Assembly: GCA_964568145.1 (NCBI GenBank)
Contig: CAZMOZ010000001.1
Coordinates: 195,536-259,535 of the forward strand
Length of the DNA stretch: 64,000 nucleotides
Direction: 5' to 3'
DNA from: an uncultured Verrucomicrobiota bacterium
GTDB taxonomy: Bacteria > Verrucomicrobiota > Verrucomicrobiia > Limisphaerales > J093
Shown here: positions 1-64,000 of the stretch, piece by piece
Position numbering within the stretch: position 1 is the stretch's first letter
Layout of the letters: the number at the start of each line of letters is the position of its first letter
Position numbers and translations under genes: made by a program
Notes under the pieces: generated by a model
Databases searched by the model: none
What the model saw: the letters and a program-made list of their open reading frames with translations, nothing else
Told to the model about the DNA's origin: nothing

Positions 1-410
1 TCGAACAGCGTCTCCATTTCCGTGACCAGCCGCAAGGCTCCCAGCGATTTGGTGCGCGCCAGTTGACCCAGGTTCATGCCCAGGTAATACGGCACGGCGG
101 CGAGATTGGTGTCCAGTGCCAGCGCCGCACGGCAGGCGGCAATGCCACGCCTGGCGATGTCCGCGCGCTCGGCGTCGTCGCGCGCGAATTCGGCCCGGTC
201 GAAGCACGCCCGGCCGAGTTGCCAGGCGGCGGCGACATTGCCGGGGGCGCGTTCGAACGCGGCCGCCGCTTCTTGAAACAGACGCTCGGCGCGGGCGGCG
301 GCGTTGGTTGACGCGGTCGGGGGGGAATCCGCCGCGACCGCCCCCGCGACAAGCAGGGCGATGGCCACGGCGCCACCGTCCCGCGCCAGGTGTCGGGCCC
401 AGTTCATCAT
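1..410 (-). CDS. secreted helical-repeat (TPR-like) hypothetical protein, N-terminal part; gene runs off the window start
   Basis: Hand translation of the minus strand from ATG-ATG (410/407) gives MMNWARHLARDGGAVAIALLVAGAVAADSPP, which is signal-peptide-like. Ala/Arg-rich helical repeats follow (AAAWQLGRACFDRAEFARDDAERADIARRGIAAC, PYYLGMNLGQLARTKS). The frame stays open to nt 1, so the gene is absent from the ORF track. Confidence 0.5.
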   Translation of the reverse strand, partial: MMNWARHLARDGGAVAIALLVAGAVAADSPPTASTNAAARAERLFQEAAAAFERAPGNVAAAWQLGRACFDRAEFARDDAERADIARRGIAACRAALALDTNLAAVPYYLGMNLGQLARTKSLGALRLVTEMETLF

Positions 411-446
411 TGCGCGGCCGGCATAACCGCTTATACTGCGCATTGC

Positions 447-644
447 GTGAGACATGTACTAACCTTGGGCGCGCTCGTCGCCCTGATCTGGCTGAACACC
501 GGGTGCAGCGGCGTGAACGCGTCGCACAGCGTTTCCCCGGCTTCGTTCTTTCTGCCGGGCCTGATGCAGGTCAAGCCGCCGCCCCCGCCCGAGCCGCCCC
601 CGGCCCCGACTCCGGAGCCGACGCTGCTCGCCCACGCCCGCTGA
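447..644 (+). CDS. candidate small lipoprotein with Pro-rich tail
   Basis: An in-frame GTG at 447 inside the 390..644 ORF gives VRHVLTLGALVALIWLNTGCSG, a hydrophobic stretch plus a lipobox-like LNTGC. A PPPPPEPPPAPTPEP tail follows. The stop lies 7 nt before the hpnH ATG. This could also be a chance high-GC ORF. Confidence 0.3.
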   Translation: MRHVLTLGALVALIWLNTGCSGVNASHSVSPASFFLPGLMQVKPPPPPEPPPAPTPEPTLLAHAR

Positions 645-651
645 CCCCGCC

Positions 652-2040
652 ATGCGATTCCCGTTTGCTTTGTCGGTCAAGATTGCCCGACACATCATCA
701 AGCACAAGCTGCGCAAGACCCCGAAGTTCGCCATGGTCCTGCAGCTCGAGCCGTTGCACACCTGCAACCTGACCTGCACCGGCTGCGGCCGCATCCGCGA
801 ATACTCGACCAGTCTCAAGGACATGGTGCCGCTCGGCCAGTGCCTGGCCGCGGCAGCCGAATGCGACGCGCCGATGGTCAGCATCTGCGGCGGCGAGCCG
901 CTGATCTATCCGAAGATCGAGGAACTCGTGGACGGCCTGCTCCAGCAGGGGCGGATCGTGTACATCTGCACCAACGGCATGTTCATGCGGAAGAAGATGT
1001 GCGATTACCTGGCCGCCATTTACTCGCCGGCGCGGGAATCGCTGCTCGCCGATCTCCTTGCCCAAAACCTGATCACTGCCAAGCAGGCGGAAGCTATCCG
1101 CAAGGGCAGGGCCGACGGCCGGCCGGTGATCCGCCCCGGCCAGTGGTTGTACTGGAACGTCCACGTGGACGGCCTGGAGTACACCCACGACCTGATCGTC
1201 GAGCGCGAAGGAGTGTTCAAGGAATGCGTCGAGGCGATCAAGATGGCCAAGCGGCTGGGCTTCCAGGTGGCCACCAATACCACGGTCTATCGCGAGACCG
1301 ACGTGCAGGAGATCGAGAACATGTTCCGGTTCTTCTCCTGGCTGGGCGTGGACGGGCACACGATCTCGCCCGGCTATGACTACGACGCCGCCAAGAAGGA
1401 CATGGTGAAGCGGCTGGGCAAGCGACCGGAGGATTTCTTCCTCACGCGCCGGATGACGGTGGAGAAGTTCGCCCGCATCCTGGACTGGGGGAAGGCCTTC
1501 ACCATCTTCGGCACGCCGGTGTACCAGGAATTCCTCGCCGGCCGGCGCGACCTGACCTGCACCGCCTGGGCCATCCCCACGTACAACATCAAGGGCTGGA
1601 AGGCGCCGTGCTACCTGATGACCGACGGCCACTACCCCACCTACTGGGAGATGCTCGAGAAGGTGGACTGGGACCGGTACGGCGTGGTCGGGGGCGTGGC
1701 GCGCGACCCGCGCTGCGAAAACTGCATGGTCCACTGCGGCTACGATCCCAGCGGCGCGCTGGGCACCAACTACCAGCCCGGCGACCACTGGAAAAACTTC
1801 CGCTACAACTTCGGCCCGCGGCCGCCCCGCTACCCCGGCGACCCCGACCTGGTCCGGCGCGCCTTCAACGGCTTCTCCGTCGGCCGCGGGCACCTGGCCG
1901 CCGCGCGCGAAGCCCTCAGGGCGGCCAAGGCGGAACCAACCGGCGTTGACGGTCGCCAAGTGCCGCCAACCGGCTCGACCTGCGGAAACGCGGCCGTGGG
2001 GGAAAGCCCGGCGCAGAAGGTCAGCGCGTCCCGGCCCTGA
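652..2040 (+). CDS. hpnH: adenosyl-hopene transferase, hopanoid-associated radical SAM protein HpnH
   Basis: 462-aa ORF starting at ATG 652. The radical-SAM CxxxCxxC lies in LEPLHTCNLTCTGCGRI. The blocks ICGGEPLIYP and YICTNGMF and the C-terminal Cys cluster CENCMVHCGYDPS match my memory of HpnH. Confidence 0.85.
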   Translation: MRFPFALSVKIARHIIKHKLRKTPKFAMVLQLEPLHTCNLTCTGCGRIREYSTSLKDMVPLGQCLAAAAECDAPMVSICGGEPLIYPKIEELVDGLLQQGRIVYICTNGMFMRKKMCDYLAAIYSPARESLLADLLAQNLITAKQAEAIRKGRADGRPVIRPGQWLYWNVHVDGLEYTHDLIVEREGVFKECVEAIKMAKRLGFQVATNTTVYRETDVQEIENMFRFFSWLGVDGHTISPGYDYDAAKKDMVKRLGKRPEDFFLTRRMTVEKFARILDWGKAFTIFGTPVYQEFLAGRRDLTCTAWAIPTYNIKGWKAPCYLMTDGHYPTYWEMLEKVDWDRYGVVGGVARDPRCENCMVHCGYDPSGALGTNYQPGDHWKNFRYNFGPRPPRYPGDPDLVRRAFNGFSVGRGHLAAAREALRAAKAEPTGVDGRQVPPTGSTCGNAAVGESPAQKVSASRP

Positions 2041-2085
2041 CAATCCTGTTCCGATGTTCCGCGCTCTGCACGAGCTCCTTCGGCC

Positions 2086-3132
2086 ATGCTGAAAAAAATC
2101 AGCATCACCAACTTCAAGTCCCTCAAGCGGCTGGAGTTCGAGGCGCGCCGGGTCAACGTTCTGATCGGCGAACCCAACACGGGCAAGTCGAACGTCCTCG
2201 AGGCGCTGGCGGTGTTTTGCGAAGGGGTCTATGCCTCGCCGGAATTCCTGCGCGGGGTCTTGCGCTTTGTGACCCTGGCCGACCTGTTTTACGACCGGGA
2301 ACTGACCGTGACCGTGGAGGTGCGGTTGGACGAGTATCCTTGGACGCTGCGATTTGAAAAAGGCACGTTCAAAATCGAAGCGCCACTAGTGGCTCAAAAT
2401 GGTGCCCCAATTTCGCCATCACGCACTCCACCATCCCTTTCCTTGAATCACTCGGGCAGCTTGGCTTCCCCACCCAAAACGGCTTCTTCAACGCCGGGAC
2501 TGGCAAATCCGCCGTTTTGCAACTCGCTCCAAGCTGTTCATCGGCTTCGCTACTACCGCTACCAATCCTTGCCGAACTTCAGCCGGTCCGAGTACGGGGT
2601 CTTGGAGCCGCCTTACGGCGCCAACCTGGCGGCGGTCTTGACGACCAACAAATCCCTGCGCCGCCTGGTCAGCGACCTGTTTCGGGCGCGCGGTTTTCGC
2701 CTGATCATCAGTCCGGAAAAAAACGAACTGCTGCTGGCCAAGGAGGTCGAGGACCAGCTTTACCAGTTCAGTTACCCCACCATCTCCGAGACCCTGCGGC
2801 GGATTGTTTTTTACATGGCGGTGTTCGAGACCAACCAAGACGCCGTCTTGCTGTTGGACGAGCCCGAGGCGAACACCTTCCCGTTTTACACCACCTACCT
2901 GGCCGAGCGCATCGCCTTGGACGAGTCCAACCAGTTCTTCCTCACCACGCACAACCCGTACGTCCTGAGCTCGCTGGTGGCCAAAACCCCGGCCAAGGAC
3001 CTGGCGGTGTTCGTCACCACGATGCACGACTACCAGACCGTCCTTCACCCGGTGGGCGGAGAGGGCTTGTCCCGGATTTTGGAATACGGCCCGGACGCGT
3101 TTCTGAACCTGGAGCGATTGCTGGCGTCATGA
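2086..3132 (+). CDS. ABC/SMC-type (AAA_15/AAA_21-like) ATPase, OLD/RecF-like N-terminus
   Basis: 348 aa. The N-terminus is MLKKISITNFKSLK, with Walker A GEPNTGKSN, Walker B LLLDEPE and an FFLTTHNP block. There is a Ser/Pro low-complexity insert. Composition is AT-richer than the neighbouring genes. The stop overlaps the next ATG. Confidence 0.85.
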   Translation: MLKKISITNFKSLKRLEFEARRVNVLIGEPNTGKSNVLEALAVFCEGVYASPEFLRGVLRFVTLADLFYDRELTVTVEVRLDEYPWTLRFEKGTFKIEAPLVAQNGAPISPSRTPPSLSLNHSGSLASPPKTASSTPGLANPPFCNSLQAVHRLRYYRYQSLPNFSRSEYGVLEPPYGANLAAVLTTNKSLRRLVSDLFRARGFRLIISPEKNELLLAKEVEDQLYQFSYPTISETLRRIVFYMAVFETNQDAVLLLDEPEANTFPFYTTYLAERIALDESNQFFLTTHNPYVLSSLVAKTPAKDLAVFVTTMHDYQTVLHPVGGEGLSRILEYGPDAFLNLERLLAS

Positions 3133-3599
3133 GGTGGTTCGTGGAATGCAAGCCGGATGAAACCCTGGTGGTGAGTCTGGGGATAAAGGCCCGTTGCGTG
3201 GAACACGCCGCCAGCCGGGACCGTGTGTGCGCGCAACTGCAGCGCCTTGAACGGGTAATCGGGATGATGGATGAGGATCCCCACGCCCATCCTTTGCCCT
3301 ACCTGAGGAGCCTCGAGGTGCTTGCCGACGAACATTCAGTGCGCGTCTTGATGGACCGGCGGCGCAACAATCGGGTAATCCTGCTCTGTCCCCGCCTGGA
3401 ACCTTGGCTGGTGCGGGCCGCGCGGCAGGCCGGGTTGCGGTTGACCGATTTCGGCTTCGAGCATGATGACGGCAAGGGGCTCCACGCGGAGATCAACCAG
3501 CGCCTGGAATCCTTGCGGCGTCTGGTCGGCGCGTTGGTCGCGCGGGAGGAACCCGGCATGATGGCTTTGCGACAGGCTTTGAACGAAAATCCGCCCTGA
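3129..3599 (+). CDS. small Toprim-like protein (DUF4276/DUF4435-like partner of the ATPase)
   Basis: The ATG at 3129 lies in the frame of the 2517..3599 ORF and overlaps the upstream TGA (ATGA). The 156-aa product starts MRWFVECKPDETLVVSLG and carries MMDEDP about 42 residues later, giving a Glu ... DxD Toprim-type signature. The family call is by eye only. Confidence 0.55.
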   Translation: MRWFVECKPDETLVVSLGIKARCVEHAASRDRVCAQLQRLERVIGMMDEDPHAHPLPYLRSLEVLADEHSVRVLMDRRRNNRVILLCPRLEPWLVRAARQAGLRLTDFGFEHDDGKGLHAEINQRLESLRRLVGALVAREEPGMMALRQALNENPP

Positions 3600-3617
3600 C
3601 TTTCCCAGAACCCATAC

Positions 3618-5066
3618 ATGAGCACCCTCTTCCTCTGCCCCCCCAGCTTCGACGGCTTCGACGGCGGCGCCGGCTCGCGCTACCAGGCGCGGCGCGAGAT
3701 CACCAGCTTCTGGTACCCCACCTGGCTGGCCCAGCCCGCCGCGCTCGTGCCCGATTCCCGGCTGCTCGACTGTCCGCCGCACGGCATTGGTCGCGACGAA
3801 TGCCTGCGCACCGCGCAGAACTACGACCACGTCATCATCCACACCAGCACGCCGTCGCTGCGCAACGATTGCAAGGTGGCCGAGGCGATCAAGGCGCAGC
3901 GGCCCGACACCAGGATCGGCTTCGTTGGCGCGCACGCCGCGGTCCTGCCCGCCGAGACGCTCAAGGCCTCGCCGGCCATTGACTGGGTGGGGCGCAAGGA
4001 GTTCGACTTCACCTGCAAGGAAGTCGCCGAGGGCCGCCCGCTCGGCGAGATCGCCGGCCTGAGTTACCGGGGAGCCGACGGCAAAATCCGCCACAACCCC
4101 GAGCGCGAGTTGATCCCGAACATGGACGCCCTGCCATGGGTGGCGGATGTGTACAAGCGCGACCTCCAGATCGAGAAGTATTTTATCGGCTACCTGCTGC
4201 ACCCGTACCTGAGCCTGTACACGGGCCGTGGCTGTCCGGCGCAATGCACCTTCTGCCTCTGGCCCCAGACCATCGGTGGCCACAAGTACCGCGTCCGCTC
4301 GGCGCAAAACGTCGCTGACGAGATGGCGTATATGAAGCAGCTCTTCCCGCAGGTGAAGGAGTTTTTCTTCGACGACGACACCTTCACGGCCAACCTCCCC
4401 CGGGCGCGCGAGATTGCGAAAAAGCTCGCCCCACTGGGCCTGACCTGGAGCTGCAACAGCCGCGCCAACCTGGATTACGACACCATCCAGCAGATGAAGG
4501 ACGGCGGGCTGCGGCTATTTCTGGTCGGCTACGAGTCCGGCAACGAGCAGATCCTAAAGAACATCAAGAAGGGCGTCACCAAGGCGGAAATGCTCCGCTT
4601 CACGAGCGACTGTCACCGGGCGGGCGTGGTGATCCACGGCACGTTCATCCTCGGACTGCCGGTCGAGACGCGTGAGACCATCGAGGAGACGATCCGCTTC
4701 GCGCAGGAGCTCGACGTGTTCTCGATGCAGGTCAGCCTGGCCGCGCCCTACCCCGGCACGGAGCTGTACGAGCAGGCCCGGCTCAACGGCTGGTTCACCA
4801 AGAAGGACAAGACTGACATCGTCCACGACGACGGCTTCCAGGAGTCCTCGCTCGAATATCCGGAGCTGACCAAGGAGGAAATCTTCGAGTCGGTCGAGCG
4901 CTTCTACCACCGCTATTACCTGCGGCCGAAGCCGATCCTGCGCATCATCAAGACCATGCTCGAGGACAAGGACGTGTGCGTGCGGCGGCTGCGCGAGGGC
5001 TACGAGTTCTTCAAGAGCATGGCTCAGCGCCGGAGTGATCTGGCGGCGGAGAAGGCCGCGGCCTGA
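3618..5066 (+). CDS. hpnJ: hopanoid-associated B12-binding radical SAM protein HpnJ
   Basis: 482 aa. The N-terminus MSTLFLCPPSFDGFDGGAGSRYQARREITSFWYPTWLAQPAAL matches my memory of HpnJ. The radical-SAM motif is GRGCPAQCTFCLWP. Confidence 0.8.
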   Translation: MSTLFLCPPSFDGFDGGAGSRYQARREITSFWYPTWLAQPAALVPDSRLLDCPPHGIGRDECLRTAQNYDHVIIHTSTPSLRNDCKVAEAIKAQRPDTRIGFVGAHAAVLPAETLKASPAIDWVGRKEFDFTCKEVAEGRPLGEIAGLSYRGADGKIRHNPERELIPNMDALPWVADVYKRDLQIEKYFIGYLLHPYLSLYTGRGCPAQCTFCLWPQTIGGHKYRVRSAQNVADEMAYMKQLFPQVKEFFFDDDTFTANLPRAREIAKKLAPLGLTWSCNSRANLDYDTIQQMKDGGLRLFLVGYESGNEQILKNIKKGVTKAEMLRFTSDCHRAGVVIHGTFILGLPVETRETIEETIRFAQELDVFSMQVSLAAPYPGTELYEQARLNGWFTKKDKTDIVHDDGFQESSLEYPELTKEEIFESVERFYHRYYLRPKPILRIIKTMLEDKDVCVRRLREGYEFFKSMAQRRSDLAAEKAAA

Positions 5067-5131
5067 CTCCGCTGGGTGGCTTGCGTCGCGAATCCCGGCC
5101 GTCACCCGAGGCAAGACGGGCCCCCGGCCGT

Positions 5132-5707
5132 TTACTTCTTTCCTTCGCTTTCGCGCCCGGTGTATTTGCGCTGGGCCGTGTCCACGCGGATTTTTTCGCC
5201 CGGCGCGATGAAGAGGGGCACCATGACCTCCAGGCCGGTCTCGAGACGGGCGGGTTTCCAGGTGGCGTCGGAGCCGCCGCGGATGGGCGGCGCGGTCTCC
5301 ACCACCTCCAGCGTCACGGCCGGCGGCAGCACGACGTCCACCAGCCGCCCGTCGAGCAGCAGCGCGCGGTACTCCTCGTTTTCCTTGATGAAGCAGCGGC
5401 GGTCGCCGACTTGCTCGGCGGTGAGCGTCAACTCCTCGAACGTCTCGACGTCGGAGAAGACAAAATCCTCGCCCTGGTGGTAGCTGAACTGGACGCGCCG
5501 GTACTGTACCGCGGCCACCGGCACGCGCTCGCTTTCCGTGAACGTGTGGTCGGTGAGCCGGCCGGTCCTCAAGTGCCGCAGGCGGGCGTGCAGCTTGTGC
5601 TTGGTCTGGGCCGTGCCGCTGATGTGGAAGTCCTCCAGCACATGCGGTGTGCCGCCGAGCAGCAGCACCATGCCGCGTTTGAATTCCGAGGGCAAAATCG
5701 TTTCCAT
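5132..5707 (-). CDS. elongation factor P family protein (closer to the EfpL/YeiP-like branch by eye)
   Basis: 191 aa starting at ATG 5707. It shows the KRGMVLLLGGTPHVLEDF N-domain and VETAPPIRGGSDATWKPARLETGLEVMVPLFIAPGEKIRVDT, which is typical of the EF-P/YeiP C-terminal OB domains. Confidence 0.8.
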   Translation of the reverse strand: METILPSEFKRGMVLLLGGTPHVLEDFHISGTAQTKHKLHARLRHLRTGRLTDHTFTESERVPVAAVQYRRVQFSYHQGEDFVFSDVETFEELTLTAEQVGDRRCFIKENEEYRALLLDGRLVDVVLPPAVTLEVVETAPPIRGGSDATWKPARLETGLEVMVPLFIAPGEKIRVDTAQRKYTGRESEGKK

Positions 5708-6042
5708 CGCGTCTTCCCGCCAAAGGCGGGTGTTTCAAGTTGCCGGGAAATCCGCGGACTTGGTAACGCACCGGCCCAACCGCGTCAACCCGCCGTCGGC
5801 CGGGCCAACCCACCAGGGCGCCTCCGAGTTCCTCGCCACCAGGACATGACTTGTTAAGGTGGACTCCGTCAGGCCCAGCCCTGGTGGGTTGCCTCTCGCT
5901 GAGAGGCAACACCCTGGCCTCTCCGCCGTCACCCTTGTTTGTGCCCATGCCGGTCGCCCGCGTCATGGCCACTGGCGGGTCGCCTGCGCCGCTACGGTTT
6001 GCTCGATGCCAGCAAGAATCCGACATGCAACGCCCGGCCAGT

Positions 6043-6277
6043 GGGTGCATCTCACTTATTTGCTGCCGGTCAAAGCGGCCAGACGCCGCGGGGATGGCGG
6101 CAGCCATCCCTGGCTGCCGTAAAGGGCGGCATCTTGCCGCCCGGAACCTGTGTCAGACGCGCCGCCCGCAGGTGCCGCTCGCACGCCCGGCCGGGCTGGA
6201 AGCCCGGCTCTACGGCCAGCAGAAAGCCAGCCACCACCCTGGTAGGTGATACTGCCCGCACGAAATTGAGATGCACC
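6043..6277 (+). repeat. MITE-like intergenic element, short copy (termini GGGTGCATCTC ... GAGATGCACC)
   Basis: The left end GGGTGCATCTCACTTATTTGC and the right-hand modules CTGGAAGCCCGGCTCTAC and TTGAGATGCACC match the elements at 11808..12097 and 14352..14664. The interior differs. Confidence 0.6.
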
Positions 6278-6343
6278 GCCCGGTCAATCGGTCGCCCACC
6301 CAGGACTTGCAGGCGGTGGCGATGAGGCCGAGCCTTTCCCGGC

Positions 6344-7129
6344 ATGACCGCTGCCTCCCAGACCACCGCGACGGCCGGGGCGCCTGCTCTGAAAATCGGC
6401 TGCTGCGGTTTCGCCGGCCACCAGGCCGCGTACTTCCGGGACTTCCGGCTGGTGGAGGTGCAGCAGACCTTTTACGACCCGCCACGCGTCACGACGGCTG
6501 AACGCTGGCGGGCGACGGCGCCGGCGGATTTTGAGTTCACGCTCAAGGCCTGGCAGCTCATCACGCACGAGGCGACCTCGCCCACCTACCGGCGGCTGCG
6601 AAGACCGCTGCCCGCCTCCGCCGCGCGCAACGTTGGCAGCTTCAAACCAACCGCCGAAGTCTGGCAGGCTTGGGAGCAAACCCGCGCCTTCGCCGCGGCT
6701 TTGCGCGCGACGCTCGTGGTGTTCCAGTGCCCGACGTCTTTCGGGCCGACGCGGGAGCACCGGGAGCAACTACGACAGTTTTTCCGCCGCGTGCAAGCGG
6801 AGGCTGGCGGCAGCCGGGACACTTGTCTGGTACTGGCTTGGGAACCGCGCGGGGACTGGAGCAACGCCGAGGTGCGGGAGTTGTGCGACGAACTTGGCTT
6901 GCTCCACGTCGTGGATCCGTTCGTGCGGTTACCGGTGACGCCGGGGCCGTTTTACTTCCGGCTGCACGGCATCGGCGGTTATGGGCATCGCTACTCCGAC
7001 GCGGAGTTGCACCGGCTGTTTGACTCGACCCGGCGTTTCCCGGCGGGCGGCCGCTGTTTGTTCAACAACGTGTCCATGCGGGAGAGCGCGTTGCGCTTTG
7101 CCCGTCTGCTGGCGGCCGCCGCTCCTTGA
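6344..7129 (+). CDS. DUF72 (UPF0759) family protein
   Basis: 261 aa. The blocks KIGCCGFAGHQAAYFRDFRLVEVQQTFYDPP and DFEFTLKAWQLITHE show the typical DUF72 pattern. Confidence 0.75.
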   Translation: MTAASQTTATAGAPALKIGCCGFAGHQAAYFRDFRLVEVQQTFYDPPRVTTAERWRATAPADFEFTLKAWQLITHEATSPTYRRLRRPLPASAARNVGSFKPTAEVWQAWEQTRAFAAALRATLVVFQCPTSFGPTREHREQLRQFFRRVQAEAGGSRDTCLVLAWEPRGDWSNAEVRELCDELGLLHVVDPFVRLPVTPGPFYFRLHGIGGYGHRYSDAELHRLFDSTRRFPAGGRCLFNNVSMRESALRFARLLAAAAP

Positions 7130-7398
7130 ATGCGGAAAGCCAGGGTGACCGCGGCAGACGTCGAGCAAACTACCGTTGCTGCCTTCCGGCCCTGGCGGGG
7201 TTCGTAAGTCGGCGTTCCGCGGGCCCTGGCAAATCCGCGGCGGAGATTAAGCGTCACGCGCCCCGGCCCGGCAAGGCAATTCAAGCCGCCGGCACTGGAA
7301 CGACCGGTGGCGGTTTGACACCGTGCTGCCGCAAGCTATACGTGAGGCCAACCGGTCCGCAGCGGACCACTTAGCAACCGTCAACAAAACCCGTGACC

Positions 7399-7878
7399 AT
7401 GCTCATTCCAGTAGGTTCCCAAGCCCCCGACTTCACCCTCAAGACCAAGACCGCCGCGGGCGTCGAGGACGTCAAGCTCAGCGACAACTTCGGCAAGAAG
7501 AACACCGTGCTGTTGTTCTTCCCGCTCGCCTTCACCAGCGTCTGCACGAAGGAAATGTGCGACATCACCAGCGGCCTGAACGCCTTCGCCGGGCTCAACG
7601 CCGACGTGATTGGCATCAGCGTGGACAGTCCGTTTGCGCAGGAGGCCTGGGCGGCCCGGGAGAAGATCGCGGTCAAGCTGGCCAGCGACCTGAACAAGAA
7701 GACCGCGGCCGATTACGGCGTGCTGTTGCCCGACCTGCTCGGCTTGGGCTCGGTGGCGGCCCGCGCCGCGTTCGTCGTGGACAAGCAGGGGATCGTCCAG
7801 TACAGCGAGCAGACGCCGACCCCGAAGGACCTGCCCAACTTCGAGGCGGTCAAGACCACACTGGCGAAGCTGAAGTAG
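7399..7878 (+). CDS. peroxiredoxin (AhpC/TSA thioredoxin-fold family)
   Basis: The protein reads MLIPVGSQAPDFTLK...KNTVLLFFPLAFTSVCTKEMC, with the peroxidatic Cys in FTSVCT. The ORF track starts at GTG 7393; ATG 7399 is the alternative used here. Confidence 0.85.
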   Translation: MLIPVGSQAPDFTLKTKTAAGVEDVKLSDNFGKKNTVLLFFPLAFTSVCTKEMCDITSGLNAFAGLNADVIGISVDSPFAQEAWAAREKIAVKLASDLNKKTAADYGVLLPDLLGLGSVAARAAFVVDKQGIVQYSEQTPTPKDLPNFEAVKTTLAKLK

Positions 7879-8006
7879 GCTCGGGCCGCGCGTTTGGCCC
7901 GGCAGGGTGGGGGACGGCCCGCCCGGACTGCTTTGGGACGTGTCTGTGTCGCGCGCCATGCGGGGCGTCTTGACCCTCGCCGGCGCGCCACTTACTTTCA
8001 CGGCGC

Positions 8007-8249
8007 ATGAAACCGGAAGTCGTCATCGAGTACTGCGCGGCTTGAAACTATGAGCCCAAGGCCGTCGGTCTGGCGGAGAAAATCCTTGGGTTCAAGTTGA
8101 ACCTCGGCTCGCTCAAGTTGATCCCGTCCACAGGCGGGGTCTTTGAAGTCAGCGTCAATGGCCGCAGCATCTTCAGCAAGAAGGCCACGGGGCAGTTCCC
8201 CGAACCAGACGCTGTTCTCAAAGAACTCAAGAAGCACCTCGCGGCCTGA
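8007..8249 (+). CDS. SelW/Rdx-family selenoprotein with in-frame TGA (Sec) at 8043-8045
   Basis: Hand translation gives MKPEVVIEYCAA-U-NYEPKAVGLAEKILGFKLNLGSLKLIPSTGGVFEVSVNGRSIFSKKATGQFPEPDAVLKELKKHLAA, then TGA at 8247. The CxxU redox motif after the first beta strand and the GGVFEV...FSKK...G.FPE blocks are the Rdx/SelW pattern. The gene is not in the ORF track because the TGA splits it. Confidence 0.8.
8055..8090 (+). promoter_or_regulatory. putative bacterial SECIS hairpin of the SelW-like gene
   Basis: CCCAAGG (8055-8061) pairs with CCTTGGG (8084-8090). An upper CCG/CGG helix carries an apical loop UCGGUCUGG. The GGUC sits at +25..+28 from the U of the UGA. Confidence 0.55.
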
Positions 8250-8302
8250 GCCCGAAACCGTGACGGCGCCCGGCGGGGCGCGCGGCGCTGGCTTTCCCGG
8301 TC

Positions 8303-8399
8303 GGAGAGTGATGGGTGCCTGGTGGCCCCCGCGGTCTTCAAAACCGTCGTGCCGGCACTCCGTGTCGGCAGGAGTGTTCGATCCGCTCCCTCTCCGCCA
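8303..8399 (+). tRNA. selC: tRNA-Sec (anticodon UCA at 8338-8340), CCA encoded
   Basis: 97 nt. The acceptor GGAGAGTG pairs with CCCTCTCC (one mismatch), followed by discriminator G and CCA. The D arm is long (GGGTGCC-TGGT-GGCCCCC). The anticodon loop is CTTCAAA. The variable arm has 9 bp (TGCCGGCAC-TCC-GTGTCGGCA). The T loop is TTCGATC. Confidence 0.8.
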
Positions 8400-8656
8400 C
8401 TTTCGCCAGGCTGCCCGGACGAAGGATCCGTCAAGTCCTGCCTTTCGGGGCTGCGACCAGCAAAACGCAATCCCCGCGGGCGGATCGCCCGCGGCACGGC
8501 TCCAGGCGAGGTCGCCGGGGCCATTCCGAACCGCCCGTTACTGGCACGAAAGTCGCCCAGTTGCCGGCAGGAATGCCGGAGCGCCCGGATCGCAGACGGC
8601 CGTTTTCAAGCCACGTTCGCTAACGTCTTTGCCTGGATTGAAAGGAGGTGATCCGC

Positions 8657-9712
8657 GTGTCGCGTGAGCAGATTCTTCGCCTGACCGCGCTGTCATCCTG
8701 CGCGGGTTGAGCCGCCAAGCTCGGCCAGAACGCCCTGGCGCAGGTCCTGCGCCAGCTTCCACGACCCTGCGACCCGCGGCTGCTGGTCGGCGCCGCGACC
8801 GCCGATGACGCCGGGGTGTTTCGTCTCGATCGCGACCGCGCGCTCGTGCAGACGGTGGACTTCTTCACGCCCATCGTGGACGACCCGTTCCTGTACGGAC
8901 AGATCGCCGCGGCAAACTCGCTGTCCGATGTCTATGCGATGGGTGGCCGCCCGCTGACCGCGCTGAACATCGTCGGCGTGCCCGAGGAAACCGTGCCGCC
9001 GGAGGTCGTCGCGCGGATGCTCCGTGGCGGGGCGGTCAAGGCGAAGGAAGCCGGCTGTGTCGTGCTTGGCGGCCACACGATCAAGAACCCCGAGCCCATC
9101 TACGGCCTGGCCGTGACCGGCTTGGTCCACCCGCGCCGCCTGATCACCAACGCCGCGGCGCAGCCCGGCGACGTCCTGGTGCTCACCAAACCGCTCGGCA
9201 CCGGCATCGTCACCACCGCCATCAAGCGCGGCCTTTGCCCGCCGGGCCTTTCGGCGAAGGCCATTCGTTCCATGCGTGCGCTCAACACGGTCGGCGCGGC
9301 GCTGGCCGAACGCCGTTTCGTGCGCGCGGGCACGGATGTGACCGGCTTCGGCCTGCTGGGCCATCTGGGCGCACTTTGCCGCGCCAGCGGCTTGTCGGCG
9401 GAACTTCGCGCCGGCGCCATCCCGGTGCTGGGGCCGGGCGTGTGGGATTTGATCGCCCAAGGCTGCGTCCCGGGCGGCACGCGCGCGAACCTGAAGACCG
9501 CCGCCGCGTGGACCGACTTCGCCAGCGGCGTGACCGACGTGCGGAAGTTGCTGCTGGCCGACGCCCAGACCAGCGGCGGCCTGTTGCTTTGCGTGCCGGA
9601 AAGTCGCCTGGCCGCTGTGCTGACCAGGTTAAAACGGCACCGGACCCTGGCCGCGGCGGTGGTGGGCCGGATTGAGAAGGCCGGCGCGGCGCGTATCCGC
9701 GTCGAGCCGTAG
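8657..9712 (+). CDS. selD: selenide, water dikinase SelD, selenocysteine-containing form (TGA at 8708-8710)
   Basis: An AAAGGAGGTG Shine-Dalgarno (8641-8650) precedes GTG 8657. Translation gives VSREQILRLTALSSCAG-U-AAKLGQNALAQVLRQL..., which runs in frame into the 8816..9712 ORF (DFFTPIVDDPFLYGQIAAANSLSDVYAMGGRP, GGHTI). The Sec sits at the position of the SelD active-site Cys. Confidence 0.9.
8735..8755 (+). promoter_or_regulatory. putative SECIS hairpin of selD
   Basis: A perfect 9-bp stem forms between CTGGCGCAG and CTGCGCCAG around GTC. If the closing pair opens, the loop becomes GGUCC. The apex lies at +36..+39 from the U of the UGA. Confidence 0.5.
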
Positions 9713-9723
9713 CCGCGGGACGC

Positions 9724-11730
9724 TCAGTTCGCGCCGTCGCCGGAAGGCGTCAATGGCGGCTCGATCTGCCAGGTGTCCGCGTCCAGATCAATGGTCACAC
9801 GCGTGCCGTCTGCAAAGCTGGTGCGCTGGCGGCGTCGGCTGGCGTCGAGAAATTCGTGGCGCGTCATTTCCAGCAGCGCCACGCGGCGGTGCAGCGCGCA
9901 CACGGTCCGCACCCGCGCCAGCTCTCCCGGTCCCGGGTTCAAGCCCAGATAAGGCATCCCGCCGTTGGCCAGCGCATGCAGCAGGCCCAGGTCTTTCTCC
10001 GGGATGCCCCATTCGCCGCGCCCCAGCGACCACGGCATGAGCAGCGCGTCGTGGTACCCCAGGTTGAACAGCGGCACCGGGATGCCCATCGCCGGGCCTT
10101 TGCCGGGATTGGGATTCAGGGCGAACGGGCCGTGATGCACCAGGTCCAGATGGCGCACCGACCAGTCGCTGGGTTCCTCCGAACTGACCACGCCGCTCCA
10201 GGCCCGGATCGAATCCAGGCACTCGCCGCGGAAGCGCAGGCAATCCGCGCGCGTGACGGGGTGTTCGGTCTGGTAGCACTCGTCCGGCGGCACCACGGAG
10301 AAGACGTCCAGGTAGGCGCCGCGGAGTTTGACGCCGTGCTCGAGGATGGCGGTGTGGTTCTTGCGCACGTGCCCCGGGGCCAGGCTCGGACACAGGATGG
10401 ACTGTCGCCCGCCGTACCAGGTGCTGTGCAACGGCCGCGCGCCGCTCTCCTCCGTGATCGTGTGTCGGTCGTGGTACGAGCGAGCGTCGAGGTAGTAATC
10501 GCGGTATTGGTCGTGAATGGCGAAGAGGAAGCCCAGGCGGTCGCACACCTCGGCGAAATCCCGCATGCCCTCCCAGCCGCCGGCCTCGGGGCAGGGCGGC
10601 AGCACGTCGGGGTGCAGGTTGTCGTAGCCCCGCAAGCCCCAGCCATCCAGGTGGACGTAGGCGTTGGTGACGCCTTTGGCGGCGAGCGCCTGCAAGTCCT
10701 TCGCCCGCGCGGCGAACGTCACCAACTGGTGGTTCTGCGCCGGGTCGTCTTTGTGGTAGTAACTGGATTCCGGCTGGATGTGGTACAGGATGCTGGTGTG
10801 GACGACCGGCGCGCCGATGAGCCGGGCGACGACCGGGTTGCGCGCGATCTTTTCACGCAGGGACACAAACCGCCCGGTGGCGATGGCGTGCCGGCGGTAG
10901 CGCTTGGCGAGGTCCACATAATTCCCGGCGTCGAAAAAGCACACTCGGGCTCGCCGCGGATACGCGAAGCGGCCCAGCGAATGCACCCAACGCGGGCCAA
11001 TCTGCGTGGGGCCGCCCGCGGGATGCTCGAAGCGGCAGCCGCCGTCGTCCGGTGTCTCCAGCATCACCAGCAGCGTCGCGCCGCCTTGCTCGTGTCCCCA
11101 CCACGGCTGGTAGAGCCCGCGCCCGAAGCTGAGCGTGTCGTACAGCCAGGTCTTTTCGGGCCAGGCCTTGGGCAACAACATGCCTTGCATGAACGGCACC
11201 ACCGTGGTGCCGAACGACTCCGCCGCCAGCCCCGCCGGCCAGTCGCACTGCCGCACGCGAGTGGCGCCGTCGGAGGCGATCAGCGTAGCGACCAGTTCCT
11301 CGGTGCCGCCCTCGAGGCACAGGAAAAGCTGGAGGAAAAGATCAAACCGCAATTCGCCGCTGCGAAACCCGCCCAGTTCGATCTTCAGGCCGGTCTGGAA
11401 GCCGTTTTCGTAGGCTTCGACCTTCTTCGACTCCGCGGTGGCCAGTTGCAGGGAATGCAGCTGGCCGTCGTGGCGGACCTCGAGGTCGCCGGCGCGCGAC
11501 GCCGCGAACCGCCAGGCCACGACCGGCGTCTGCACGCGGCAGGCGAGGTTGGTGGGGTTGAACTCGAGGCGGTGACGCGCCCCAGTCACGCGCCACAGGC
11601 CGACGTTGGTGTCGTGGGCCACCTGGATGGGTGTGTCGGTGGACGCTGCCATGCCGGGGCGGAAGACTGCTGCGCCCGCCAGCAGGGCGAGCAGGATGAT
11701 CCGGGGGTTCATGAAGCGCAGCGTAGGCAT
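9724..11730 (-). CDS. secreted hypothetical protein, possibly glycoside-hydrolase-like (function not assignable by eye)
   Basis: The ORF track gives 674 aa from TTG 11748. ATG 11730 gives MPTLRFMNPRIILLALLAGAAVFRPGMA, a signal peptide. The central block VHLDGWGLRGYDNLHPDVLPPCPEAGGWEGMRDF...FAIHDQYRDYY looks TIM-barrel glycosidase-like. Confidence 0.55.
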   Translation of the reverse strand: MPTLRFMNPRIILLALLAGAAVFRPGMAASTDTPIQVAHDTNVGLWRVTGARHRLEFNPTNLACRVQTPVVAWRFAASRAGDLEVRHDGQLHSLQLATAESKKVEAYENGFQTGLKIELGGFRSGELRFDLFLQLFLCLEGGTEELVATLIASDGATRVRQCDWPAGLAAESFGTTVVPFMQGMLLPKAWPEKTWLYDTLSFGRGLYQPWWGHEQGGATLLVMLETPDDGGCRFEHPAGGPTQIGPRWVHSLGRFAYPRRARVCFFDAGNYVDLAKRYRRHAIATGRFVSLREKIARNPVVARLIGAPVVHTSILYHIQPESSYYHKDDPAQNHQLVTFAARAKDLQALAAKGVTNAYVHLDGWGLRGYDNLHPDVLPPCPEAGGWEGMRDFAEVCDRLGFLFAIHDQYRDYYLDARSYHDRHTITEESGARPLHSTWYGGRQSILCPSLAPGHVRKNHTAILEHGVKLRGAYLDVFSVVPPDECYQTEHPVTRADCLRFRGECLDSIRAWSGVVSSEEPSDWSVRHLDLVHHGPFALNPNPGKGPAMGIPVPLFNLGYHDALLMPWSLGRGEWGIPEKDLGLLHALANGGMPYLGLNPGPGELARVRTVCALHRRVALLEMTRHEFLDASRRRQRTSFADGTRVTIDLDADTWQIEPPLTPSGDGAN

Positions 11731-11807
11731 GCGCCGGTGATGTGACAAGGCCGCGCCGCCCGCGCGTCTGCCGCGAAGCGTGGCGGCGGCCGTCAGTAGT
11801 GTAGCCG

Positions 11808-12097
11808 GGGGCAGCTCACTTTTGTGCAGGCGGTGGAAACGGCCGGAAGTTCCGGAGGCGTGCGCCTGAGCATGAACTGGGTGCGCGGCTTCCCGACGGC
11901 GGGGCAGGTCACCCCCCCGCTGAGGTGCGACGGGTCAGGCCCCTGAGCCAGGGGCCGGCTACCGGATGCCGAATCCACGCCCGCTGCCCACCTCTCCCTT
12001 TCTGTGTTTCTGAGTTTGGGCTTTCTCGCCGGATTCACCGGGCTGGAAGCCCGGCTCCACAGCCGGCGATCCTCCCTTCACGAAACTGAGATACGTA
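11808..12097 (+). repeat. MITE-like intergenic element, copy A
   Basis: About 75-80 percent identical by eye to the reverse complement of 14352..14664. Shared blocks are GTGGAAACGGCCGGAAGT, CGCCTGAGCATGAAC, TTTGGGCTTTCTCGCCGG, CTGGAAGCCCGGCTCCAC and ACTGAGATNCG. Confidence 0.75.
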
Positions 12098-12177
12098 CTG
12101 GCACGCCCGGACCCCGCTTTTCGTATTGCTGGCACGCAGGCTTTCCGAAATGCTGCCGGCGCATGAATCATTGTACG

Positions 12178-13029
12178 ATGAAACGTTACCTGATCCTGAC
12201 TTTGTTGCCGGGCCTGGTCGCCGCCGGCGCTTGGGCGGCGGACGCGGGCGCCTTGAACGATCCCAAAGCCAAGTTCAGCTACGGCCTGGGGCTGAGCCTG
12301 GGCACCAACCTCAAGCGCTCCGGCGTGGAGCCCGGCGAGGTGGACCTGGACCTGTTCGCCAAAGGCATGAAGGACGCCGCCAGCAATTCCAGTCAGATGA
12401 CCGAGGCCGAGGCGCGCAACGCCATCATGGCCTACCAGACCGAAGCCCGGAAGACGCTGGCCGCCAAAAACAAGGCGGCGGCGGATGAATTTCTCGCCGC
12501 CAACAAAGACAAGGAAGGCGTCGTGACCACCGCCAGCGGGCTCCAGTATAAGGTGCTCGCCGCCGGCGCGGGCGATTCGCCCAAGGCCACGGACAACGTC
12601 ACCGTGCATTACAAGGGCACGTTGCTGGACGGCACGGAGTTCGACAGCAGCTACAAGCGCAACCAGCCGGCCACCTTCGGCGTGGGGCAGGTGATCAAGG
12701 GCTGGACCGAGGCCTTGCAGCTCATGAAGCCCGGCGCGAAGTGGCAGCTCTTCATCCCCCCCGACCAGGCTTACGGCGAACAGGGGCGGCCCGGCATTCC
12801 GCCCAATTCCCTGCTCAACTTCGAGGTCGAGCTCATCTCGGTGCAGAGCCAGGCCGCCGTCGCGCCGCCCGCCCCGCCCGCGCAGCCGGTGACCAGCGAC
12901 ATCATCAAGGTGCCCTCGAAGGAAGAACTCGAGAAAGGCGCGAAGATCGAGATCATTAAGGCCGCTGACCTCGAGAAGCTCAAGCAGGAGGAAGCCGAGA
13001 AGGCCAAAACTGCCGGCGAAAAGAAGTAG
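12178..13029 (+). CDS. FKBP-type peptidyl-prolyl cis-trans isomerase, FkpA/Mip-like, secreted
   Basis: ATG 12178 gives MKRYLILTLLPGLVAAGAWA, a signal peptide. The FKBP domain reads VTVHYKGTLLDGTEFDSSYKRNQPATFGVGQVIKGWTEALQLMKPGAKWQLFIPPDQAYGE. The upstream part of the 12004 ORF lies in repeat A. Confidence 0.9.
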   Translation: MKRYLILTLLPGLVAAGAWAADAGALNDPKAKFSYGLGLSLGTNLKRSGVEPGEVDLDLFAKGMKDAASNSSQMTEAEARNAIMAYQTEARKTLAAKNKAAADEFLAANKDKEGVVTTASGLQYKVLAAGAGDSPKATDNVTVHYKGTLLDGTEFDSSYKRNQPATFGVGQVIKGWTEALQLMKPGAKWQLFIPPDQAYGEQGRPGIPPNSLLNFEVELISVQSQAAVAPPAPPAQPVTSDIIKVPSKEELEKGAKIEIIKAADLEKLKQEEAEKAKTAGEKK

Positions 13030-13058
13030 CCGCCCGTCTCGTAGTTTTGGATACAGCA

Positions 13059-13092
13059 CAGGCCGCCGCTTGGCGGCCTGTTTTGTTTTGTT
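13059..13092 (+). terminator. rho-independent terminator after the FKBP gene
   Basis: The hairpin CAGGCCGCC-GCTT-GGCGGCCTG is followed by TTTTGTTTTGTT. Confidence 0.65.
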
Positions 13093-13128
13093 GGGGTGGA
13101 ACGGCCAGCCAGGCCATTCCGCCCAGGC

Positions 13129-14214
13129 TCAGGCCGGCTGTTGCTGGGTGAGGCAATGCACCGAGCCGAAGCCCAGCACCAGATCCACCGCGTGCAAACC
13201 CACCACCGGGCGATCAGTGATCAGTTCGCCCAGGATGCCCAGCGCCACGCGATCGTTCGGGTCGTTGAATGTCGGCACCAGCACGCACGTGTTGGCGATG
13301 TAAAAATTCGCGTAGCTGGCCGGCAGCCGGTCGCCATTGAAGAACAGCGGCGCCGGCATGGGCAGGGGCACCACTTCCGGTTTGGAGCCGTCTTCCAGCC
13401 GCAGGTCCCGCACCCGCTCCCAGTTCTCGGCCAACGGCCGGTGGTTCACGTCCCGCCGGTTGGTTTCGCGGATGAGCACCAGTGTGCGCGGATTCACGAA
13501 GCGCGCGATGTCGTCAATGTGGCCGTGGGTGTCGTCGCCCACCGGCCCGTTGCGCAGCCAGAGCACGTTGCGGACGCCCAGGAACTGCCGGAACGCCGCC
13601 TCGTAATCGGCGCGGGTCAAACCCGGATTGCGCACCTGCACCTTGGGATCGAGGTAGCACTCCTCGGTGGTGAGCAGCGTGCCCCGGCCGTTGACCTCGA
13701 TGCCACCGCCTTCGAGCACAAAGTCACGGCCGGCCACCCGCGCCTCGAACAGCGGCTTGCGCAGCAGCCGGGCGGCGGTCTCGGGCACGCGACGATCCTT
13801 CTGCCAGTCGCGGTACTTGGCCCAGGCGTTGAAATGGAAATGGACGATGGCGGTCTCCGACCTGCGGCCCCGCCGACGGCGCACAAACAACGGTCCGCTG
13901 TCGCGCGTCCAGCCGCGGTTGGTGAAGTGCGTCACGAAATCCACCCGCCGGAGATCGGCGCCCGCCTGGCCGAGATAGCGCCGGGCCTGCGCGGCGGCGG
14001 CACGGTCATTCACCAGCAGGCGCACGCGCTCGCCGGCGGTGATCTTGCGGACCATCTCGCCGTACACCCAGCGGATGGTGTCCAGCTTGCCGGGCCAGTC
14101 GGTTTCGTTATGGGGCCAGCCCAGCCAGGTCGCCTCGTGCCGCTCCCATTCGGCGGGCATGGTGTAACCGAGTTCGGCCGGGCTCGGGCAGTTTGTGGGA
14201 TCGTGTGCGGCCAT
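13129..14214 (-). CDS. aguA: agmatine deiminase
   Basis: ATG 14214 gives MAAHDPTNCPSPAELGYTMPAEWERHEATWLGWPHN. Further blocks are GGGIEVNGRGTLLTTEEC and DDTHGHIDDIARF, with the catalytic GSVHCLTQQQP at the C-terminus. The longer track ORF (to 14316) runs toward the downstream intergenic repeat (element B at 14352..14664). Confidence 0.9.
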   Translation of the reverse strand: MAAHDPTNCPSPAELGYTMPAEWERHEATWLGWPHNETDWPGKLDTIRWVYGEMVRKITAGERVRLLVNDRAAAAQARRYLGQAGADLRRVDFVTHFTNRGWTRDSGPLFVRRRRGRRSETAIVHFHFNAWAKYRDWQKDRRVPETAARLLRKPLFEARVAGRDFVLEGGGIEVNGRGTLLTTEECYLDPKVQVRNPGLTRADYEAAFRQFLGVRNVLWLRNGPVGDDTHGHIDDIARFVNPRTLVLIRETNRRDVNHRPLAENWERVRDLRLEDGSKPEVVPLPMPAPLFFNGDRLPASYANFYIANTCVLVPTFNDPNDRVALGILGELITDRPVVGLHAVDLVLGFGSVHCLTQQQPA

Positions 14215-14351
14215 AAACTGGCGCGAGCCTAACGGCTGCGCGGCGCTTGTCCATGCCGGGCCATGATCTTCCGTGGCTGCGGTCCTCAGACTGCGGCGGC
14301 GTGCCGGCGATGCCAACTAAAGACGGTCGCCCACGCGCTGGCGGAATGGTT

Positions 14352-14664
14352 GGGCGCATCTCAGTCCTGTGCAGGCAAGAGCGCCTGTCGGGGTGGCGGC
14401 CGGCCTCCAGCCGTCCGTGGAGCCGGGCTTCCGGCCCGGTGGACCCGGCGAGAAAGCCCAAACCCAGAAAATCAAAAAGGGGTGGTGGGCTGTGGGTAGG
14501 GGTTCGGCATCGGATGGCCGGACCCTGGCTCAGATGCCGTACCCGTCGCCCCTCAGCGAGGGGCGACCTACCCTGCTGGCGGGATGCCGTGCTCCCCGTT
14601 CATGCTCAGGCGCGTACCCCCGGTACTTCCGGCCGTTTCCACTGGCTGCAAATAGCGAGATGCC
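14352..14664 (-). repeat. MITE-like intergenic element, copy B (inverted relative to copy A)
   Basis: The termini are GGGCGCATCTC (14352-14362) and GAGATGCC (14657-14664). There is an internal perfect hairpin GTCGCCCCT-CAGCG-AGGGGCGAC at 14545-14567. Confidence 0.75.
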
Positions 14665-14749
14665 TGCGCGGAGCGGTTCGGGACGCGGAATTGTCGTTGT
14701 GTAACGGGGGCCGCTGCGGCAGGGTTTCGCCCGTCAAACCCCTGCGCTT

Positions 14750-15412
14750 ATGTCTGAAGCCCAAACCGGAAAAGGCCGCGGTTGTTTCTTCTACGGCTGC
14801 CTCACGCTGGTGATCCTGTTCGTGGTCGGCTCGATCGCGCTGTACTTTGGCACCCGCTATGTCGTCGGCCGCCTGGTGGCGCAATACACCTCGCCCACGT
14901 CCATGGCTGTGCCGAAGGTGGAGGGCACGCCCGAGGAGATCAAAGGCGTGCAGGACCGCTTCAAGGCGTTCGCCGACGCTTTGAAGGCCGGGCGGCCCAC
15001 CCCGCCGCTGTCGCTTTCCGAGAAGGAGCTGAACCTGCTCATCAACCACGCCCCGCAGGCGGGCGAGTTCAAGGACAACGTCCACGTCGCCATCGTCGGC
15101 AACAAGCTCCGGGGCACACTCAGCCTGCCGCTGGAGAGTCTGGGCTGGAGATGGTTCAAAGGCCGTTATTTCAACGGCGTCGCCGAAGTGAAAACCACCC
15201 TCGAAAACGGGGTGCTGCTGGTAACGCTCGACGCGTTGGAGGTCAACGGCAAGCCGGTGCCCGAGCAGGCCATGGCGGCCATCCGGAACCAGAATCTCGC
15301 CAAGGACCTGTACAAGGACGCGGCCAGCGTCGAGGTCCTGCAACGGATCGAGCGGCTCATCGTCGAGGACGGCCGGTTGCTGGTGAAACCGCGCGAGCCC
15401 ACCAAGCCTTGA
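14750..15412 (+). CDS. membrane-anchored hypothetical protein
   Basis: 220 aa starting at an ATG. It has one N-terminal TM helix (CFFYGCLTLVILFVVGSIALYFG). Codon usage is regular and I recognise no family. Confidence 0.6.
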   Translation: MSEAQTGKGRGCFFYGCLTLVILFVVGSIALYFGTRYVVGRLVAQYTSPTSMAVPKVEGTPEEIKGVQDRFKAFADALKAGRPTPPLSLSEKELNLLINHAPQAGEFKDNVHVAIVGNKLRGTLSLPLESLGWRWFKGRYFNGVAEVKTTLENGVLLVTLDALEVNGKPVPEQAMAAIRNQNLAKDLYKDAASVEVLQRIERLIVEDGRLLVKPREPTKP

Positions 15413-15479
15413 GCTCGCCGGGTGGGGGCCGACCGACCTGAAACCAAAGGCAGAGCGCCTGCGTCAGCGGGCGGGTAAT

Positions 15480-15540
15480 CCCGAAAACCCAAGTTGGCTG
15501 TGGCAATGTGCGTCCCGCCCGCCCGACTTCGGCTTTCGGG
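15480..15540 (+). repeat. REP-like palindromic element (family CCCGAAAACCGAAGTTG ... CAACTTCGGTTTTCGGG)
   Basis: The arms CCCGAAAACCCAAGTTGG and CCGACTTCGGCTTTCGGG flank a loop containing GCGTCCCGCC. Confidence 0.75.
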
Positions 15541-15684
15541 TTAGTCCGAGTCTTCGCGGGAAACCCGTCTGACGCGAGCCAATCCAAAACACCTTCATGC
15601 CGGCTTCGTCCGAGGGCTCGCCGGAGAGGCGCGTCCAGCGGCGCACCAGGGGCGGGGTGCCCTCCAATCCAGCTTCCGCGCGGC

Positions 15685-15715
15685 AAACGAAAAGGGCGTC
15701 CGCAGTTGGACGCCC
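15685..15715 (-). terminator. rho-independent terminator after rpsT
   Basis: On the minus strand the hairpin GGGCGTCC-AACTGC-GGACGCCC is followed by TTTTCGTTT. Confidence 0.65.
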
Positions 15716-15735
15716 GGCAGGGAATGCGCCGCCGC

Positions 15736-15999
15736 TCAGGCCAGCGCGGCCAGTTTGCTGGCCAGTCGGGACTTCTTGCGATCGGCCGTGCCGCGATGAA
15801 TGACCCCGGTCTTCGCGGCCTTGTCCAGCGCGGATATCACGGTGCGCAAGGCGGCGGTCGCGGCGTCCTTCTGTTTCTCCGCCAGGACGTGCCGGAACTG
15901 CTTCTCCAAGGTCTTGAGGCGCGACTTGACGCTTCGATTGCGGGTGGCCCGGCGGGCGCTACTGCGAACCCGCCGGGCGGCTGATGCGGTTCTGGGCAT
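15736..15999 (-). CDS. rpsT: 30S ribosomal protein S20
   Basis: An internal ATG at 15999 gives the 87-aa MPRTASAARRVRSSARRATRNRSVKSRLKTLEKQF...TGVIHRGTADRKKSRLASKLAALA, a basic S20 pattern. Confidence 0.85.
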   Translation of the reverse strand: MPRTASAARRVRSSARRATRNRSVKSRLKTLEKQFRHVLAEKQKDAATAALRTVISALDKAAKTGVIHRGTADRKKSRLASKLAALA

Positions 16000-16207
16000 A
16001 GCTGGTTTGTGTCCAAGAGCCGAGACGGTATCCCAAGCCGCCCGCGTGTCAACGGCTTGTTTGGCGCAGCCGCGCTCAAGGGCGCATCTCACTCTTGTGC
16101 GATCCGGCCTTGACGTGGAGGAACGAGACTCCGTCGAGCCCAGCTTGTTGGATCGCCGATTGGTGCTAGGCGCTTGGTGATTTCTGATTCCAGCCAACGC
16201 GGGTGGT

Positions 16208-18193
16208 TCAGCGCGGGCCGCCGGTCAAGCGGGCAAGTTCCTGTCCGGCATGGGTGCGGGTCGGGTCAAGGCGCACCGCCGCCCGCAAATGCCGGATGGC
16301 TTCGGCCGCGCGCGCCTGCCGGGCGTGCAGCAAGCCCAGGCCTTCATGCGACCGGGCGTGGTCCGGGTTCAGTTCGAGCGCCCGGCGAAATTCGGCCCCG
16401 GCTTCGGCAGTCTTGCCCATTTGAACCAGAATCTGCGCGCTCTCGAAACTGGCGGTCGGATCGTGCGGCAGCCGCGCCGCGACCTCGCGCCATTGGGCCA
16501 ACGCGGGCTCCGGCTGACCGGCGGCGAGAAGCGTGCGCGCCAGCAGCGCGTGCAAGACCGGGTCGTCCGGCGCTCCGGCGAGGGCTTCCCGGACGATCCG
16601 GGCCGCCTGCTGGCGCGCGCCCGGCTTGGCCTCGCCGCGGAGTTCTTCCAGGCGCCGGGCCAGCCGCGCCAGCCGCCCGGCGTCGTCAAGCTGACGGCGG
16701 TAGATCGGTTCCTCGAAGCGGCGGCGCATCACCTCACAAATGTCGCGCTCTTGGCCGGGCGAGTAGCCTAGCCGCCGCGCGCTTTCCGCCTCGGAGAGCC
16801 ACGCGGTGTCCGGAGCGGCCCGCGCGGTGATCGCGGACGGCAGCAACGCAGCGATGGCTTCGGCTGACGCGCGCGCCAGCCGGTAGTTGCCGGTGAAGTT
16901 GAAATGGACATGCTCGTAAAACCATTCCTCGCCCGGCACACCGTCCGGCGTCGCCTCCGCAAGGACCCGCTCGGCGTCGAGCAGTTGCACGCCTTGCGCC
17001 GCGCCCGCGCGGGCTGCGTCACGGATGATGCCGTTCAGCCGGCGGTCGGCGCGGAAACGCAAGGTGTCGAGGTCGCGCGCGCGCGCGAAATGTTCCCGCG
17101 CTTCGCGGGCTTTGCCCAAGGCCAGCGCGCAACGCCCCCGACGGAAGTGCAGATCCGCAAAACGGTCGTCCTCGCCGGCCGCCTGCTCGTAGGCACGCAA
17201 GGCTTCGTCGAAGCCGCCACGCGCCTCGGCCGCGACGCCCGCCTGGTACAACGCGCCCCAGGCCGCGAGTTGCTCCGGGGTCAGGTCCGCGCGGTGCAGC
17301 GACCCGAACGGTGCGCAGTCGCGAAGGTTCGAGGCCACGGTGCTCAGGACAACGCGCGCGCGGGCGCCGAGGCCGAGCCGGACGATGTCCGCGAGATTGC
17401 GCTCGAAGTTCGCGTACACCGCGGCCAGCCGCGGGTCGTCCGGGCTGACTTGGTGGTTCAGAAACATGGTCATGCCGCCCCAGCCCCGGGCGGCCGCCTC
17501 GGAGCGGCGCAGCGATTCGACGAGCGTCGCGCACAACTGGCCCACGCGCGTGGTCTTGAGCGCCAGGCTGGCGCGGATGACCGGCAGTGGCGGCGTCCAC
17601 CGGCTGAACACGGGCGCGAGGCCGTACGGGCCGATGACCTCGTTGTTGCCCATGTACACGAGCCAGAGATCGCCATGAAGTCCGGCACATTGGCGGGCGA
17701 TGGGCAGGATGACGTGCGAGTTGATGGCCGTGAACGCGGTGTTGACCACCTCGAAGCGGGTGCCGGGATAACGCGCACGCAGCAGCACTTCGAGGATGCG
17801 CGCGAAGCCGAACGGCGGCGCGGGATCGCCCTCCGCCGCCGATTCGCCGAATACGAAGATGCGGTATGTGTCCGGCGGCTTTGCCGGCACGAGCACGACC
17901 GGATCGGGCGGCCGAGCCAGGGTGGGCGGGATGAAGCGCCAGGCGAAGCGCTGGTTCTCGACCAGCCGGCCGGGCGCGGCCGGATGCGGCACGAAGTAAT
18001 CGGTCGCGTAGCCGTGGCCCGACAGACGCAACGCCAGTTCGGCCAACGCCAGCAGGAGCGGAATCAGCAAGAACGCCGCGACCGGAAACCACCAGCGCCG
18101 CCGCCGCGCAGCTTGTGACGGCGAGGACAGTGCCGCGCTTGTGGCGGCGCGCGCTTCGATCGGCGGAGGCGAAGACTGGCGGGATTTCCTCAT
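16208..18193 (-). CDS. membrane-anchored SGNH/GDSL-like hydrolase domain + TPR repeat protein
   Basis: 661 aa. It has an N-terminal TM helix (WWFPVAAFLLIPLLLALAELAL), an SGNH-like block (YRIFVFGESAAEGDP ... LWLVYMGNNEV) and C-terminal TPR repeats (AEAGAEFRRALELNPDHARSHEGLGLL). Its ATG overlaps the stop of the upstream gene (ATGA at 18190-18193). Confidence 0.75.
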   Translation of the reverse strand: MRKSRQSSPPPIEARAATSAALSSPSQAARRRRWWFPVAAFLLIPLLLALAELALRLSGHGYATDYFVPHPAAPGRLVENQRFAWRFIPPTLARPPDPVVLVPAKPPDTYRIFVFGESAAEGDPAPPFGFARILEVLLRARYPGTRFEVVNTAFTAINSHVILPIARQCAGLHGDLWLVYMGNNEVIGPYGLAPVFSRWTPPLPVIRASLALKTTRVGQLCATLVESLRRSEAAARGWGGMTMFLNHQVSPDDPRLAAVYANFERNLADIVRLGLGARARVVLSTVASNLRDCAPFGSLHRADLTPEQLAAWGALYQAGVAAEARGGFDEALRAYEQAAGEDDRFADLHFRRGRCALALGKAREAREHFARARDLDTLRFRADRRLNGIIRDAARAGAAQGVQLLDAERVLAEATPDGVPGEEWFYEHVHFNFTGNYRLARASAEAIAALLPSAITARAAPDTAWLSEAESARRLGYSPGQERDICEVMRRRFEEPIYRRQLDDAGRLARLARRLEELRGEAKPGARQQAARIVREALAGAPDDPVLHALLARTLLAAGQPEPALAQWREVAARLPHDPTASFESAQILVQMGKTAEAGAEFRRALELNPDHARSHEGLGLLHARQARAAEAIRHLRAAVRLDPTRTHAGQELARLTGGPR

Positions 18194-21100
18194 TCCGGCA
18201 TCGGCGCAACTCGCGTGGCCTCGCGACGAGGAGTGACGCGCACACGGCCTTCAAAATCCACGGTGAGTTCGCGCGCGCCTGCGGGCACGGGCGTCACGGC
18301 TTCACGTCCGCCTGGCCAGCGTACCCAGAGCTGGTCTGGTTCGCCTGCCGCCGCCAGCACCTGGACCGCGCTGTCCTGGGACCAGTAGCCGGCGCCGGCG
18401 CGGATTTCGCGCGCGGGTCCGAGACGCCCGCCCGCGCCCAGCCGCAGCACGGAGCCGATGGCCGCGAGATTGGCCGGCGGGCCGGTCAGACGCACGCGCA
18501 GGCCGGGACGCGCGCCGATGTTTTCGTAAAGGCAGGTGGCGGTTCCGTTCTGGCTCACGGCCAGGTCCACCCGGCCATCGGCGTTGAAGTCGCCCACAGC
18601 CGCGCCGCGCTGTTCGCCATAAACCAGCACGCCGGATTCCTGACCCGTCATGGGCGTCAGGTTGCCGCGGCCGTCGCCGCGCAGCCAGAGTCCCCGGCCG
18701 GCGTCCAGGCGCGGCCATTCGGGCCGGAATGCAAACCAGTTCTGACTCAGAAACACATCCTCATGTCCGTCGCCGTCCGTGTCGGCCACGCACACGGCGC
18801 AGGCCGGGGCCCACTGGGCTTCGCGGGGCAGCGGCACCGCCTGGAAGTGATCGCCGCGGTTCAGGAACAAGGTGGTGGCGAGCGTGTTTGCTGCGGCCAC
18901 GGCCGGTCGCGCGGGCAGGAGCGCGATCACGTCCGCCACGGTCGCGGTGCTGAAGGCGGCGTGGGTCGGGTAGCGCGCGCGGAGAAACGGCAGGGCCTGG
19001 CTGAGCGCATTGAGGTTCCGGCGCGGCATTTCCGTGGTGAGTTCGTCGGGAAAGTACGCCTCGAGCACGTCCACCACACCCTGACCGCCGAGGTCGCCGT
19101 AATAGACGCGCAACGGCCGGTCGAAGCTGGCCTGCGCGGCGTCGTTCCATCCCCAGTTGCCGGCGATCAAATCCAGCCGCCCGTCTTCGTCAAAATCACC
19201 CGCCGCCACGCCGCTCCACCAGCCGGTGAGTTCTGAGAGGGTCGAGGGCTGAGGGGCGGGGGGCGAGCGCGGCGCGAGGCTGGCGAGGTTGGCAGGCCAC
19301 GTCAGCGCTGGATTCCAAGCGCTCAGACTGCCGCGGTCGTTGCGGAAAATGCGAAGCGGCCCCCACTCGCACGCCAGCACCAGTTCAGGCAGACCGTCGC
19401 CGGTGAGGTCGGTCCACTGCGCGCCGGAAACAAGACCGACCTTTTCCAGCAACCGGCTGGCCGTGGCGTCCAGCGTCCAGCCGTCTTCCGAGAGGCGGAA
19501 CAGGCGTGAACTGGCCGGCGCCGGCCAGGCTCCCGGCAACACGCGTCCGCCGACAAACAGCGCGAGATTTCCCTGGCCGTCGAGGTCAGCCATCGCCAGC
19601 GGACCCGGGCTGGCGCCAGCCAGCGTCACGTTGGTCAAAGCCGTGGCAACCGGTGGCCGGCCGGGCGCGAAACTCCACTGAATCACCGCCGGGCCATTCG
19701 TGGCGCCGGTTTCGTAGCTGGCCAGCGCGGTGAGCAACAGATTCGTGCCACCGGCCATCGGCCATGCGACCAGCCCGGCCAGGTCATCCGGCACCGGGCC
19801 GAGCCCGGCGGCGACGGCGGGTTGGAAATCGCCGGCATGGTCCTGTCGGGAGACGCCCAGCGCGCCGTCGCGGCCAGCGCCCACCACCAGTTCATCGCGG
19901 CCATCGCCGTCCATGTCCACCCAAGCCACGCCCGGGCCCAGCTGGCTGAGCAACCGCGTCAACAACGGCTGACGGGCGAAGTCGTTGAAGAGTTCTTCGT
20001 GATGGGTGTGGCGGAGACGATGGCTGATGTCGCGGAACAGTGGCTGGTGCGAGGTGTGAGGCGTGAGATCCGCGGTGCCTGGTGCTTGGTGCTTGGTGCT
20101 TGGTGGTTTGTTTGCGGTTCGTGGCTCCGCTTCAACCGGCAACTGATTACTGGCAACTGAAGAGTGACCACCTGGCGCTGGCGGTTCTTGAATTTCGTAC
20201 AACCGGTTCGGAGCGGCATCAGCTAAGACGCTGCGCCGGCCGCTGCGCCAGCGCACTTCGAGGGTCAGACGGTTGGTGGGGCTGCCAGCCGCGAAGACCA
20301 GTTGGCTGTCGCTGCCGGACAGGTAATGGCCGCCGCAGCGCATTTCCTGCATCTGCATCGGCACCGCGCCGCCGAGCACGCGCACCCGCGCGCCGAAGCC
20401 GGCCCGGTTGGGCGGCTCGCCGCGCAGGCGCACCGCGACCCGCGCCGCCGCGCTGTCGAACCGGTGGAGCCCGGCGCCGCCGTTGATGCCGTTCACCGCC
20501 AGGTCCAGGTCGCCGTCGTGGTCGAAATCCGCAAAGGCGAAGCCCTGCGTGATCTGCGTCGAGTCGAAGCCCCAGGCCCAGCTCACGTCCTCGAAGGTCA
20601 GGTCGCGGCGGTTGCGGAACGCGAGGTTCGGCGAGAGAAACGGCGGGTACAGCAGCAGATTCGTGCGGGCTTGTTCCGGGGCTTGCCGGCCCAGACCGCG
20701 CACGCGGTCCAGCACGTCGCGATCCTGCACGTCGAACATCATGCCGTTGCCGATCAACAGGTCCTCGTAGCCGTCGAGGTCCACGTCGAGGAAGACCGGC
20801 TGCCAGGACCAGTCGGTGGCGGGCACGCCGGCGTACGAGGCGATCTCTGCGAAGGTGCCGTCGCCGCGATTGTGGAACAGCGTGTTCCGGGCGATCTCGG
20901 GGCGGTTGTCCACGCGGCCGGGTACGGGAACCAGCGGCGCCATGCCCACGATCTGGCGCATCCGCAGGCGGTGTTCGCGGCTCATCATCTCCGTGGCCAT
21001 GAAGTCCAGGAAGCCGTCGCGGTCGAGGTCCGCGAAATCCACGCCCATCGAGGAGAAGCTTTGCTTGCGCAGGGCCAGCCGGGGCAGCGCGCGGAAGCGG

Positions 21101-22065
21101 CCGGCGCCGTCGTTGAGCCAGATGCGGTCCACGGTCTGGAAATCGTTGCATACGTAGATGTCCGGCGCGCCGTCGTCGTTGAGGTCCCGCATCTGAACCG
21201 AAAGGCCGAAATCCCACGGCTCGGACTTGGGGTTGCCTTCCTCGTCGAGGAAGTGCGCGGAGTTCCACGGCACCGCCTGGAAGCGGCCGCGTCCGTCGTT
21301 GAGGTACAGCACGTCCGGCTCGCCCACTTCCTCGAGCCGGCCTTCGATGAAACGCAGCCGCTTCGCGTGCGGCCCGGTCACCACCCACTGGCCGTTGACC
21401 TGCCGCATCTCCGCGCGGCCGCCCGAGCGCAGGATCGAGAGCGCGCCGTAGTTCGCGACGTACAGGTCCAGATCGCCGTCGCCGTCCACGTCGGCCATCG
21501 CCAGGCTGGTGCTGCCGGTATCGGAGACCAGGCCGGCCCCGGCGGTGACCTCTCGGAATTGGCCGTCGCCTTGGTTGAGAAGGCAATGCACGCCGGTGCC
21601 CAGCGTGGCGACCAGCAGGTCCAGCCGGCCGTCGCCATCGCAGTCCGCGAACAACGCGCCAGTCGAGTGCAAGCCGGTCAGACCCACCCCAGTGCGCGCG
21701 GTTACGTCCGCGAAACGCCAGCCGCCCAGGTTGCGGTACAGCGCGTTGGTGCCGGTGATGGCGCAAAAGTACAGGTCGCACCAGCCGTCGCTGTCGAAAT
21801 CGCCCGCCGCCACGCCCGAGCCGTTCATGAAGTTGTTGTTGGCGGCGGCGAGCCCGGCCGGCAGCGGGTTTTCAAAACGCAGTCCGGTGGTTTCCGGGCC
21901 CAGCCGCGTGAAGCCGACCCGGTCCGAGGCCGACACCTCCAAGTCGGCGCTCTGGAAACCGTTGCCCGGCTCCCAGTGCAACGGTGCGGCGCCGGCGAGG
22001 TGAACCGCGCCGGCGGAGAGCAACAGTCCCAGCAGACACAGCCGGCTTGCTAACCAGGCGGGCAT
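18190..22065 (-). CDS. double-module FG-GAP/VCBS beta-propeller + UnbV/ASPIC protein (CRTAC1-like), secreted
   Basis: ATG 22065 gives MPAWLASRLCLLGLLLSAGAVHLAGA; the track starts at GTG 22074. There are many DxDGDG-type blades (DFDSDGWCDLYF, DCDGDGRLDLLV, DVDGDGDLDLYV ...). UnbV-like blocks occur twice: GARVRVLGG...RCGGHYLSGSD...VRWRSGRRS and GSVLRL...RAGAGYWSQDSAVQVL...VRWPGGRE. Confidence 0.85.
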   Translation of the reverse strand: MPAWLASRLCLLGLLLSAGAVHLAGAAPLHWEPGNGFQSADLEVSASDRVGFTRLGPETTGLRFENPLPAGLAAANNNFMNGSGVAAGDFDSDGWCDLYFCAITGTNALYRNLGGWRFADVTARTGVGLTGLHSTGALFADCDGDGRLDLLVATLGTGVHCLLNQGDGQFREVTAGAGLVSDTGSTSLAMADVDGDGDLDLYVANYGALSILRSGGRAEMRQVNGQWVVTGPHAKRLRFIEGRLEEVGEPDVLYLNDGRGRFQAVPWNSAHFLDEEGNPKSEPWDFGLSVQMRDLNDDGAPDIYVCNDFQTVDRIWLNDGAGRFRALPRLALRKQSFSSMGVDFADLDRDGFLDFMATEMMSREHRLRMRQIVGMAPLVPVPGRVDNRPEIARNTLFHNRGDGTFAEIASYAGVPATDWSWQPVFLDVDLDGYEDLLIGNGMMFDVQDRDVLDRVRGLGRQAPEQARTNLLLYPPFLSPNLAFRNRRDLTFEDVSWAWGFDSTQITQGFAFADFDHDGDLDLAVNGINGGAGLHRFDSAAARVAVRLRGEPPNRAGFGARVRVLGGAVPMQMQEMRCGGHYLSGSDSQLVFAAGSPTNRLTLEVRWRSGRRSVLADAAPNRLYEIQEPPAPGGHSSVASNQLPVEAEPRTANKPPSTKHQAPGTADLTPHTSHQPLFRDISHRLRHTHHEELFNDFARQPLLTRLLSQLGPGVAWVDMDGDGRDELVVGAGRDGALGVSRQDHAGDFQPAVAAGLGPVPDDLAGLVAWPMAGGTNLLLTALASYETGATNGPAVIQWSFAPGRPPVATALTNVTLAGASPGPLAMADLDGQGNLALFVGGRVLPGAWPAPASSRLFRLSEDGWTLDATASRLLEKVGLVSGAQWTDLTGDGLPELVLACEWGPLRIFRNDRGSLSAWNPALTWPANLASLAPRSPPAPQPSTLSELTGWWSGVAAGDFDEDGRLDLIAGNWGWNDAAQASFDRPLRVYYGDLGGQGVVDVLEAYFPDELTTEMPRRNLNALSQALPFLRARYPTHAAFSTATVADVIALLPARPAVAAANTLATTLFLNRGDHFQAVPLPREAQWAPACAVCVADTDGDGHEDVFLSQNWFAFRPEWPRLDAGRGLWLRGDGRGNLTPMTGQESGVLVYGEQRGAAVGDFNADGRVDLAVSQNGTATCLYENIGARPGLRVRLTGPPANLAAIGSVLRLGAGGRLGPAREIRAGAGYWSQDSAVQVLAAAGEPDQLWVRWPGGREAVTPVPAGARELTVDFEGRVRVTPRREATRVAPMPE
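20074..20122. repeat. heptanucleotide tandem repeat (GGTGCTT-type) inside the inter-module linker
   Basis: The tract reads GGTGCCT GGTGCTT GGTGCTT GGTGCTT GGTGGTT TGTTTGC GGTTCGT. It encodes PSTKHQAP in the gene frame. Confidence 0.9.
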
Positions 22066-22117
22066 GTCATTCACCCCGGGAACAGGAGTTGGGGATCATG
22101 CCCGCCTCGGGCGTCGC

Positions 22118-22485
22118 TGGAGGCGCCCTCGCCTCCAGCCGCCGGGCGCTTGAGCGGCCAGCCAAAGGCCGAGCGGATTTGAACTTGCGGGGTTTTCGGG
22201 AGCGCGCGCGAACCTGCGTCCGGGAAGGGCGCGTTCCCTCGTTCAACTTTGTTCGGCGGTTTCACCGGGCGATAACCAGCGGCTTGAGCACGCGCGATTC
22301 TGAACATGGAACGCCGCCCGCAGGCAACTTCGCGGTAGCTGGGGAGCACGCCACCGCTGGTGTTGATGGAGGCGCCCGCGCCGCCCGCCGCCGGGCCAGC
22401 AAGCGGCCGGAAAAAGGCGGAGCGGGTTTGAGCCTGCGGGGTTTGCGCGAGGGCGCGTAAACCTGCGCCCGGGGCAGGCGCGATC
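22118..22485. repeat. two ~118-bp direct repeat copies (22118-22235 and 22367-22485) in the intergenic gap between paralogs
   Basis: Both copies begin TGGAGGCGCCC. They share ...GCCGGGC...AGCGGCC...AAAGGC.GAGCGG.TTTGA.C.TGCGGGGTTT...AACCTGCG.CCGGG and are about 80 percent identical by eye. Confidence 0.7.
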
Positions 22486-22505
22486 CCCAACCTCTGTTTT
22501 CGCGC

Positions 22506-25500
22506 TCAGCGGACGACCGTGAGTTCACCCGGCCAGCGAATCTCAACCTCGCGAGCATTCGCCGGCACCTCGATTTCGGTGCGGCGGCCACCCGGCCAGC
22601 TCACTTCCACGCGCGACGGTCCCTCATCGCCGGCCAGCACTTGCACCGCGCTGTCGCTGGACCAGTAGCCGGAGCCGGCGTGAATTTCGCGAGCGGGTCC
22701 GGGGCGGCCGGCGCTCCATCGCCGCAGCACCGCCCCCACGCCGGTTGAGTTGCCGGGCGGGCCGGTTAAACGCACGCGCAGGCCAGGTCGTGCGCCAACG
22801 TTCCGAAACAAGCGCGTGGCGTTGCCATTTTGGGTGACCACCAGATCTACGCGACCGTCGCCGTCGAAATCGCCCGCGGCCGCGCCGCGCTGCTCGCCAT
22901 AGACCGCGACCCCGCTGTCCCAGCCCGACACTGGTTCGAAGCCGCCCCGGCCATCGCCTCGCAGCCAGAGGCCCCGGCCGGCGTCGCAGCGCGGCAGCTT
23001 GGGCTGGGTGGCAAAGAAATTCTGGCTCAGGAACACGTCTTCGCCGCCATCGCCGTCCATGTCGGCCACGCCCGCCGCGAAGGCCGGCGCCCACTGGGCA
23101 TCGCGCGGCAGCGGGACGGCGGTGAAATGATCGCCGTGATTCAGGAAGAGCATCGAGGCGAGCGTGTTCGCTTCGAGCCGCCGGGCATTGGCGAGGGCCG
23201 GGCCGAGCACGTCCGCCACCGTGGCCCGGCCAAAGGCGGCGTGGGTCGGAAAATTGGCGCGCACCGCCGGCCAGCCGGCCGCCAGCGAATCCAGGTCGCG
23301 CTCCGGCATTTCCTGGCCGGTCTCCAGCGCCCGCGAGGCCTCGAGCAGTTGCAGCGCGCCGCTGCCATCGAAATCGCCGAAGTACAGCCGGTACGGCGCC
23401 GCCGGTGAGGCGCGCTGGACGATGTTGAGCCCCCAGTTCGTGGCGAGCAAATCCTGGTCGCCGTCGCCGTCGAAATCACCGGTGGTGACGCCGTTCCACC
23501 AGCCGGTGAGCGCGGAAAGGGACGAGGGGAGAGGGGTGAGGGAAGAGACAGGCACGGGTTTGGTCGCACCACCAGCCCAGGTCAGCGGGGGATGCCATTC
23601 GGTCAAGGTCCCCCGGTCGTTGCGGAAAATGCGAAGCGGCCCCCACTCGCACGCCAGCGCCAGTTCCGGCCAGCCGTCGCCGTTCAGATCGGTCCACACC
23701 GCGCCACAGACCAGACCCGCCGCCGTCAGGCGCGCGGTGTTCGCGGTGTCCAACTCCCAGCCGGCGCCTTGCCGTCGCCAAATCTGGGATTGTGCCGGCT
23801 CGGGGTAGCGACCCGGCACGCTGCGGCCGCCCACGAACAAATCCAACGCGCCGTCGCCGTCCAGATCGCCCAGCGCCAGCGGTCCCGGGGTCGAAGCCGA
23901 GGCGGGCACGACGTCCAGGACGTTGGTCTGTCCCGGCACCCACCAGCCGACCGCGCCGCCTGTGGCCTGGCCATCCTCATAGTTGGCGGCGCCAACCAGC
24001 AAGCCGCGCGTGCCGTCCGGCTCCACCATGCCCACAATGGCCGTTTGATCGCGCGCCAGGGTCTGGTTCCAAGGGGGTCCGGACAGCCGCGCGAAGCCGC
24101 CTTGCCGGTCGTTGCGAAAGACCGCGAGTGTTCCGCCCCGGCCGCCGCCCACGATCAGGTCGTCCCAACTGTCGCCGTCCAGGTCGAACCAGCACACGCC
24201 AGGACCGGCCTGGCTGAGCCGGCGCGGCAACAACGGCTGGCGGGCGAAGTCATCGAAGGGTGCTTCGGAGTGGCGGTGGTTGAGGAGCGCCGAGACGTCC
24301 TGAAACAGAGGCGCCGGGGGGACTGGTGACTGGTGAGCGGTGGCTTGGGGCCCGGGACATGGGACTTCGGACTCCGAACCAGGCTCTTCGATTTCATACA
24401 GGCAGTTCGGCTGGGCCCCGGGCACGACGCTCCGCCGGCCGCTGCGCCAGGTGACTTCGATCCGCAGCCTGTTGGTCATTGCGCCGGCGGCGAACACCCG
24501 GAGCGTTTCGTCGCAAGACAGGTACCGCCCGCCGCACATCATCTCCTGGCTTTGCGGCACCGGCCCGCCGCTCACGGTGATCCTTGCGCCGATGCCCGCG
24601 GTGTTGGGTGGCCGGCCTTTCAGGCGAACCGCCAGACGCGGCGCCGGGGACTCGTTGCCATACAGTCCGAGCGGCCCGTTCAGGTTGCTGACGACCAGGT
24701 CCAGGTCGCCGTCGTTGTCGAGGTCAGCCAGGGCCATGCCTTGCGAGACGCCGACCTGGTCAAAGCCCCAGGCCTGGCCGCACTCGGCGAAGGTCAGGTT
24801 GCCCCGGTTGCGGAAAGCGAGGTTGGCCTGGGCCAACGGCGGCAGCATGAGCAGCTTGCCGGGAATCTGGCTTGGCGGGTACGGGCCGCGGGCCGCGATG
24901 CGCGCTTGGGCGTCGAGGTCCTGTGTGTCGAACATGTGCCCGGTGGCGGCGAGCAAATCCTCGAAGCCGTCCAGATCCACGTCGAGGAACAGCACGGACC
25001 AGTTCCATTCGGAGTCCTCCAGGCCGGCGTAGCAGGCCACCTCGGCGTAGGTGCCGTCGCCGCGGTTCCATTGCAGCACGGTGCGGTCGAGTTGCGGCCG
25101 GTCATCGAACACGCCCGGGATGATCTCGTACGGCGCCATGCCGGCGATCTGCATGAGCCGGCGGCCGCGCGCGCGGCTGGTCATGTCCGAGACCAGCAGG
25201 TCATCGCGCCCGTCGCGGTCCACGTCCGCGAAGTCCACCGCCATGGAAAACGTGGCGGTGTGACGCAGCGCCAGTCGGGGAATGGCGCGGAAGCGGCCCC
25301 GCCCGTCGTTGAGCCAGACGCGGTCGGGTGAATGAAAATCGTTGCAGACATACAGGTCGGGATGACCGTCGCCGTTCAAGTCGCGGAAGGCCGCGGTCAG
25401 GCCCCAGTCACGCGGCGCCGCGCGCAGCGGGCGGCCGTCTTCGTCGAGGAAGGCGCCGTCCGTCCAGGACACGGGCTGGAAGCGGCCGCGGCCGTCGTTG

Positions 25501-26252
25501 AGATAAAGAAAATGCGGCTCGCCGTGCTCGAGCACGCGGCCGGAAGGCGTCAGTTCGAGGTGATCGCGGTCCTCAGGCCGGACCATGCGCCGGCCGCCCA
25601 CGTTGAGCAGCGCAAAGCCGGTCGAGCGCACGGTGTTGGTCCGGTAGTTGGCGACGTACAAGTCGAGGTCGCCATCACCGTCCACGTCGGCGAGCGTGGA
25701 GGTCGTGGCGCCGTGGCGCGGGATCAAGCCGGAGTCCGCCACTGCCTGAAACCGCCCGCGGCCGTCATTGAGGAAGAGCCGCGTGCCGGTGCCGACGCCG
25801 TTGACCAGCAGATCGAGGTCGGCGTCGCCGTCCACGTCGGCCAGCGTGGCGCCGGTCGAGTAGTTGCCGCGAAAATCCAGGCCCGCCGCGGCGGTGACGT
25901 TTGTGAAACGCCAGCCGCCCAGATTGCGGAACAACGCCACGCGGCCCTCGAGCGCGCAGGCGAAAAGGTCGCACCAGCCGTCGCCGTCCACGTCACCCAG
26001 CGCCACGCCGGAGCCGTTCAGGCGGATTTGGTTTTCCGCGGCTGCGGCCGGCGAAAGGCGGTTGGTGAAATGGACCCTGGTCACGTCGGGCGGCAGCAGG
26101 GTGAAGCCCGCCTTGCCAATCGGCGGCACCGCGAGTGCGCTCCAACGATGGCCGGCGCCGGGCGTCCATTCCCGATCCGCGGCCTGTGCGGCAGAAACGG
26201 CGGCCAACAGCGCGCCCAGGCAGATGGCTTGGCAAAGACGGCGGTGCATCAT
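22506..26252 (-). CDS. double-module FG-GAP/VCBS + UnbV/ASPIC protein (CRTAC1-like), secreted, paralog
   Basis: 1248 aa starting at an ATG. The signal peptide is MMHRRLCQAICLGALLAAVSAAQA. The architecture and blocks match 18190..22065 (GARITVSGG...MCGGRYLSCDE...VTWRSGRRS; GAVLRR...HAGSGYWSSDSAVQVL...VSWPGGRR). Confidence 0.85.
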   Translation of the reverse strand: MMHRRLCQAICLGALLAAVSAAQAADREWTPGAGHRWSALAVPPIGKAGFTLLPPDVTRVHFTNRLSPAAAAENQIRLNGSGVALGDVDGDGWCDLFACALEGRVALFRNLGGWRFTNVTAAAGLDFRGNYSTGATLADVDGDADLDLLVNGVGTGTRLFLNDGRGRFQAVADSGLIPRHGATTSTLADVDGDGDLDLYVANYRTNTVRSTGFALLNVGGRRMVRPEDRDHLELTPSGRVLEHGEPHFLYLNDGRGRFQPVSWTDGAFLDEDGRPLRAAPRDWGLTAAFRDLNGDGHPDLYVCNDFHSPDRVWLNDGRGRFRAIPRLALRHTATFSMAVDFADVDRDGRDDLLVSDMTSRARGRRLMQIAGMAPYEIIPGVFDDRPQLDRTVLQWNRGDGTYAEVACYAGLEDSEWNWSVLFLDVDLDGFEDLLAATGHMFDTQDLDAQARIAARGPYPPSQIPGKLLMLPPLAQANLAFRNRGNLTFAECGQAWGFDQVGVSQGMALADLDNDGDLDLVVSNLNGPLGLYGNESPAPRLAVRLKGRPPNTAGIGARITVSGGPVPQSQEMMCGGRYLSCDETLRVFAAGAMTNRLRIEVTWRSGRRSVVPGAQPNCLYEIEEPGSESEVPCPGPQATAHQSPVPPAPLFQDVSALLNHRHSEAPFDDFARQPLLPRRLSQAGPGVCWFDLDGDSWDDLIVGGGRGGTLAVFRNDRQGGFARLSGPPWNQTLARDQTAIVGMVEPDGTRGLLVGAANYEDGQATGGAVGWWVPGQTNVLDVVPASASTPGPLALGDLDGDGALDLFVGGRSVPGRYPEPAQSQIWRRQGAGWELDTANTARLTAAGLVCGAVWTDLNGDGWPELALACEWGPLRIFRNDRGTLTEWHPPLTWAGGATKPVPVSSLTPLPSSLSALTGWWNGVTTGDFDGDGDQDLLATNWGLNIVQRASPAAPYRLYFGDFDGSGALQLLEASRALETGQEMPERDLDSLAAGWPAVRANFPTHAAFGRATVADVLGPALANARRLEANTLASMLFLNHGDHFTAVPLPRDAQWAPAFAAGVADMDGDGGEDVFLSQNFFATQPKLPRCDAGRGLWLRGDGRGGFEPVSGWDSGVAVYGEQRGAAAGDFDGDGRVDLVVTQNGNATRLFRNVGARPGLRVRLTGPPGNSTGVGAVLRRWSAGRPGPAREIHAGSGYWSSDSAVQVLAGDEGPSRVEVSWPGGRRTEIEVPANAREVEIRWPGELTVVR
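24321..24376. repeat. degenerate 7-nt-phased repeat in the inter-module linker
   Basis: The tract reads GACTGGT GACTGGT GAGCGGT GGCTTGG GGCCCGG GACATGG GACTTCG GACTCCG. Confidence 0.7.
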
Positions 26253-26397
26253 GAAAAGCTGATCGGGGTTTTGCGCCTCAATTCCCCGAAGAGGCCGGGA
26301 CGCAAACCGGGAGCGACCACCTGCTTGCCGGCAGGGATGCCGGCGCTCCTGGTGGTGTCTTGCGACGCGACACGAAGTTTAACCTCGGTTTTCAAGT

Positions 26398-28038
26398 TCA
26401 TCGTTGCGACGGCGCTGCGGCGTCGGTCCGGACCCGGGTTTCCTTGAGCTGGTTGCGCAGAATCAGCAGCGATGGCCCCTCCTTGTCCCAGCGCGCCTGC
26501 AGAGCGGGCGGGGCCTTGAACGGGGTCTTGAACGCCGCGCCGAGAACGATGTCCGCGTCGCCGTCACCGTCGAGGTCGCCCACGTCCATGGTCAGCCAGC
26601 GGCCGCGCTCGCAATCGGGAAAGGTCCACGCCGCGAACTCGAACTTCCCAAGGTTTTCGAGGTACACGAAGCTTTCCTCCGGCGACCGCGCGTAGTCGGG
26701 GAAAAACGAGATGGCCACGATGTCGAGGTCGCCGTCACCGTCGAAATCGGCGGTCTTCGCGTCGTAGGTGCCGTTGTGCGGATAGAAAAGAACCTCGCGG
26801 AAGTTGAACTTCCCGTCGTTCAAGTAGAGCCGCACGCCATGGTAGCGCTTCGGCGGGCAGTCGAAGTCGCCTAGGTCGCCGTTGCCGGTCAGCAGGTCGA
26901 GGTGGCCGTCTCCGTTGAAGTCCACCAGTTGCAGGCTGACGTAACCCCACGCGGGCGACTGCACAATCCAGGGAATCTCGGTGAACTCGCCATCGCCGTC
27001 GTTGCGGAACAGGAAGACCCCCTCGCGCGCCTGGGCCATCAACGCCACGATGTCCAGCCGGCCGTCGCGGTTCGCGTCCAGCAGGTGGCAGCGTGTGGCG
27101 CCGGGGCGGTCCAGCAGCACATGCTCGACGTAGTTGGTGTCGCCGCGGTTCTCGTACCAGGCGAGGCTGCCGGACACGCCGGTGCGATTGCCATAGCTGC
27201 ATACCACAAGGTCCGCGCGCCCGTCGCCGTTCAAGTCGCCCGCCACGCACTCGATGGGGCGCACCAAATTGGTGATGACATCGCCGACCGTTTCAAACCG
27301 CAGGCCGGGACGCGTAAAGCGCGTGATCCGCCCCAACGGCCGGTCATCCGGCACCACCATGCCGATCTGTGACCCGAGCCACGTGCCGTCCGGCAAGGGC
27401 AGCAGATGCGTCACGGTGGAATCGAGCCGCGTGCTGGCCAGGCCTGTGCCGTTATGATCAAGCACGTCGAGGCTGCGGGTGAAGGCGTTGCCGACGTAAA
27501 TCTGCCGGCGATCCGGCGCGATCCGCACCATCGTGGCGTAACTGATGCCGCGCCGGTAGCGCGGGTCCTCGACCATGAAGCCTGGCAACTCGCGCCGGAT
27601 TGGGGCGCGCGGGCCTTGCGGTATCGCCTGCGCCGGCGCGGCCTGAAAGTAGTAGTTCCAGATCAGCCGCCACTGCTCGAGCGCCGCCCGCTCGGCGTCG
27701 GATCCGGCCGGGTTGATCTCGCCGATGCCGGCGTTCCGGTGCATCAGCGGCACGACGTGCCGGCGCCAGCTCTCCGCGTCGTGAAGGTCCGGCTCGGGGT
27801 ACAGGTGACAGGCCGTACAAATGCTGCGCGACAGCTCCCGACCCCGCTCGAAATCGGTCAGCGGCTTCGTCTCACCCGGACTGGCCGGCGCCTCTTGGGC
27901 GCCGGTTTTGGATCCGGGACTTCGGATTTCCGATTTCGGATTTCGGATTTCCGACCCGGCTGTGGACTGGTTGGTCTCACCCGCAAGGCCCGCCACAGCC
28001 TGGTACCCCGCCGCGCACAGCAAGAGCCACCGTTTCAT
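26398..28038 (-). CDS. secreted protein with a single CxxCH haem-c-type motif followed by FG-GAP/VCBS repeats
   Basis: An internal ATG at 28038 gives MKRWLLLCAAGYQAVAGLAG and overlaps the upstream stop (ATGA at 28035-28038). CTACH lies in SRSICTACHLYPEPD. FG-GAP blades follow (DLNGDGRADLVV, DANRDGRLDIVA, DFNGDGHLDLLT, DFDGDGDLDIVA, DLDGDGDADIVL). Confidence 0.75.
   Translation of the reverse strand: MKRWLLLCAAGYQAVAGLAGETNQSTAGSEIRNPKSEIRSPGSKTGAQEAPASPGETKPLTDFERGRELSRSICTACHLYPEPDLHDAESWRRHVVPLMHRNAGIGEINPAGSDAERAALEQWRLIWNYYFQAAPAQAIPQGPRAPIRRELPGFMVEDPRYRRGISYATMVRIAPDRRQIYVGNAFTRSLDVLDHNGTGLASTRLDSTVTHLLPLPDGTWLGSQIGMVVPDDRPLGRITRFTRPGLRFETVGDVITNLVRPIECVAGDLNGDGRADLVVCSYGNRTGVSGSLAWYENRGDTNYVEHVLLDRPGATRCHLLDANRDGRLDIVALMAQAREGVFLFRNDGDGEFTEIPWIVQSPAWGYVSLQLVDFNGDGHLDLLTGNGDLGDFDCPPKRYHGVRLYLNDGKFNFREVLFYPHNGTYDAKTADFDGDGDLDIVAISFFPDYARSPEESFVYLENLGKFEFAAWTFPDCERGRWLTMDVGDLDGDGDADIVLGAAFKTPFKAPPALQARWDKEGPSLLILRNQLKETRVRTDAAAPSQR
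27923..27957. repeat. heptanucleotide tandem repeat (CGGATTT-type) inside a coding region
   Basis: The tract reads CGGATTT CCGATTT CGGATTT CGGATTT CCGACCC. It encodes SEIRNPKSEIRSP on the minus strand. Confidence 0.9.
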
Positions 28039-31000
28039 GGCCTGACCTCCGTTTCGCCGTCCATCCGGATCACCAACTCGCGCGTGCCGGACGGGACACG
28101 GCTCTCGGTGACGCGGCCACCCGGCCAGCGGACCTGAACACTTGAGGGCGGCCCAGGTGTGCCGAGCACCAAGACCGGACTGTCCTGCGACCAATACCCG
28201 CCGCCCGCCCGCACTTCGCGCGCGGGGCCGTCGCGGTCACCGAAGCGCAGGCGCACCACCGCACCGATGCCGGCCGGATTGGATGGCGGTCCGATCAGGC
28301 GCACGCGAAGGCCTGGCCGGGCGCCCGTGTTGCGGAACAGTCGCGTCGCCGCGCGATTCTGGGCCACGACCAAGTCAACCCGGCCATCACCGTCGTAGTC
28401 CGCCAAGGCCGCGCCGCGCTGTTCGCCATGGACGCGCACGCCGCAGTCCTGGCCGCGCACTGGCGTGAGGCCGCCCCGGCCGTCGCCGTACAGCCATAGA
28501 CTCCGGCCCGCGTCGTACCGCGAGGTGTCCAGATCCACTCCGAAGAAATTCTGGCTCAGAAACGCGTCTTCGTCGCCGTCGCCGTCGGCGTCGCCCACGC
28601 AGACCGCAAGCGACGGCGCGAACTGCGCTTCCGCCGACAGCACGCGTGCCTCAAAGTGGTCGCCGCGGTTCAGGAAGAGCGTCGTTTCCAGCCAGACCAC
28701 CTCGAGGTGCCGGGAGGCGGCACGGGCCTCGCCCAGGATCTCCTCCACGCCGGCGCCAGCCCAGGCCGCGTGTGTGGGAAACCGCGCGGCCCAGCGCGGG
28801 ATGCAACGCGTGACCACGTCCAGCAGCCGGTCCGGCGCGAACCGGCCCAACTCCGGCGCCACGTGTGCCTCCAGCGGCACCACGCCGCCGTCCTCGTTGA
28901 AGTCTCCGAAATAAAGTCGCAGCGGCGCGGGCCGCCAGCGTTCGTAGCGCGTGTTCTGTCCCCAGTTCGCGGCCAGCAGGTCCAGCCGGCCGTCGTTGTC
29001 GAAATCGCCCGCCGCCACACCATTCCACCAGCCGGTGAGCGTGGACAGGGACGCGGGGCGAGGAGTGAGGGCGGAGGCAGGCGCGGGGTGGGTCGCATCA
29101 CCAGCCCAGGTCAGCGGGGGATGCCATTCGGTCAAGGTCCCCCGGTCGTTGCGGAAGATCCGAATCGGACCCCAGTCGCACGCCAGCACCAGTTCCGGCC
29201 AGCCATCGCCGGTGAGGTCCGATGCCAGGGCGCTGCTGACCAGCGTGGGCGGCAGCGCGGCGGTGTTTCTTACGTCGAGTTCGAGCCGGCCGTTGCGTCG
29301 GCGGAAAAGCTGGGAAGCTCTGGCCTCCGGGTAGCGACCACCCACCGCGCGGGCGCCCACGAACAAGTCCAGGCTGCCATCACCGTCGAAGTCGGCCGCC
29401 GCAAGCGGACCGAAACTCGCCGGGGACAGCGGCAGCTCCGACTTCAAGGAGTTCACCCCGAGCGTCACCACGCCGGCTGCGTTCGTGGCGCCGTCTTCGT
29501 AGTTGGCAAGCGCGAGCAACAACGTGCCCGGCGCAAGTACAGCGAAGCCCGCGGCGTCACGCTCGAGCGGCGTGTCCCAAGGTTGGCCGGTGAGGCGCTC
29601 GAAGCGCCCTTCTCCGAGGTTCCGAAACGCGGCCAGGCGACCACCACGACCGCCGCCGACCACAAGATCCTCGCGACCGTCGCCGTCCAGATCCCACCAC
29701 GCGACGCCAGGGCCGAGTTGGCTCAGCTTGCGCGGCAGCAGTGGCTGGCGTTCGAAATCATCAAATGGCGCGTCATCGTGGATATGCCCCAGCTCTTCGC
29801 TGGCATCCGCGAACCGAATGCCGCTGGATGGGGCAGGGGAGTCGGTGGCCGACGTAGCCGCTGGCGGAACCGCTTCGGCGGACTCGAAGACCTCCAGCAA
29901 CGTGTTTGGCGGGACGTTCGCGACCACGCTTTCCCGGCCGCCGCGCCAGCGCACGCGGGCTTCGAGCGCGGCAGCGTTTTCCGCGGCAAAGGTTCGTTGC
30001 GCCTGATCGCTGGAACAGTAACGCCCGCCGCAGACGATCGGCTGGCTTTGCGGCATTGGGCCGCCGGTGACCGTAATGCGCGCGCCCACGCCGCCGGTGT
30101 TGGGCGGCTGACCGCGGAGGCGCACGGCCAGGCGTGGCGCGGAGGTGTCGTTGCGGTAAAGGCCGGCCTCGCTGTTGAGATTGTTCACCACGAGATCGAG
30201 GTCGCCGTCGTTGTCCAAATCGGCGAGGCAGGCGCCCTGCGAAATCACGGGCTGGTCGAAGCCCCAGTCGCGGCCGCATTCTGTGAACTTCAAGTTGCCG
30301 AGATTGCGGAACGCCAGGTTGGACGTGTTGAGCGGCGGGTACAACGCGCGCAGACGCAGTTCCTCCAGGGCGGAAAGACGTCGGCCGGCCTGCTCGGCCT
30401 GGATGCGGTTCATCGCGTCCAGGTTCATGTTGTCGCGCACGAAACCGTTCGGCACCAGCACGTCCTCGTAGCCGTCAAGGTCCACGTCGAGCAGCACGGG
30501 GTTCCAGGACCATTCGCTGGCCTCCAGGCCGGCGAACTGGGCGATCTCGGCATAGGTGCCATCACCGCGATTCCAGAGCAGCGTGTTGCGCGGGTACTGC
30601 GGGCGGGCGGTGATGTCGCCGGCCGGCGCCAGTTCGGCGCGAAGGATGTTGCGCTGGGTGAGCCGGCGCGTGTGCTCACGGCCGAGCATGTCGAGCACCA
30701 GCAGATCGTCGTGTCCGTCGCGATCCAGGTCGGCGGCGTCGGCGGCCATTGAGGCAAGGCTGGTCTGACGGATGGCCAGCGCGGGCGCCAGGCGGAACCG
30801 GCCGGCGCCGTCGTTGAGCCAGAGCCGGTCCGGGCTGCCGAAATCGTTGCACAGGTAAAGGTCGGGCGCGCCATCGCCGTCGAGATCGCGGAACAACACG
30901 AACAAGCCCCAGTCAAAGAACGGCGCGGCCAGCAGCCGGCCGTCCTCGTCGCGGAAACCGCCGCCGGTGAAGGGGACCGGCGTGAAACGTCCGCGGCCGT

Positions 31001-31865
31001 CATTGACGAAGTACGCGTCCGGCTCGCCCAGCTCCTCGCGTCCGAACTTGCCGCGTCCGCCGGGGCCCAGCTCGAACTTGAACACGAACCGGTTGGTCCA
31101 CTCGGGATCAGTGGGCGGCCGGCCATTGATGGCGACCACCTGGGGCTGGCCGTTCAGCATCTTTACGCTGAAGCGCGTGCCCGGCATGTCCGTGAGCGTC
31201 GTGGCGCGGTAATTAGCGATGTACAGGTCCAGGTCGCCATCGGCGTCGGCATCGGCCAGCGCGAGCGATGTGCCGCCACGGTTCGGATTGAGCATCGGCG
31301 ACGCCGGCGTGAAACGGCCGCTGCCGTCATTGAGAAAGATCACGGTGCCCGCGCCCAGCGAATTCACGAGCAGATCAAGGTCGCCATCACCATCGAGGTC
31401 GGCGAAGGCGGCGCCGGTGTTGTCGCGTCCGGCGCAGGCCACTCCGGCCGGGGCCGTGATGTCGGCGAAGCGCCACCCGCCGAGATTGCGGTACAGCCGG
31501 CAGCCGGAGTCCAGCAGCCCGGCGAAGAACAGATCGCACCAGCCGTCGCCGTCCACGTCGCCCGCCGCCACGCCCGAGCCGTTGGGGAGAATCTGGTTGG
31601 TGAGGTGGCGTGGCTCGGGAAGGAGGTTCACGAAGCCAACTCCGGTTTGGGCAGCCGGGAGCAGCGTCAGGCCGGTCCGATTTGCGCCCACAGGCTGAAC
31701 CGATGCCGCGCGAGCGCCGGGCAGTTCGCGCCAGACCAGACTCGTGGGTGGCGATTCAGCCGCCCGCACGCCTTCGCCGAACAGACCGGCGAGGATCAGG
31801 CTCCCGATCAGCCGCCACGGCGCATGATGTCGCGGCGGCCGGTTATCGGGAGCTGGCTGTGTCAC
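28035..31865 (-). CDS. double-module FG-GAP/VCBS + UnbV/ASPIC protein (CRTAC1-like), paralog; start uncertain
   Basis: The track ORF reaches 32051, but its first ~60 codons overlap the upstream gene end and its terminator. GTG 31865 gives (M)TQPAPDNRPPRHHAPWRLIGSLILAGLFGEGVRAAE. The body has the paralog architecture (GARITVTGG...VCGGRYCSSDQ...VRWRGGRES; GAVVRL...RAGGGYWSQDSPVLVL...VRWPGGRV). Confidence 0.75.
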   Translation of the reverse strand: MTQPAPDNRPPRHHAPWRLIGSLILAGLFGEGVRAAESPPTSLVWRELPGARAASVQPVGANRTGLTLLPAAQTGVGFVNLLPEPRHLTNQILPNGSGVAAGDVDGDGWCDLFFAGLLDSGCRLYRNLGGWRFADITAPAGVACAGRDNTGAAFADLDGDGDLDLLVNSLGAGTVIFLNDGSGRFTPASPMLNPNRGGTSLALADADADGDLDLYIANYRATTLTDMPGTRFSVKMLNGQPQVVAINGRPPTDPEWTNRFVFKFELGPGGRGKFGREELGEPDAYFVNDGRGRFTPVPFTGGGFRDEDGRLLAAPFFDWGLFVLFRDLDGDGAPDLYLCNDFGSPDRLWLNDGAGRFRLAPALAIRQTSLASMAADAADLDRDGHDDLLVLDMLGREHTRRLTQRNILRAELAPAGDITARPQYPRNTLLWNRGDGTYAEIAQFAGLEASEWSWNPVLLDVDLDGYEDVLVPNGFVRDNMNLDAMNRIQAEQAGRRLSALEELRLRALYPPLNTSNLAFRNLGNLKFTECGRDWGFDQPVISQGACLADLDNDGDLDLVVNNLNSEAGLYRNDTSAPRLAVRLRGQPPNTGGVGARITVTGGPMPQSQPIVCGGRYCSSDQAQRTFAAENAAALEARVRWRGGRESVVANVPPNTLLEVFESAEAVPPAATSATDSPAPSSGIRFADASEELGHIHDDAPFDDFERQPLLPRKLSQLGPGVAWWDLDGDGREDLVVGGGRGGRLAAFRNLGEGRFERLTGQPWDTPLERDAAGFAVLAPGTLLLALANYEDGATNAAGVVTLGVNSLKSELPLSPASFGPLAAADFDGDGSLDLFVGARAVGGRYPEARASQLFRRRNGRLELDVRNTAALPPTLVSSALASDLTGDGWPELVLACDWGPIRIFRNDRGTLTEWHPPLTWAGDATHPAPASALTPRPASLSTLTGWWNGVAAGDFDNDGRLDLLAANWGQNTRYERWRPAPLRLYFGDFNEDGGVVPLEAHVAPELGRFAPDRLLDVVTRCIPRWAARFPTHAAWAGAGVEEILGEARAASRHLEVVWLETTLFLNRGDHFEARVLSAEAQFAPSLAVCVGDADGDGDEDAFLSQNFFGVDLDTSRYDAGRSLWLYGDGRGGLTPVRGQDCGVRVHGEQRGAALADYDGDGRVDLVVAQNRAATRLFRNTGARPGLRVRLIGPPSNPAGIGAVVRLRFGDRDGPAREVRAGGGYWSQDSPVLVLGTPGPPSSVQVRWPGGRVTESRVPSGTRELVIRMDGETEVRP

Positions 31866-31905
31866 GACCGGATACTGAGGCGAACGCGGCCGGTTTGAAA
31901 TCTCG

Positions 31906-31935
31906 AAACAAAAAGACCGGGCCGAAGCCCGGTCT
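31906..31935 (-). terminator. rho-independent terminator after the 31963..35370 gene
   Basis: On the minus strand the hairpin AGACCGGGC-TTCG-GCCCGGTCT is followed by TTTTGTTT. Confidence 0.7.
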
Positions 31936-31962
31936 CGTGAACTCAGCCCGGCTGAGCGCCGG

Positions 31963-34900
31963 CTACTGGCCCTGGACGCGGAAGTACATCGCCGCTCCGG
32001 TGACCGGCGTGCTGTACGGCTTGGTCGAGCCGATGTTCGTCCACGGGCCAAGCACGGACGTGGCGGATTGCAGCGTGCCGTCGCCCTCCCAGTTGAGGGT
32101 GACGTTGTTGCCCGACCGCGTGATGGTCATCGCCCCCGGCGGCACGTTTTGGACGAAGTCGCCGTACTGGCGGAACTTGGCCACGACGGAATGCCCGACT
32201 CCTTCGCCGGTGCCGTTGTTATTGAGTTCCGGCGAGTAGTAGAGGCCCACCAGCAGCTTGTCGGGCATCGGTTCGGCGGCGGTAAACGTGTGGACGCCGT
32301 AGGAGGTCCACTTCCGGCCGTCGGCGCTGTAATAGCCGGTGAAGGTCTGCCCGGTGCGTTGCATGCGCAGCCAGGCATTCGGATAAGCCGGCGTGCCGGC
32401 GCCGCCGCCGCCGTAATTGCCGCCGGCCACGTCGCGCCAGACGGCCTCGTTGGCGTTGTTGCCCGCCGCGCCGTTCCATTGCACGGCTGGATTGGCCCGC
32501 AGCAGGTAGCGTTTCTCCATTTGCGCCCCGCCAGCGACCGCCGCCCGGTTCACGCCTTCGTCTGCGCTCGGCGTGGCGCACATGCCGGCGCGGGCCCACT
32601 GGCTGGTGGGGTCGTGGTACTCAACGCGTACGACCTTGTCGAAGTCGCCCGTGATTTCCTCGTACACGAAGGTGGCTTCGTCGTAGTTGTTCCAGTTGGC
32701 GGTGCCGCTGCTGATGAGGTCGAAGTCCGCCTGCCCCAGCGCCACCACGTCATCCGGCCAGAGCGCCGGATCGGGATTGATGTTCATCCCGGCGGTCTCG
32801 CCTTCGAGGTAGTCGTTGCCGCCCATCGCGGCCCATTTCAACTTAGAGGTCACGGTGAGCGACTTGCTCTCGCCTGCGGCCGACATGGCGTTGCCCTTGA
32901 GGTCCTTCACGTTCTTGACCGTTACGGACACGTTGTCGCCCGCCGCCAGGCCGCTGGTGGTCAACACCACCGCCGCGCCGTGATGCGGCCCCGCCGTGCC
33001 CAACTGGAAGAAGCCCGCGCCGTCCGTGTGCGCGAAGCGCTGGTAACGCACGCCCGTGACGCTGCCCTTCGAGAGCGAATAGTTGGCGACCGCGCTGGCC
33101 GTGGCCTGATCCACGTTCTCGTCGAAGCCGACGCCGATCTCGATGGCGTTGCCCTTCATGATCGAACCCGCGCCGACGATCTTCGGCGCGAACGTGTCGG
33201 GCACCACCGTCAATGTGGCCACGGCGCTGGTCACGACCAGCGCGGGCACGCTGCAGACCACGCGGTACTTGGCGCCGCTGTCGGCGAGTGTCAGGAGCGC
33301 GGTCGAATACGACGCGGCCGTGGCGCCGGCGAGATCCTGCCAGGTGCTGCCGCCCGGCGCCTGCCGCTGCCACTGGTAGCCGAGGTTGCCCCCGTAAGCG
33401 GAGGCGCCGGTGGCCACGATGGTGAAGGTGGCCGAGCGGTTCTCCTGCTCGGTGAGGTCGGCGGGCTGCTGGGTGATGTTGATCGCCGAGCCGCTGGGAT
33501 CCACGTAGGTGCCGATCACATTGCCGGTCAGGCGCGGCGCGGTGCCGTCCGCGGGATCATCTTCGGACTCCAGCTTGTAGGTGGCGGCAAACCAGTCGCC
33601 GCCCGACCAACTGGGATCGTGGTGGACCATCTCGAGGTAATAACGCCGGTTGGCGGTCAGCGTGATGGTGGGCCCCGACGGCCATTGACTGAACTCGGAG
33701 TAGTCCGAGCGGTGCCGGTACGGGTCGGTGTCATGGGTGGTGTTCCAGTCCCGCGGATCGGTCCAGCCGCCCGGTTCCGCGGCGATGAGGTGCTTGTTCG
33801 CCGGATTTTCGTCCGTGCTCAGGAATAGCCACCAGCGGTCGGCGCCGGCGGTGAAGAACACGTAGTTGCCGCTCTGCGGCGGGATGAAGAAGCCCTCGAT
33901 CGTGTCGAAGTAGTTCCGCACCGGATCGGCGGGCAGGCGCGTGGCGCCGTTCGGCGGATATTCGACCGCGTTCAAGAGGTCCAGGCGGTCGGGCTGGTTG
34001 GGGTAGCGGGCGTCGGCGAACAGGTTGTCCGGGCTCGTGCCCGAGGCGTCGCTGAAGTTGTTGTACTTCTTGTGCAGGACAAAGCCGGGCATGAAGACGA
34101 AGGTGCGGAAGGTCGCCTGGCTGTTGGGGGCGATGGTGTTGCCGGCCGCCGCCTGGTCCTTGACGTTGTTGACCACCACCGTGTAGGTCGCGCCTTCGGA
34201 TTGCTTGGTGGTGGCCAGCACCACGTTCGAGCCGAACACCGTCGCGGCGTTCACCGTCAGGCCGGCGATGGTGTAATTGGCCCGGTTGCCGCCGGTCGCG
34301 TCATCCACCGGCTCCGAGAAAGTCACCACCACGCCCAGGAAGTCGGAGCTCCCGCGGGCCGCGACCAGCGTGGGCGGGGTGACGTCCGGCACCACGGTGA
34401 GCGTAGCCTCGGCCGAGGTGGCGGTGCCGGCGGCGTTGCTGACGGTGCACTTGTACTTCGCGCCGCTGGCCGTGGCCGGCACGCGGGCCATGGTGTACGC
34501 GGGTCCGGTGGCCCCGGCGATCGCCACGTTGTTGCTCAACCACTGGAAGGTGAGCGGCGCGCTGCCATCGAAGCCGATGCTGAAAGTGACCGGCGCGCCT
34601 TCGTTCACGGTCTGGCTCTGCGGCGGCGCGGTGACGACGGGCGCGGTTGCGGCACCGGCCACCACAGTTGTGACCGACAGGTCGTCAATCCACTGGTTGG
34701 CGTTCTCGCCACCGGTGCGGGCGCCGAAGCCGAACTGGCCGGCCAGGGGTTGAAAGCCCGGCAGGATCACGTTCTCGAAGAGCCGCTGGCCCTTGTAGCT
34801 GACGTTCAACATGCCGGCCCGCGTGAGCGTGATCTCCACGTCCTCGAACTTGCTGGTGACCATCTCGGCCTTGGCGAATTTGGCGATGACCATGCTGGCC

Positions 34901-35370
34901 CCGCCGTACTTCACTTCGATGGCCGGCGCCTCGCCCCCGCCGTTGTCGTACGTGTCGAAGGCGACGATGATGCCGCCGCCGATGCCCTCCTCGCCGAAGT
35001 TCGAGAAGGACGTGACCTCCGGCCCGAAGCAGAACGACACGCCGTCAGCGGGGTTGCCCGAGCCGGGTCCGATCTGGAGCTTGAAGCGCACGACGAAACT
35101 CTCGATGGCCTGGCCGCCATCGAGGTCGTCCAGCACCATGCTGCCCTGCTGGCTGTTCTCGGCGTAGGTGAGGGCGAGATGCCCGCCTTCGATGGCCGGA
35201 TACGGAGTGACGCCGTCCGCCCGGAATCCGCCGTTGAGGGTGAAACCCGTCTGGTTCGGGTTGCTGAAGTTCGAGGTGAACGTCCCGGCCAGCACCGGCG
35301 GACCCGCGCAAAGCGCCGCCGCCAGGGAGGCCAGAAGGACTGGAGTGAGTGTGAAACATTTGGAGTTCAT
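31963..35370 (-). CDS. giant secreted multidomain protein: L-type-lectin/ConA-like + Ig (I-set) + Big_5/SbsA-like + PA14 + Ig + Big_5 + DUF1349/LamG-like + conserved C-terminal domain
   Basis: ATG 35370 gives MNSKCFTLTPVLLASLAAALCAGPPVLAG. The lectin-like block is ADGVSFCFGP...GGIIVAFDTYDN. The Ig block is QSQTVNEGAPVTFSI...YKCTVSNAAGTATS. The PA14-like block is GNYVFFTAGADRWWLFLSTDENPANKHLIA...ANRRYYLEMVHHD. The C-terminus is ...LNWEGDGTLQSATSVLGPWTNIGSTKPYSTPVTGAAMYFRVQGQ. Domain names are assigned by eye. Confidence 0.8.
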   Translation of the reverse strand: MNSKCFTLTPVLLASLAAALCAGPPVLAGTFTSNFSNPNQTGFTLNGGFRADGVTPYPAIEGGHLALTYAENSQQGSMVLDDLDGGQAIESFVVRFKLQIGPGSGNPADGVSFCFGPEVTSFSNFGEEGIGGGIIVAFDTYDNGGGEAPAIEVKYGGASMVIAKFAKAEMVTSKFEDVEITLTRAGMLNVSYKGQRLFENVILPGFQPLAGQFGFGARTGGENANQWIDDLSVTTVVAGAATAPVVTAPPQSQTVNEGAPVTFSIGFDGSAPLTFQWLSNNVAIAGATGPAYTMARVPATASGAKYKCTVSNAAGTATSAEATLTVVPDVTPPTLVAARGSSDFLGVVVTFSEPVDDATGGNRANYTIAGLTVNAATVFGSNVVLATTKQSEGATYTVVVNNVKDQAAAGNTIAPNSQATFRTFVFMPGFVLHKKYNNFSDASGTSPDNLFADARYPNQPDRLDLLNAVEYPPNGATRLPADPVRNYFDTIEGFFIPPQSGNYVFFTAGADRWWLFLSTDENPANKHLIAAEPGGWTDPRDWNTTHDTDPYRHRSDYSEFSQWPSGPTITLTANRRYYLEMVHHDPSWSGGDWFAATYKLESEDDPADGTAPRLTGNVIGTYVDPSGSAINITQQPADLTEQENRSATFTIVATGASAYGGNLGYQWQRQAPGGSTWQDLAGATAASYSTALLTLADSGAKYRVVCSVPALVVTSAVATLTVVPDTFAPKIVGAGSIMKGNAIEIGVGFDENVDQATASAVANYSLSKGSVTGVRYQRFAHTDGAGFFQLGTAGPHHGAAVVLTTSGLAAGDNVSVTVKNVKDLKGNAMSAAGESKSLTVTSKLKWAAMGGNDYLEGETAGMNINPDPALWPDDVVALGQADFDLISSGTANWNNYDEATFVYEEITGDFDKVVRVEYHDPTSQWARAGMCATPSADEGVNRAAVAGGAQMEKRYLLRANPAVQWNGAAGNNANEAVWRDVAGGNYGGGGAGTPAYPNAWLRMQRTGQTFTGYYSADGRKWTSYGVHTFTAAEPMPDKLLVGLYYSPELNNNGTGEGVGHSVVAKFRQYGDFVQNVPPGAMTITRSGNNVTLNWEGDGTLQSATSVLGPWTNIGSTKPYSTPVTGAAMYFRVQGQ

Positions 35371-35531
35371 GGCTCTGTCCACTGTGTCCGCCACCCGCGC
35401 TCCCGCGGCCCTCGGAGCGGCGCGTCCAACGGGCGCGCCGGAAGGGAACTCCCGGAATCGGGAGGTTCAGGGTGGTGGCTTGTGGGACAGGACATTGCGT
35501 CGCCCGGCGGAGGGGTCAAGCCTGAACTCAA

Positions 35532-35593
35532 CCCGAAAACCGAAGTTGAGCCGTGGCGCAGCGCGTCCCGCCTGCCCAACTTCGGTTTTCGGG
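35532..35593 (+). repeat. REP-like palindromic element (same family as 15480..15540)
   Basis: The arms CCCGAAAACCGAAGTTG and CAACTTCGGTTTTCGGG flank the loop AGCCGTGGCGCAGCGCGTCCCGCCTGCC. Confidence 0.8.
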
Positions 35594-35710
35594 CTGAAAG
35601 GCAGGGCTCGGACAGAGTCTCGCGCCACCACGTCAAGGCCGGAACGGCACCGCGCGGCAGCCTGGATGGCCGCCGATATACCCGACGCGCCCGGCCGTTT
35701 CGCCGGCTGG

Positions 35711-35743
35711 AAACAAAAAGAGACCGGGCTGAAGCCCGGTCTC
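35711..35743 (-). terminator. rho-independent terminator after the 35770..39816 gene
   Basis: On the minus strand the hairpin GAGACCGGGC-TTCA-GCCCGGTCTC is followed by TTTTTGTTT. It is nearly identical to the terminator at 31906..31935. Confidence 0.7.
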
Positions 35744-35769
35744 GTGATCTCAGATCGCTAAAACGCCAG

Positions 35770-38700
35770 TTACTGGCCTTGGACGCGGAAATACATCGCC
35801 GCGGCCGAGGCCGGCGTGGTGTAGGGCTTGGTGGAGCCAACGTTGGTCCACGGTCCCAACACTGAGGTGGCGGACTGCAATGTGCCCTCGCCTTCCCAGT
35901 TGATGGTGACGTTCCCACCGCTGAGGCTGATCGTCATCTCACCGGGTTCCTGGCCACCGCCACCCGCTTTGACGAGCTGGACAGCGTTGAGCGGCGCGCG
36001 CGGGTTGCTGCCCGCGCCGTGGCCGCCGGCGGTGCTGGCTTCAACGACGATGCCCGGAGCGTTGAGGCCCTTGAACACGATGTAATTGCCCACGTTGTAG
36101 AGCGTGGGATCACCCGTCACCTCGACGTAGCTCGTCGGATTCACCGAGCAGAAGGCGTGGACGTAATCCTTCAACACCGCCTGAGTGGCGGCGCTGACGA
36201 TCCGGTAGCCACCGCCCTTGTTCGGCACGCCGCCGAGCAGGTACACGTACACGTCATACCCCTCGGAGGTCAGTTCGGTCGGTAGGCCGGTGATGGTCAC
36301 CGTCGTGGTCGTGGCCGCGCCGGTGTCGAGATATCCCGTCATCAGGGTTTTGTCGTTCCCCGTGAACTGGTTGTTCTCCTCGCCCCGGCCGGTGCTCGAC
36401 CAGGTGTTCGGGCTGGACCATTCGACTTGGACAGCTGTCACCTGGGCGGCCCCCTTCGAGTCCGCCACGATGGCGCTGCTGGTGCCTGAAGCCCCGCTCA
36501 GGTTGTTCCAGTTGGCTTGCAGAACCTTCGGAACGCCCGCCGTGCCAATCGAAGGCAGGATGCCCCCGTTAGCCCCCGCCGGCTCATCCGCGCCGAAGTT
36601 CAGACCAATGCCGTAATCCACCACGGACGGATTCGACACGTAGCTGCCGTACTGGCGGAACTTGGCGACGGAGGAGTGGCCGACGCCCGCAGCCGTGCCG
36701 TTGTTGCACATCTCCGGGCTGTAATAGATGCCGACCAGAAGTGTGTCCGGCATCGGTTCGGCGGCGGTGAACGTGTGTGAACCGTAGGAGGTCCAGTTCC
36801 GGCCGTCGCTGCTGTAGAAGCCAGTGAAGGTCTGGCCAATGCGCTGCATGCGGAGCCAGGCGTTCGGATAAGCCGGCACGCCGGCGCCCGTGCCGCCGTA
36901 GTTGCCGCCCGCGGTGTCGCGCCAGTCGGCTTCGTTCTGGTTGTTGCCCGCGGTGCCGTTCCACTGCACGGCCGGATTGGCGCGCAACATGTAGCGTTTC
37001 TCCATCAGCGCACCGCCGGCGACCGCCGCCCGGTTCACGCCCTCGTCGTGGGCCGGCGTGGCGCACATGCCGGCGCGGGCCCACTGGCTGGTCGGATCGT
37101 GGTATTCGACCCGCACCACCTTGTCGAAGTCGCCCGTGATTTCCTCGTATACGAAGGTGGCTTCGTCGTAGTTGTTCCAGTTGGCGGAGCCGCTGCTGAC
37201 GAGGTCGAAGTCCGCCTCGCTGAGCGCGATGGCGTCATCCGGCCACAGCGCCGCGTCGGTCGTGATGTCCTGGCCGCACGTCTCGCCCTCGAGGTAGTCG
37301 TTGCCACCCATCGCAGCCCACTTCATCTTGCTCGTGACCTTCAGCGCCTTGCTCTCGCCGGCTGCTGGCATGGTGTTTCCCTTGACGTCCTTGATGTTCT
37401 TGGCGGTCACGGTGACGGTGTCGCCCGCCGCCAGACCGGAGGTGGTCAACACCACCGCGGCGCCGTTGAACGGACCGGCGGTGCCGAGCTTGAAGAAGCC
37501 CGCGCCGTCGGTGTGGGCGAAGCGTTGGTAGCGCACGCCGGTGACCGTGCCCTTCGAGAGGGAGTAGTTGGCCACCGCGCCCGCGGTTGTCGGGTCCACG
37601 TTCTCGTCGAAGCCCACGCCGATCTCGATGGCGTTGCCCTTCATGAGCGAGCCCGCGCCGACCAGCTTGGGCGGGAACGTGTCAGGCACGACCGTCAGGG
37701 TGGCGGCGGCACTAACCTTGGAGAAGGTCGGCACGCTGCAGACCACCTGGAACTTCGAGCCGTTGTCCGCGAGGGTCAGGATCGGTGTCGTGTAGGACGC
37801 CCCGTTCGCCCCGGGGATGTCCGTAAAGGTGGCGCTGCCCGGCGGGGCTTTCTGCCACTGGTAGGTGACCGTATTGCCGTACGAGGACGTGCCGGTGGCG
37901 ACCACGGAGAAGGTGGCCACGCGCTCCTCCTGCTGGGTGGCGTCCGCCGGTTGCTCGGTGATGTCCACGTTGGCGCCGTTTGGATCGAGGAACGTCGCAA
38001 TGACATTCCCCCTCATGAACATGCCGGAGGCGTTCTGCGCCGGGTCGGCGTCGCCCTCCCTGATGAAGGTCACGTCCGCGCCGTCCCCGCCGCCGCCTTC
38101 GTCCCACAGCACTTCCATGTAATATCGCCGGTTGGCGGTGAGCGTGATGGTGTTGAAGGTCGGCCACTCGATCCCGCCGAACTGGTCGGAGCGCTTGCTC
38201 GTCGCATCCCCAGAGCCCACCGTCTGCCACTGGTACTGGTTGCTCCAGCCGGTTTCCTGGGCGATCAGCTTTTTGTTCGCCGGCTTGTCATCCGTGCTCA
38301 GGTACACATTGCTCTGGTCGTCGGAGGCGACGAAGAACACGTAGTTGCCGTTGGCCGGCGGGATGAAGTAGCCGTACACGCGCGCGGAATAGTTGTCGCG
38401 CGCGCCCCACGGCCCGCCGAACTGCTGGTAAGCCGAGGCGAAGTCCGGCGCGCGGATCGTGCCGTCGGCGATTGCCTGGGCGAAGGCGTTGATGTCGCCT
38501 GGATCGCCGTTCTCATTGTGCCAGCGTTCGTAGCTGGCCCAGCCACGCGCGAAGACAGGCGTCAGGAACGTGATCGAGCTGTTCGCCGCGATGGCGTTGC
38601 CCGGCACGTCCTTCACGTTGTTGACCGTCAGGGTCAGCGTCGCGCCTTCGGCCTGTGTGCTGGTCGTGAGGACCACGACATTGTCACCGGCCTGGCCCGC

Positions 38701-39816
38701 GGGGGCGCCGAGCGCCGCGGCGCTGACGGTCACGCCGCCCGAAATCTGGTAGTTACCAGTGGCTTGGGCGGTGGCAGGGTCCAGCGGTTCGGAGAAGGCC
38801 ACCCGCAGCGTGTTGAAGCTGGCGGAAACCCCCACCGAGACCAGCGTCGGGCCGGTCGTGTCGTTGTTCACCGTGAGCGTGGCCTCCGCGCTTGTCACGG
38901 TTCCTTGTCCGCCGGTCACCACGACCGAGAACTTGGCGCCGTTGTCGGCGCGGTAGGCCCGGCTGAGGGTGTAGGAGGTGCCTGTGGCGTTGGGGATGTC
39001 ACCGCCATTCCGTTTCCACTGGTAGGTGTAGGGCGGGGTGCCGTCCGCGACGACCGAGAAGGTGACGGGCGAGCCTTCGTTCACCGTCTGGCTCTGCGGC
39101 TGCGTCGCGATCTTCACCGGTCCGCTCGTTTTATCAATGGTGGACAGGTACTGGCCCGGGATGGGCAGACTGGCGTCAATCACGAAGTTGGGGTCCTGCA
39201 CGGCCACGGCCAGGTTGTCCCCGCCGCCGCCTTCCTTGGATAGCGCCTCAATGTAGTACGCACGGTTGGCCTGGAGGGTGATCCGTGCCCCGCCATTCGC
39301 GGGGTCTTTGGTGGGCCACTCGGTGCCGGTGAAGGTCTGGGAGTTCTTGGCCTCCACCGTGCTGCCGCCCCCGATGGTGGTGAACGCGCGCACCGGGCTC
39401 CAGCCCGTCTCTTGGGCGATGAGCTTTTTGTTGGCCGGGTCGGCGTCGGTGCTCAGGTACAGATTTGAACCATCGTCAGCCGCCAGGTAGAAGACGTAAT
39501 CACCGGTGGCCGGCGGGTAGAAGTAGCCGATGATCTGGGTGCCGTAATTGTTGTACACGTCGCCCGGTGGCGGCGTGTTGATGTCGCCCGAGAACGGGTA
39601 CTCGAAGTAGCCGGGGTAGGCGACGATGTCCGGGTTGTTGGGGAACTTGGCGTTGCCGGTGAGGTCGGTAACAGCAGTGCCACCGCCGATGTTCAAGAAG
39701 GCTTTGGCAGTGATGAAGCCCTGCGGTGAAGGGGGTGCCGCAGCCTGGACCAGGATTGCTCCCAGCCCGAAGGCGCAGACTCCCGTGACAAGGGCACGGA
39801 GTTGTGTTTTGCCCAT
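35770..39816 (-). CDS. giant secreted multidomain protein: PA14 + Ig + Big_5 + PA14 + Ig + Big_5 + DUF1349/LamG-like + extra ~270-aa domain + conserved C-terminal domain
   Basis: An internal ATG at 39816 gives MGKTQLRALVTGVCAFGLGAILVQAAA. There are two PA14-like blocks: GDYVFYLAADDGSNLYLSTDADPANKKLIAQE...ANRAYYIEALSKEGGGGD and GNYVFFVASDDQSNVYLSTDDKPANKKLIAQE...ANRRYYMEVLWDEGGGGD. The C-terminal half is about 90 percent identical in DNA to the downstream paralog over the stretches I aligned. Confidence 0.8.
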   Translation of the reverse strand: MGKTQLRALVTGVCAFGLGAILVQAAAPPSPQGFITAKAFLNIGGGTAVTDLTGNAKFPNNPDIVAYPGYFEYPFSGDINTPPPGDVYNNYGTQIIGYFYPPATGDYVFYLAADDGSNLYLSTDADPANKKLIAQETGWSPVRAFTTIGGGSTVEAKNSQTFTGTEWPTKDPANGGARITLQANRAYYIEALSKEGGGGDNLAVAVQDPNFVIDASLPIPGQYLSTIDKTSGPVKIATQPQSQTVNEGSPVTFSVVADGTPPYTYQWKRNGGDIPNATGTSYTLSRAYRADNGAKFSVVVTGGQGTVTSAEATLTVNNDTTGPTLVSVGVSASFNTLRVAFSEPLDPATAQATGNYQISGGVTVSAAALGAPAGQAGDNVVVLTTSTQAEGATLTLTVNNVKDVPGNAIAANSSITFLTPVFARGWASYERWHNENGDPGDINAFAQAIADGTIRAPDFASAYQQFGGPWGARDNYSARVYGYFIPPANGNYVFFVASDDQSNVYLSTDDKPANKKLIAQETGWSNQYQWQTVGSGDATSKRSDQFGGIEWPTFNTITLTANRRYYMEVLWDEGGGGDGADVTFIREGDADPAQNASGMFMRGNVIATFLDPNGANVDITEQPADATQQEERVATFSVVATGTSSYGNTVTYQWQKAPPGSATFTDIPGANGASYTTPILTLADNGSKFQVVCSVPTFSKVSAAATLTVVPDTFPPKLVGAGSLMKGNAIEIGVGFDENVDPTTAGAVANYSLSKGTVTGVRYQRFAHTDGAGFFKLGTAGPFNGAAVVLTTSGLAAGDTVTVTAKNIKDVKGNTMPAAGESKALKVTSKMKWAAMGGNDYLEGETCGQDITTDAALWPDDAIALSEADFDLVSSGSANWNNYDEATFVYEEITGDFDKVVRVEYHDPTSQWARAGMCATPAHDEGVNRAAVAGGALMEKRYMLRANPAVQWNGTAGNNQNEADWRDTAGGNYGGTGAGVPAYPNAWLRMQRIGQTFTGFYSSDGRNWTSYGSHTFTAAEPMPDTLLVGIYYSPEMCNNGTAAGVGHSSVAKFRQYGSYVSNPSVVDYGIGLNFGADEPAGANGGILPSIGTAGVPKVLQANWNNLSGASGTSSAIVADSKGAAQVTAVQVEWSSPNTWSSTGRGEENNQFTGNDKTLMTGYLDTGAATTTTVTITGLPTELTSEGYDVYVYLLGGVPNKGGGYRIVSAATQAVLKDYVHAFCSVNPTSYVEVTGDPTLYNVGNYIVFKGLNAPGIVVEASTAGGHGAGSNPRAPLNAVQLVKAGGGGQEPGEMTISLSGGNVTINWEGEGTLQSATSVLGPWTNVGSTKPYTTPASAAAMYFRVQGQ

Positions 39817-40266
39817 AGGGATTTGTGCTTTGAGTGCTTTGGTTGTCTTCGGCCCGTCCGCCGTGCGGCCCGGCATGACCCCTGTCTCACCCCTGCGCAG
39901 GACAACATCGGAAGACTGGGACCGACGCGGACCCTCGCGCCGCGTGCCGTTTTTGCCAAGAGAAAAGTGCTGGGATAGCAAACTTAGTAATCTGGATTTC
40001 AATTTCTTACGGAAGCCACGCTGCTGGGAGCGACCGCGGAATCTTTGCTGGAATCAGGTTCCCAAGTCCCGGTTTGGCCAGCCGGGAAAACACCGCGCCG
40101 TCCACAAGCTGGCGGACGCACCCTTCATGCCTGCTCACAACAGACTGGGAACCAGGGCGGAAAGCCGACGTTGACTCGCGCGCCCCAACCCGCCGGGCGT
40201 TGAACTTCCCAGCCCGAACCTTGCACTCCGACCCAAGCCACGCCACCGGACGCCCGCTCGCTTGAA

Positions 40267-40326
40267 CCCGAAAGCCGAAGTCGGACAGGCGGGACGCACT
40301 GCGCTACGCCAACTTCGGTCTTGGGG
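40267..40326 (-). repeat. REP-like palindromic element, inverted copy
   Basis: The sequence is CCCGAAAGCCGAAGTCGG-ACAGGCGGGACGCACTGCGCTACG-CCAACTTCGGTCTTGGGG. Its loop is the reverse complement of the loop at 35549-35576. Confidence 0.75.
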
Positions 40327-40375
40327 TCGAAGGCTTCGAGCGAACGCGTGTCCACTTTCGGGACAAGGCGAACAC

Positions 40376-43300
40376 TTAGTTGGTCTGTGGCTTCGCCAGT
40401 CCGTCCCAGCTTAACCGCACCTCGCGAGCCCCGGCCGGCACCGGCGTTTTGCTCGTTCGACCGCCGGGCCACCGCACCTCCACAGCTTGGGATTGCCGGT
40501 CGCCAGCGTGGAGCACCAGCGTCGCCCCGTCTCGCGAGCCGTACCCGCTGCCGGCCATCACCGCCCGCACCGGACCGGCCTGGCCATCCGCCATCTCCAA
40601 CCGCACCCCCGCGCCGATGCCGTCTGGATTTTCCGGCGGTCCCACCAGCCGCACGCGCAAGCCCGGCCGCGCGCCGGCATTGCGGAACAAACCGGTGGGA
40701 GCGCCGTTCTGGGCGACAACCAGATCCGCCCGGCCGTCGCCGTCGAAGTCCGTCGTCGCGCAACCGCGTTGTTCGCCGTAAAGCACCACGCCGGAGTCCT
40801 GACCGGGCATCGCCACAAACCCGCCCCGGCCATTGCCGCGCAAGACCAGGCCGCGACCGGCGTCCATGCGATTGAAATCCGGCTGGGTGGCGTGGAGGTT
40901 CTGGCTGAGGAACAGGTCTTCGAGCCCGTCGCCGTCCCAATCGGCCACGCACACGCCAAAGACCGGGGCGAACTGGGCGGCGGCTGGAAGCGGCACCGCT
41001 TCAAAACGCCCGCTGCGGTTCAGGAACACCGTGCTCAGCAGCGTGGTCGCGCTGAGTTCCTTCGCCTTTGCGCCTTCCGCGCCCAGCATCTGACTCACGC
41101 CGGCCTGGGCGTAGGCGCGCCGGGATGCAAAACGGGTTCTCACAAACGGCAACGCCGCGGCCACGGCGTCGAAATCGCGGCGCGGCGCCAAGCCGATGCC
41201 GGGCACCTCGTAGGCCTCGATCAGGTCCACGGCGCCGTTCTCGTCGAGGTCGCCGTAAAACAGCCGCAACGGCTGCTGCGGCGAAGCGCGGTACGGGCTG
41301 TTCAGTCCCCAGTTGCCCACCGCCAGGTCCAAGCGGCCATCGCCATCGAAGTCGCCCGCGGTGATGCCGCTCCACAGACCGGTCCACGCGTCCAGACCCC
41401 ACGCCGCCGTGGCCTCGTGCAGGGTGCCGCGCCGGTTTAGCAACAGGCGCACCGGACCCCACTCGCAGGCGAGCGCCAGATCCGGCCAACCGTCGCCGTC
41501 CACGTCCGCCCACACCGCGCCCGCCACCAGACCCGGGCCGGCGAAGAGCCGCTCCGCCGCCGGGTCGGGCGTCAACGCTCCCTGCTCGTTGCGGAAGAGG
41601 TGCGCGCCGGCCGGCTCGGGGTAACGCCCCGGCACGAAGCGGCCGCCCACGAACACGTCGAGGTCGCCATCGCCGTCGTAATCCGCCACGGCCACGGGCC
41701 CAGCGCTGAACGGGGCGCGCCATTCCCCGGCCGGGCGCAGGCGGCCGTCGCGCCACTCGAACGCGGCAAGGACCGGCGCGTTGGTTGCGCCGACCGTTTG
41801 GTTGGCCAGGCCGATCAGCACTTGCCGCCGCCCGGGCGCGGGCACCCAGGCAGCCACGGCCACGCCGTCGCCCGCCAGCGGCGGTAGCTCGGCCGGCAGC
41901 GGCGCCCAACACTCCGCCGCGGCGTCGTAGCGAAAGGCCTCGACCCGGCCGCCGGCATCGCCGGGCACGACCAATTCCTCGCGGCCGTCGCCGTCCAGGT
42001 CCACCCAGCCCGCGCCCGGCCCAAGGCGGCTGAGGCGGTAGAGCAAGAGCGGTTGCTGGGCGAAATCTTCGAACGGTTCCTCGCCGTGACGGTGGGCAAG
42101 GCGCGCGGAGATGTTCTGTAACAGGGAGGGGTTTTTGGTTTGTGGTTCGTAGTTGGTGGTTCGTGGTTCGGGGCCCGGTTCCTCGATTTCGTAAAGGTGG
42201 TTCGGCACGGCGTTGGTCACCACCGAGCGCCCGCCCGCGCGCCAGAACACCTCGAGCGTGAGCCAGCGGGCCCGGCCCGTGGCAAAGACCCGCACCGGTT
42301 CGTCGTCGCCCATGTACCGACCGCCCGCCGCCATCTCGACCTCCTGGACCACCGGCCCGCCGGTGACGCGGATGCGGGCACCGACGCCCCGGGTATTGGG
42401 CGGCCGGCCGCGCAGCCGCACGGCCAGGCGCGGGGCCGGACTGTCGTTGCGCAACACCAGCGCCTCGTCGCCCAGGCAGTTGATGACCACGTCTAGGTCG
42501 CCGTCGCCGTCCAGGTCGCCCAAGGCCATGCCGTTGGCAATGCGCCGCGAGTCGAAGCCCCAGTCGCGGCCGCGTTCGCGGAAGGTGAGGTTGCGCTGGT
42601 TGTGGAAGGCGAGGTTCGGGGTGTCCAGGCGCTCGAACATGAGGGTGGTTTTACGCGACTCGGCCACGCTCAGCCGGCCCAAGCTGCGGACGCGCTCCTG
42701 GGTGTCGAGGTCATCCACGTTGTGGAGGAAACCGTTGCTGACCAGCAGGTCTTCCCAGCCGTCGAGGTCCACGTCCAAGGGCAGGCAACTCCACGCCCAA
42801 TCGGAGGCCGCCGCGTCCGCGTACCACGCCAGTTCCTCGTAGGTGCCGTCGCCGCGGGCATGGAGCAGGACATTGCGGCGAGTTTGGTGGCGGGAATCCA
42901 GGTCCCCGGGCGGGCGCGGCTGATCGTGCATGGTGCCGCGCTGGGTCAGGACATAGAGGTGCTGGCGCGCGAGCATGTCCGTGACAAACAGGTCGTCCCG
43001 GCCGTCGCGGTCCAGGTCGGCGGCGACCACCGACATCGAGAAGTACGGCGTCAGACGCACCGCCCGGCCGGGCACCGCGCGGAACCGGCCGCGGCCGTCG
43101 CCCCACCAAAACCGGTCCGGCGTCGAGGCGTCGCCGCACACGTAGAGGTCCGGCGCGCCGTCGCCGTTGAAATCGTGAAAGAGCGCGCTGAGGCTCTGGT
43201 CCCACGGCGCTTCGGCCAGCGGGCGGCCGTCTTCGTCCAGGAACGCGCCGCCGGTCCAGTTCACCGGCGTGAACCGGCCCGCGCCGTCGTTGAGGTAAAG

Positions 43301-44074
43301 CGTGTCCGGCTCGCCCAGCTCGAAGACGCGGTCGCCCACGAACCGGATGCGTTTGGCGTGCCGGCCGGTGGCCACGGGCCGACCGCCCACCAGGCGGAAA
43401 CTCAGGTGCCCACCGCTGCGGAGGATCGAGTTCACGCCGTAGTTGGCCACGTACAGGTCGAGGTCGCCGTCGCCGTCCACGTCAGCCAGCGCGGCCGAGG
43501 TGGCGCCCAGTTCGGAGACCAGCCCCGCGGCGGCAGTGACGTTGGTGAACGTGCCCCGGCCGGTGTTGAGGAAGAGCGCGTTGGGGCCGCCCATCGAGAG
43601 CACCAGCAGGTCCAGCCGGCCGTCGCCATCCATGTCGGCAAAGACCGCGCCGGTGGACAACTGGTCGGCACAGGCCACGCCGGCGGCGGCGGTCACGTCC
43701 TCGAAGTGCCAGCCGCCGAGGTTGCGATACAGGGCGTTGGGGCCTTCCAAGCGGCAAAGATAGACGTCGCACCGGCCGTCGCCGTCGTAGTCGCCCAGGG
43801 CCACGCCGGAGCCGTTGAGCAGGTTTACGTTCTCGAGGTATCGCGCCGGGGAGAGGTGGTTGGTGAACCGGATTCCGGTCGTGCTTCCGGGCAGCGTCGT
43901 AAAGCCGGTCTGGCCCATGGCCGGAACCGCCAATGGCAGACGGCGGAAACCCGCGCTAGCTTCCCAGTCGGCAGCGCTGCTTTCCGCCGCAAGCGAGGTG
44001 ACTTCAAATGCGGCGGCCAGCGACGCGGCGACGAATCCCGTGCCGGCAGCTCCGGGTCGTGGCAGGCTCAGCAT
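40376..44074 (-). CDS. double-module FG-GAP/VCBS + UnbV/ASPIC protein (CRTAC1-like), paralog
   Basis: The track ORF starts at TTG 44146. ATG 44074 gives MLSLPRPGAAGTGFVAASLAAAFEVTSLAAE. The architecture matches the paralogs (GARIRVTGG...AAGGRYMGDDE...VFWRAGGRS; GAGVRL...MAGSGYGSRDGATLVL...VRWPGGRT). Confidence 0.8.
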   Translation of the reverse strand: MLSLPRPGAAGTGFVAASLAAAFEVTSLAAESSAADWEASAGFRRLPLAVPAMGQTGFTTLPGSTTGIRFTNHLSPARYLENVNLLNGSGVALGDYDGDGRCDVYLCRLEGPNALYRNLGGWHFEDVTAAAGVACADQLSTGAVFADMDGDGRLDLLVLSMGGPNALFLNTGRGTFTNVTAAAGLVSELGATSAALADVDGDGDLDLYVANYGVNSILRSGGHLSFRLVGGRPVATGRHAKRIRFVGDRVFELGEPDTLYLNDGAGRFTPVNWTGGAFLDEDGRPLAEAPWDQSLSALFHDFNGDGAPDLYVCGDASTPDRFWWGDGRGRFRAVPGRAVRLTPYFSMSVVAADLDRDGRDDLFVTDMLARQHLYVLTQRGTMHDQPRPPGDLDSRHQTRRNVLLHARGDGTYEELAWYADAAASDWAWSCLPLDVDLDGWEDLLVSNGFLHNVDDLDTQERVRSLGRLSVAESRKTTLMFERLDTPNLAFHNQRNLTFRERGRDWGFDSRRIANGMALGDLDGDGDLDVVINCLGDEALVLRNDSPAPRLAVRLRGRPPNTRGVGARIRVTGGPVVQEVEMAAGGRYMGDDEPVRVFATGRARWLTLEVFWRAGGRSVVTNAVPNHLYEIEEPGPEPRTTNYEPQTKNPSLLQNISARLAHRHGEEPFEDFAQQPLLLYRLSRLGPGAGWVDLDGDGREELVVPGDAGGRVEAFRYDAAAECWAPLPAELPPLAGDGVAVAAWVPAPGRRQVLIGLANQTVGATNAPVLAAFEWRDGRLRPAGEWRAPFSAGPVAVADYDGDGDLDVFVGGRFVPGRYPEPAGAHLFRNEQGALTPDPAAERLFAGPGLVAGAVWADVDGDGWPDLALACEWGPVRLLLNRRGTLHEATAAWGLDAWTGLWSGITAGDFDGDGRLDLAVGNWGLNSPYRASPQQPLRLFYGDLDENGAVDLIEAYEVPGIGLAPRRDFDAVAAALPFVRTRFASRRAYAQAGVSQMLGAEGAKAKELSATTLLSTVFLNRSGRFEAVPLPAAAQFAPVFGVCVADWDGDGLEDLFLSQNLHATQPDFNRMDAGRGLVLRGNGRGGFVAMPGQDSGVVLYGEQRGCATTDFDGDGRADLVVAQNGAPTGLFRNAGARPGLRVRLVGPPENPDGIGAGVRLEMADGQAGPVRAVMAGSGYGSRDGATLVLHAGDRQSQAVEVRWPGGRTSKTPVPAGAREVRLSWDGLAKPQTN
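42136..42177. repeat. heptanucleotide repeat (GGTTCGT-type) in the inter-module linker
   Basis: The tract reads GGTTTGT GGTTCGT AGTTGGT GGTTCGT GGTTCGG GGCCCGG. It encodes EPRTTNYEPQTKNP on the minus strand. Confidence 0.85.
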
Positions 44075-44310
44075 GGGCCGAGTGTAGTGTGGTTTCGCTG
44101 GTTCGTCATCTGATTGCCGGTGCCGGGGCGGTATGGCGGTATTCAATTCAAGCAGCCGGTGCGTGCGGCCTCATACCCTCCGGCAATAGGACAGCCAGCC
44201 TCTGGCATGGGTAGCCGCCCCTCGCCGGGGGTCGCCGGGAGCTGTCGCCTCTCGGCGAGAGGCGACCCCCTGTAGCCGCCGGGCTGGAGATTCCCGGAGG
44301 TTCCGCTAGG

Positions 44311-45699
44311 GTGCGCGCCATGCCTGATGCCCTCCGCGCCATTCCCGCGGTCGAAAAAGTCCTGCAAGCCCTCGGGCCGCTGGATCTGCCGCGGCCCACG
44401 CTCCTGGCCGTCGTGCGACGCGAGCTGGCGGCGTGGCGCCAAGCGCCGGCGGTGGCAGACTTCGCGACGGTGGTTGCCGGCGTGCGCGCCGCGTTCGAGC
44501 GCCTGCGCGCGTCCCGGCTCCAGCCGGTCATCAACGGCACGGGCGTGTTGTTGCACACCAATCTGGGCCGCGCGCCGCTGGGTCCGGCGGCGGTCGAGGC
44601 GCTGGGCGCGCTGGCGGCGGCCTACAGCAACCTCGAGTTCGATCTCGCCACCGGCGAGCGCGGCGGCCGGGCCGGCTACCTCGAGCACAATCTCGCCCTG
44701 TTGTGCGGCGCCGACGCCGCCACGGTGGTCAACAACTGCGCGGCGGCGTTGGTGCTGATTCTCCGCCACTTCACCGCCGGCGCGCGCAAGCAGGTGGTGG
44801 TCTCACGCGGCGAGCTGATCCAGATCGGCGGCGGCTTTCGCATCCCGGAAATCCTCGAATCCAGCGGCGCCGTCCTGCGCGAGGTCGGCACGACCAACCG
44901 CACCACCGTGGCCGACTACGCCCGCGTGATCGGCCGCGACACCGCGCTGATCCTCCAGGTCCACCGCAGCAACTTCTTCATGGGCGGCTTCGTCGAGTCG
45001 CCGGCCACCGCGGACCTCGCCGCGCTGGCGCGCAAGCGGCGCGTGCCGCTCGTCGCGGATCTGGGCAGCGGCGCGGTGTTTGACACCACCGGTTTGGGTG
45101 TGGACGAGCGCGCGCCGACGCCCGCCGAAGCGCTCAAGCGCGGCGCGGACCTAGTCTGCTTCAGTGGCGACAAGCTCCTGGGCGGCCCGCAGGCGGGGAT
45201 CATCACCGGCCGGGCGAAGCTCGTGGCGGCCTTGAAGCGCAAGCCGCTGTTCCGCGCGTTGCGCTGCGACAAGCTGTGCTTCGCCGCCCTCCAGGCCACT
45301 GTGGATGAACTGCTCGCGGCGCAGCCGGATTCGCCCCCGCCGGGCCGCCTGCCTTTGGTGGACATGTTGCGCGCGCCGACCGAGACGTTGCACGCGCGCG
45401 CGGAGGCACTTGTGACGGCGCTGGCCGGCCTGCCGGTCCAGGCGAGCGTCGGGGCGGGGCAGGGGCAGGTGGGCGGGGGCACGTTGCCGCGCGCGGTGAC
45501 TGCCTCAGTCACGTTGGACCTCGCGCCCCAACAGACGTCACTGGCCGGGTTCGCCGCGCGACTGCGCGCCGCGTCGCCGCCGGTGATCGGCTACGTGGCG
45601 GGCGGGCGGCTCAAGCTGGATCTGCGGACGGTTTTCCCCTGGCAGGACGACCTGCTGGCGCGCGCGATCACCGAGGCGTGCCGGGGTGCTGGGCCTTAA
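44311..45699 (+). CDS. selA: L-seryl-tRNA(Sec) selenium transferase (selenocysteine synthase)
   Basis: 462 aa from GTG 44311; ATG 44320 is an alternative start. Diagnostic blocks are LRAIPAVEKVL, VINGTGVLLHTNLGRAP, VVNNCAAALVL, GELIQIGGGFRIPEI, REVGTTNRT and FSGDKLLGGPQAGII (PLP lysine). Confidence 0.9.
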   Translation: MRAMPDALRAIPAVEKVLQALGPLDLPRPTLLAVVRRELAAWRQAPAVADFATVVAGVRAAFERLRASRLQPVINGTGVLLHTNLGRAPLGPAAVEALGALAAAYSNLEFDLATGERGGRAGYLEHNLALLCGADAATVVNNCAAALVLILRHFTAGARKQVVVSRGELIQIGGGFRIPEILESSGAVLREVGTTNRTTVADYARVIGRDTALILQVHRSNFFMGGFVESPATADLAALARKRRVPLVADLGSGAVFDTTGLGVDERAPTPAEALKRGADLVCFSGDKLLGGPQAGIITGRAKLVAALKRKPLFRALRCDKLCFAALQATVDELLAAQPDSPPPGRLPLVDMLRAPTETLHARAEALVTALAGLPVQASVGAGQGQVGGGTLPRAVTASVTLDLAPQQTSLAGFAARLRAASPPVIGYVAGGRLKLDLRTVFPWQDDLLARAITEACRGAGP

Positions 45700-46050
45700 A
45701 AGCGAAGTTGAGCCTGCGCGCATTTGACATTTTCTGGGAGTCTCTTCCAGCCAATGGCCCGAACGGCCATCCGTCCTCGCAGTCTTTCGTTTGCCGTCTT
45801 CCCCCCTCACCCCGGCCCTCTCCCTCAAGGAGAGGGAGGCCTTTCAAGCGCCTGCGTCAGTGCGGACGCTCCCGCATCGGTACCGCGCGCGGGGCGCGTT
45901 GCTCCCACTCCCGCCGGGAGGGGGTTGGGGTGAAGGGAACGGGAACGGCTGCAACCGGCGAGTTAAGGCGGGTCCGAACAGTCCCCGGCCGTACCGGCCT
46001 GGCCTGGCGTTCCCGGACGCCCTGCAAGAAAGGGAAATGCGCCGGCTGAA

Positions 46051-46102
46051 CCCTAAAACCGAAGTCGCAGTGTGTTCCGCCTTGCCAACTTCGGCTTTCG
46101 GA
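46051..46102 (+). repeat. REP-like palindromic element, fourth copy
   Basis: The sequence is CCCTAAAACCGAAGTCGCAGTGTGTTCCGCCTTGCCAACTTCGGCTTTCGGA. Confidence 0.7.
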
Positions 46103-46157
46103 TTGAAAGGGGGCGCGCCCGCCTGGGCGCGGGTGATCCCTGACGGAAAGCGCCGCC

Positions 46158-47849
46158 TCACCCGGCGCGTGGTGGACTGGCGAGATCGCGGCCGGTGTCG
46201 CCGAGCGCGGCCCAGGCCAGGCCTTGGAAGGCCGGCACCTCCGCGGCGATCTGGTTGAACAGCGCCTCCAAGCCGGCGGGTGAGCTTTCGCCGGTAAGCC
46301 GTTCCCAGATTTCGCTCAGAAATTCCACCTCGGGCCGGGCCTCACCGGGCGGCTCGACGGCCTTGAAAAATCGCTGCACCCGGCCATGCACGTTGGTGAA
46401 GCTGCCCCGCTTTTCCGCGTGGGCGCAGCCGGGCAGCACGTAATGCGCGCGCGCCGCAGTCTCGTTGGGCAGGATGTCGCTCATCACCAGCAGCTCCAGC
46501 CGGCCGAGCGTTTCCGCGTCGAAGCCGTGGCGGGTGAGGTCCTCGCCGAAGACCAGCAGGCTGGTGATGGTGCCGGCGCGGATGCGCTCGGCAAAGACGC
46601 CGAGGTTCGAGCCCGCCGGTTCGGCGGCGAGCCCGAGCACACGGGCCCCGGTGCTGTTCGGGTTCTTGTCCGCGTGGACCAGCAGGCGGTCGCTGTCGCC
46701 AGTGCGCGGCACCGTGTCGGTGACCGCGCCGATACGCTGGGCGAGTTTGCGCAGCAGGTACAACTCCTCGTTGCTGAGGCGGGCCGACGCGACCAACGCC
46801 ACGTGTCCGGGCGCGGCCGCCTTCAAGCGGTCGGCAATTTCCACGAGCGCCCGCGTCCAGGTGGCCGGCTGGCCGCCGATGTTGACGTGGCGCAGGCGGT
46901 CGGCGCGGCCGATCCATTTGTAGTTGAGCCGGCCGAAGTCGCAGAGCCAACTGCGGTTGACGGCGTCGTTTTCGCGCGGGGTGTAGCGGTAAACTCGGTC
47001 TTCGCGCGAGCCGATGAGGATGTTGCACCCGGTGCCGCAACTGGCGCAGAGGGACTTGGTTTCCTTCAGGAACCACACGCGCATCTGGAAGCGGAAATCC
47101 TTCGAGGTCAGCGCGCCCACCGGACAGATGTCCACGGTGTTGAGCGTGTAGTTGTTGTCGAACGCCCGGCCCGGCCAGGCAGTGAGGGTGCTGTAGCCGC
47201 CGCGGTTGACGATGCCCAGCGCGTCGTCGCCCACGATGTCGCGCGTGAACCGGATGCAGCGGGAGCACAGGATGCAACGCTCGTCGTCGAGCATGATGCG
47301 GGGGCCGAGGTCCACCTGCTTGGGCTTGTGGACCTTCGTCTCGACGAAGCGGCTGGCGGCCTGGCCGTATTCGACCGAGTACTCCTGGAGCTTGCACTCG
47401 CCGGCCTGGTCGCAGATCGGGCAGTCTAGCGGGTGGTTGATGAGCAGAAACTCGAGCACGCTCTCGCGCATGGCTTTCACGGCGGGCGTCTCGGTGTAAA
47501 TCTCCATGCCGGGCGCCACTGGTGTGGCGCAGGCGATGGCGGGCCGCGGCGACTTGTTGATGATGAGCGACCCGTCGGGATTCCTCAGCGGCCGGCGGTC
47601 CGGGCCCAGCGCGGGCAGACCGTACTCGACCAAACACATGCGGCAGTTGCCGGCGATGGGCAGCCGATGGTGGTAGCAGTAATGCGGCACCGTGACGCCG
47701 GCGGCGGCGCACGCCTGGAGCATGGTCGGCGTCGTGGGTTGCCCCTTCCAGTCCGGCAGCAAGCGGGGCACGGTGACGGCCCGGCCGTTCACGTTGACGG
47801 TGAGAGTGTCAGGGGCGGCTGTCCCCTGGGAGACCGCGTTCGTGCTCAT
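46158..47849 (-). CDS. nuoG: NADH-quinone oxidoreductase subunit G (short form)
   Basis: An internal ATG at 47849 gives MSTNAVSQG... and overlaps the nuoF stop (ATGA). The 2Fe-2S motif is CYHHRLPIAGNCRMCLVE, followed by HPLDCPICDQAGECKLQ and CILCSRCIRF. The C-terminal part is molybdopterin-oxidoreductase-like. Confidence 0.85.
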   Translation of the reverse strand: MSTNAVSQGTAAPDTLTVNVNGRAVTVPRLLPDWKGQPTTPTMLQACAAAGVTVPHYCYHHRLPIAGNCRMCLVEYGLPALGPDRRPLRNPDGSLIINKSPRPAIACATPVAPGMEIYTETPAVKAMRESVLEFLLINHPLDCPICDQAGECKLQEYSVEYGQAASRFVETKVHKPKQVDLGPRIMLDDERCILCSRCIRFTRDIVGDDALGIVNRGGYSTLTAWPGRAFDNNYTLNTVDICPVGALTSKDFRFQMRVWFLKETKSLCASCGTGCNILIGSREDRVYRYTPRENDAVNRSWLCDFGRLNYKWIGRADRLRHVNIGGQPATWTRALVEIADRLKAAAPGHVALVASARLSNEELYLLRKLAQRIGAVTDTVPRTGDSDRLLVHADKNPNSTGARVLGLAAEPAGSNLGVFAERIRAGTITSLLVFGEDLTRHGFDAETLGRLELLVMSDILPNETAARAHYVLPGCAHAEKRGSFTNVHGRVQRFFKAVEPPGEARPEVEFLSEIWERLTGESSPAGLEALFNQIAAEVPAFQGLAWAALGDTGRDLASPPRAG

Positions 47850-49243
47850 GCCGAAGTTGGTTGCTGTTGCACAGCCTGGCCCGCCTTGCCCCGGGCCGCA
47901 AACTCGTCCCTGAACTTGCTCACGACGCTTTGCACCGGCCAGGAACAGGCCTCGCCAAAGGCGCAGATTGTCCGGCCGCCAGGGATGTTGTCCGCGATGT
48001 GCAGCAGGTAATCCGCGTCCTCGGGCCGGCCGGCGCCGCGGGTCAGGCGGCGCAGGGCCTTGGCCAGCCAGAGCGAGCCTTCGCGGCACGGTGTGCACTG
48101 GCCGCAGCTTTCATGGGCGAAGAACTCGCAGATGTTCGCCAGCGCGGCCACGATGTCGGTCGAGTCGTCCAGGACGATGATCGCGCCGGAGCCGGACATG
48201 CTGCCGGCGGCTATGAGAGTGGTGAAGTCGTACGGCAGATCGAGCACGTCCTTCTCCTGCTCGGCCTCGCGCCCGTCGGTCCCGCGCACCTTGAGCTTCA
48301 CCTTTTCGCCAGCCTTGAAGACCTTGGCCGAGGCGCCGCCGGGAATGACGGCCTTCAACTGCCGGCCTTCGCGCAGACCGCCGCCAAAAGCCGGGTCGAA
48401 GATCAGCTCGCGCAAGGTGGCCTTGCCCACTTCGATTTCATAATAGCCGGGCCGGCGCACGTGGCCGCTGAGGCAGACAATGCGCGTGCCGGTGTTGTTC
48501 GGCGTGCCCAGCCGGGCGTACTCGGCGCCGCCCATCGCCAGCACGTGCTTCACCGCGCACAGGGTTTCGACGTTGTTGACGATGGTGGGGCAATGGTACA
48601 GCCCCAGCACAGCCGGGAAGTAGGGCGGCTTGATGCGCGGGTACGGGCGCTTGCCTTCGAGGGACTCGATCAGCCCGGTCTCCTCGCCGCAAATGTAGGC
48701 GCCGGCGCCGCGATGCACGTGGATCTCGAGATCGTACCCGCTGCCTAGGATGTTCTTGCCCAGGAGGCCGGCGGCGCGGGCCTCGGCCAGGGCGTCGTTC
48801 AGAATGCGCGCGCCCGCGACGAATTCGCCGCGGATGTAGATGAAGGCCAGATGGGCGTCGTTGGCATAGCTCGAAAGGATCATGCCTTCGAGCAACTGAT
48901 GCGGATCCTTGTAGATGATCTGCTTGTCCTTGAACGTGCCCGGCTCGGACTCGTCGGCGTTGCAGATCAGGTAGATGGGCTTGCCGCTCTTGCGGTCCGC
49001 CAGCGACCACTTCATGCCGGTGGAAAAGCCGGCGCCGCCGCGGCCGCGCAGGCCCGAGATCGTGACCTCCTGGCGGAGCTGTTCCTGCGGGCTGAGCGTC
49101 TTGCCGTCGGGCAGGGTGCGCGGTTTGAGGTCCAGGGCCTGGCGCAAGACGGTGTAACCGCCGTGGCGGCGGTAGCACTCGAGATCCGGCGTGTAGCCGG
49201 GGTTGTCCAGGTGCTGGAGGATGAGGCGGCGCTCGGCAGGCAT
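47846..49243 (-). CDS. nuoF: NADH-quinone oxidoreductase subunit F
   Basis: 465 aa. Diagnostic blocks are GLRGRGGAGFSTGMKW, YLICNADESEPGTFKD and ESCGQCTPCREG. Confidence 0.92.
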   Translation of the reverse strand: MPAERRLILQHLDNPGYTPDLECYRRHGGYTVLRQALDLKPRTLPDGKTLSPQEQLRQEVTISGLRGRGGAGFSTGMKWSLADRKSGKPIYLICNADESEPGTFKDKQIIYKDPHQLLEGMILSSYANDAHLAFIYIRGEFVAGARILNDALAEARAAGLLGKNILGSGYDLEIHVHRGAGAYICGEETGLIESLEGKRPYPRIKPPYFPAVLGLYHCPTIVNNVETLCAVKHVLAMGGAEYARLGTPNNTGTRIVCLSGHVRRPGYYEIEVGKATLRELIFDPAFGGGLREGRQLKAVIPGGASAKVFKAGEKVKLKVRGTDGREAEQEKDVLDLPYDFTTLIAAGSMSGSGAIIVLDDSTDIVAALANICEFFAHESCGQCTPCREGSLWLAKALRRLTRGAGRPEDADYLLHIADNIPGGRTICAFGEACSWPVQSVVSKFRDEFAARGKAGQAVQQQPTSA

Positions 49244-49292
49244 GGCAGCTTGACTCTCAGGCGCGCCCCGCTAGGGTGCGTTCGCCGTGGTT

Positions 49293-49366
49293 TGCCCGAT
49301 GGTGTAACGGTAGCACAGCAGACTCTGGATCTGTTTGTCTAGGTTCAAATCCTAGTCGGGCAGCCA
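49293..49366 (+). tRNA. tRNA-Gln (anticodon CUG), CCA encoded
   Basis: 74 nt. The acceptor TGCCCGA pairs with TCGGGCA (U1-A72, as in bacterial tRNA-Gln). The D arm is GTGT-AACGGTA-GCAC. The anticodon arm is GCAGA-CTCTGGA-TCTGT. The T arm is CTAGG-TTCAAAT-CCTAG. Discriminator G and CCA follow. Confidence 0.85.
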
Positions 49367-49451
49367 ACCTCAAGGCGGCCCTTCCCGCAACTTTACAGAC
49401 CTGGCTCGCCGGCCTGCGGCGCACCCCTGGTTTGCGGCAGCCAGCCATGCG

Positions 49452-49937
49452 TCAGGCGGGCTTGCCGACGATTTCGTCCGCCTTTTCGAGCGTGACCGCC
49501 TCGTGGCAGGCGTCGTTGACCATCATCACCGGCGCGGTGCCGCAACCGGCCAGACACTCGACGAACTCCACGGTGAACCGCCCGTCCGGCGTGGTTTGCG
49601 GGCCGTGCGCTGCGGCATCTAGGCCCAGTTTCGCGCAAAGATGCCGGTGCAGTTCGTGCGAGCCGGCCAGCGCGCAGCTCAGCGTGCGGCAGACTTTGAT
49701 GTGAATCCGCCCCACCGGCTCCTGGCGGAACATCGGATAGAAGGTGACCAGCTCGAGGATGTTGATCGGCTGCAGGTCCAGCTTGCGGGCCGTCCATTCC
49801 ATCGCCGCCGGGCCCAGGTAGCCGAAACGGTCCTGGAGGGCGTGCAACACCATGACGCTGGCGCTGCGCTTCTGCGGGTAGCGCGCAATCAGCGCGTCAA
49901 TTTCGGCCTCGAGCGTCGCTGGCACGGCGAAGCTCAT
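49452..49937 (-). CDS. nuoE: NADH-quinone oxidoreductase subunit E
   Basis: 161 aa. The 2Fe-2S cysteines lie in CRTLSCALAG and ECLAGCGTAPVMMVND. The ATG overlaps the nuoD stop (ATGA). Confidence 0.9.
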   Translation of the reverse strand: MSFAVPATLEAEIDALIARYPQKRSASVMVLHALQDRFGYLGPAAMEWTARKLDLQPINILELVTFYPMFRQEPVGRIHIKVCRTLSCALAGSHELHRHLCAKLGLDAAAHGPQTTPDGRFTVEFVECLAGCGTAPVMMVNDACHEAVTLEKADEIVGKPA

Positions 49938-51202
49938 CGGTCACACTCTCCCATGACGAAGTCCAGCGAGCCCAGGATCGAGACCACGTCGCTGATCATG
50001 TGGCCCGGCAGCAGGTGGGACAGGATGCTGAGGTTCACGAAGGACGGCGCGCGGATTTTGAGCCGGTACGGGACGCCGCCGCCGCGGCTGTGGATGTAGA
50101 AGCCCAGTTCGCCCTTGGGGTTCTCCGCGCCAAAATACACCTCGCCGGGCGGCGCGTTGACACCTTGCGTGACCAGCATGAACTGGTGGATCAATTCCTC
50201 CATGCGGGTCAGCACCGTTTCCTTGAGCGGGAGCACGATCTTGCCGTCGTCCACGTTCACCGGGCCGCCCGGCAACTGGTCGAGGCATTGATGCAGGAGG
50301 CGCACGCTTTGCCGCATTTCCTCCATGCGCACCAGGTAGCGGTCGTAGCAGTCGCCCACCGAGCCGACCGGCACGTCGAACTGGAGCCGATCGTAAACGA
50401 GGTACGGATGCACCTTGCGCACGTCGTAGTCCACGCCGCTGCCGCGGAGGTTCGGTCCGGTCAGCGCGAAGCTGACCGCGTCCTCACGGCGGATGACGCC
50501 GATGTCGCGGGTGCGGTCCACCCAGATGCGGTTGCGGGTCAGGAGGGTCTCGACGTCGTTGATGGTGGTGACGACCTCGCGGGCGAAGCGCCGGCACTGG
50601 TCGGTCCAGCCGGGCGGCAGGTCGCGCGCCAGGCCGCCGATGCGGGTGTAGCTGGTGGTGAAGCGCGCACCGGTGAGCGACTCGCACAGGTTGTAGATCT
50701 TCTCCCGCTCGGTGAAGGTGTGCAGGAACACGGTCATCGCGCCCACGTCCATGGCGAAGCAGCCCACGCCGAGCAGGTGTGAGGAAATGCGCGCCAGCTC
50801 GCAGCAGATCACCCGGATGTACTGGCAGCGCGGCGGCAGCTTGTCGTGGATGCCCAGCAGCTTTTCCACCGCGAGGGCGTAAGCCACGTTGTTCGCCAGC
50901 GGCGCCAGATAATCCAGCCGGTCCGTGTACGGGATGAACTGGGTCCAGGTCATGGACTCGGCGATCTTCTCGTCGCCGCGATGCAAATAACCCACGTCCG
51001 GCGTGGCGCGGATGATGACCTCGCCGTCCAGCTCGAGCTGGATGCGCAACACCCCGTGCGTCGAAGGGTGCGACGGCCCCATGTTCAGGACCATCTTTTC
51101 GCCGGGCAAATCGCCAGCGTCCGTTGTATCGGCCACCGAAGCCGTGGCGTCAGCCGCGCGGGCGGCGGTGTCTTTGAAATCGAATTCTTGGACCTGGGGC
51201 AT
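49934..51202 (-). CDS. nuoD: NADH-quinone oxidoreductase subunit D
   Basis: 422 aa. The blocks are MVLNMGPSHPSTHGVLR and DRLDYL, with the C-terminus LGSLDFVMGECDR. Confidence 0.92.
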   Translation of the reverse strand: MPQVQEFDFKDTAARAADATASVADTTDAGDLPGEKMVLNMGPSHPSTHGVLRIQLELDGEVIIRATPDVGYLHRGDEKIAESMTWTQFIPYTDRLDYLAPLANNVAYALAVEKLLGIHDKLPPRCQYIRVICCELARISSHLLGVGCFAMDVGAMTVFLHTFTEREKIYNLCESLTGARFTTSYTRIGGLARDLPPGWTDQCRRFAREVVTTINDVETLLTRNRIWVDRTRDIGVIRREDAVSFALTGPNLRGSGVDYDVRKVHPYLVYDRLQFDVPVGSVGDCYDRYLVRMEEMRQSVRLLHQCLDQLPGGPVNVDDGKIVLPLKETVLTRMEELIHQFMLVTQGVNAPPGEVYFGAENPKGELGFYIHSRGGGVPYRLKIRAPSFVNLSILSHLLPGHMISDVVSILGSLDFVMGECDR

Positions 51203-51208
51203 GTCGCC

Positions 51209-51787
51209 TCACTCCTCAACGTTCCGCACCCGCGGCTCGCGCTCGATCGCGTCCTTGCCGCCGGGCGCGGTCACAAACGGCCCGCCTTCCAGCGGCGCGG
51301 GCGCGGTGAAGGCGACCTCCGGCAGTTCGGTGGGCTTGCCGGCCAGCGGGAAGTCCTTTCGCAGGGGAAAGTACGGATAGCCTTCCCACGTGAGAATCCG
51401 CCGCAAGTCCGGATGCCCGCGGAACCGGATGCCCATCATGTCGTAAATCTCGCGCTCGTGCCAGTCGGCGGTGCGCCAGATGCCGGTCACGGTGGGCAGC
51501 TCGGACTTTTCCTCGCTCACCGCGGTTTTCAGGCGCAGGTGGCAGCGGTGGCCCAGGCCGTACAGTTCGTAAACCACCGTCCAGCGCGGGTCGTCGCCGT
51601 AGTTGTCCACGCTGCTGATGTCGAGCAGGAAGTCGAGGCCCAGTTCTGTCCGCGCGTACTCGCACACCTCGGGCATCCGCCCGGCGTCGGCCACGGTCAG
51701 GGTGATTTCGCCGCGGAACTCCACCGGCTCGGAGACCAAGTCACCGAAACGGGTGCGCAGCCGGGCGGCGAGGTCGCGGGCGGTCAT
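51209..51787 (-). CDS. nuoC: NADH-quinone oxidoreductase subunit C
   Basis: An internal ATG at 51787 gives [15 protein letters not shown]... and overlaps the nuoB stop (ATGA). The blocks are [24 protein letters not shown] and [11 protein letters not shown]. The longer track ORF (to 52222) runs out of frame across nuoB. Confidence 0.88.
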
Positions 51788-52350
51788 GCGGGTTGGAGCG
51801 CTTCCGGGCGGGCAGGGGACGGGGGGACCGGCGCGGCAGCCGGCGGCCGTTGCTTCAGCGTCTTCAACACGGGCTCGCGCTGGACCTTGCCCTGCAACTT
51901 GAGCAGCGCGTCCAACAGGGCCTCGGGTCGCGGCGGGCAACCGGCCACGTACAGGTCCACCGGCAGGATGCGGTCCACGCCTTGCAGGACGGCGTAGCTC
52001 CGGTACATGCCGCCGGTCGAGGCGCAGGCGCCCATGGCGATGACCCATTTGGGATCGGCCATCTGTTCGTAAAGCCGCTTGACCACCAGCGCCATCTTGT
52101 ACGTGACCGTGCCGGCCACGATCATCACGTCCGACTGCCGCGGCGAAAAGCGCATCACCTCCATGCCGAAGCGCGAGATGTCGTAGCGGCTGGCCCCGGT
52201 GCCCATCAACTCGATGGCGCAACAGGCCAGCCCCATCGGCATGGGCCAGATGGAGTACTTGCGAAACCAGTTGATGGCGGCGTCCAGCCGGGTGACCACC
52301 ACGTCACCTTCAATCCTGGAATCGTAACCGATGACGCTGCTCTTGCTCAT
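51784..52350 (-). CDS. nuoB: NADH-quinone oxidoreductase subunit B
   Basis: 188 aa. The N2-cluster cysteines lie in [18 protein letters not shown] and GCPPRPE. Confidence 0.92.
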
Positions 52351-52718
52351 CTGGGAACGGCGCGCGCCGGCGGGCGCGGCGGGCGCAAACTAAGACGCGG
52401 TGCCGGGGGTCGCAAGCGCATTCCCGGCCGGCCGGCAGCCGGTGGGCGCTTATCAACTCCTTGCCCACGGCGGGCGGGCCCGAAGTGACCCAGGCGACCT
52501 TGCCTGGAGTCGTGCCCCGGGCAACCCGCCTGCGGGGATCGCGCCTTGCCGACCGCAGCCCCAAAAGGCAGGGCTCGACGGAGTCTCGCCCCACGGCGTC
52601 AAGGCCGGACCGGCACAGAAGCGAGCTGCGCCCACCGCCGGTTCACTTCGCCTTGCCGGACGCCGCCCGGCTGGTACGTTCTGCGGCGATGCATGGGGCG
52701 GCGGCGCCCCGTGGTGCC

Positions 52719-53723
52719 ATGAAAAACTACCTCGACTTCGAGAAGCCCATCATCGAGCTCCAGCGCAAGCTGGACGAGTTGCGGCGCCACCCCGAGACGC
52801 ACGACCTGGACATCAGCCTCGAGCAGGAGATTTCGCAGATCGAGCAGAAACTTGCCGAGACCCGCCGCGAAATCTTCGAAAACCTCACGGCCTGGCAGCG
52901 GGTCCAGCTTGCCCGACATCCCCGCCGCCCGTACACGCTGGACTACCTGCGCACCACGTTCAAAGGCTTCGAGGAGCTGCACGGCGACCGCGCGTTTTCC
53001 GACGACCACGCCATTGTCGGCGGCTTCGCCCACCTGGAGGGTGAGAAGGTCCTGGTCATCGGCACCCAAAAGGGCCGCGACACCAAGGAAAACATCCTGC
53101 GCAACTTCGGTTCCGCCCACCCTGAGGGCTATCGCAAGGCGCTGCGGTTGATGCGCCTGGCCAACAAGTTCGGTCTGCCGATCATCACGCTCATTGACAC
53201 CGCGGGCGCGTATCCGGGCGTCGGCGCCGAGGAACGCCACATCGCCGAGGCCATCGCCGTGAACCTCCGCGAGATGACGCTTTTCGAGGTGCCGATCATC
53301 GCGGCCGTCATTGGCGAAGGCGGGTCGGGCGGCGCGCTGGGCATTGGCGTCGCGGACCGGGTGCTCATCCTCGAAAACGCCTACTACTCGGTCATCAGCC
53401 CGGAGGGCTGCGCGGCCATTTTGTGGAAGGACCGCACGGCCGCGCCCAGGGCCGCGGAGGCGCTGCGCATCACCGCCAAGGACCTGCTGGCCCTGGGCTT
53501 GGTGGACGAAATCGTCCCCGAACCGCTCGGCGGCGCCCACAACGACCTTCAGACCACCGCCGACACCTTGAAGCTCTACCTGCTGCGGCACCTGCACGAG
53601 GTCGCCAGTTGGTCTGTCGAGGAGCGCCTGCAACGCCGCTACGCCAAGTACCGCGCGATGGGACCTGTGGTTGAAAACCGCCCGCCCGACGCCCCGGTGG
53701 TGCCCACGCCGGTCAGCCCGTGA
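52719..53723 (+). CDS. accA: acetyl-CoA carboxylase carboxyltransferase subunit alpha
   Basis: ATG 52719 gives MKNYLDFEKPIIELQRKLDEL. Further blocks are RHPRRPYTLDY, GTQKGRDTKENILRNFG, PEGYRKALRLMRLANKFGLPIITLIDTAGAYPG and SVISPEGCAAILW. Confidence 0.9.
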   Translation: MKNYLDFEKPIIELQRKLDELRRHPETHDLDISLEQEISQIEQKLAETRREIFENLTAWQRVQLARHPRRPYTLDYLRTTFKGFEELHGDRAFSDDHAIVGGFAHLEGEKVLVIGTQKGRDTKENILRNFGSAHPEGYRKALRLMRLANKFGLPIITLIDTAGAYPGVGAEERHIAEAIAVNLREMTLFEVPIIAAVIGEGGSGGALGIGVADRVLILENAYYSVISPEGCAAILWKDRTAAPRAAEALRITAKDLLALGLVDEIVPEPLGGAHNDLQTTADTLKLYLLRHLHEVASWSVEERLQRRYAKYRAMGPVVENRPPDAPVVPTPVSP

Positions 53724-53775
53724 GTCCGAACCGGCCCGCCCAGTTCCAGTCTGTCGCGCCCGCGTGGCTTCCGCC

Positions 53776-54756
53776 GTGACCTTGTACCCGCTGACCTTCC
53801 GGCCGCTGCTCAAGCCGCGGCTTTGGGGCGGCCGTGCCCTGGCGGACTTGTACGGCAAGCCGCTGCCTCCCGACGCGCCCATCGGCGAGTCCTGGGAAAT
53901 CTCCGATCGCCCGGACGACGTGAGCGGCATCGCCAACGGACCGCTGGCCGGCCGGGACCTTCGCTGGCTCATGGAACATCACGCCCCCGAAGTCCTCGGC
54001 GCGGCGACGGCGCCCGACGGCCGTTTTCCGCTGCTGGTGAAGATTCTCGACGCTCGGGAGATTCTCTCGGTCCAAGTGCATCCGCCACCGCGTGTCGCGG
54101 CGCAACTGGGCGGCGAGCCCAAGACCGAACTCTGGTATGTCACTCGCGCCGCGTCCGGCGCCGAGTTGTTCGCCGGTCTCAAGGCCGGCGTCACCCGTTT
54201 GGAGTTCGAGCGGCAATTGCGCGCTGGCGGCGTGGCGGCGTGCCTCCACCAAGTGCCCGTGCGCGCCGGCGACGCGATGTTCCTGCCCAGCGGCCGGATT
54301 CACGCGCTGGGTGCCGACGTGGTGATCTTCGAAATCCAGCAGAACTCAGACACCACCTACCGTGTCTTCGACTGGAACCGCCGGGGACCGGACGGCCAGC
54401 CGCGCGAACTGCACATCGAACAGGCGCTCGCGTGCATTGACTTCGACGACTTCGAGCCCGGCCTCGTGACCGCGGAATGTCAGGAGGAAGGCCCGCGGCA
54501 AAGCCGGCGTCTGGCAGACCACCCGCTGTTCAAGGTGACCGAGCACCGGGCAACCGGAGGCTTGCGGGAAACTTGGTCCAGCAACCGCGCGACCATCCTC
54601 GGTGTGGTGTCGGGGGCGGTCCGGCTCGAGCATCCGGCCAGCGGCGAGATTGTGGAGTTGGGTCCAGGCCAGTTCGCGCTTGTGCCCGCGGCGGCCCAGC
54701 CGGTCGTCATCGCGGCAGGCGCGAATACCACGTATCTGACCGCCTGTCCGGGGTAG
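53776..54756 (+). CDS. type I phosphomannose (mannose-6-phosphate) isomerase
   Basis: GTG 53776 gives (M)TLYPLTFRPLLKPRLWGG. Further blocks are SWEISD, FPLLVKILDAREILSVQVHP, KTELWYV and EIQQNSDTTYRVFDWNR. The track ATG at 53671 would overlap accA by 53 nt, so the start is uncertain. Confidence 0.75.
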   Translation: MTLYPLTFRPLLKPRLWGGRALADLYGKPLPPDAPIGESWEISDRPDDVSGIANGPLAGRDLRWLMEHHAPEVLGAATAPDGRFPLLVKILDAREILSVQVHPPPRVAAQLGGEPKTELWYVTRAASGAELFAGLKAGVTRLEFERQLRAGGVAACLHQVPVRAGDAMFLPSGRIHALGADVVIFEIQQNSDTTYRVFDWNRRGPDGQPRELHIEQALACIDFDDFEPGLVTAECQEEGPRQSRRLADHPLFKVTEHRATGGLRETWSSNRATILGVVSGAVRLEHPASGEIVELGPGQFALVPAAAQPVVIAAGANTTYLTACPG

Positions 54757-54803
54757 CGGTCTCCCGCGGGGTGAATGCCCGCACGCCGAAAAGACCGCCC
54801 GGC

Positions 54804-55844
54804 TCAGAACGAGGTGCGCAGGCCAACCACCGCCTCGAACGCGCCACTGAACTCGATCGTGGCTTCCTTGCCACCGCCGCTGACTTCCACGTCACCGAGG
54901 AACAAGTACTGGCCGCCGACGAAGATCTGGAGGAAATCCGTCACGGCATAGGACAGCGCGAGCTGCGCGTAGCCGCCCACCTCAAAGCTTGTCGCCGATT
55001 CCTCGCCAGTCCGGGTGAGGGCGGTGTCCGGAATGCCCGGCACGCTGGCGGTCTCCTCGAACTCGAAATCGGTGAACGCCGCCAGGGCGGCCACACCGGC
55101 GCCCAGGTTGAGTTGGAGGCGGTGGGTCAGCGGGATTTCCAGAAACGGCCCGGCCTTGATGCCCACCAGCAGCGCGTCAATCGTGGTTTCCACCTCCGAA
55201 GTCGCGGAAGTGCTGTCCAGCCGGGAGGCGGAAGGATTCAGGTCAATCAGCGGGCCGGGACCCTGGAACGTGCCGGTGTACGGCGCGTTGGGCGGGACGA
55301 TGCCGTTGAGGCGGAAGCTGTCCGTGTGAACGCTGACCATGCCGGTGAAGCGGTCGCTGGTTTCCAGCTTGGGGTTCAGCGAGGAAACGCCGGCCTCGAT
55401 GCCCCACACCGCGCGGCGCTTGCCGAGGTTGAACCGCCCCAGTTCGCGCCCGTAAAGCACCTCGAACCCGGCCTCCACGTTCTCTCCGGACTCGGATGTG
55501 AGTCCATCGCTGGGCAGGCTGGTCACGGTGTGCATTTCCAGGCTGTCGCCCACCACCTGCGTCTCGGACAGGTAGCTCCAGTACCAGGTCTGGCCGTCCG
55601 TGCCGCCGTTGATGTCCGGACGCACGAAGCCGTCGTGGTAATCCGGCCCGGCCGGCTGGGGCACGGCCAGGTGGCGCACCTGGGCGGAGATGCCGAAGGA
55701 AAACCGGGCGGCCACGCTCAGGCGGTTGCGGTCCTGGATGAGGTCATCTTGGAACGGCGCCGGGGCTTCTGCGGCCAGGGCGCCGGCGGCGCCGGCCAGG
55801 CAGAGCAGGGCGGGGGTTGATCGGAGCGGCCAGTGGACTTTCAT
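54804..55844 (-). CDS. outer-membrane beta-barrel protein (family unassigned)
   Basis: 346 aa. The signal peptide is MKVHWPLRSTPALLCLAGAAGALAAE. The sequence shows an alternating amphipathic strand pattern and ends in the aromatic ...VVGLRTSF. Confidence 0.65.
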   Translation of the reverse strand: MKVHWPLRSTPALLCLAGAAGALAAEAPAPFQDDLIQDRNRLSVAARFSFGISAQVRHLAVPQPAGPDYHDGFVRPDINGGTDGQTWYWSYLSETQVVGDSLEMHTVTSLPSDGLTSESGENVEAGFEVLYGRELGRFNLGKRRAVWGIEAGVSSLNPKLETSDRFTGMVSVHTDSFRLNGIVPPNAPYTGTFQGPGPLIDLNPSASRLDSTSATSEVETTIDALLVGIKAGPFLEIPLTHRLQLNLGAGVAALAAFTDFEFEETASVPGIPDTALTRTGEESATSFEVGGYAQLALSYAVTDFLQIFVGGQYLFLGDVEVSGGGKEATIEFSGAFEAVVGLRTSF

Positions 55845-55871
55845 GGGCGCAAGGCGGAGGGTGAACGGGCG

Positions 55872-57494
55872 TCAGGGCATCAACATGCCGCGGTAAAACC
55901 GGCTGGTCTGGTTGGTGGGCGCGCTTTGCGTCTTCGGCGGTCCGCGGTCCACCCATTGCACGCGGCTGCCGGTGCCGAGGATGCCCGGCACGGCGGTCTG
56001 CCACGCCTGCGAGTTGAGGTCATTCACATACTGGATGAAGTACTCGCGGCCCTCCAGGGTCTGAAAGTCCAGAATGAACACGCCGTTGGTGAACCGCGCC
56101 GTGGTGATCGCAAACACCTGTCCGCCCGAGGCCACATAAAGGCGGGTGGGCACGATCCGCGGCTCATACTCCGGCGTGGGCAGCGTGCGGCGGTCCGGCA
56201 CGTAGTACTCCGCGATCAACTCCGCGCTCCCGCCGGCCGGCAGCGGGCCGTAATGCACGAACGGCACGCCGTTGGTGGAGCCGCTGGCGTTGTAAAGCTG
56301 GATGGGCTTGCCCAGCGAATCGTTGGTCAGGCCGCGCACCAGCACGTCCACGCCGTCCATCTTGATCGCGCCGGCATTGATCAACGTGAGCCGCTGGAGA
56401 AACAGCCCCGACTGCGGGTCCGGCCGGGCGGGCAGCGGCCCGGCGGTAAACTGCGGCTGGACAAAATCAAGCACCGGCAGCGGGGCGTTGGTGGCGTCCG
56501 TGGCGGCCAGCGGCACCGGCTGGCTGGCGAAGGCCAGACCCGCCAGGAACCAGTTGGCGTCGGGTACCTGGAAGTACAGGTCCACCAGCCGGAAGGTCTG
56601 CGTCGGCATCGTCAGCCCCGGCGGAAGGTTGACCCGGAACCCCAGCCGGCCGTACGGGGCTTCGGATTCATCCACGACGAACGTCGCCAGCGGCAACAAC
56701 GCCCGGGCCGCATCGGTGAAGGCGGCGGCCGGCTCGAGCAACACTTCGGCATTGAACCGCACCGAAAAGCCCAGCGCGTTCTCGTTGCCTTGCGCGGCGA
56801 ACTCGACCGGCACGCGCAGCGACGCCGCGTCCGGGAACTCGAGCGCGCTGGTGCGCAACTGCCGCAGCGTGTTGGGCTTCACCGTCACCGTGGCCACGCG
56901 GCTGGTGGCGGCGCCCAGGCTGTTGGTCACCACCACCTGGTAGGCGCCGGCGTTGGTGAGCGCCACGGGCGCGAACAGGATCGAAGGCCCAAATACGTTG
57001 GTCAGGTAAATCCCGTCCTTGTACCAGAAATAGTACAACGGCGTCGCCCCGTTGACGGTCACGCCCACGGCGGCGAACGCGCCTTCCACCACGGTCTGGT
57101 CCTCCAGGTCCACGAGAATGCGCGCCACGTTCGGCAGGGCGGTAAGCTGCATGGGCTGGCTGGTGGCCGTGCCCACCGCATTGCTTACCACCACCTGGTA
57201 CACACCCACGTCGTTGGTCGTCACTGCGGTGATGGTGATCGAGGCGTTGGTCAGCGTGACCAGATTGGTGCCGTCCTTGGACCACAAATAGCTTAGCGGC
57301 GCGGTCCCGGTGGCGGTCACGCCGAGCGTCACCCGGTCGCCTTCATAGGCGGACAGGTCGCCGGTCTGGCTGGTGATGACCGGCGGCGTCGGTTCGGACG
57401 CCCGCCCGACGGCGAGCAAGGCCAGGGCGCAAAGGAGTGCCGGCCACGCGAAGAACCCGCGGCGACGGGCGGCGACAACGCATTGTGAACTCAT
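55872..57494 (-). CDS. secreted protein with two Ig (I-set-like) domains, a cohesin-like middle region and an FYR-type C-terminal domain
   Basis: An internal ATG at 57494 gives MSSQCVVAARRRGFFAWPALLCALALLAVGRA. The Ig blocks are EGDRVTLGVTATGTAPLSYLWSKDG...GVYQVVVSNAVGTATS and VVEGAFAAVGVTVNGATPLYYFWYKDG...GAYQVVVTNSLGAATS. The C-terminus is ...SRFYRGMLMP. Confidence 0.7.
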   Translation of the reverse strand: MSSQCVVAARRRGFFAWPALLCALALLAVGRASEPTPPVITSQTGDLSAYEGDRVTLGVTATGTAPLSYLWSKDGTNLVTLTNASITITAVTTNDVGVYQVVVSNAVGTATSQPMQLTALPNVARILVDLEDQTVVEGAFAAVGVTVNGATPLYYFWYKDGIYLTNVFGPSILFAPVALTNAGAYQVVVTNSLGAATSRVATVTVKPNTLRQLRTSALEFPDAASLRVPVEFAAQGNENALGFSVRFNAEVLLEPAAAFTDAARALLPLATFVVDESEAPYGRLGFRVNLPPGLTMPTQTFRLVDLYFQVPDANWFLAGLAFASQPVPLAATDATNAPLPVLDFVQPQFTAGPLPARPDPQSGLFLQRLTLINAGAIKMDGVDVLVRGLTNDSLGKPIQLYNASGSTNGVPFVHYGPLPAGGSAELIAEYYVPDRRTLPTPEYEPRIVPTRLYVASGGQVFAITTARFTNGVFILDFQTLEGREYFIQYVNDLNSQAWQTAVPGILGTGSRVQWVDRGPPKTQSAPTNQTSRFYRGMLMP

Positions 57495-57645
57495 GGTGTG
57501 ACTGGCCGTTGGACACCAGCCCGCCGCCCGGAACGGGCGGGTCAGGCTGGCGCGGACACGGTGCAAACGCGGGTCCGTTCTTGCGGGAGCAACGGGGGAA
57601 AGTCAAAGCAAAGTTGCCCGCCAGCGCCAGGCGGGACGCAGCTCA

Positions 57646-57706
57646 GGTTCGTGGTTCGTGGTTCGTGGTCATGGGCTTCCGGCTTTGGCCATCGGATTTC
57701 GGATTT
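57646..57706. repeat. intergenic heptanucleotide repeats: (GGTTCGT)x3 at 57646-57666 and (CGGATTT)x2 at 57693-57706
   Basis: Read directly from the sequence. These are the same unit types as the coding-linker tracts at 42136, 20116 and 27923. Confidence 0.9.
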
Positions 57707-57807
57707 CAGACCGCCTCGGCCACGCGGGTTGCCAATCCAGGCCGCCTCCGGCATAGTCTGTCGCGCTGCCGGGCCACGCCCGGCCTCCAACCCCGGCTGA
57801 CGTCTCG

Positions 57808-59691
57808 ATGAGCGACAACGCAGAACCCGGCCCACAGCGACGCTGGCTGACGCTGGGAGCGCTGGGCGTGGTTTTTGGCGACATCGGCACCAGCCCGTTG
57901 TACGCGCTGCGCGAGTGTTTTGCCGGGGAAACGGGCTCGGCGGTGAATCCGGCCAGCGTGCTCGGGGTTCTCTCGCTGATCTTCTGGGCGCTCATCACCA
58001 TCATTTCCGTCAAGTACCTGGTCTTCATCTGCCGGGCGGACAACAAGGGGGAGGGTGGGCCCTTGTCGCTGCTGGCCCTGGCTTTCCCGGAACGAGCCCG
58101 GCGCGGTCGCGTGGCGCTGGCGTTCACCGGCCTGGGCGTGTCCGGCGCCGCGCTGATGTACGGCGACGGCATGATCACGCCGCCCATCACCGTGCTGGGC
58201 GCCATGGAAGGGTTGAAGCTCGCCACCCCGGAACTGACCCGGTTTGTGGTGCCGTTGTCCATGCTGGTCCTGGTGGGTCTGTTCTCGGTGCAACGGGTGG
58301 GCACCGGCGGCGTGGGGCGCGTGTTCGGGCCGGTGATGCTGCTGTGGTTCGCCTCGATTGCGGCGCTGGGGGCGGCGGAGGTGGCACGGCATCCCGGGGT
58401 GCTGCGGGCCATGAACCCCGTGCATGCGGTCAACTTCCTGCTCCACGGCGGTTGGGACGCGTTCAAGGTGCTGGGCGCGGTGTTCCTGGTGCTCACCGGC
58501 GGGGAGGCGCTTTACGCGGACATGGGCCATTTCGGCCTGCGGCCCATCCGCCGGGGGTGGTTTTGCATCGTGCTGCCGGCCTTGTTCCTGAACTACCTCG
58601 GTCAAGGCGCCCTCCTGCTGCGCGAACCAGCGGCGGCGGCCAATCCCTTCTACAGCCTCGCCCCGAACTGGGCGTTGTGGCCGTTGCTGGGCCTGGCCAC
58701 GGCGGCGGCCGTCATCGCCTCGCAAGCCCTGATCTCGGGCGTGTTCTCACTCACGATGCAGGCGGTGCAACTCGGCTACCTGCCGCGCGTGGAGATCCGC
58801 CACACCTCGCACACCGAGCGCGGCCAGATTTACGTGCCGGCGGCCAACTGGCTGCTGCTGCTGGCCTGCCTGGGGCTGGTGGCCGGCTTCCGGAGTTCCA
58901 GCCGGCTGGCGGGCGCTTACGGTGTCGCGGTCATCCTGACGATGCTGGTCACCACGCTGCTGTTCTACTTTGCGGCGCGCCGGCTCTGGAACTGGTCCAA
59001 CCGCAAGGCACTGGGCCTGTGCGCCGTGTTCTGCCTCCTGCAACTGCCCTTCTTGGGCGCGAACCTGCTCAAGCTCCCGGAAGGCGGCTGGTTCCCGCTG
59101 GTCATCGGCGGCCTGCTCTTCGGCGTCATGCGCACCTGGAACTGGGGCCGCCGCCGGCTCCGCGACCGCCTCCAGGCCAGCATGCTGCCGTTCGACATGT
59201 TTCTGGCGGACGTCGAGGAGCGCAAGCCGCACCGGGTAGGCGGTACGGCGGTGTTCATGGCCGGCAGCCCCACCGGCACTCCGCTGGCCCTGCTGCACAA
59301 CCTCAAGCACAACCGCGTCCTGCACGAACGCGTCGTGCTCCTGACCATCAAGATCGAGGAGGAGCCGCGCGTGCCCGAGGCCGAGCGCCTCGAAATCATC
59401 CGCCACGGCCAGGGCTTTTACCGCGTGATCGCCCGCTACGGCTTCATGGAGGAGGCGGACATGATCGAGATTCTGCGGCGGTGTACCGAGCAGAATCTCC
59501 AGCTCAGGCTCTCGGAAACGACGTTCTTCCTCAGCCGCGAGAGCATCGTGTGCCGCAGCGGGGTGAGCTGGTTTCGCGCCTGGCGCGACCGCTTGTTCGC
59601 CTTCCTGTCCCGCAACAACCAGAGCGCCATCGCCTTCTTCCACCTGCCCGCCAACCGGGTGGTCGAGCTGGGCATGCAGGTGGAAATCTGA
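57808..59691 (+). CDS. kup: KUP/HAK/KT family potassium transporter
   Basis: 627 aa. It carries the signature GALGVVFGDIGTSPLYALRECF and is a multi-TM protein with a cytoplasmic C-terminal domain. Confidence 0.9.
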   Translation: MSDNAEPGPQRRWLTLGALGVVFGDIGTSPLYALRECFAGETGSAVNPASVLGVLSLIFWALITIISVKYLVFICRADNKGEGGPLSLLALAFPERARRGRVALAFTGLGVSGAALMYGDGMITPPITVLGAMEGLKLATPELTRFVVPLSMLVLVGLFSVQRVGTGGVGRVFGPVMLLWFASIAALGAAEVARHPGVLRAMNPVHAVNFLLHGGWDAFKVLGAVFLVLTGGEALYADMGHFGLRPIRRGWFCIVLPALFLNYLGQGALLLREPAAAANPFYSLAPNWALWPLLGLATAAAVIASQALISGVFSLTMQAVQLGYLPRVEIRHTSHTERGQIYVPAANWLLLLACLGLVAGFRSSSRLAGAYGVAVILTMLVTTLLFYFAARRLWNWSNRKALGLCAVFCLLQLPFLGANLLKLPEGGWFPLVIGGLLFGVMRTWNWGRRRLRDRLQASMLPFDMFLADVEERKPHRVGGTAVFMAGSPTGTPLALLHNLKHNRVLHERVVLLTIKIEEEPRVPEAERLEIIRHGQGFYRVIARYGFMEEADMIEILRRCTEQNLQLRLSETTFFLSRESIVCRSGVSWFRAWRDRLFAFLSRNNQSAIAFFHLPANRVVELGMQVEI

Positions 59692-59770
59692 GCCTCGTGA
59701 AGCGGCCCGGGGGATCGTTCCGGGCGCGCTTTGAACTTGGGAAGCCGGACCGCGTGAACGCGCCGCGCGC

Positions 59771-60466
59771 TCAACGCTGTTCGCCGTGCCGGCGCTCGAC
59801 CTGCGCGTTCAACCGCCGGAGCGCCAGGCGCACCTCTTCCAGTTCCGCCCGGAGCCGCTGGATTTCTTCCCGGAGCGGCGGGGCCGGATCGGGTCCTTCG
59901 CCGCGCCATTGCCGGACCAGGTTTTCCCGTTCCCGCGCCAGGCGCTCGGCGATTTCGTGCAGGCCGGCGGCGTGGAGGTTTTCGATGGCGGCTTGCAGAT
60001 GCCGGAGACGTGGCGCGGCTTCGGGACGCTCAGGCGCGGGGCCGGGGCGTTCCGGCCGTCTTGCCGGCGGACGCTGGGCCGCCAGCTCGGCCATCTCGCG
60101 CTCGAGCTGGAGGATGCGGTCCTTGACGGCTGCGACGTCTTCGTTTCGGCCTTCGGCGCGCAAGCGCTCCAGCTTGGCCGCAAGTTCCGCCCGTTCCAGG
60201 CGCAGTTCGCGGAACCGCTCGCGCTGGGCCGGGCCGCGCTGTTTGCTTTCGGTGCGTGCGGCCAGTTCGCGGGCTTCCGCCATGAGCTGGCGGGCTTGGT
60301 CGTGCCGTCCTTCGGCCTTCAACGCGCGCGCCTTCTCTTCGAGGCGCTCCATCCGCTCGCGCACCTCGGGGGGCGGCGGCGGCGGCGCTTCGGGTTCGGC
60401 GGCGCGGAGGGTGAGCAGCGGGCCGCAGACGGCGGCCAGCAACGAACAAATGAGGATGTGTTTCAT
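59771..60466 (-). CDS. secreted Glu/Arg/Ala-rich coiled-coil hypothetical protein
   Basis: An internal ATG at 60466 gives MKHILICSLLAAVCGPLLTLRAAEP, a signal peptide. Charged heptad-like repeats follow (RMERLEEKARALKAEGRHDQARQLMAEARELAA...). Confidence 0.6.
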   Translation of the reverse strand: MKHILICSLLAAVCGPLLTLRAAEPEAPPPPPPEVRERMERLEEKARALKAEGRHDQARQLMAEARELAARTESKQRGPAQRERFRELRLERAELAAKLERLRAEGRNEDVAAVKDRILQLEREMAELAAQRPPARRPERPGPAPERPEAAPRLRHLQAAIENLHAAGLHEIAERLARERENLVRQWRGEGPDPAPPLREEIQRLRAELEEVRLALRRLNAQVERRHGEQR

Positions 60467-60553
60467 GATGCGGACTTTCAGGTTCAAAGTTATTTCGGCC
60501 CGTTGGCCGGCAAAGTCAAATCCGCGTCTGCAAAGCGGAAGGGAATTCCCAAA

Positions 60554-60574
60554 CCCGAAATCCGAAGTCCGAGG
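60554..60574. repeat. intergenic heptanucleotide repeat (reverse orientation of the CGGATTT type)
   Basis: The tract reads CCCGAAA TCCGAAG TCCGAGG. Confidence 0.8.
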
Positions 60575-60802
60575 ACGCCAAACACCCGCCGTGGCGTTGC
60601 GCGCCGGCTTGTGGGCAACGGCTGAACGTGATACTTATAGTTGTGTTCATGCTCCCCAAACGAGCCCGAGACTGTCATGCGACGGGTGGCCGGCGGTGGT
60701 CGAGGTCCGGCCACGCGCCGGCTGACCCGATGGCGGCCGGGCGGGGGGGCGCCGATTACGCAGTCTGGGCTGACCAGCGCCCGGCGGGACGCTGACTAGC
60801 CG

Positions 60803-63800
60803 ATGGAACTTGCCCGCTTCCAGCCTTCCCCGGCGCAGGTGCGTGCCTTTCTCAAGCGGCACCACACCGGGCTGATCACGCTGCTCTTCACAGACATCGT
60901 GGGCTCGGTGCTGCTCAAGCAGCGCCTGGGCGACGCCGAGGGCGTGCGGCGGGTGCAGCAGCATCACGCCTTGCTCCGCGAGATTCTCCGGCAGTTTCCC
61001 GAGGGGCAGGAGATCAACACGGCGGGCGACTCGTTCCTGCTCATGTTCACCACGCCCTCAGAGGCCGTGAAGTACGCCTTGCTGGTGCAGTCGCGGCTCC
61101 GGGCGGAGGCGGCGACGGCGGATTACCCCATCTTGGACCGCGTCGGCATCCACGTGGGCGAGGTGTTCATCGCCGAGCGTTCCCAAGGCGGCAGCCGCGA
61201 CCTGTACGGCATCCAGGTGGACACCTGCGCGCGGGTGATGTCGCTGGCCTGCGCGGACCAGATCCTCATGACGCGCTTTGCCTTCGACAACGCGCGGCAG
61301 GTGCTCAAGGGACGTGACCTTGAGCACCTGGGCGAACTCGAGTGGCTCAACCACGGCCAGTACATCGTGGACGGCGTGGACGGGCCGCTGGAAATCTGCG
61401 AAGTCGGCGAGCGCGGCAAGGCCTTTCTCCGCCCGCCGGCGCCCACCAAGCACGCCCGCCGGGTGGCGGCGGACACCGGCGTGGTGACGGGCTGGCGGCC
61501 GGCCGTGGGGCAGAACGTGCCGGGCACGCAATGGACGCTCCAGGCCAAGATCGCCGACGGCACGCTGGGCGAGGTGTGGCTGGGCCGCCACGCCGAGCTC
61601 AAGGAGCAGCGGGTGTTCAAGTTCTGCTTCGACGCCGAGCGGGTTCGCGCGCTCCAGCGCGAGGTGAAGCTGTTCCGCGCGCTGAAGCAGCACGCCGGCG
61701 AACACCCGAACATCGTCCGGCTGCTCGAAGTGTATTTCGACGCGCCGCCATATTACATCGTCACCGAATACATCCAGGGCAAGGACCTGAAATCCTGGTG
61801 GGCCGAGAAGAACTCGCTGGCGCACGTGCCGTTGCACACGCGCCTGGAGATCGTGGCCCAGGTGGCCGACGCCCTCCAGGCCGCCCACGACGCGGGCGTC
61901 ATTCATTGCGACGTCAAGCCCTCGAACATCCTCATCGAACTCGATGGCGACCCCGCGGGCGGCGTGATGGCCAAGCTGGCCAACTTCGGCGTCGGCCGGG
62001 CCGTCTCGAAGGAAGTCCTGGCCGGCGTGGCCGGGGATGAGACCACGCAGACTGGTTCGCCGCCGACCCCGTATTCGAGCGAGACGCAGCTTTATCTGGC
62101 GCCCGAGCGCCTGGCCGGGCACCCCCCCACGATCCGGGCGGACCTCTACTCGCTGGGCGTGGTGCTTTACCAGTTGCTGGTGGACGACCTGAGGCGCCCG
62201 GTGTCCGTGGACTGGGAGCGATCCATCGCGGACGACCTGTTGCGGGATGACCTGGCGCGCTGCTTCGCCGGCAACCCGGGCGAGCGCTTTTCCAGCGCGG
62301 CCGAACTCGCGGCCAATCTCCGCAACCTCGAGATCCGCCGGAACGCCGCCACGAAACATCAGGAAGAGCTCCAGCACCGTGAGCGCATGGCCTACCGGCG
62401 AGGCGTGATCCGCACCGCCGGCATCGCCGTGGTGGCGGTGGGCGTCGTGGCCACGCTCGCCTGGCTGGCCATTCAAGGGCAGCGGACCGCGCGGCTCGAA
62501 GCCGGCCGGGCCGCCCACGCCGCCCGGGAAAGTCAGCACCGCCTTGAACGCCTCAACGTCGCTTACGGCGTGCGGCTCATGGAGTTGAACGATCTGCTCA
62601 GCGCCTTCCAGCGCACTGTCAACGCCTGGCGCATCGCCGAATCGCTGGGCGAGCCGGCGGAAATCCACCGCATCCGCGCCGCGTCGCTACTGCGCCATTC
62701 GCCCCGGCTGCTCCAGCTATGGAGCTTCGACGACGACGTGTTGGACGTGGATTTCAGCCCGGACGGACAGCACATGGTCACGGCGCATTCCCGCACCGGC
62801 GCCCGGCTCTGGAACTTCGTCACCGGGGAGCAACTGGCGGTCCTGGCAGACGGGCGCCATGTGGAATTCGCCGGCTTCAGCCCCGCAGGCAACCGGATTC
62901 TCACCGCCGGCGAAGTGCGGGACACCGGACGCTGGGAGGTGAGCTTGTGGGACACCCGCACCGGCCAGCCGGCCGGTCAGAGCTGGATGCTGAACGACGA
63001 AGTGAGTTACGCCCGGTTTCTCCACAACGACCGGGGTGTCGTGGCGGCCACAGTCACCGGCGAAGTCTGGATTTGGGACGCGTCCACCGGCGGGGTCGTC
63101 GCGCGGTTTCGTCCGCATTCCGGCAAGGTCGAACACGTGGCTGTGAGCGCGGATGACGAATTGCTCGCCACCGGCGGCGAAGACGGCACTGTCTTGCTGA
63201 CGCGTATCACCACCGGCCAACCGTTGGTCGAGCGGCTGTACATCGGCCGGAACCTGGTCCGCGTCGCGTTCAGCCCCGACAGCCGTCGGCTGGCGACCGC
63301 CAGCCAGGATTCGTTCGGGCGGATTTGGGAGGTGGCCACAGGCCGGCTGCTCCACGAATTGCCGCATGAACCCGGCACCTGGCTCACGGACATCCAGTTC
63401 AGCCCGGAAGGGCGGCGGGTGTTGACCGCCAGTTGGGACGGCACCGCCCGCCTCTGGGACGCGCAAACCGGCCAGTCGGTGTGCCATCCGTTCCGGCACC
63501 AGCACAGCGTCATGCGAGGCCGGTTCAGCCCGGACGGACGGCGCGTGCTCACGGCGTGCTTCGATCAAGCCGCGCGGGTCTGGGACGTGGACACCGGCGA
63601 ACTTGTGGCCTCGCCGCTCAAGCACAGCGGTTACGTGCGTCTGACCCAGTTCGACGCGGAAGGCCGGCGCGTGCTCAGCGTGGGCGGCGACCGGATCGTC
63701 CGGCTTTGGGACCTCGCCACCGACGAGCCTTCGCAGCAGACCTTGGAGCATGCGGCGGCGGTAAATGCCGTGGCCTTCAGCGAGGACGGCAAACGCATCG

Positions 63801-64000
63801 CCTCGGCCAGCGATGACCACACGGCGCGGGTGTGGGACGCGGCGACCCGCAAGCCTGCGGGCCCGCCGCTGGTCCATCCGGGCGAAGTCACCTTCGTGGC
63901 GTTCCAGCCGCGCGGGCATCTGTTGTTGACGCTGCAGGACAACGGCCCGGCCTTGCTCTGGGACACCCGGGTTGCGGCTTCGTCGCAGCCGACGTCCCTG
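60803..64000 (+). CDS. multidomain signalling protein: class III cyclase-homology domain + Ser/Thr-kinase-like domain + TM helix + WD40 repeats; 3' end beyond the window
   Basis: Hand translation from ATG 60803 stays open for 1066 codons to nt 64000; the gene is not in the ORF track because there is no stop in the window. The cyclase-like blocks are LLFTDIVGS, NTAGDSFLLMF and GIQVDTCARV. The kinase-like blocks are VFKFCF, HCDVKPSNIL, LANFG and YLAPE. The TM helix is IRTAGIAVVAVGVVATLAWLAI. At least 9 WD-type repeats end in LWN, LWD, IWD, IWE, VWD and similar motifs. Confidence 0.85.
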   Translation, partial: MELARFQPSPAQVRAFLKRHHTGLITLLFTDIVGSVLLKQRLGDAEGVRRVQQHHALLREILRQFPEGQEINTAGDSFLLMFTTPSEAVKYALLVQSRLRAEAATADYPILDRVGIHVGEVFIAERSQGGSRDLYGIQVDTCARVMSLACADQILMTRFAFDNARQVLKGRDLEHLGELEWLNHGQYIVDGVDGPLEICEVGERGKAFLRPPAPTKHARRVAADTGVVTGWRPAVGQNVPGTQWTLQAKIADGTLGEVWLGRHAELKEQRVFKFCFDAERVRALQREVKLFRALKQHAGEHPNIVRLLEVYFDAPPYYIVTEYIQGKDLKSWWAEKNSLAHVPLHTRLEIVAQVADALQAAHDAGVIHCDVKPSNILIELDGDPAGGVMAKLANFGVGRAVSKEVLAGVAGDETTQTGSPPTPYSSETQLYLAPERLAGHPPTIRADLYSLGVVLYQLLVDDLRRPVSVDWERSIADDLLRDDLARCFAGNPGERFSSAAELAANLRNLEIRRNAATKHQEELQHRERMAYRRGVIRTAGIAVVAVGVVATLAWLAIQGQRTARLEAGRAAHAARESQHRLERLNVAYGVRLMELNDLLSAFQRTVNAWRIAESLGEPAEIHRIRAASLLRHSPRLLQLWSFDDDVLDVDFSPDGQHMVTAHSRTGARLWNFVTGEQLAVLADGRHVEFAGFSPAGNRILTAGEVRDTGRWEVSLWDTRTGQPAGQSWMLNDEVSYARFLHNDRGVVAATVTGEVWIWDASTGGVVARFRPHSGKVEHVAVSADDELLATGGEDGTVLLTRITTGQPLVERLYIGRNLVRVAFSPDSRRLATASQDSFGRIWEVATGRLLHELPHEPGTWLTDIQFSPEGRRVLTASWDGTARLWDAQTGQSVCHPFRHQHSVMRGRFSPDGRRVLTACFDQAARVWDVDTGELVASPLKHSGYVRLTQFDAEGRRVLSVGGDRIVRLWDLATDEPSQQTLEHAAAVNAVAFSEDGKRIASASDDHTARVWDAATRKPAGPPLVHPGEVTFVAFQPRGHLLLTLQDNGPALLWDTRVAASSQPTSL

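Follow-up and report, generated by a model that had tools for sequence, protein, structure and literature searches.

Between hpnH and hpnJ, two genes of hopanoid biosynthesis, the DNA analysed here (64,000 nucleotides in all, hereafter the window) carries two overlapping genes on the same strand, an ATPase gene followed by a small partner gene. The locus raises the question of whether this pair serves the operon in which it lies or merely lodges there. We favour the second answer and give a probability of roughly 0.6 to the reading that the cassette is an accessory conflict module, complete in itself, of the kind that pairs an ABC ATPase with a small metal-dependent nuclease.

Organization and base composition of the locus

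The genes and spacers of the locus are as follows.

652..2040, + strand: hpnH, adenosyl-hopene transferase (TIGR03470, 1.6e-109, 365.8 bits against a cut-off of 225; Radical_SAM and DUF3463 domains); upstream flank and left homology arm, its last ~450 nt (from about 1550) lying inside a tract of unusually high similarity to the related locus L001 by sliding nucleotide identity
2041..2085, + strand: 45-nt spacer between hpnH and the ATPase gene, starting after the hpnH stop (2040)
2086..3132, + strand: ATPase gene (ORF1), 348 aa, N-terminus MLKKISITNFKSLK
3129..3132, + strand: ATGA stop/start overlap of ORF1 and ORF2, from the ORF coordinates
3129..3599, + strand: partner gene (ORF2), 156 aa, N-terminus MRWFVECKPDETLV
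3600..3617, + strand: 18-nt spacer between the partner gene and hpnJ, right edge of the recombined tract
3618..5066, + strand: hpnJ, B12-binding radical SAM protein of the hopanoid side chain (TIGR03471, 2.6e-229, 761.9 bits against a cut-off of 577.6); downstream flank and right homology arm

The reading frames, their motifs, a Ser/Pro insert in the ATPase, the overlap, both spacers and the identity of the flanking genes had all been described in a first-pass annotation made from the sequence alone, and all were confirmed, the flanks by TIGR03470 and TIGR03471. The ATGA overlap indicates that the ATPase and partner genes are translationally coupled, and the same overlap or a direct abutment is found at L001, L003, L008, L012, L014 and L016. 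A search of the + strand of the 45-nt spacer found no promoter-like or terminator-like site, and the first + strand terminator-like sites given by the terminator scan lie only past hpnJ, at 5114 and 5176. Among the marks of a mobile element, terminal repeats, promoters and terminators were sought at the cassette and none was found, nor was there an integrase or a tRNA.

The cassette is AT-richer than its neighbours. The hand counts of G+C on which the first-pass annotation had based this statement (46, 28 and 35) proved exact, and at a GC content of 0.604 the cassette is the lowest of all 1514-nt stretches in the window (mean 0.677, sd 0.020). GC3 is 0.785 and 0.764 in the two cassette genes versus 0.909 in both hpnH and hpnJ. 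Across cassette-bearing lineages the GC3 of the cassette follows the GC of each host, yet remains lower than that of the flanking genes.

The first gene encodes an ABC-type ATPase

The product of ORF1 is an ABC-type (Rad50/SMC/OLD-like) ATPase of the OLD, Gabija, PARIS and AbiL type, in agreement with the first-pass assignment. In Pfam it matches AAA_15 (1.1e-16, 61.9 bits) and AAA_21 (5.8e-13, 50 bits), in both cases above the gathering thresholds of 32.1 and 27, and it has a Walker A motif, a Walker B motif with the DE pair, a signature-like motif and an H-loop.

2167-2193, + strand: Walker A, GEPNTGKSN, residues 28–36
2407..2499, + strand: Ser/Pro-rich low-complexity insert PISPSRTPPSLSLNHSGSLASPPKTASSTPG, residues 108–138, in a hypervariable loop of residues ~95–150 that tolerates insertions
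2782-2802, + strand: signature-like motif, ISETLRR
2848-2868, + strand: Walker B, LLLDEPE, residues 255–261
2944-2958, + strand: H-loop, TTHNP, residues 287–291

Residues K34, S234, D258, E259 and H289 are invariant across 58 ATPase homologues. The typical homologue is ~320 aa long, and the variation in length falls exactly at the site of the Ser/Pro insert; the AF2 model has a mean pLDDT of 90.1, with values of 53–83 across residues 101–150. Foldseek searches of the PDB with this model returned Thermus scotoductus OLD (6p74, 6e-13) as the best match, followed by Rad50, the retron-IA ATPase, GajA, SMC and PtuA, with a probability of 1.00 against OLD, Rad50, SMC and GajA. In PADLOC the top matches were AriA, ATPase-Toprim_I-B, AbiLi, the HEC and PDC ATPases and NsnB. 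The match to the AriA model (6.6e-19) is partial, covering residues 1–46 (the P-loop) and a C-terminal stretch, with a second model matching at 216–295, and that to AbiLi (2e-15) is partial as well.

The ATPase profile also matches RecF in the PDB (2.2e-4), and RecF and RecN are matched in NCBIfam. Together with the structural resemblance to Rad50/SMC heads, these matches speak for a different reading, in which the pair would be an optionally present nucleic-acid maintenance or repair unit acting on host DNA, with a RecF/RecR-like or SbcCD-like ATPase and a Toprim or other nuclease. The RecF and RecN matches are, however, limited to the P-loop N-terminus, and we consider this reading improbable in the light of the distribution described below.

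The second gene encodes a candidate Toprim-like protein

The partner belongs to a family with 36 close homologues and 1,137 clusters at 50% identity. Over 141 diverse members E91 is invariant, and E6, C7, D10, H26, D48, E49, D50, P51, P88 and W93 are conserved in at least 90%. In the window these residues lie in the following segments.

3138-3161, + strand: FVECKPDE, with E6, D10 and E11
3204-3206, + strand: H26
3264-3281, + strand: MMDEDP, residues 46–51, with D48-E49-D50
3387-3407, + strand: CPRLEPW, with E91 and W93

The AF2 model of the partner has a mean pLDDT of 95.7 and the order β1(3–5)-α1-β2(24–26)-α2-β3(44–48)...β(81–86)-α, which places the conserved residues at strand ends: the Glu after β1, the DED after β3 and the PRLE-W segment after the last strand. 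A Toprim domain is defined by a Glu in the β1-α1 loop and a DxD after β3 (PMC12065111). Both are present in the partner model, on an α/β core. At the level of the motifs, LLVEGKTETNVLYAL ... IVAVDGKGS of P2 Old compares with WFVECKPDETLVVSL ... GMMDEDP of the window partner.

Database searches gave no comparable link. No usable match to the window partner was found in Pfam, PADLOC, NCBIfam or PHROG; its 141 relatives produced singleton noise only in Pfam; and PF20469 (Toprim_OLD) and PF14491 matched neither the window partner nor the consensus nor any of the 141 relatives. Foldseek of the model against the PDB and BFVD had best E values of 0.07–0.1, the sub-threshold matches being to generic three-layer α/β folds only (CheY, flavodoxin, SAH hydrolase), and PDB profile searches with two partner alignments (A1 and A2) gave chance matches only. 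Alignment of the partner profile to P2 Old and YbjD by hhalign returned a probability of 0.1%, a null result that is uninformative because the targets were single sequences. The PADLOC models matched more than twice among the 141 members were mad4 (6 members, best E 1.4e-3) and AbiLii (4 members, best E 3.1e-4), both of which describe Toprim-superfamily partners of AAA_15/21 ATPases. The sole match of the A1 consensus was to mad4 (DUF4276), sub-threshold at E 0.011 over residues 22–94, and the window partner alone matched neither the mad4 nor the AbiLii (RloB) model.

The assignment of the second protein to Toprim in the first-pass annotation thus agrees with the Glu/DxD motif and the topology, and is matched by nothing in Pfam, PADLOC, NCBIfam, PHROG, the PDB or Foldseek; of the families that it had named, AAA_15 and AAA_21 are borne out for the ATPase, and DUF4276, DUF4435 and Toprim_OLD have no significant match for the partner. 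Judging from the model and the invariant residues, we regard the partner as a probably Toprim-like protein of an uncatalogued family and as a candidate minimal metal-dependent nuclease. That it has no statistically significant link to any Toprim family counts against the favoured reading of the cassette.

The hpnH-hpnJ junction is an insertion hotspot

In at least 14 distinct Verrucomicrobiota lineages the cassette is present between hpnH and hpnJ at the same position, on the same strand and with tight spacing, and the cassette clade shares this exact site across lineages whose HpnJ proteins are only about 80% identical. All cassettes with at least 45% ATPase identity and readable context are found at this junction, except for one in Chthoniobacterales. 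Such constancy, with no terminator inside the operon and with purifying selection on the genes (see below), is what favours an accessory function linked to hopanoids, in which the pair might supply an ATP-driven step or a regulator acting with HpnH or HpnJ and be retained through its position in the operon.

The same junction in other relatives weighs heavily against that function. hpnH is directly adjacent to hpnJ in most of them, a point that the first-pass annotation had left to be checked, and 31 of 39 equally related junctions are empty; in the HpnJ tree the cassette-bearing loci are dispersed among the empty ones. At L046 and L105 the cassette has been deleted or truncated, leaving scars, and hpnH and hpnJ are intact; the scar of the ATPase start at L105 is preceded by a spacer of 45 nt, as in the window. 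Further lineages carry unrelated cargo at the junction, namely HicA/HicB, HicB alone or an AT-rich STAND-like NTPase. Homologous pairs in archaea and other bacteria have no hpn genes nearby, and with distant pairs lacking hpnH or hpnJ in their vicinity there is no consistent co-occurrence with the hpn gene set. The ATPase itself has a soluble Rad50/OLD-type fold and no membrane or lipid-handling domain. The first-pass annotation had stated that finding the cassette conserved, and native in composition, in hopanoid loci across many relatives would point to a hopanoid-linked role; the cassette does occur in many lineages, but its GC is non-native, it is absent from most junctions and it is replaced at others. 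A role in hopanoid synthesis is consequently very improbable, the least probable of the explanations considered here. The junction is an insertion hotspot, at which the cassette is optional and swappable.

Selection and allele exchange

Comparison of the window with related loci delimits one further feature.

1550..3600, no strand: recombination tract, from sliding identity and from dS of the cassette versus the flanks

Within this tract the nucleotide identity of the window to L001 is mostly 0.85–0.98, versus mostly 0.83–0.90 in the flanks, with local dips to 0.81–0.83 around the hpnH stop and at 3213–3362. Between L001 and L003, identity falls in the tract from 0.90–0.95 to 0.3–0.87. dS against L001 is 0.15–0.27 in the cassette and 0.43–0.47 in the flanks, and the cassette phylogeny is discordant with the flanks (Spearman 0.14 and 0.00 against HpnJ). 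Sliding identity and dS place the breakpoints of allele exchange inside or beside the flanking genes. Both ORFs are real genes with hundreds of homologues, and their dN/dS of 0.18–0.26 denotes purifying selection and hence that both are functional.

Horizontal acquisition, as proposed in the first-pass annotation, is correct in that the cassette is accessory, deviates in composition and is exchanged by recombination; it was not a one-off recent event, the cassette being long-resident across lineages. A single recent acquisition was rejected on the GC3 pattern, the tree discordance, the breakpoints and dS, which together point to long residence with allele exchange.

Distribution beyond the hopanoid locus

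The distribution of the partner family is patchy and takes in many phyla of both bacteria and archaea, with frequent occurrence in Chloroflexota, Bacteroidota, Verrucomicrobiota, ANME/Methanophagales, Bathyarchaeia and Asgard archaea. The pair is concentrated in uncultured bacteria of soil, peat and sediment and in archaea; all carriers are uncultured except the Geoglobus host of a provirus. In at least 62 of 80 genome loci the ATPase gene lies directly upstream of the partner gene. Distant pairs, in other phyla and in archaea, never adjoin hpn genes. One copy is carried by an archaeal pleolipovirus provirus of Geoglobus ahangari (BK065157, genes gp15 and gp16), where wHTH regulators adjoin it and a RelE gene is close by.

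Outside Verrucomicrobiota the nearest neighbours (n=108) are housekeeping genes of varied kinds; restriction, CRISPR, transposase and integrase genes are not enriched among them, and a defence-island setting was rejected on these grounds. Among these neighbours are three DinB polymerases, three Lhr helicases and two MutL proteins, and recN and nadK adjoin the pair in L005, all of which would suit the repair reading. The DinB, Lhr and MutL genes nevertheless make up less than 10% of the 108, the remainder being unrelated housekeeping genes, and the patchy spread, provirus carriage, allele swaps and frequent loss are unlike the behaviour of repair genes.

Mobile DNA yielded few copies. No partner homologue was found in 72,556 plasmids, where the single ATPase match is a truncated gene in Parabacteroides; a scan of IMG/VR with A1 gave 30 pattern matches, of which 0 were confirmed; and only 1 of 50,697 phage records holds the pair. 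This scarcity in plasmids, IMG/VR and phage records and the location outside defence islands count against the favoured reading.

A solitary, overlapping two-gene module among housekeeping genes could also be a purely selfish addiction module resembling a toxin-antitoxin system, in which one protein is toxic and the other neutralises it with no anti-phage benefit, and in which lodging in a useful operon together with post-segregational killing keeps the module in the genome. The HicAB toxin-antitoxin genes at the same junction in other lineages and the RelE toxin gene near the provirus copy fit such a module, as does the Pfam text for AAA_21 ('putative AbiEii toxin, Type IV TA system'). The small gene is orphaned or truncated, without the ATPase, in 8 of the 80 loci, which also leans this way. 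Clean losses are nevertheless frequent (31 empty sites, and scars), so that any addiction would be weak at best; an ATPase of 320–350 aa with all catalytic residues invariant exceeds the needs of a simple antitoxin; and the characterised relatives of this architecture all act in defence. We therefore judge pure addiction unlikely, even if it is the most credible of the alternatives and its boundary with abortive-infection defence is partly semantic.

Proposed mode of action

The favoured conflict module would follow the logic shared by OLD, Gabija GajA, PARIS AriA/AriB, AbiL and MADS Mad3/Mad4. The ~39-kDa ATPase and the ~17-kDa partner, made by translational coupling, would form a complex in which the ATPase holds the partner in check until its own ATP-bound state is altered by a trigger, for instance a nucleic acid or a protein of a phage or mobile element. 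The partner might then cut DNA or RNA at an acidic metal site formed by E6/D10, D48/D50 and E91, predicted to lie at the C-terminal ends of parallel strands as in Toprim domains, and the cutting would stop the invader or the infected cell. Such a module would have no role in hopanoid synthesis. It was presumably captured once at the hpnH-hpnJ junction of a Verrucomicrobiota lineage and may be co-transcribed with the operon. Since its capture it has been under purifying selection and has repeatedly been lost, and homologous recombination in the conserved hpnH and hpnJ flanks has exchanged it among relatives. Defence genes turn over fast and seldom stay in a single operon for so long, which counts against this reading.

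Should the pair prove to work as an ATPase-controlled nuclease, a compact family, about 56 kDa in total, would join those known to act in defence or abortive infection, and the small size of the pair would make it a convenient minimal model for the gating of a Toprim-type nuclease by an ABC ATPase. The architecture of ATPase plus nuclease is already known; the effector family is absent from PADLOC 2.0, Pfam, NCBIfam and PHROGs, and since the first three of these miss it, the family would go uncounted in defence-system surveys of these groups. The hpnH-hpnJ junction offers a natural case of a hotspot in a biosynthetic operon where gain, loss, scars and allele replacement are seen together. For annotation, the cassette genes should not be called hopanoid genes from their position in the hpn operon alone.

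Comparison with known systems

OLD and GajA share the AAA_15/21-type ABC ATPase with the cassette, Ts OLD being the best structural match and GajA among the top ones, and the hhVE-x3-[DE] and DxD motifs of the partner resemble VEGKTE...VDG of P2 Old. Both OLD and GajA are single polypeptides of 500–600 aa with a fused Toprim_OLD domain (PF20469). In the window, by contrast, the functions are split over two proteins, the partner has no PF20469 match, and the ATPase family measures only 320–350 aa and lacks the long dimerisation or coiled-coil insert. With neither a Toprim_OLD (PF20469) nor a DUF4435 domain fused or paired, the cassette falls outside classes 1–4 of the OLD family nucleases.

PARIS has the same split order, with the ATPase first and the nuclease second, and AriA is the best PADLOC match of the ATPase. 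According to its published mechanism, PARIS cleaves tRNA through a Toprim effector set free and activated by the ATPase scaffold; this mechanism is a plausible template here. The window proteins, at 39 and 17 kDa, are considerably smaller than AriA (55 kDa, with insertion sequences IS1 and IS2) and AriB (35 kDa), as the first-pass annotation had remarked in suggesting a distinct variant. Membership of PARIS was rejected, the AriA match being partial and the partner having no AriB or DUF4435 match.

AbiL (AbiLi with AbiLii/RloB) and the Mad3-Mad4 pair of MADS likewise combine an ABC ATPase with a separate small Toprim-superfamily protein, and AbiLii and mad4 are the only defence models that the partner family matches repeatedly, always sub-threshold. 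In appearance, CPRLEEW of the partner family may be compared with the C-terminal NPcFElW motif of RloB proteins. MADS is a multi-gene, methylation-associated system, and membership was rejected because the ATPase scores 35.9 bits against the NCBIfam MADS3 cut-off of 420, mad4 is sub-threshold and neither a methyltransferase nor any further MADS gene adjoins the pair. The pair thus belongs neither to PARIS nor to MADS, and probably not to AbiL. The earlier description as a candidate split-OLD, PARIS- or AbiL-like module therefore stands as to a split-OLD-like conflict module and fails as to PARIS and probably also as to AbiL; the suggestion of a distinct variant is upheld, since the partner family matches no catalogued model above threshold. 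A bolder reading, to which we would give somewhat less than even odds, is that the partner founds an uncatalogued, cross-domain family of minimal Toprim-like effectors, forming with its ~320-aa ATPase a split OLD-type immune system smaller than any other known and amounting to a fifth class, and that in Verrucomicrobiota this is a defence locus, embedded in an operon for lipid biosynthesis, whose alleles are traded by homologous recombination in the radical-SAM genes on either side.

At hotspots for defence and toxin-antitoxin genes in core genomes, variable cargo lies between conserved core genes and is exchanged via flanking homology. The hpnH-hpnJ junction differs from these in its place within a biosynthetic operon, in spacers that measure a few tens of nucleotides, in having no integrase, tRNA or terminal repeats, and in the dominance of one cargo family. 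It resembles them in being either empty or occupied by varied cargo and in exchanging its alleles near the flanking genes.

Organization and composition of the cassette

The two genes of the cassette lie on the same strand as the hopanoid-synthesis genes that flank them, and overlap in the sequence ATGA:

652-2040, plus strand, hpnH
2086-3132, plus strand, ORF1, the ATPase (348 aa)
3129-3599, plus strand, ORF2, its partner (156 aa)
3618-5066, plus strand, hpnJ

The gene 45 nt upstream of ORF1 was identified as HpnH (TIGR03470, 365.8 bits versus a cut-off of 225) and that 18 nt downstream of ORF2 as HpnJ (TIGR03471, 761.9 bits versus a cut-off of 577.6). The ORFs, their overlap and both spacings were recovered as the first-pass annotation had them, as were its quoted motifs and Ser/Pro insert, and its hand counts of G+C (46, 28 and 35) proved exact. 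It had also called the pair AT-richer than its neighbours, and the GC content of the cassette, 0.604, is the lowest of any 1514-nt stretch in the 64-kb window (mean 0.677, sd 0.020). GC3 is 0.785 and 0.764 in the two cassette genes and 0.909 in both hpnH and hpnJ, the genes of the window in their true reading frame having a mean of 0.853 (sd 0.044).

In every lineage examined (the window and relatives' loci L001-L016), GC3 of the cassette lies 0.1-0.3 below that of the flanking hpn genes. It also tracks the overall GC of the host, with values for the two genes of 0.79 and 0.76 at a host GC of 0.68, 0.66 and 0.73 at 0.65, and 0.46 and 0.49 at 0.56. Deviant GC and exchanged alleles (see below) mark the pair as an accessory element, in keeping with the horizontal origin proposed at first pass, but a GC3 that follows each host speaks for a long stay, with an offset that persists, and not for one recent import. 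Such an offset could arise from weak codon selection, weak expression, selection for poor codons or repeated influx.

In this clade HpnH is 460-478 aa long versus the 318 positions of the TIGR03470 model, which it matches in two stretches separated by an internal insert at about residues 121-160; its C-terminal tail of about 80-90 aa is variable and falls inside the recombined tract described below. All relatives with the operon have a small ORF directly 5' of hpnH (window 390-644, plus strand; L001 3319-3522; L012 6342-6527; L046 4177-4500), without family assignment; in its product a lipoprotein-like signal (…LNTGC / …LSGCGG) precedes the conserved motif VNA..SVSPASFFLPGL. The rest of the window is ordinary chromosomal context without a defence island. 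It includes a run of very large genes (16208-44146, minus strand; 1143-1410 aa) encoding, among others, two FG-GAP/ASPIC-UnbV proteins, one PA14/Ig-like protein and one TPR protein, and elsewhere SelA, NADH dehydrogenase subunits and an agmatine-deiminase-like gene.

Structure and conservation of the two proteins

ORF1 is an intact OLD/Rad50-like ABC ATPase. Its scores for the Pfam families AAA_15 and AAA_21 exceed their thresholds, and an alignment of 58 homologues has as invariant residues Lys 34 (Walker A), Ser 234-Glu-Thr (signature-like), Asp 258-Glu 259 (Walker B) and His 289. The AlphaFold2 (AF2) model (mean pLDDT 90.1) finds its best Foldseek match in Thermus scotoductus OLD (6p74, E 6e-13), followed by Rad50, the retron-IA ATPase, GajA, SMC heads and PtuA. 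In PADLOC it is matched best by AriA, ATPase-Toprim_I-B, AbiLi, HEC/PDC ATPases and NsnB; most of these alignments are limited to the N-terminus with its P-loop and to a C-terminal segment. Members of the family are typically about 320 aa long, and the Ser/Pro insert of ORF1 is situated in a loop of variable length among homologues that is poorly predicted in the model.

A word-index search with ORF2 returned 36 homologues, and an exhaustive profile search 1,137 clusters at 50% identity (711 with E < 1e-10), nearly all with members of 145-165 aa. The family is missing from all four libraries searched (Pfam, PADLOC, NCBIfam and PHROGs). Pfam gave no match for ORF2, two consensus sequences or 141 diverse members, and sequence searches of NCBIfam, PHROGs and the PDB were empty. 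The AF2 model of ORF2 (pLDDT 95.7, pTM 0.88) is ordered β1 (3-5), α1, β2 (24-26), α2, β3 (44-48), a short helix, a hairpin (63-76), a β-strand (81-86) and helices. Across the 141 members Glu 91 is invariant, and Glu 6, Cys 7, Asp 10, His 26, Asp 48, Glu 49, Asp 50, Pro 51, Pro 88 and Trp 93 are at least 90% conserved. These residues directly follow β1, β2, β3 and the last strand, and it is at those strand ends that the active site of a parallel α/β sheet forms. The partner is a conserved α/β protein with an acidic cluster at its strand ends.

The Toprim identity proposed at first pass is probable but unproven. The conserved residues agree with the definition of the Toprim fold, a Glu in the β1-α1 loop and a DxD after β3 (PMC12065111), and the partner sequence FVECKPDE...MMDEDP resembles LLVEGKTE...VAVDGKGS of P2 Old. 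One statistical hint came from PADLOC, in which mad4 (6 members) and AbiLii (4 members) were the only models matched more than twice by the 141 partners; the consensus of one family alignment matched mad4 with E 0.011 over a span including His 26, DEDP and PRLE. Both models, Mad4 (DUF4276) and AbiLii (RloB), describe Toprim-superfamily proteins that pair with AAA_15/21 ATPases. Against this, neither Pfam nor NCBIfam gave a Toprim match, and Foldseek with the ORF2 model returned no Toprim structure, only generic three-layer α/β folds (best E 0.1 in the PDB and 0.07 in BFVD).

Distribution of the pair

All placeable close relatives have the order hpnH-ATPase-partner-hpnJ (L001/L002, L003/L018, the contig of related protein P0006, L008-L011, L012/L013, L014/L015/L019, L016, L017, L020, L021, L027, L125 and L142), with 45-95% identity to the window in the ATPase, 36-90% in the partner, 73-88% in HpnH and 81-93% in HpnJ; the genes beyond hpnH and hpnJ vary. 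In L008 two extra ORFs (345 and 113 aa; 9443-10830) without a convincing Pfam match lie between partner and hpnJ; with 68 blocks of the collection recording its ATPase (P0125), this is an abundant lineage. In one sub-clade, hpnH is separated from the cassette or its relic by heptosyltransferase-like (Glyco_transf_9) and Kdo-hydroxylase-like genes (L014:5820-7930, the same as L019; L046:5902-7950). The presence of enzymes of LPS-core type within a hopanoid operon might point to a link between lipid A and hopanoids.

More distant pairs (31-40% ATPase identity) are scattered over many phyla, including Bacteroidota, Acidobacteriota, Chloroflexota, Planctomycetota and Nitrospirota among the bacteria and Methanophagales, Methanoperedens, Bathyarchaeia, Thermococcaceae and several Asgard lineages among the archaea, with no hpn genes near these copies. 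The ATPase is immediately upstream of the partner in at least 62 of 80 genome loci; in eight others (L033, L072, L087, L089, L090, L093, L095, L096) the partner is truncated, split or an orphan with no recognisable upstream ATPase, and these are decaying or orphan copies. The 108 nearest neighbours outside Verrucomicrobiota are varied housekeeping genes (tRNA synthetases, TrpA, NAD kinase, DinB 3, Lhr 3, MutL 2), with no defence-island or transposase signal among them. A role of the pair in repair, for which DinB and MutL might be cited, is the less likely reading among neighbours so varied.

The partner was not found in plasmids or IMG/VR. Both genes are carried, as gp15/gp16, by the provirus Geoglobus ahangari pleomorphic virus 1 (L097:5020-7174, BK065157.1), whose host, a cultured archaeon, is the only non-MAG carrier found; in the literature this provirus appeared only in an ICTV taxonomy summary. 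There a wHTH regulator flanks the pair on each side, and a gene for a RelE/ParE toxin lies 2.5 kb from it.

The hpnH-hpnJ junction

A scan with HpnJ yielded 80 metagenomic loci, of which 39 with HpnJ 77-88% identical and hpnH present formed the junction set.

Contents of the hpnH-hpnJ junction in metagenomic loci
31 of 39 junctions: no room for a gene, spacer ≤126 nt (27 of them ≤59 nt)
L125 (and L142, with hpnH off the contig): cassette
L124: HicA and HicB
L156: HicB alone
L127: 140-aa ORF and 592-aa STAND-like NTPase, tract GC 0.405
L107, L133: small membrane ORF

Of the eight junctions with longer spacers, two are not listed above: in L119 the explanation is apparently a split hpnH, not cargo lying before hpnJ, and L145 has a possible degraded 3' cassette remnant whose match is not significant. 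The HicA-toxin and HicB-antitoxin pair of L124 (3217-3687) lies in a tract of GC 0.467, and the HicB-like gene of L156 (652-879) is without HicA; the Pfam scores behind these assignments reach or lie close to the gathering thresholds. The 2.2-kb AT-rich insert of L127 (2018-4221) is a different cargo in the same hotspot, and its P-loop protein, with weak AAA_22, NACHT, AAA_16 and nSTAND3 matches, may be a STAND-type NTPase.

Scars show secondary loss of the cassette. Of the partner, L046 retains only the last 93 residues, immediately 5' of hpnJ (8016-8297), the ATPase being absent. The 86-nt spacer of L105 (5909-5994) consists of 45 nt resembling the 45-nt spacer of the window, then ATG-CTC-GAT-AAG-GTA-CAT-ATC-AAG-AAT-TTC, encoding MLDKVHIKNF, which is identical at 9 of 10 positions to the N-terminus of the related ATPase P0095; given so short a match, it is likely rather than certain to be an ATPase-start scar. 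In a neighbour-joining tree of HpnJ, cassette-bearing loci are interspersed with empty ones, at six or more positions.

Conservation in relatives' hopanoid loci with native composition had been named at first pass as a sign of a hopanoid-linked role. The site is indeed the same in many relatives, but most junctions are empty and GC3 falls below the flanks, so that a hopanoid role is less likely. No literature mentioning hpnH, hpnJ and Verrucomicrobia together was found.

Allele exchange and selection

Pairwise identities of HpnH correlate with those of HpnJ (Spearman 0.59), those of the ATPase (0.14) and partner (0.00) hardly at all. L001 and L003 share 96% identity in HpnJ, 67% in the ATPase and 59% in the partner; for the window and L001 the values are 93%, 95% and 90%. 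Sliding nucleotide identity between the window and L001 is mostly 0.83-0.90 in the flanks and 0.85-0.98 over about 1550-3600, with local minima of 0.81-0.83 near the hpnH stop and over 3213-3362, and between L001 and L003 it falls from 0.90-0.95 to 0.3-0.87 over that tract. Synonymous divergence agrees, dS being 0.145 and 0.27 in the cassette versus 0.43-0.47 in the flanks for the window and L001, and 1.3-1.6 versus 0.36 for L001 and L003. Homologous recombination through the flanking hpnH and hpnJ genes has therefore replaced one cassette allele with another; neither terminal repeats nor an integrase or tRNA gene was found at the cassette. Mismatched ATPase/partner identities (68%/45% for L012 and L014, 56%/69% for L014 and L020) suggest shuffling within the cassette as well.

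Since dN/dS is 0.18-0.26 in both genes, both are kept by selection. The pair is not a hopanoid gene set; it can be absent, its alleles are exchanged, and purifying selection acts on it. Of the competing explanations the strongest is a toxin-antitoxin-like module acting purely selfishly, and toxin-antitoxin genes are what the same junction holds in L124. The preferred reading, an accessory conflict module, fits the architecture of split OLD-type systems. ATPase and partner would form a complex in which the ATPase, on sensing a trigger, would license the partner, a putative metal-dependent nuclease, the predicted outcome being defence or abortive infection.

Comparison with known systems

By analogy the pair would work like OLD, Gabija, PARIS, AbiL and MADS3-4, yet it falls outside OLD, Gabija, PARIS and MADS, and probably outside AbiL as well. 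The Toprim_OLD or DUF4435 domain of OLD and PARIS is absent, the ATPase matches the PARIS (AriA) and AbiL (AbiLi) models only partially, and for MADS the MADS3 score is 35.9 bits versus a cut-off of 420, with no companion MADS genes beside the pair. The first-pass description of a split-OLD, PARIS- or AbiL-like module thus holds for the split OLD-type architecture but not for membership of PARIS, and probably not for that of AbiL. Many candidate ATPase-plus-effector pairs of the same general kind are already listed; to these the present pair adds a plausible, compact, widespread and uncatalogued system with a predicted mechanism, and the hpnH-hpnJ hotspot an instructive case.

Follow-up and report, generated by a model that had tools for sequence, protein, structure and literature searches.

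A predicted SelW-like selenoprotein gene with an in-frame TGA beside the tRNA-Sec and selD genes of an uncultured Verrucomicrobiota bacterium

The window analyzed here, a 64-kb stretch of DNA from an uncultured Verrucomicrobiota bacterium, carries a short reading frame upstream of a tRNA-Sec gene. The frame opens with ATG 8007, contains one internal in-frame TGA and closes with a second TGA (Table 1). Its translation reads MKPEVVIEYCAA*NYEPKAVGLAEKILGFKLNLGSLKLIPSTGGVFEVSVNGRSIFSKKATGQFPEPDAVLKELKKHLAA*, with each TGA shown as an asterisk. The original prediction described an 80-codon frame from this ATG with the TGA at 8043-8045 as its sole interruption, and all of these codons are present in the sequence. 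The peptide given there matches the translation, except that the final two Ala residues had been dropped. The sequence has a GC content of 68%, and real genes of this DNA display a third-position GC bias; the values for 8007-8249 are 0.56/0.38/0.77 at the three codon positions. At this locus, the mechanical ORF list reports only a 50-aa piece with a TTG start (8097-8249). The statement that ORF finders miss the gene therefore holds in that the full frame is absent from the list, but "truncated" describes the outcome better than "missed". Gene callers applied to related contigs likewise report fragments of 50-58 aa. Three overlapping ORFs (7998-8237 and 8048-8524 on the minus strand, 8143-8667 on the plus strand) were considered as genes and rejected, as none of them matches Pfam or shows the GC3 signature.

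Components of the Sec machinery lie nearby. Both neighbors named in the original prediction were recovered, the peroxiredoxin gene upstream by Pfam and the tRNA-Sec gene (selC) downstream by ARAGORN and Rfam. The selC gene begins 53 nt after the stop codon of the SelW-like frame. It is followed by selD, whose product supplies the selenium donor. This selD gene has an in-frame TGA of its own at 8708-8710 (…LTALSSCAG-U-AAKLGQ…) and is itself a predicted selenoprotein gene; the mechanical ORF list contains only the part from 8816 onwards. A selA gene is also present in the window, 36 kb from the selC/selD cluster and convergent with a nuo-like gene. The ORFs scanned within the 64-kb window included no selB, and this gene may be located elsewhere in the genome. 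A rough scan for other selenoprotein genes, based on in-frame TGA codons flanked on either side by high GC3, returned only three same-frame pairs of neighboring genes, and its thresholds missed both true cases.

Table 1. Coordinates of the SelW-like locus and of the Sec-related genes in the window
Feature	Position	Strand	Details
Cys-type peroxiredoxin (AhpC/TSA), upstream neighbor	7393..7878	+	Pfam E = 1.2e-33; own TTGACA box at 7315
Putative promoter	7970..7998	+	-35 TTGACC 7970-7975, 17-nt spacer, -10-like TACTTT 7993-7998
SelW-like / Rdx-family selenoprotein CDS (predicted)	8007..8249	+	80 residues, Sec = residue 13, terminal stop TGA 8247-8249
Redox motif Cys10-Ala-Ala-Sec13 (predicted; TGC GCG GCT TGA)	8034..8045	+	Sec codon 8043-8045
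Candidate bacterial SECIS element, within coding sequence	8046..8098	+	Fold, orthologue pairing, covariation
tRNA-Sec (selC), anticodon UCA	8303..8399	+	ARAGORN; Rfam RF01852 62.2 bits vs gathering score 47, E = 2.9e-11
selD (selenophosphate synthetase)	8657..9712	+	GTG start, GGAGG Shine-Dalgarno, AIRS + AIRS_C domains
selA (selenocysteine synthase)	44311..45699	+	Pfam SelA PF03841, E = 2.5e-114

The surrounding gene content offers further observations. A bacterial small SRP RNA occupies 7135-7231 on the minus strand, between the DUF72 and peroxiredoxin genes (Rfam RF00169, 75.5 bits, E = 4.5e-16). In the nearest metagenomic relative, the near-identical contig L001, the order is the same: radical SAM, EF-P, DUF72, peroxiredoxin, Rdx, selD and DUF5696. 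The peroxiredoxin was considered as a conserved partner of the SelW-like protein and rejected, as the adjacency recurs only in that contig. Moreover, the peroxiredoxin, DUF72 and DUF5696 proteins gave no tblastn match with E <= 1e-8 in 80 genome loci. Positions 18190-44146 of the minus strand carry a series of very large genes (598-1410 aa) that encode FG-GAP/ASPIC-UnbV repeat proteins and proteins with Ig, PA14 or lectin domains; five FG-GAP proteins in this region are paralogous. A nuo cluster follows at 46161-52350 on the minus strand, with NuoG-, NuoF-, NuoE-, NuoD- and NuoB-like genes. An internal start is probably the true one for the NuoG-like gene, as its ORF in the mechanical list shares ~250 nt with the NuoF-like ORF. 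The NuoG-like gene beside selA (46161-48098, minus strand) was also considered as a Sec-interrupted formate dehydrogenase. This was rejected, as the frame does not continue past the stop. The NuoG-like ORF contains no Sec codon.

The product of the interrupted frame belongs to the Rdx family. With Cys substituted at the TGA, it scores 70.1 bits with the Pfam Rdx profile PF10262 (cut-off 22.6, E = 1.9e-19), and the match spans residues 4-75, corresponding to profile positions 1-73 of 74. Residues 14-80, the 67 aa that follow the TGA, match the same family on their own (47.4 bits, E = 2.2e-12). The NCBIfam model TIGR02174 (CXXU_selWTH), whose cut-off is 34.2 bits, scores 59.5 bits, and 55.0 bits when the Sec residue is entered as X. 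Scores for both models exceed the curated cut-offs; the proposed Rdx/SelW-like assignment is thereby upheld, and the lack of Rdx similarity that would have spoken against it is not what the profile searches returned. The NCBIfam equivalog NF041051 (SelTWH_Campy) reaches 81.9 bits with Cys and 74.2 bits with X, under its 88-bit cut-off. Judged by these profile scores, the protein is a relative of the Campylobacter-type equivalog and not a member, with membership at the subfamily level only.

Comparison with solved structures points in the same direction. The bacterial Rdx proteins 2FA8, 2OKA, 2OBK, 2OJL, 3DEX and 2P0G give full-length alignments (E = 2e-14 to 2e-8), and weaker matches in the structure set include MIEN1/C17orf37 (2LJK, E = 5e-6) and mouse SelW (2NPB, E = 7e-4). 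Residue U13 is aligned to the second Cys of the CxxC motif in 2FA8, 2OKA and 2OBK (YCTQC). The CxxU motif and the comparison with Cys homologues put forward in the original prediction thus agree, with C10-A-A-U13 falling on the CxxC of solved Rdx proteins. A thioredoxin-like fold is predicted for the product. The Cys-type Rdx proteins (Atu0228 2FA8, 2OKA, 2OBK, 2OJL, SAV_2001 3DEX and 2P0G) share the position of the redox motif and the PSTGG.FE core with the window protein. However, they carry CxxC instead of CxxU, are ~105 aa long with C-terminal extensions and involve no recoding. Mammalian SelW (2NPB, CxxU) and MIEN1/C17orf37 (2LJK, CxxC) also belong to the Rdx family and hold the motif at the same position; for these proteins, as for the window protein, a thiol-dependent redox role is presumed.

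Catalogues of bacterial SelW-like selenoproteins date back to 2005 (PMC1088965, PMC1794560), and the CxxU-containing family is established as a predicted one (PMC1088965, PMC1794560, PMC13188914). A 2026 review lists it as "predicted with high confidence" and not among the verified families (PMC13188914). Examples come from Geobacter sulfurreducens, Campylobacter jejuni and Desulfotomaculum reducens (PMC1088965, PMC1794560, PMC1242214). With its CxxU motif, the family was the most abundant selenoprotein family in Sargasso Sea data (PMC1088965). Few Cys homologues exist in Sec-using organisms (PMC1794560). Loss or truncation of these genes in annotation is documented (PMC4607533), and length cut-offs have been lowered to capture the proteins (PMC1242214). 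The window gene resembles the family in size (~75-85 aa), in the N-terminal beta1-CxxU, in the GG.FEV...SK..TG.FP core and in the scarcity of Cys homologues among its close relatives. In both, a SECIS with G in the apical loop follows directly after the UGA. Nothing essential differs; the window gene is of the Verrucomicrobiota type and lies in a SelW-like/selC/selD(U) cluster. It is a typical member of a family that has long been known, as has its loss in annotation.

Conservation of the internal TGA was assessed across relatives. More than 550 of them turned up when one genome per species was scanned, and the best 80 of these >550 were taken for analysis. Within this set, the aligned codon is TGA in 79/79 scorable relatives, the 80th being truncated by a contig end, and neither TGC nor TGT occurs at the Sec codon in any of the 79. 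Most of the best 80 are Verrucomicrobiota; Fictibacillus and other Bacillota, Planctomycetota, Acidobacteriota and others are represented as well. Identity to the relatives fetched is 45-77%. The Cys three codons before the TGA is invariant in all 71 distinct orthologous sequences. Across the eight codons 5' of the TGA, mean entropy is 0.78/0.67/1.29 at codon positions 1/2/3, indicating mainly third-position variation. The proposal that the TGA encodes Sec is strengthened accordingly: orthologues retain the TGA and coding is conserved on both sides of it, and the contrary pattern, a stop in orthologues with no downstream coding signal, did not appear.

Database entries reflect the same interruption. 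Protein searches returned mostly fragments of 50-58 residues labeled "Rdx family / selenoprotein W-related". The DNA beneath several of them contains the same upstream segment, MKPEV(V/I)IEYCAA-TGA-(N/D)YEP..., and the annotated start sites vary between genomes. Such fragments are the signature of gene callers that stop at the Sec codon. Two public SelW-like orthologue entries, P0001 and P0013, have W at the Sec position. In the DNA of P0001 (locus L003, 337-573), the codon is TGA, and translating that DNA does not reproduce the sequence of the entry. Because the underlying codon is TGA, the W in P0001 is attributed to a translation table in which TGA encodes Trp. One 103-aa homologue (P0018) reads …VVIEYCVPGNAE…, with Gly where Sec or Cys is expected, which may reflect a variant motif (CxxG) or an error in the frame or the assembly.

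The RNA downstream of the TGA supports a recoding signal. The hairpin announced after the TGA in the original prediction is borne out: the 58 nt from the TGA fold into a long hairpin, and the segment 8046-8098 has a dG of -26.4 kcal/mol. By comparison, 200 dinucleotide shuffles average -13.9 +/- 2.8 (z = -4.4), with 0/200 as good. Its conserved core is a 6-bp stem (8062-8067/8071-8076) enclosing the loop 8068-8070 (GUC), and the stem occupies columns 20-25 and 29-34 when numbered from the U of the UGA. This core is found in nearly all orthologues; the long lower stem that extends it to 8046-8098 in this genome is not conserved across them. Loop residue G8068 (G26) is invariant, and U8069 (U27) is conserved in at least 90%. 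Over 74 distinct sequences, 88% of the core cells hold standard pairs; shifting the 3' partners by 1-3 columns lowers this share to 22-52%. Two pairs display compensatory double changes, from C-G to G-C or A-U in 10 sequences and from C-G to U-A or G-U in 3 sequences. Two further core pairs alternate, one among U-G, U-A and C-G, the other between G-U and A-U. Because the hairpin overlaps the conserved peptide segment A-V-G/S-L-A/T, its conservation is due in part to constraint on the protein, and the compensatory changes coincide with amino acid changes (AVS-LT to AAS-LA). As an internal comparison, a 9-bp stem that likewise carries a GUC loop lies after the Sec-UGA of selD.

Bacterial SECIS elements typically present a small apical loop with G/U ~20-25 nt 3' of the UGA. 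With its conserved core and compensatory changes, the hairpin at 8062-8076 looks as expected for an element of this type. It also lies within the bSECISearch limits, which place the loop 16-37 nt from the UGA and call for a G among its first positions. Eukaryotic SECIS elements are kink-turn structures located in the 3' UTR, where SBP2 and eEFSec read them. The candidate in the window, unlike these, is inside the ORF immediately 3' of the UGA and would be of the SelB-read type. In Escherichia coli fdhF, a hairpin follows just after the UGA, and SelB contacts the G-U in a small apical loop ~20-25 nt away. That loop is GGUC with G23/U24, and the corresponding loop region of the SelW-like hairpin reads G-GUC-U with G26/U27. 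The loop G/U of the SelW-like hairpin is one codon further from the UGA than in fdhF. Two other differences from fdhF are that no bulged U was identified in the window hairpin and that its lower stem is not conserved among orthologues.

The genomic linkage between the SelW-like gene and Sec machinery is recurrent. In 22/60 related loci scanned, the SelW-like gene is followed at a distance of 11-217 nt by tRNA-Sec in the same orientation. The selD gene adjoins it in 30/80 loci, co-directionally in Verrucomicrobiota and divergently in Fictibacillus, and 28 of these 30 selD genes contain TGA at the same place and are Sec forms. A one-strand cluster of SelW-like(U), tRNA-Sec and selD(U) recurs in Verrucomicrobiota (7970-9712, plus strand, in the window; loci L006-L062). 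In the literature searched, whose coverage is incomplete, no description of a SelW-like/selC/selD cluster was found.

Transcriptional signals were compared across these loci. In 20/22 orthologous loci, TTGAC occurs 35-51 nt 5' of the SelW-like ATG, where 0.07 occurrences would be expected per 80 nt; the 22 SelW-like/selC spacers contain no copy. On the plus strand of 7100-8800, the only TTGAC boxes are at 7315, before the peroxiredoxin gene, and at 7970, before the SelW-like gene. A strict sigma-70 consensus scan of 7300-8750 called no promoter; the assignment of the TTGACC/TACTTT pair as a promoter is a comparative one and is accordingly worded as putative. No terminator-like site was found on the plus strand of 7300-8750. 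A canonical terminator-like site is present in only 2/22 SelW-like/selC spacers, and many spacers end in T-rich runs. Only 8 nt separate the -10-like TACTTT from the ATG, and the SelW-like gene lacks a Shine-Dalgarno sequence, unlike selD with its GGAGG. The SelW-like mRNA leader may therefore be very short or absent. Taken as a comparative pattern, these features suggest that SelW-like, selC and selD could be co-transcribed as one operon.

Two alternative readings deny that the internal TGA encodes Sec. If TGA 8043 were a true stop, the locus would be either a pseudogene left by the decay of an Rdx gene, or two frames, an upstream ORF of 12 codons and an independent protein of ~50 residues that starts at TTG 8097. 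Such an arrangement would account for the 50-aa frame in the mechanical ORF list and for the many "Rdx family" fragments of 50-58 aa in databases. However, those fragments would be devoid of beta1 and the CxxU active site, which define the family, and their starts differ from genome to genome, as gene-caller artefacts would. Conservation of the 12 codons that precede the TGA is at the protein level, as changes fall mostly on third positions and the Cys never varies, and the SECIS is conserved too. An invariant TGA among the scorable relatives (best 80 of >550) is not expected of a pseudogene, and a true stop at this codon is considered highly improbable. It is also conceivable that the gene is a Cys-type Rdx gene whose TGC or TGT was turned into TGA by a mistake in sequencing or assembly, or that the TGA is read as Trp or another standard amino acid. 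The W in P0001 and P0013 would agree with this, as would the abundance of CxxC Cys-type Rdx proteins in Proteobacteria. Yet the DNA of P0001 has TGA, and the codon is repeated in 79 independent assemblies. Moreover, TGA ends the SelW-like gene and other reading frames of the window, and is thus a normal stop here, and a dedicated tRNA-Sec gene is found 53 nt away. The chance of an error or of decoding as a standard amino acid is regarded as negligible.

A further alternative accepts a genuine Sec-containing SelW-like protein and assigns it a different role. Instead of a general antioxidant oxidoreductase, it would be part of a selenium module co-transcribed with selC and selD. Within such a module, it might act as a redox partner of SelD or a selenium handler, or the ORF might serve as a sensor that couples Sec-dependent translation to the expression of tRNA-Sec and selD. 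The same-strand tRNA-Sec directly downstream, the adjacency to predominantly Sec-type selD genes in two arrangements, the distribution of TTGAC boxes and the scarcity of terminator-like sites all favor this possibility. Nevertheless, clustering of selenoprotein and Sec-trait genes through co-inheritance or co-transfer is already known, as for fdhA and selD (PMC1794560). The linkage is absent from most of the 80 relatives, and the T-rich spacer ends before the tRNA could be separate promoter or terminator elements. In addition, eukaryotic and Cys-type Rdx proteins function without a link to SelD. Overall, membership in a selenium module appears rather unlikely for this protein. The corresponding generalization for Verrucomicrobiota, in which the SelW-like ORF, tRNA-Sec and selD(U) form one TTGAC-driven unit and the SelW-like protein is a dedicated component or sensor of selenium utilization, is doubtful to a slightly greater degree. 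If true, the SelW-like protein would couple Sec-decoding capacity to the supply of tRNA-Sec and SelD, or would be the redox or selenium-handling partner of SelD. Either case would provide a first specific function for bacterial SelW-like proteins.

The reading preferred here is that 8007-8249 is very probably a functional gene for an 80-residue bacterial SelW-like selenoprotein of the Rdx family, in which the in-frame TGA is read as Sec. Under this reading, translation would start at AUG 8007, and UGA 8043 would not cause termination. The hairpin (core 8062-8076, loop G8068 U8069) would serve as the bacterial SECIS and recruit SelB-GTP-Sec-tRNA(Sec), leading to the insertion of selenocysteine as residue 13. 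Termination would occur at the other UGA (8247), which lacks a SECIS. The product may then function as a thiol-dependent oxidoreductase whose Cys10-x-x-Sec13 pair cycles between selenol/thiol and selenenylsulfide. In this scheme, the incorporation of Sec itself, the chemistry of the Cys/Sec pair and the action on a substrate in the cell are all predicted.

In practical terms, the locus calls for a correction of annotation. Both the SelW-like gene and the adjacent selD are due to be annotated at full length with Sec instead of in truncated form, and the same truncation error affects dozens of deposited genomes of Verrucomicrobiota, Planctomycetota and Fictibacillus. The organism very probably uses selenocysteine, with two or more predicted selenoproteins; otherwise, the biological addition is small. 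The only mildly new point is the conserved cluster of SelW-like, selC and selD(U) in Verrucomicrobiota, whose genes may have one promoter in common. The recurrent linkage of SelW-like genes with selC and selD in two phyla nonetheless offers a lead to the role of bacterial SelW-like proteins.

The spacers between SelW-like and tRNA-Sec genes contain one additional feature. No repeats of the kind described here occur in the 53-nt SelW-like/selC spacer of the window. Short tandem or inverted repeats are found in the spacers of loci L024, L027, L034, L048, L052, L054 and L062. They comprise (A)ACATCGAAC / GTTCGATGTT, GGATGTT in four copies and CGGAAT/ATTCCG, and are able to form long hairpins. These repeats may be REP-like elements, or they may mark sites of processing or termination.

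Follow-up and report, generated by a model that had tools for sequence, protein, structure and literature searches.

Vertebrate CRTAC1/ASPIC (cartilage acidic protein 1; 9etn) and the bacterial ASPIC-UnbV proteins share an architecture in which an FG-GAP/VCBS propeller with Ca2+ loops is followed by a UnbV_ASPIC domain; our literature search recovered no described function for the bacterial members of this family. Another type of periplasmic β-propeller fused to a single c-type cytochrome domain is found in quinohaemoprotein dehydrogenases, in which the propeller binds PQQ. Adjacent genes for exported PA14, ConA-like and Ig-domain proteins and for SGNH-type esterase-like enzymes occur in polysaccharide utilization loci and surface-glycan-binding clusters, and the SGNH/GDSL superfamily (9otv, 2o14) is recognized by the block I Ser, the block III Asn and the block V acid-x-x-His. 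In the non-anammox bacteria of the Planctomycetota, Acidobacteriota and Syntrophobacter, CRTAC1-family FG-GAP genes have been reported between hydrazine-synthase-like genes that encode β-propeller proteins with c-type haem (PMC12758564).

Features of each of these systems recur, in a different combination, in a gene block within a stretch of 64,000 nucleotides from an uncultured Verrucomicrobiota bacterium (hereafter, the window). A reading of the window from sequence only had held that the composition of this block is not that of a described system, and this is borne out by the literature search, which yielded no published description of such a system. The same sequence-only reading had placed eight genes on the minus strand; the corresponding ORFs are all present at the coordinates given there, and the lengths of g1 to g5 are the same in the JGI gene calls on identical contigs. 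Gene families are denoted G (giant PA14/Ig/ConA-like proteins), C (double CRTAC1-like), H (CxxCH FG-GAP) and T (TPR-SGNH).

16208..18193 (-): g1 (T), 661 aa, N-terminal membrane anchor, SGNH-like domain, C-terminal TPR array
16844..17896 (-): SGNH-like catalytic region of g1, residues ~100-450
18190..22065 (-): g2 (C, 'D2' type), 1291 aa, signal peptide and two FG-GAP propeller/ASPIC modules
22506..26252 (-): g3 (C, 'D1' type), 1248 aa, double CRTAC1-like, directly downstream of H
26398..28038 (-): g4 (H), 546 aa, signal peptide, three-helix cytochrome-c-like domain with CxxCH, 7-bladed FG-GAP propeller
27805..27819 (-): C-T-A-C-H haem-c attachment motif, g4 residues 74-78
28035..31865 (-): g5 (C, 'U1' type), 1276 aa, double CRTAC1-like, directly upstream of H, ATGA-coupled
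31913..31936 (-): hairpin after g6, intrinsic-terminator-like, 10-bp stem and T run
31963..35370 (-): g6 (G), 1135 aa, signal peptide
35720..35743 (-): hairpin after g7, intrinsic-terminator-like
35770..39816 (-): g7 (G), 1348 aa, signal peptide
40376..44074 (-): g8 (C, deep-branching), 1232 aa, double CRTAC1-like, upstream of the giants

The layout of the window is thus C-G-G-C-H-C-C-T. The proposed translational coupling of g4 and g1 to the preceding genes is indicated by ATGA overlaps, read directly in the sequence, at g5/g4 and g2/g1. The view of the block as a single co-regulated unit fails: because strong predicted terminators are located 3' of both giants, the eight genes do not appear to form one operon, and these terminators together with spacers of 400-560 bp between g8/g7, g7/g6 and g3/g2 point to several transcription units. 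The hairpin after g6 and its flank are 82% identical to those after g7, and the two giants share 62% identity across 839 aa; the pair evidently arose by a local duplication that included the terminator.

All four C proteins contain FG-GAP_3 (E 1e-72 to 1e-83) and UnbV_ASPIC according to Pfam, and their mutual identity is 48-55% over the full length. They are indeed tandem duplications, as had been suggested: the N- and C-modules align with a probability of 99.75% (hhalign, E 3.4e-27, 415 columns), and the ASPIC-like C-terminal segment of each C-module matches the N-module HMM with E ~1e-18. The second module opens, as had been noted, with a conserved junction block, F-x-D-F-x-[RQ]-Q-P-L-L...G-P-G...D-[LM]-D-G-D, which a regular expression detects in each of the four proteins.

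19885..19989 (-): junction block at the start of the second module of g2, regex position 693
24153-24257 (-): junction block of g3, regex position 666
29661-29765 (-): junction block of g5, regex position 701
41969-42073 (-): junction block of g8, regex position 668

Each C protein carries 11-14 DxDxDG-like loops (11 in g2). In PDB searches, the C propellers matched only CRTAC1 (9etn; E 1.8e-13 for g3 and 8.5e-20 for the N-propeller profile) and the propeller of the Tc toxin YenB; no sequence relation to propeller lyases was detected. Unlike CRTAC1, the window proteins, at ~1250 aa, fuse two propeller-ASPIC modules, lack an EGF-like domain, and belong to a conserved cluster that also encodes a cytochrome-c propeller protein. 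The double form is, however, less distinctive than had been implied: this architecture is itself a very large and common family, with 62,533 representative hits, and the best 150 clusters (at 50% identity) consist almost entirely of full-length doubles.

FG-GAP is the only Pfam family detected in g4, but several lines of evidence agree with the haem motif that had been noticed in this protein. The CxxCH motif is invariant in 31 H homologs and is retained in those from Bacteroidota and other phyla; C74, C77, H78, P81, P83 and W91 are invariant in the alignment of H proteins. The top PDB matches of the N-domain profile are nearly all c-type cytochromes (DHC 2fw5, E 0.014; 6cuk, E 0.018), and of the 23 H-family members compared, 15 match Pfam DHC and 13 match Cytochrome_CBB3 (best E 5.4e-6). 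Of 37 homologs, 26 have a Met 21 residues past the haem His; an axial Met is not invariant. Judging by these profiles and alignments, H is probably a genuine c-type haem protein. In the structural search with the H model, murine CRTAC1 ranks first (9etn, E 4.6e-11) and aldos-2-ulose dehydratase, a sugar-acting enzyme, comes next. The resemblance to quinohaemoprotein dehydrogenases is a functional analogy: H has an FG-GAP/CRTAC1-type propeller with Ca2+ loops and carries its cytochrome domain at the N terminus, and neither Pfam nor the structural search gave a PQQ-family match. Compared with the hydrazine-synthase-like pairs (PMC12758564), the phyla differ, a mono-haem domain with an FG-GAP propeller replaces the multi-haem HZS alpha and beta-gamma homologs, and the linked genes encode a giant lectin-type protein and a TPR-SGNH protein rather than an ABC substrate-binding protein.

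The giants are mosaics. In g6, a weakly ConA/L-type-lectin-like domain is followed by Ig, Big_5, PA14-like and Ig domains, and then by Big_5-like, DUF1349/ConA-like and 55-aa C-terminal domains. The g7 protein begins with PA14, Ig, Big_5, PA14, Ig and Big_5-like domains, continues with a DUF1349/ConA-like domain and an unassigned domain of ~230 aa, and ends with the same C-terminal domain as g6. Profile searches uphold part of the domain assignment made previously, namely PA14 in g7 (62 bits against a Pfam cut-off of 24), I-set and Big_5 in g7, and I-set, above its cut-off, in g6. The L-type lectin and DUF1349 calls in g6 are weak because they fall below the Pfam cut-offs (31.5 against 78.3 bits and 22.8-27 against 32.4 bits, respectively). 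The PDB matches of the giants are to Ig domains only.

In g1, Pfam detects only TPR families, in agreement with half of the TPR-SGNH designation; Lipase_GDSL_2 reaches just E 0.086, below the Pfam cut-off, and the PDB profile matches, although confined to SGNH proteins, are not significant. The SGNH half is nevertheless backed by the catalytic blocks and by the predicted topology. The G116-E-S118, G182-N-N184-E185 and E427-H-V-H430 motifs vary little or not at all among 49-120 homologs, and the AlphaFold model (pLDDT 90, transmembrane helix 27-58) displays a β/α order that fits the SGNH blocks, with a flavodoxin-like strand order. Compared with SGNH/GDSL enzymes, g1 contains GES instead of GDS and ExxH instead of DxxH, a TPR-like helical insert of ~95 aa (residues 306-400) between β4 and β5, a membrane anchor at the N terminus and, at the C terminus, a TPR array with weak, generic similarity to BcsC, PgaA and PrsT. 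T can be described as a predicted SGNH-like enzyme that is anchored in the inner membrane, faces the periplasm and carries a TPR scaffold.

Many metagenome contigs and species-level genomes of Verrucomicrobiota carry the core order G-C-H-C(-C)(-T) on one strand. Among 80 species-level genome loci seeded with H, a strong double C gene is located within 10 kb of H in 43 and is adjacent to it on the same strand in 34-36; the layouts include GCHC, GCHCC, CHCT, GCHT, GCCH and HCC. The reciprocal, G-seeded scan yielded GGCHC, GCH, GHCC, GTCC, GC and CGCH, with G solitary at about half of the loci, many of these on short contigs. The layout of the window recurs at 90% identity in locus L093, as GGCHC with a partial C at either side. 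The C genes upstream of H in other loci match g5 best in 12 of 17 cases, and those downstream match g3 best in 19 of 21; in a neighbor-joining tree of the C proteins, the g5 and g3 clades follow gene position. The best ortholog of g2 (65% identity) comes from L015, where it is the second of the C genes downstream of H. The C paralogs thus show position-specific orthology, with distinct upstream-of-H and downstream-of-H forms. The g8 position upstream of the giants is seen only in the near relative L093, and g8, the second giant and g2 are lineage-specific expansions seen only in near relatives, with only G-C-H-C widely conserved. The T orthologs with at least 74% identity always close a cluster (C-H-C-C-T-rpsT in L125, C-H-C-T in L126, C-T in L001), whereas more distant T paralogs are located elsewhere. 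Hence, of the dedicated eight-gene system proposed earlier, the recurrence of linked families stands, with co-conservation of G-C-H-C in related genomes and a restricted linkage of T, but g8, the second giant and g2 are not part of the core.

It appears very unlikely that the block is not a system at all but a tandem array formed by local duplication within a hugely expanded paralog family, with neighbors assembled by chance or by shared secretion needs. The size of the C family, the duplication of g6 and g7 with their terminator, the multiple transcription units, and the fact that the more distant T paralogs, as well as part of the G and H genes, lie away from the cluster would fit such an array. 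Against it, the window paralogs are old and closer to same-position genes elsewhere (up to 76% identity) than to their own neighbors, and searches seeded with H, with G and with T all recover the same combination of four unrelated families in many genomes. Given the position-specific orthology, this explanation is largely refuted already; because G, C, H and T turn up together on a single strand and in an order that recurs, it is highly probable that the cluster is conserved and its genes functionally linked.

What the cluster does is less clear-cut. Somewhat unlikely, but the strongest of the alternatives, is that these are non-catalytic, Ca2+-stabilized proteins whose role is to assemble or tether a surface layer or biofilm matrix, with integrin- or CRTAC1-like binders, a giant Ig/PA14 adhesin, a T protein that O-acylates or de-acylates the cell's own exopolysaccharide, and a structural or sensory haem in H. 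Systems that modify and export exopolysaccharide typically feature periplasmic, membrane-anchored SGNH domains and TPR scaffolds; the nearest solved propellers are those of binding proteins (CRTAC1, integrin alpha, YenB, ITFG2), the giants are rich in Ig domains and have strong terminators of their own, as befits abundantly expressed structural proteins, and the Ca2+ loops are numerous. Yet polysaccharide synthase or export genes are absent in and near the cluster, in the window and in related loci, and neither the cross-phylum cytochrome-c domain nor the many invariant non-loop residues of H and the flanking C proteins are readily squared with a purely structural role. The invariant, cytochrome-c-like CxxCH domain, the position of H between two distinct, orthologously conserved C proteins, its coupling to the upstream one, the likeness of its propeller to aldos-2-ulose dehydratase and the reported neighborhoods of hydrazine synthase homologs (PMC12758564) would suit a periplasmic haem-propeller oxidoreductase with a non-glycan substrate, in which H is the catalytic or electron-transfer subunit, the flanking C proteins are partner subunits, as in quinohaemoprotein dehydrogenases or hydrazine-synthase-like complexes, and G and T are accessory. 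This appears improbable: the C proteins have no haem motif or recognizable cofactor site, H has a single haem, and no further electron carriers or maturation genes are co-conserved in related loci. Moreover, the H of Bacteroidota stands alone amid housekeeping genes.

Our preferred guess is that the proteins form a machine at the envelope or surface, which binds a polymer (probably a glycan) and processes it, including a redox step. The glycan-processing mechanism itself is a rather doubtful proposition, for which domain-family analogy (PA14, ConA-like, SGNH) is the sole basis. The hints are the PA14 match above the cut-off, the ConA-like domains and the conserved SGNH blocks. The earlier idea of a glycan-capture system was put too strongly: related loci show no co-conserved genes for glycoside hydrolases or lyases, for TonB-dependent or ABC transporters, or for regulators, and the PDB search showed no sequence relation of the propellers to propeller lyases. 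In contrast to polysaccharide utilization loci, a SusC/SusD-type transporter, a CAZyme and a regulator are absent from the window and are not co-conserved in related loci. Further points against the favored reading are that H stands alone in Bacteroidota and has no partner at 37 of the 80 H loci, so that H does not strictly need C; that G is solitary at about half of the G-seeded loci, many of them on short contigs; that the terminators and long spacers suggest several transcription units; that the SGNH, lectin and DUF1349 calls miss the Pfam cut-offs; and that the axial Met varies.

Under the proposed mechanism, Sec would export every product from the cytoplasm, H would acquire its haem in the periplasm, and the proteins would share a single polymeric substrate, most likely carbohydrate-rich, on which they act jointly at the envelope or the cell surface. 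G would capture this substrate via its ConA-like and PA14 domains; the C paralogs, which are non-redundant, would bind or process it in a Ca2+-dependent manner; H would either transfer electrons in an oxidative step or couple the process to the respiratory chain; and T would remove or transfer acyl groups, its TPR array holding the partners at the membrane. The block is an expanded copy of a cluster that Verrucomicrobiota of the Limisphaerales/Pedosphaera type have conserved; taking the explanation as a whole, we tentatively favor, with confidence just short of even, the view that this cluster may act on such a polymer.

The four families encoded by the eight minus-strand genes at 16208-44074 very probably form a conserved functional cluster. 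In the order of transcription, from g8 to g1, the genes read C-G-G-C-H-C-C-T, where the letters denote the following families:

g8, g5, g3 and g2, minus strand: double CRTAC1-like proteins (C)
g7 and g6, minus strand: giant PA14/Ig/ConA-like proteins (G)
g4, minus strand: CxxCH FG-GAP protein (H)
g1, minus strand: TPR protein with a putative SGNH part (T)

All eight are long ORFs, delimited here from stop to stop, with GC3 values of 0.80-0.90 in a window of about 68% G+C, and the JGI gene calls on the identical metagenome contigs L006 and L007 give the same products for g1-g5. Each of the eight products starts with a signal-peptide-like or membrane-anchor segment, and a search of all eight against NCBIfam yielded nothing specific. 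The block is embedded in housekeeping genes, with rpsT, agmatine deiminase, FKBP and a DUF5696 protein on one side and selA, nuo genes and accA on the other.

The spacers measure 559 bp between g8 and g7, 399 bp between g7 and g6, 97 bp between g6 and g5, 145 bp between g4 and g3, and 440 bp between g3 and g2; the ATGA coupling previously noticed for g5/g4 and g2/g1 can be read directly in the sequence as 4-bp overlaps, and these are the only two gene pairs that overlap. Two near-identical strong terminators, each a hairpin followed by a T run, are located directly 3' of g7 and of g6. Given these terminators and the long spacers, the block consists of several transcription units and is not a single operon. 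The sequence-only reading had named independent regulation combined with a lack of co-conservation as the outcome that would speak against a dedicated system; with respect to regulation, the block is indeed divided into several units, and with respect to co-conservation, the families recur together elsewhere. A sigma-70 promoter scan of the block found no promoters, the consensus being probably unsuitable for Verrucomicrobiota; an Rfam search of positions 15000-46000 detected no RNA family, and comparison of the upstream regions of g6 and g7 revealed no convincing common motif.

Two of the spacers show features of their own. A 50-codon minus-strand ORF (26249-26401) that is annotated as a gene by JGI exactly spans the g4-g3 spacer, its ATG overlapping the g4 stop codon and its own stop overlapping the g3 start, in both cases as ATGA. 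We rejected this ORF as a gene because it has no match outside contigs of the same organism; in a relative with 85% identity (L125), H and the following C overlap directly. The g3-g2 spacer contains a 137-nt direct repeat (22102-22238 and 22351-22487; 77% identity, 249 nt apart) with a 24-nt core motif that occurs nowhere else in the window; compared with shuffled sequence, the repeat has no significant fold (z-scores -0.10 and +0.37).

The C proteins contain FG-GAP_3 (Pfam E 1e-72 to 1e-83), 11-14 DxDxDG-like Ca2+ loops each, and, in every case, a UnbV_ASPIC domain (PF07593) whose 50-66 bits exceed the cut-off of 23.4; a second UnbV_ASPIC copy is matched directly by Pfam in g5 and g8 and through an HMM cross-match (E ~1e-18) in g2 and g3. 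The tandem duplication of the propeller-ASPIC unit, originally proposed from the sequence, is borne out by the homology of the N- and C-terminal halves (hhalign probability 99.75%, E 3.4e-27), and the junction block between the modules was found in all four proteins. In a PDB profile search, the C propellers retrieve murine CRTAC1 (9etn) at E 8.5e-20; kinship with propeller polysaccharide lyases was considered and rejected, this search giving it no support. Whereas vertebrate CRTAC1 combines a single propeller-ASPIC unit with an EGF-like domain, the C proteins of the window possess two units and lack the latter (no Pfam match to an EGF-like domain in g2, g3, g5 or g8). The four paralogs share only 48-55% identity among themselves and are old. 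A representative search with residues 26-1225 of g3 as the query returned 62,533 hits, 4,527 of these at E <=1e-30, and full-length proteins (~1200-1290 aa) account for nearly all of the best 150 clusters at 50% identity; according to this search, the double-module architecture is itself a very common, large family.

In the H protein g4, Pfam recognizes FG-GAP only. The haem motif CxxCH suggested by the initial reading holds up, being invariant among 31 g4 homologs (C74, C77, H78), together with P81, P83 and W91. It is also present in the checked H homologs from other phyla, namely Bacteroidota (6/6), Kapaibacteria and bins labelled Limnocylindria. Some bin labels at the related loci, namely Limnocylindria, Bifidobacteriaceae and 'Akkermansia muciniphila', probably reflect wrong binning or labelling. 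When the 90-aa N-terminal domain of g4 was run as a profile against the PDB, nearly all matches were c-type cytochromes, headed by dihaem cytochrome c 2fw5 (E 0.014) and including class-I cytochromes (E 0.02-0.1). On its own, g4 reaches E 0.18 against Pfam DHC; among 23 H members, 15 match DHC (best 7e-5) and 13 match Cytochrome_CBB3 (best 5.4e-6). A candidate axial Met, which is not invariant, lies 21 residues past the haem His in 26 of 37 H homologs, and some Met is found 10-30 residues past this His in 34 of the 37. In the AlphaFold model of g4 (pLDDT 84), three helices form a domain ahead of a seven-bladed propeller, and the best structural matches are murine CRTAC1 (E 4.6e-11), aldos-2-ulose dehydratase and integrin alpha. 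In view of the invariant motif, the cytochrome profile matches and the matches of the model, g4 is best described as a predicted mono-haem cytochrome-c domain fused to a CRTAC1-type propeller, and H is likely to be a haem protein. In Bacteroidota, H is a solitary gene among housekeeping genes, and therefore can work without C. At one locus (L096), a second, divergent H-like gene (5638-7323, minus strand; 587 bits with the g4 HMM) is located divergently upstream of a G-C-H cluster.

For the T protein g1, Pfam reports only TPR above the cut-off; Lipase_GDSL_2 remains below the gathering score (13.8 bits against 32.9, E 0.086), and some g1 homologs have a precomputed PF13472 match. In alignments of 49-120 homologs, GES, GNNE and EHVH correspond to blocks I, III and V, respectively, with G116, S118, G182, N184, E185, H428 and H430 invariant and E117, N183 and E427 conserved in at least 90% of the sequences. 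Thus, the typical GDS and DxxH of SGNH/GDSL hydrolases are replaced in g1 by the variants GES and ExxH. In the AlphaFold model (pLDDT 90), the motifs follow beta1, beta3 and beta5 of a flavodoxin-like sheet, accompanied by a transmembrane helix (27-58), a TPR-like insert (306-400) and a C-terminal TPR array. A Foldseek search with the full model retrieved TPR proteins only, the TPR matches swamping the SGNH part, and the SGNH part by itself, used as a profile against the PDB, gave only non-significant matches to SGNH proteins (E ~1). The conserved blocks and the placement of the motifs in the model lead us to consider g1 SGNH-like and probably active, albeit not a formally proven family member.

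Among the giants, g7 has PA14 in two stretches (62.1 bits against a cut-off of 24) as well as I-set and Big_5, and g6 has I-set without a direct PA14 match; residues 429-848 of g6 share 36% identity with the part of g7 that contains PA14. Lectin_L-type in g6 (31.5 bits against 78.3) and DUF1349 (22.8-27 bits against 32.4) stay below the cut-off, and these scores are compatible with a putative ConA-like fold. Of the domain calls made in the sequence-only reading, FG-GAP, UnbV_ASPIC, PA14, Ig and TPR thus stand, and Lectin_L-type, DUF1349 and Lipase_GDSL_2 do not reach their cut-offs. Over 839 aa, g6 and g7 share 62% identity. Their 3' ends, including the terminators (31910-32106 and 35717-35913), represent a DNA duplication with 82% identity, the hairpins having been duplicated along with the 3' part of the gene, so the giants arose by a tandem duplication that also copied the terminator. 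The C-terminal 55 aa of the two proteins (...LQSATSVLGPWTN...MYFRVQGQ) show 81% identity, and the ending of an unrelated Ig protein encoded at 55872-57602 (...SRFYRGMLMP) is loosely similar to this C-terminus. About 230 aa of g7 (~1063-1290; ~35947-36630) form a stretch that is missing from g6 and has no Pfam match even at E 5.

Several other features of the window were observed around the block:

565-2040, plus strand: radical-SAM gene
3600-5066, plus strand: radical-SAM gene
8303-8399, plus strand: tRNA-Sec gene
44215-45699, plus strand: selA (L-seryl-tRNA selenium transferase), directly abutting the cluster
46158-48110, minus strand: NuoG-like stop-to-stop ORF
47846-49270, minus strand: NuoF-like stop-to-stop ORF
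60800-64000, plus strand: large protein in which a WD40 propeller follows a Ser/Thr kinase domain, continuing past the window end

One of the radical-SAM proteins contains DUF3463, which we take to be typical of the hopanoid side-chain enzyme HpnH, and the other contains a B12-binding domain. The NuoG-like and NuoF-like ORFs overlap by about 265 nt, and translation of the former probably starts downstream of the point where the ORF begins. The tRNA-Sec and selA genes, together with a small gene of the Rdx family, which includes selenoproteins, near an AhpC gene in L125, suggest that the organism probably uses selenocysteine.

Co-conservation was examined from three independent seeds, H, G and T; all related verrucomicrobial loci come from metagenome-assembled genomes or metagenome contigs. 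The H-seeded scan, with one genome per species, returned 80 loci that were scored with HMMs built from the window proteins and few sequences. A strong double C lies within 10 kb of H in 43 of these and is adjacent on the same strand in 34-36; a G-type giant is present in 17-23, depending on the scoring rule, and T in 3, with the absence counts being upper bounds because many of the contigs are short. The recurring same-strand layouts are GCHC, GCHCC, CHCT, GCHT, GGCHC, GCCH, HCC and GHC, and for three loci (L010, L011, L012) Pfam-labelled gene calls agree with the HMM-scored layouts. The G-seeded scan of metagenomes, with the ConA-like domain as the query, recovered the layout of the window, G-G-C-H-C with a partial C on each side, on a 412-kb contig (L093) at 90% identity, along with GCH, GHCC, GTCC (twice), GC, GCC and CGCH, and twice a T divergent beside G. 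T orthologs at 85% and 74% identity are the last genes of C-H-C-C-T and C-H-C-T clusters, and another at 74% directly follows a C; T paralogs at 60%, 55% and 49% identity are found in unrelated contexts. Thus, the suggested test for co-occurrence has a positive outcome from all three seeds.

The C genes are, moreover, specific to their positions. In a neighbor-joining tree and best-hit test, g5 groups with the C directly upstream of H at other loci (12/17), showing up to 76% identity to these versus 47-53% to its own neighbors, and g3 groups with the C directly downstream (19/21); g2 groups with the second downstream C of other loci, and g8 is a deep lineage whose position was seen only in L093. 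This orthology excludes a recent local amplification of C and speaks for separate, conserved roles of the C proteins on either side of H. When the remaining ORFs of the 80 loci were clustered all against all, no fifth co-conserved family was detected, only local synteny among Arenibacter genomes and, in 7 loci, a PD40-TPR family that the window lacks. In several close relatives, the next gene after the cluster encodes a PD40-propeller and TPR protein with its own CGNCH motif (L018 11860-14244; also L013, L015, L016 and L017). At two loci (L001 12398-15834; L126 11636-15069), a pair of DUF6057 and Tricorn/PD40-like genes located directly after T (74% identity) may be a further accessory module.

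The exported products of the four families would act jointly on a single polymer at the envelope or the cell surface. G would capture the polymer; H and the upstream and downstream forms of C would make up the conserved core responsible for binding or transforming it, H supplying electron transfer. T would be tethered to the inner membrane, its SGNH and TPR parts facing the periplasm; it would remove or transfer acyl groups and may scaffold its partners. The domain types of G are of the kinds associated with carbohydrate binding, and we put forward glycan processing as a tentative reading that is somewhat more doubtful than not. CRTAC1-family genes of other phyla have independently been reported to lie between homologs of the haem-c/propeller hydrazine synthase (PMC12758564), so that a general association of CRTAC1-type propellers with c-type haem partners is plausible. 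One rival is a structural role in adhesion or matrix formation. Another is a redox enzyme that acts on a non-glycan substrate. The absence of any functional unity, with which one can set the solitary H genes and the scattered T paralogs, is the least likely explanation next to the recurrent layouts and the position-specific C proteins. The cluster is not a polysaccharide utilisation locus: such loci combine a transporter (SusC/D or TonB-dependent) with CAZymes, whereas the block and its flanks contain neither.

A further reading, which we regard as speculative and rather improbable, is that H and its two orthologously fixed C neighbors form an exported haem-propeller complex, an enzyme class not recognised so far, that would oxidatively attack a recalcitrant extracellular polymer, with G as the substrate-capturing arm and T as a de-acylating partner.

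The component families, CRTAC1/ASPIC-UnbV, cytochrome c, PA14, Ig, SGNH-like and TPR, are known, and their conserved combination is undescribed; in keeping with the earlier assertion that this is not a described system, no description was found in open-access papers and preprints, where we also found no functional study of bacterial ASPIC/UnbV or verrucomicrobial FG-GAP proteins. The new elements are the conserved gene order with position-specific paralogs and a cytochrome-c-fused member of the CRTAC1 family conserved across phyla. A vague picture of many secreted paralogs is thereby replaced by a defined four-family module, which predicts that H binds haem and forms a complex with the C proteins on its two sides, that T acts as an esterase, and that the PA14/ConA-like domains bind ligands. 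The CRTAC1/ASPIC-UnbV family comprises tens of thousands of proteins in environmental bacteria and a human protein, and we found no report of a biochemical function for the bacterial members; the haem-propeller complex, if true, would provide the first such function for the family, human CRTAC1 included. If the redox link is real, it would point to a new route of polymer processing in the abundant Verrucomicrobiota of soil and freshwater.
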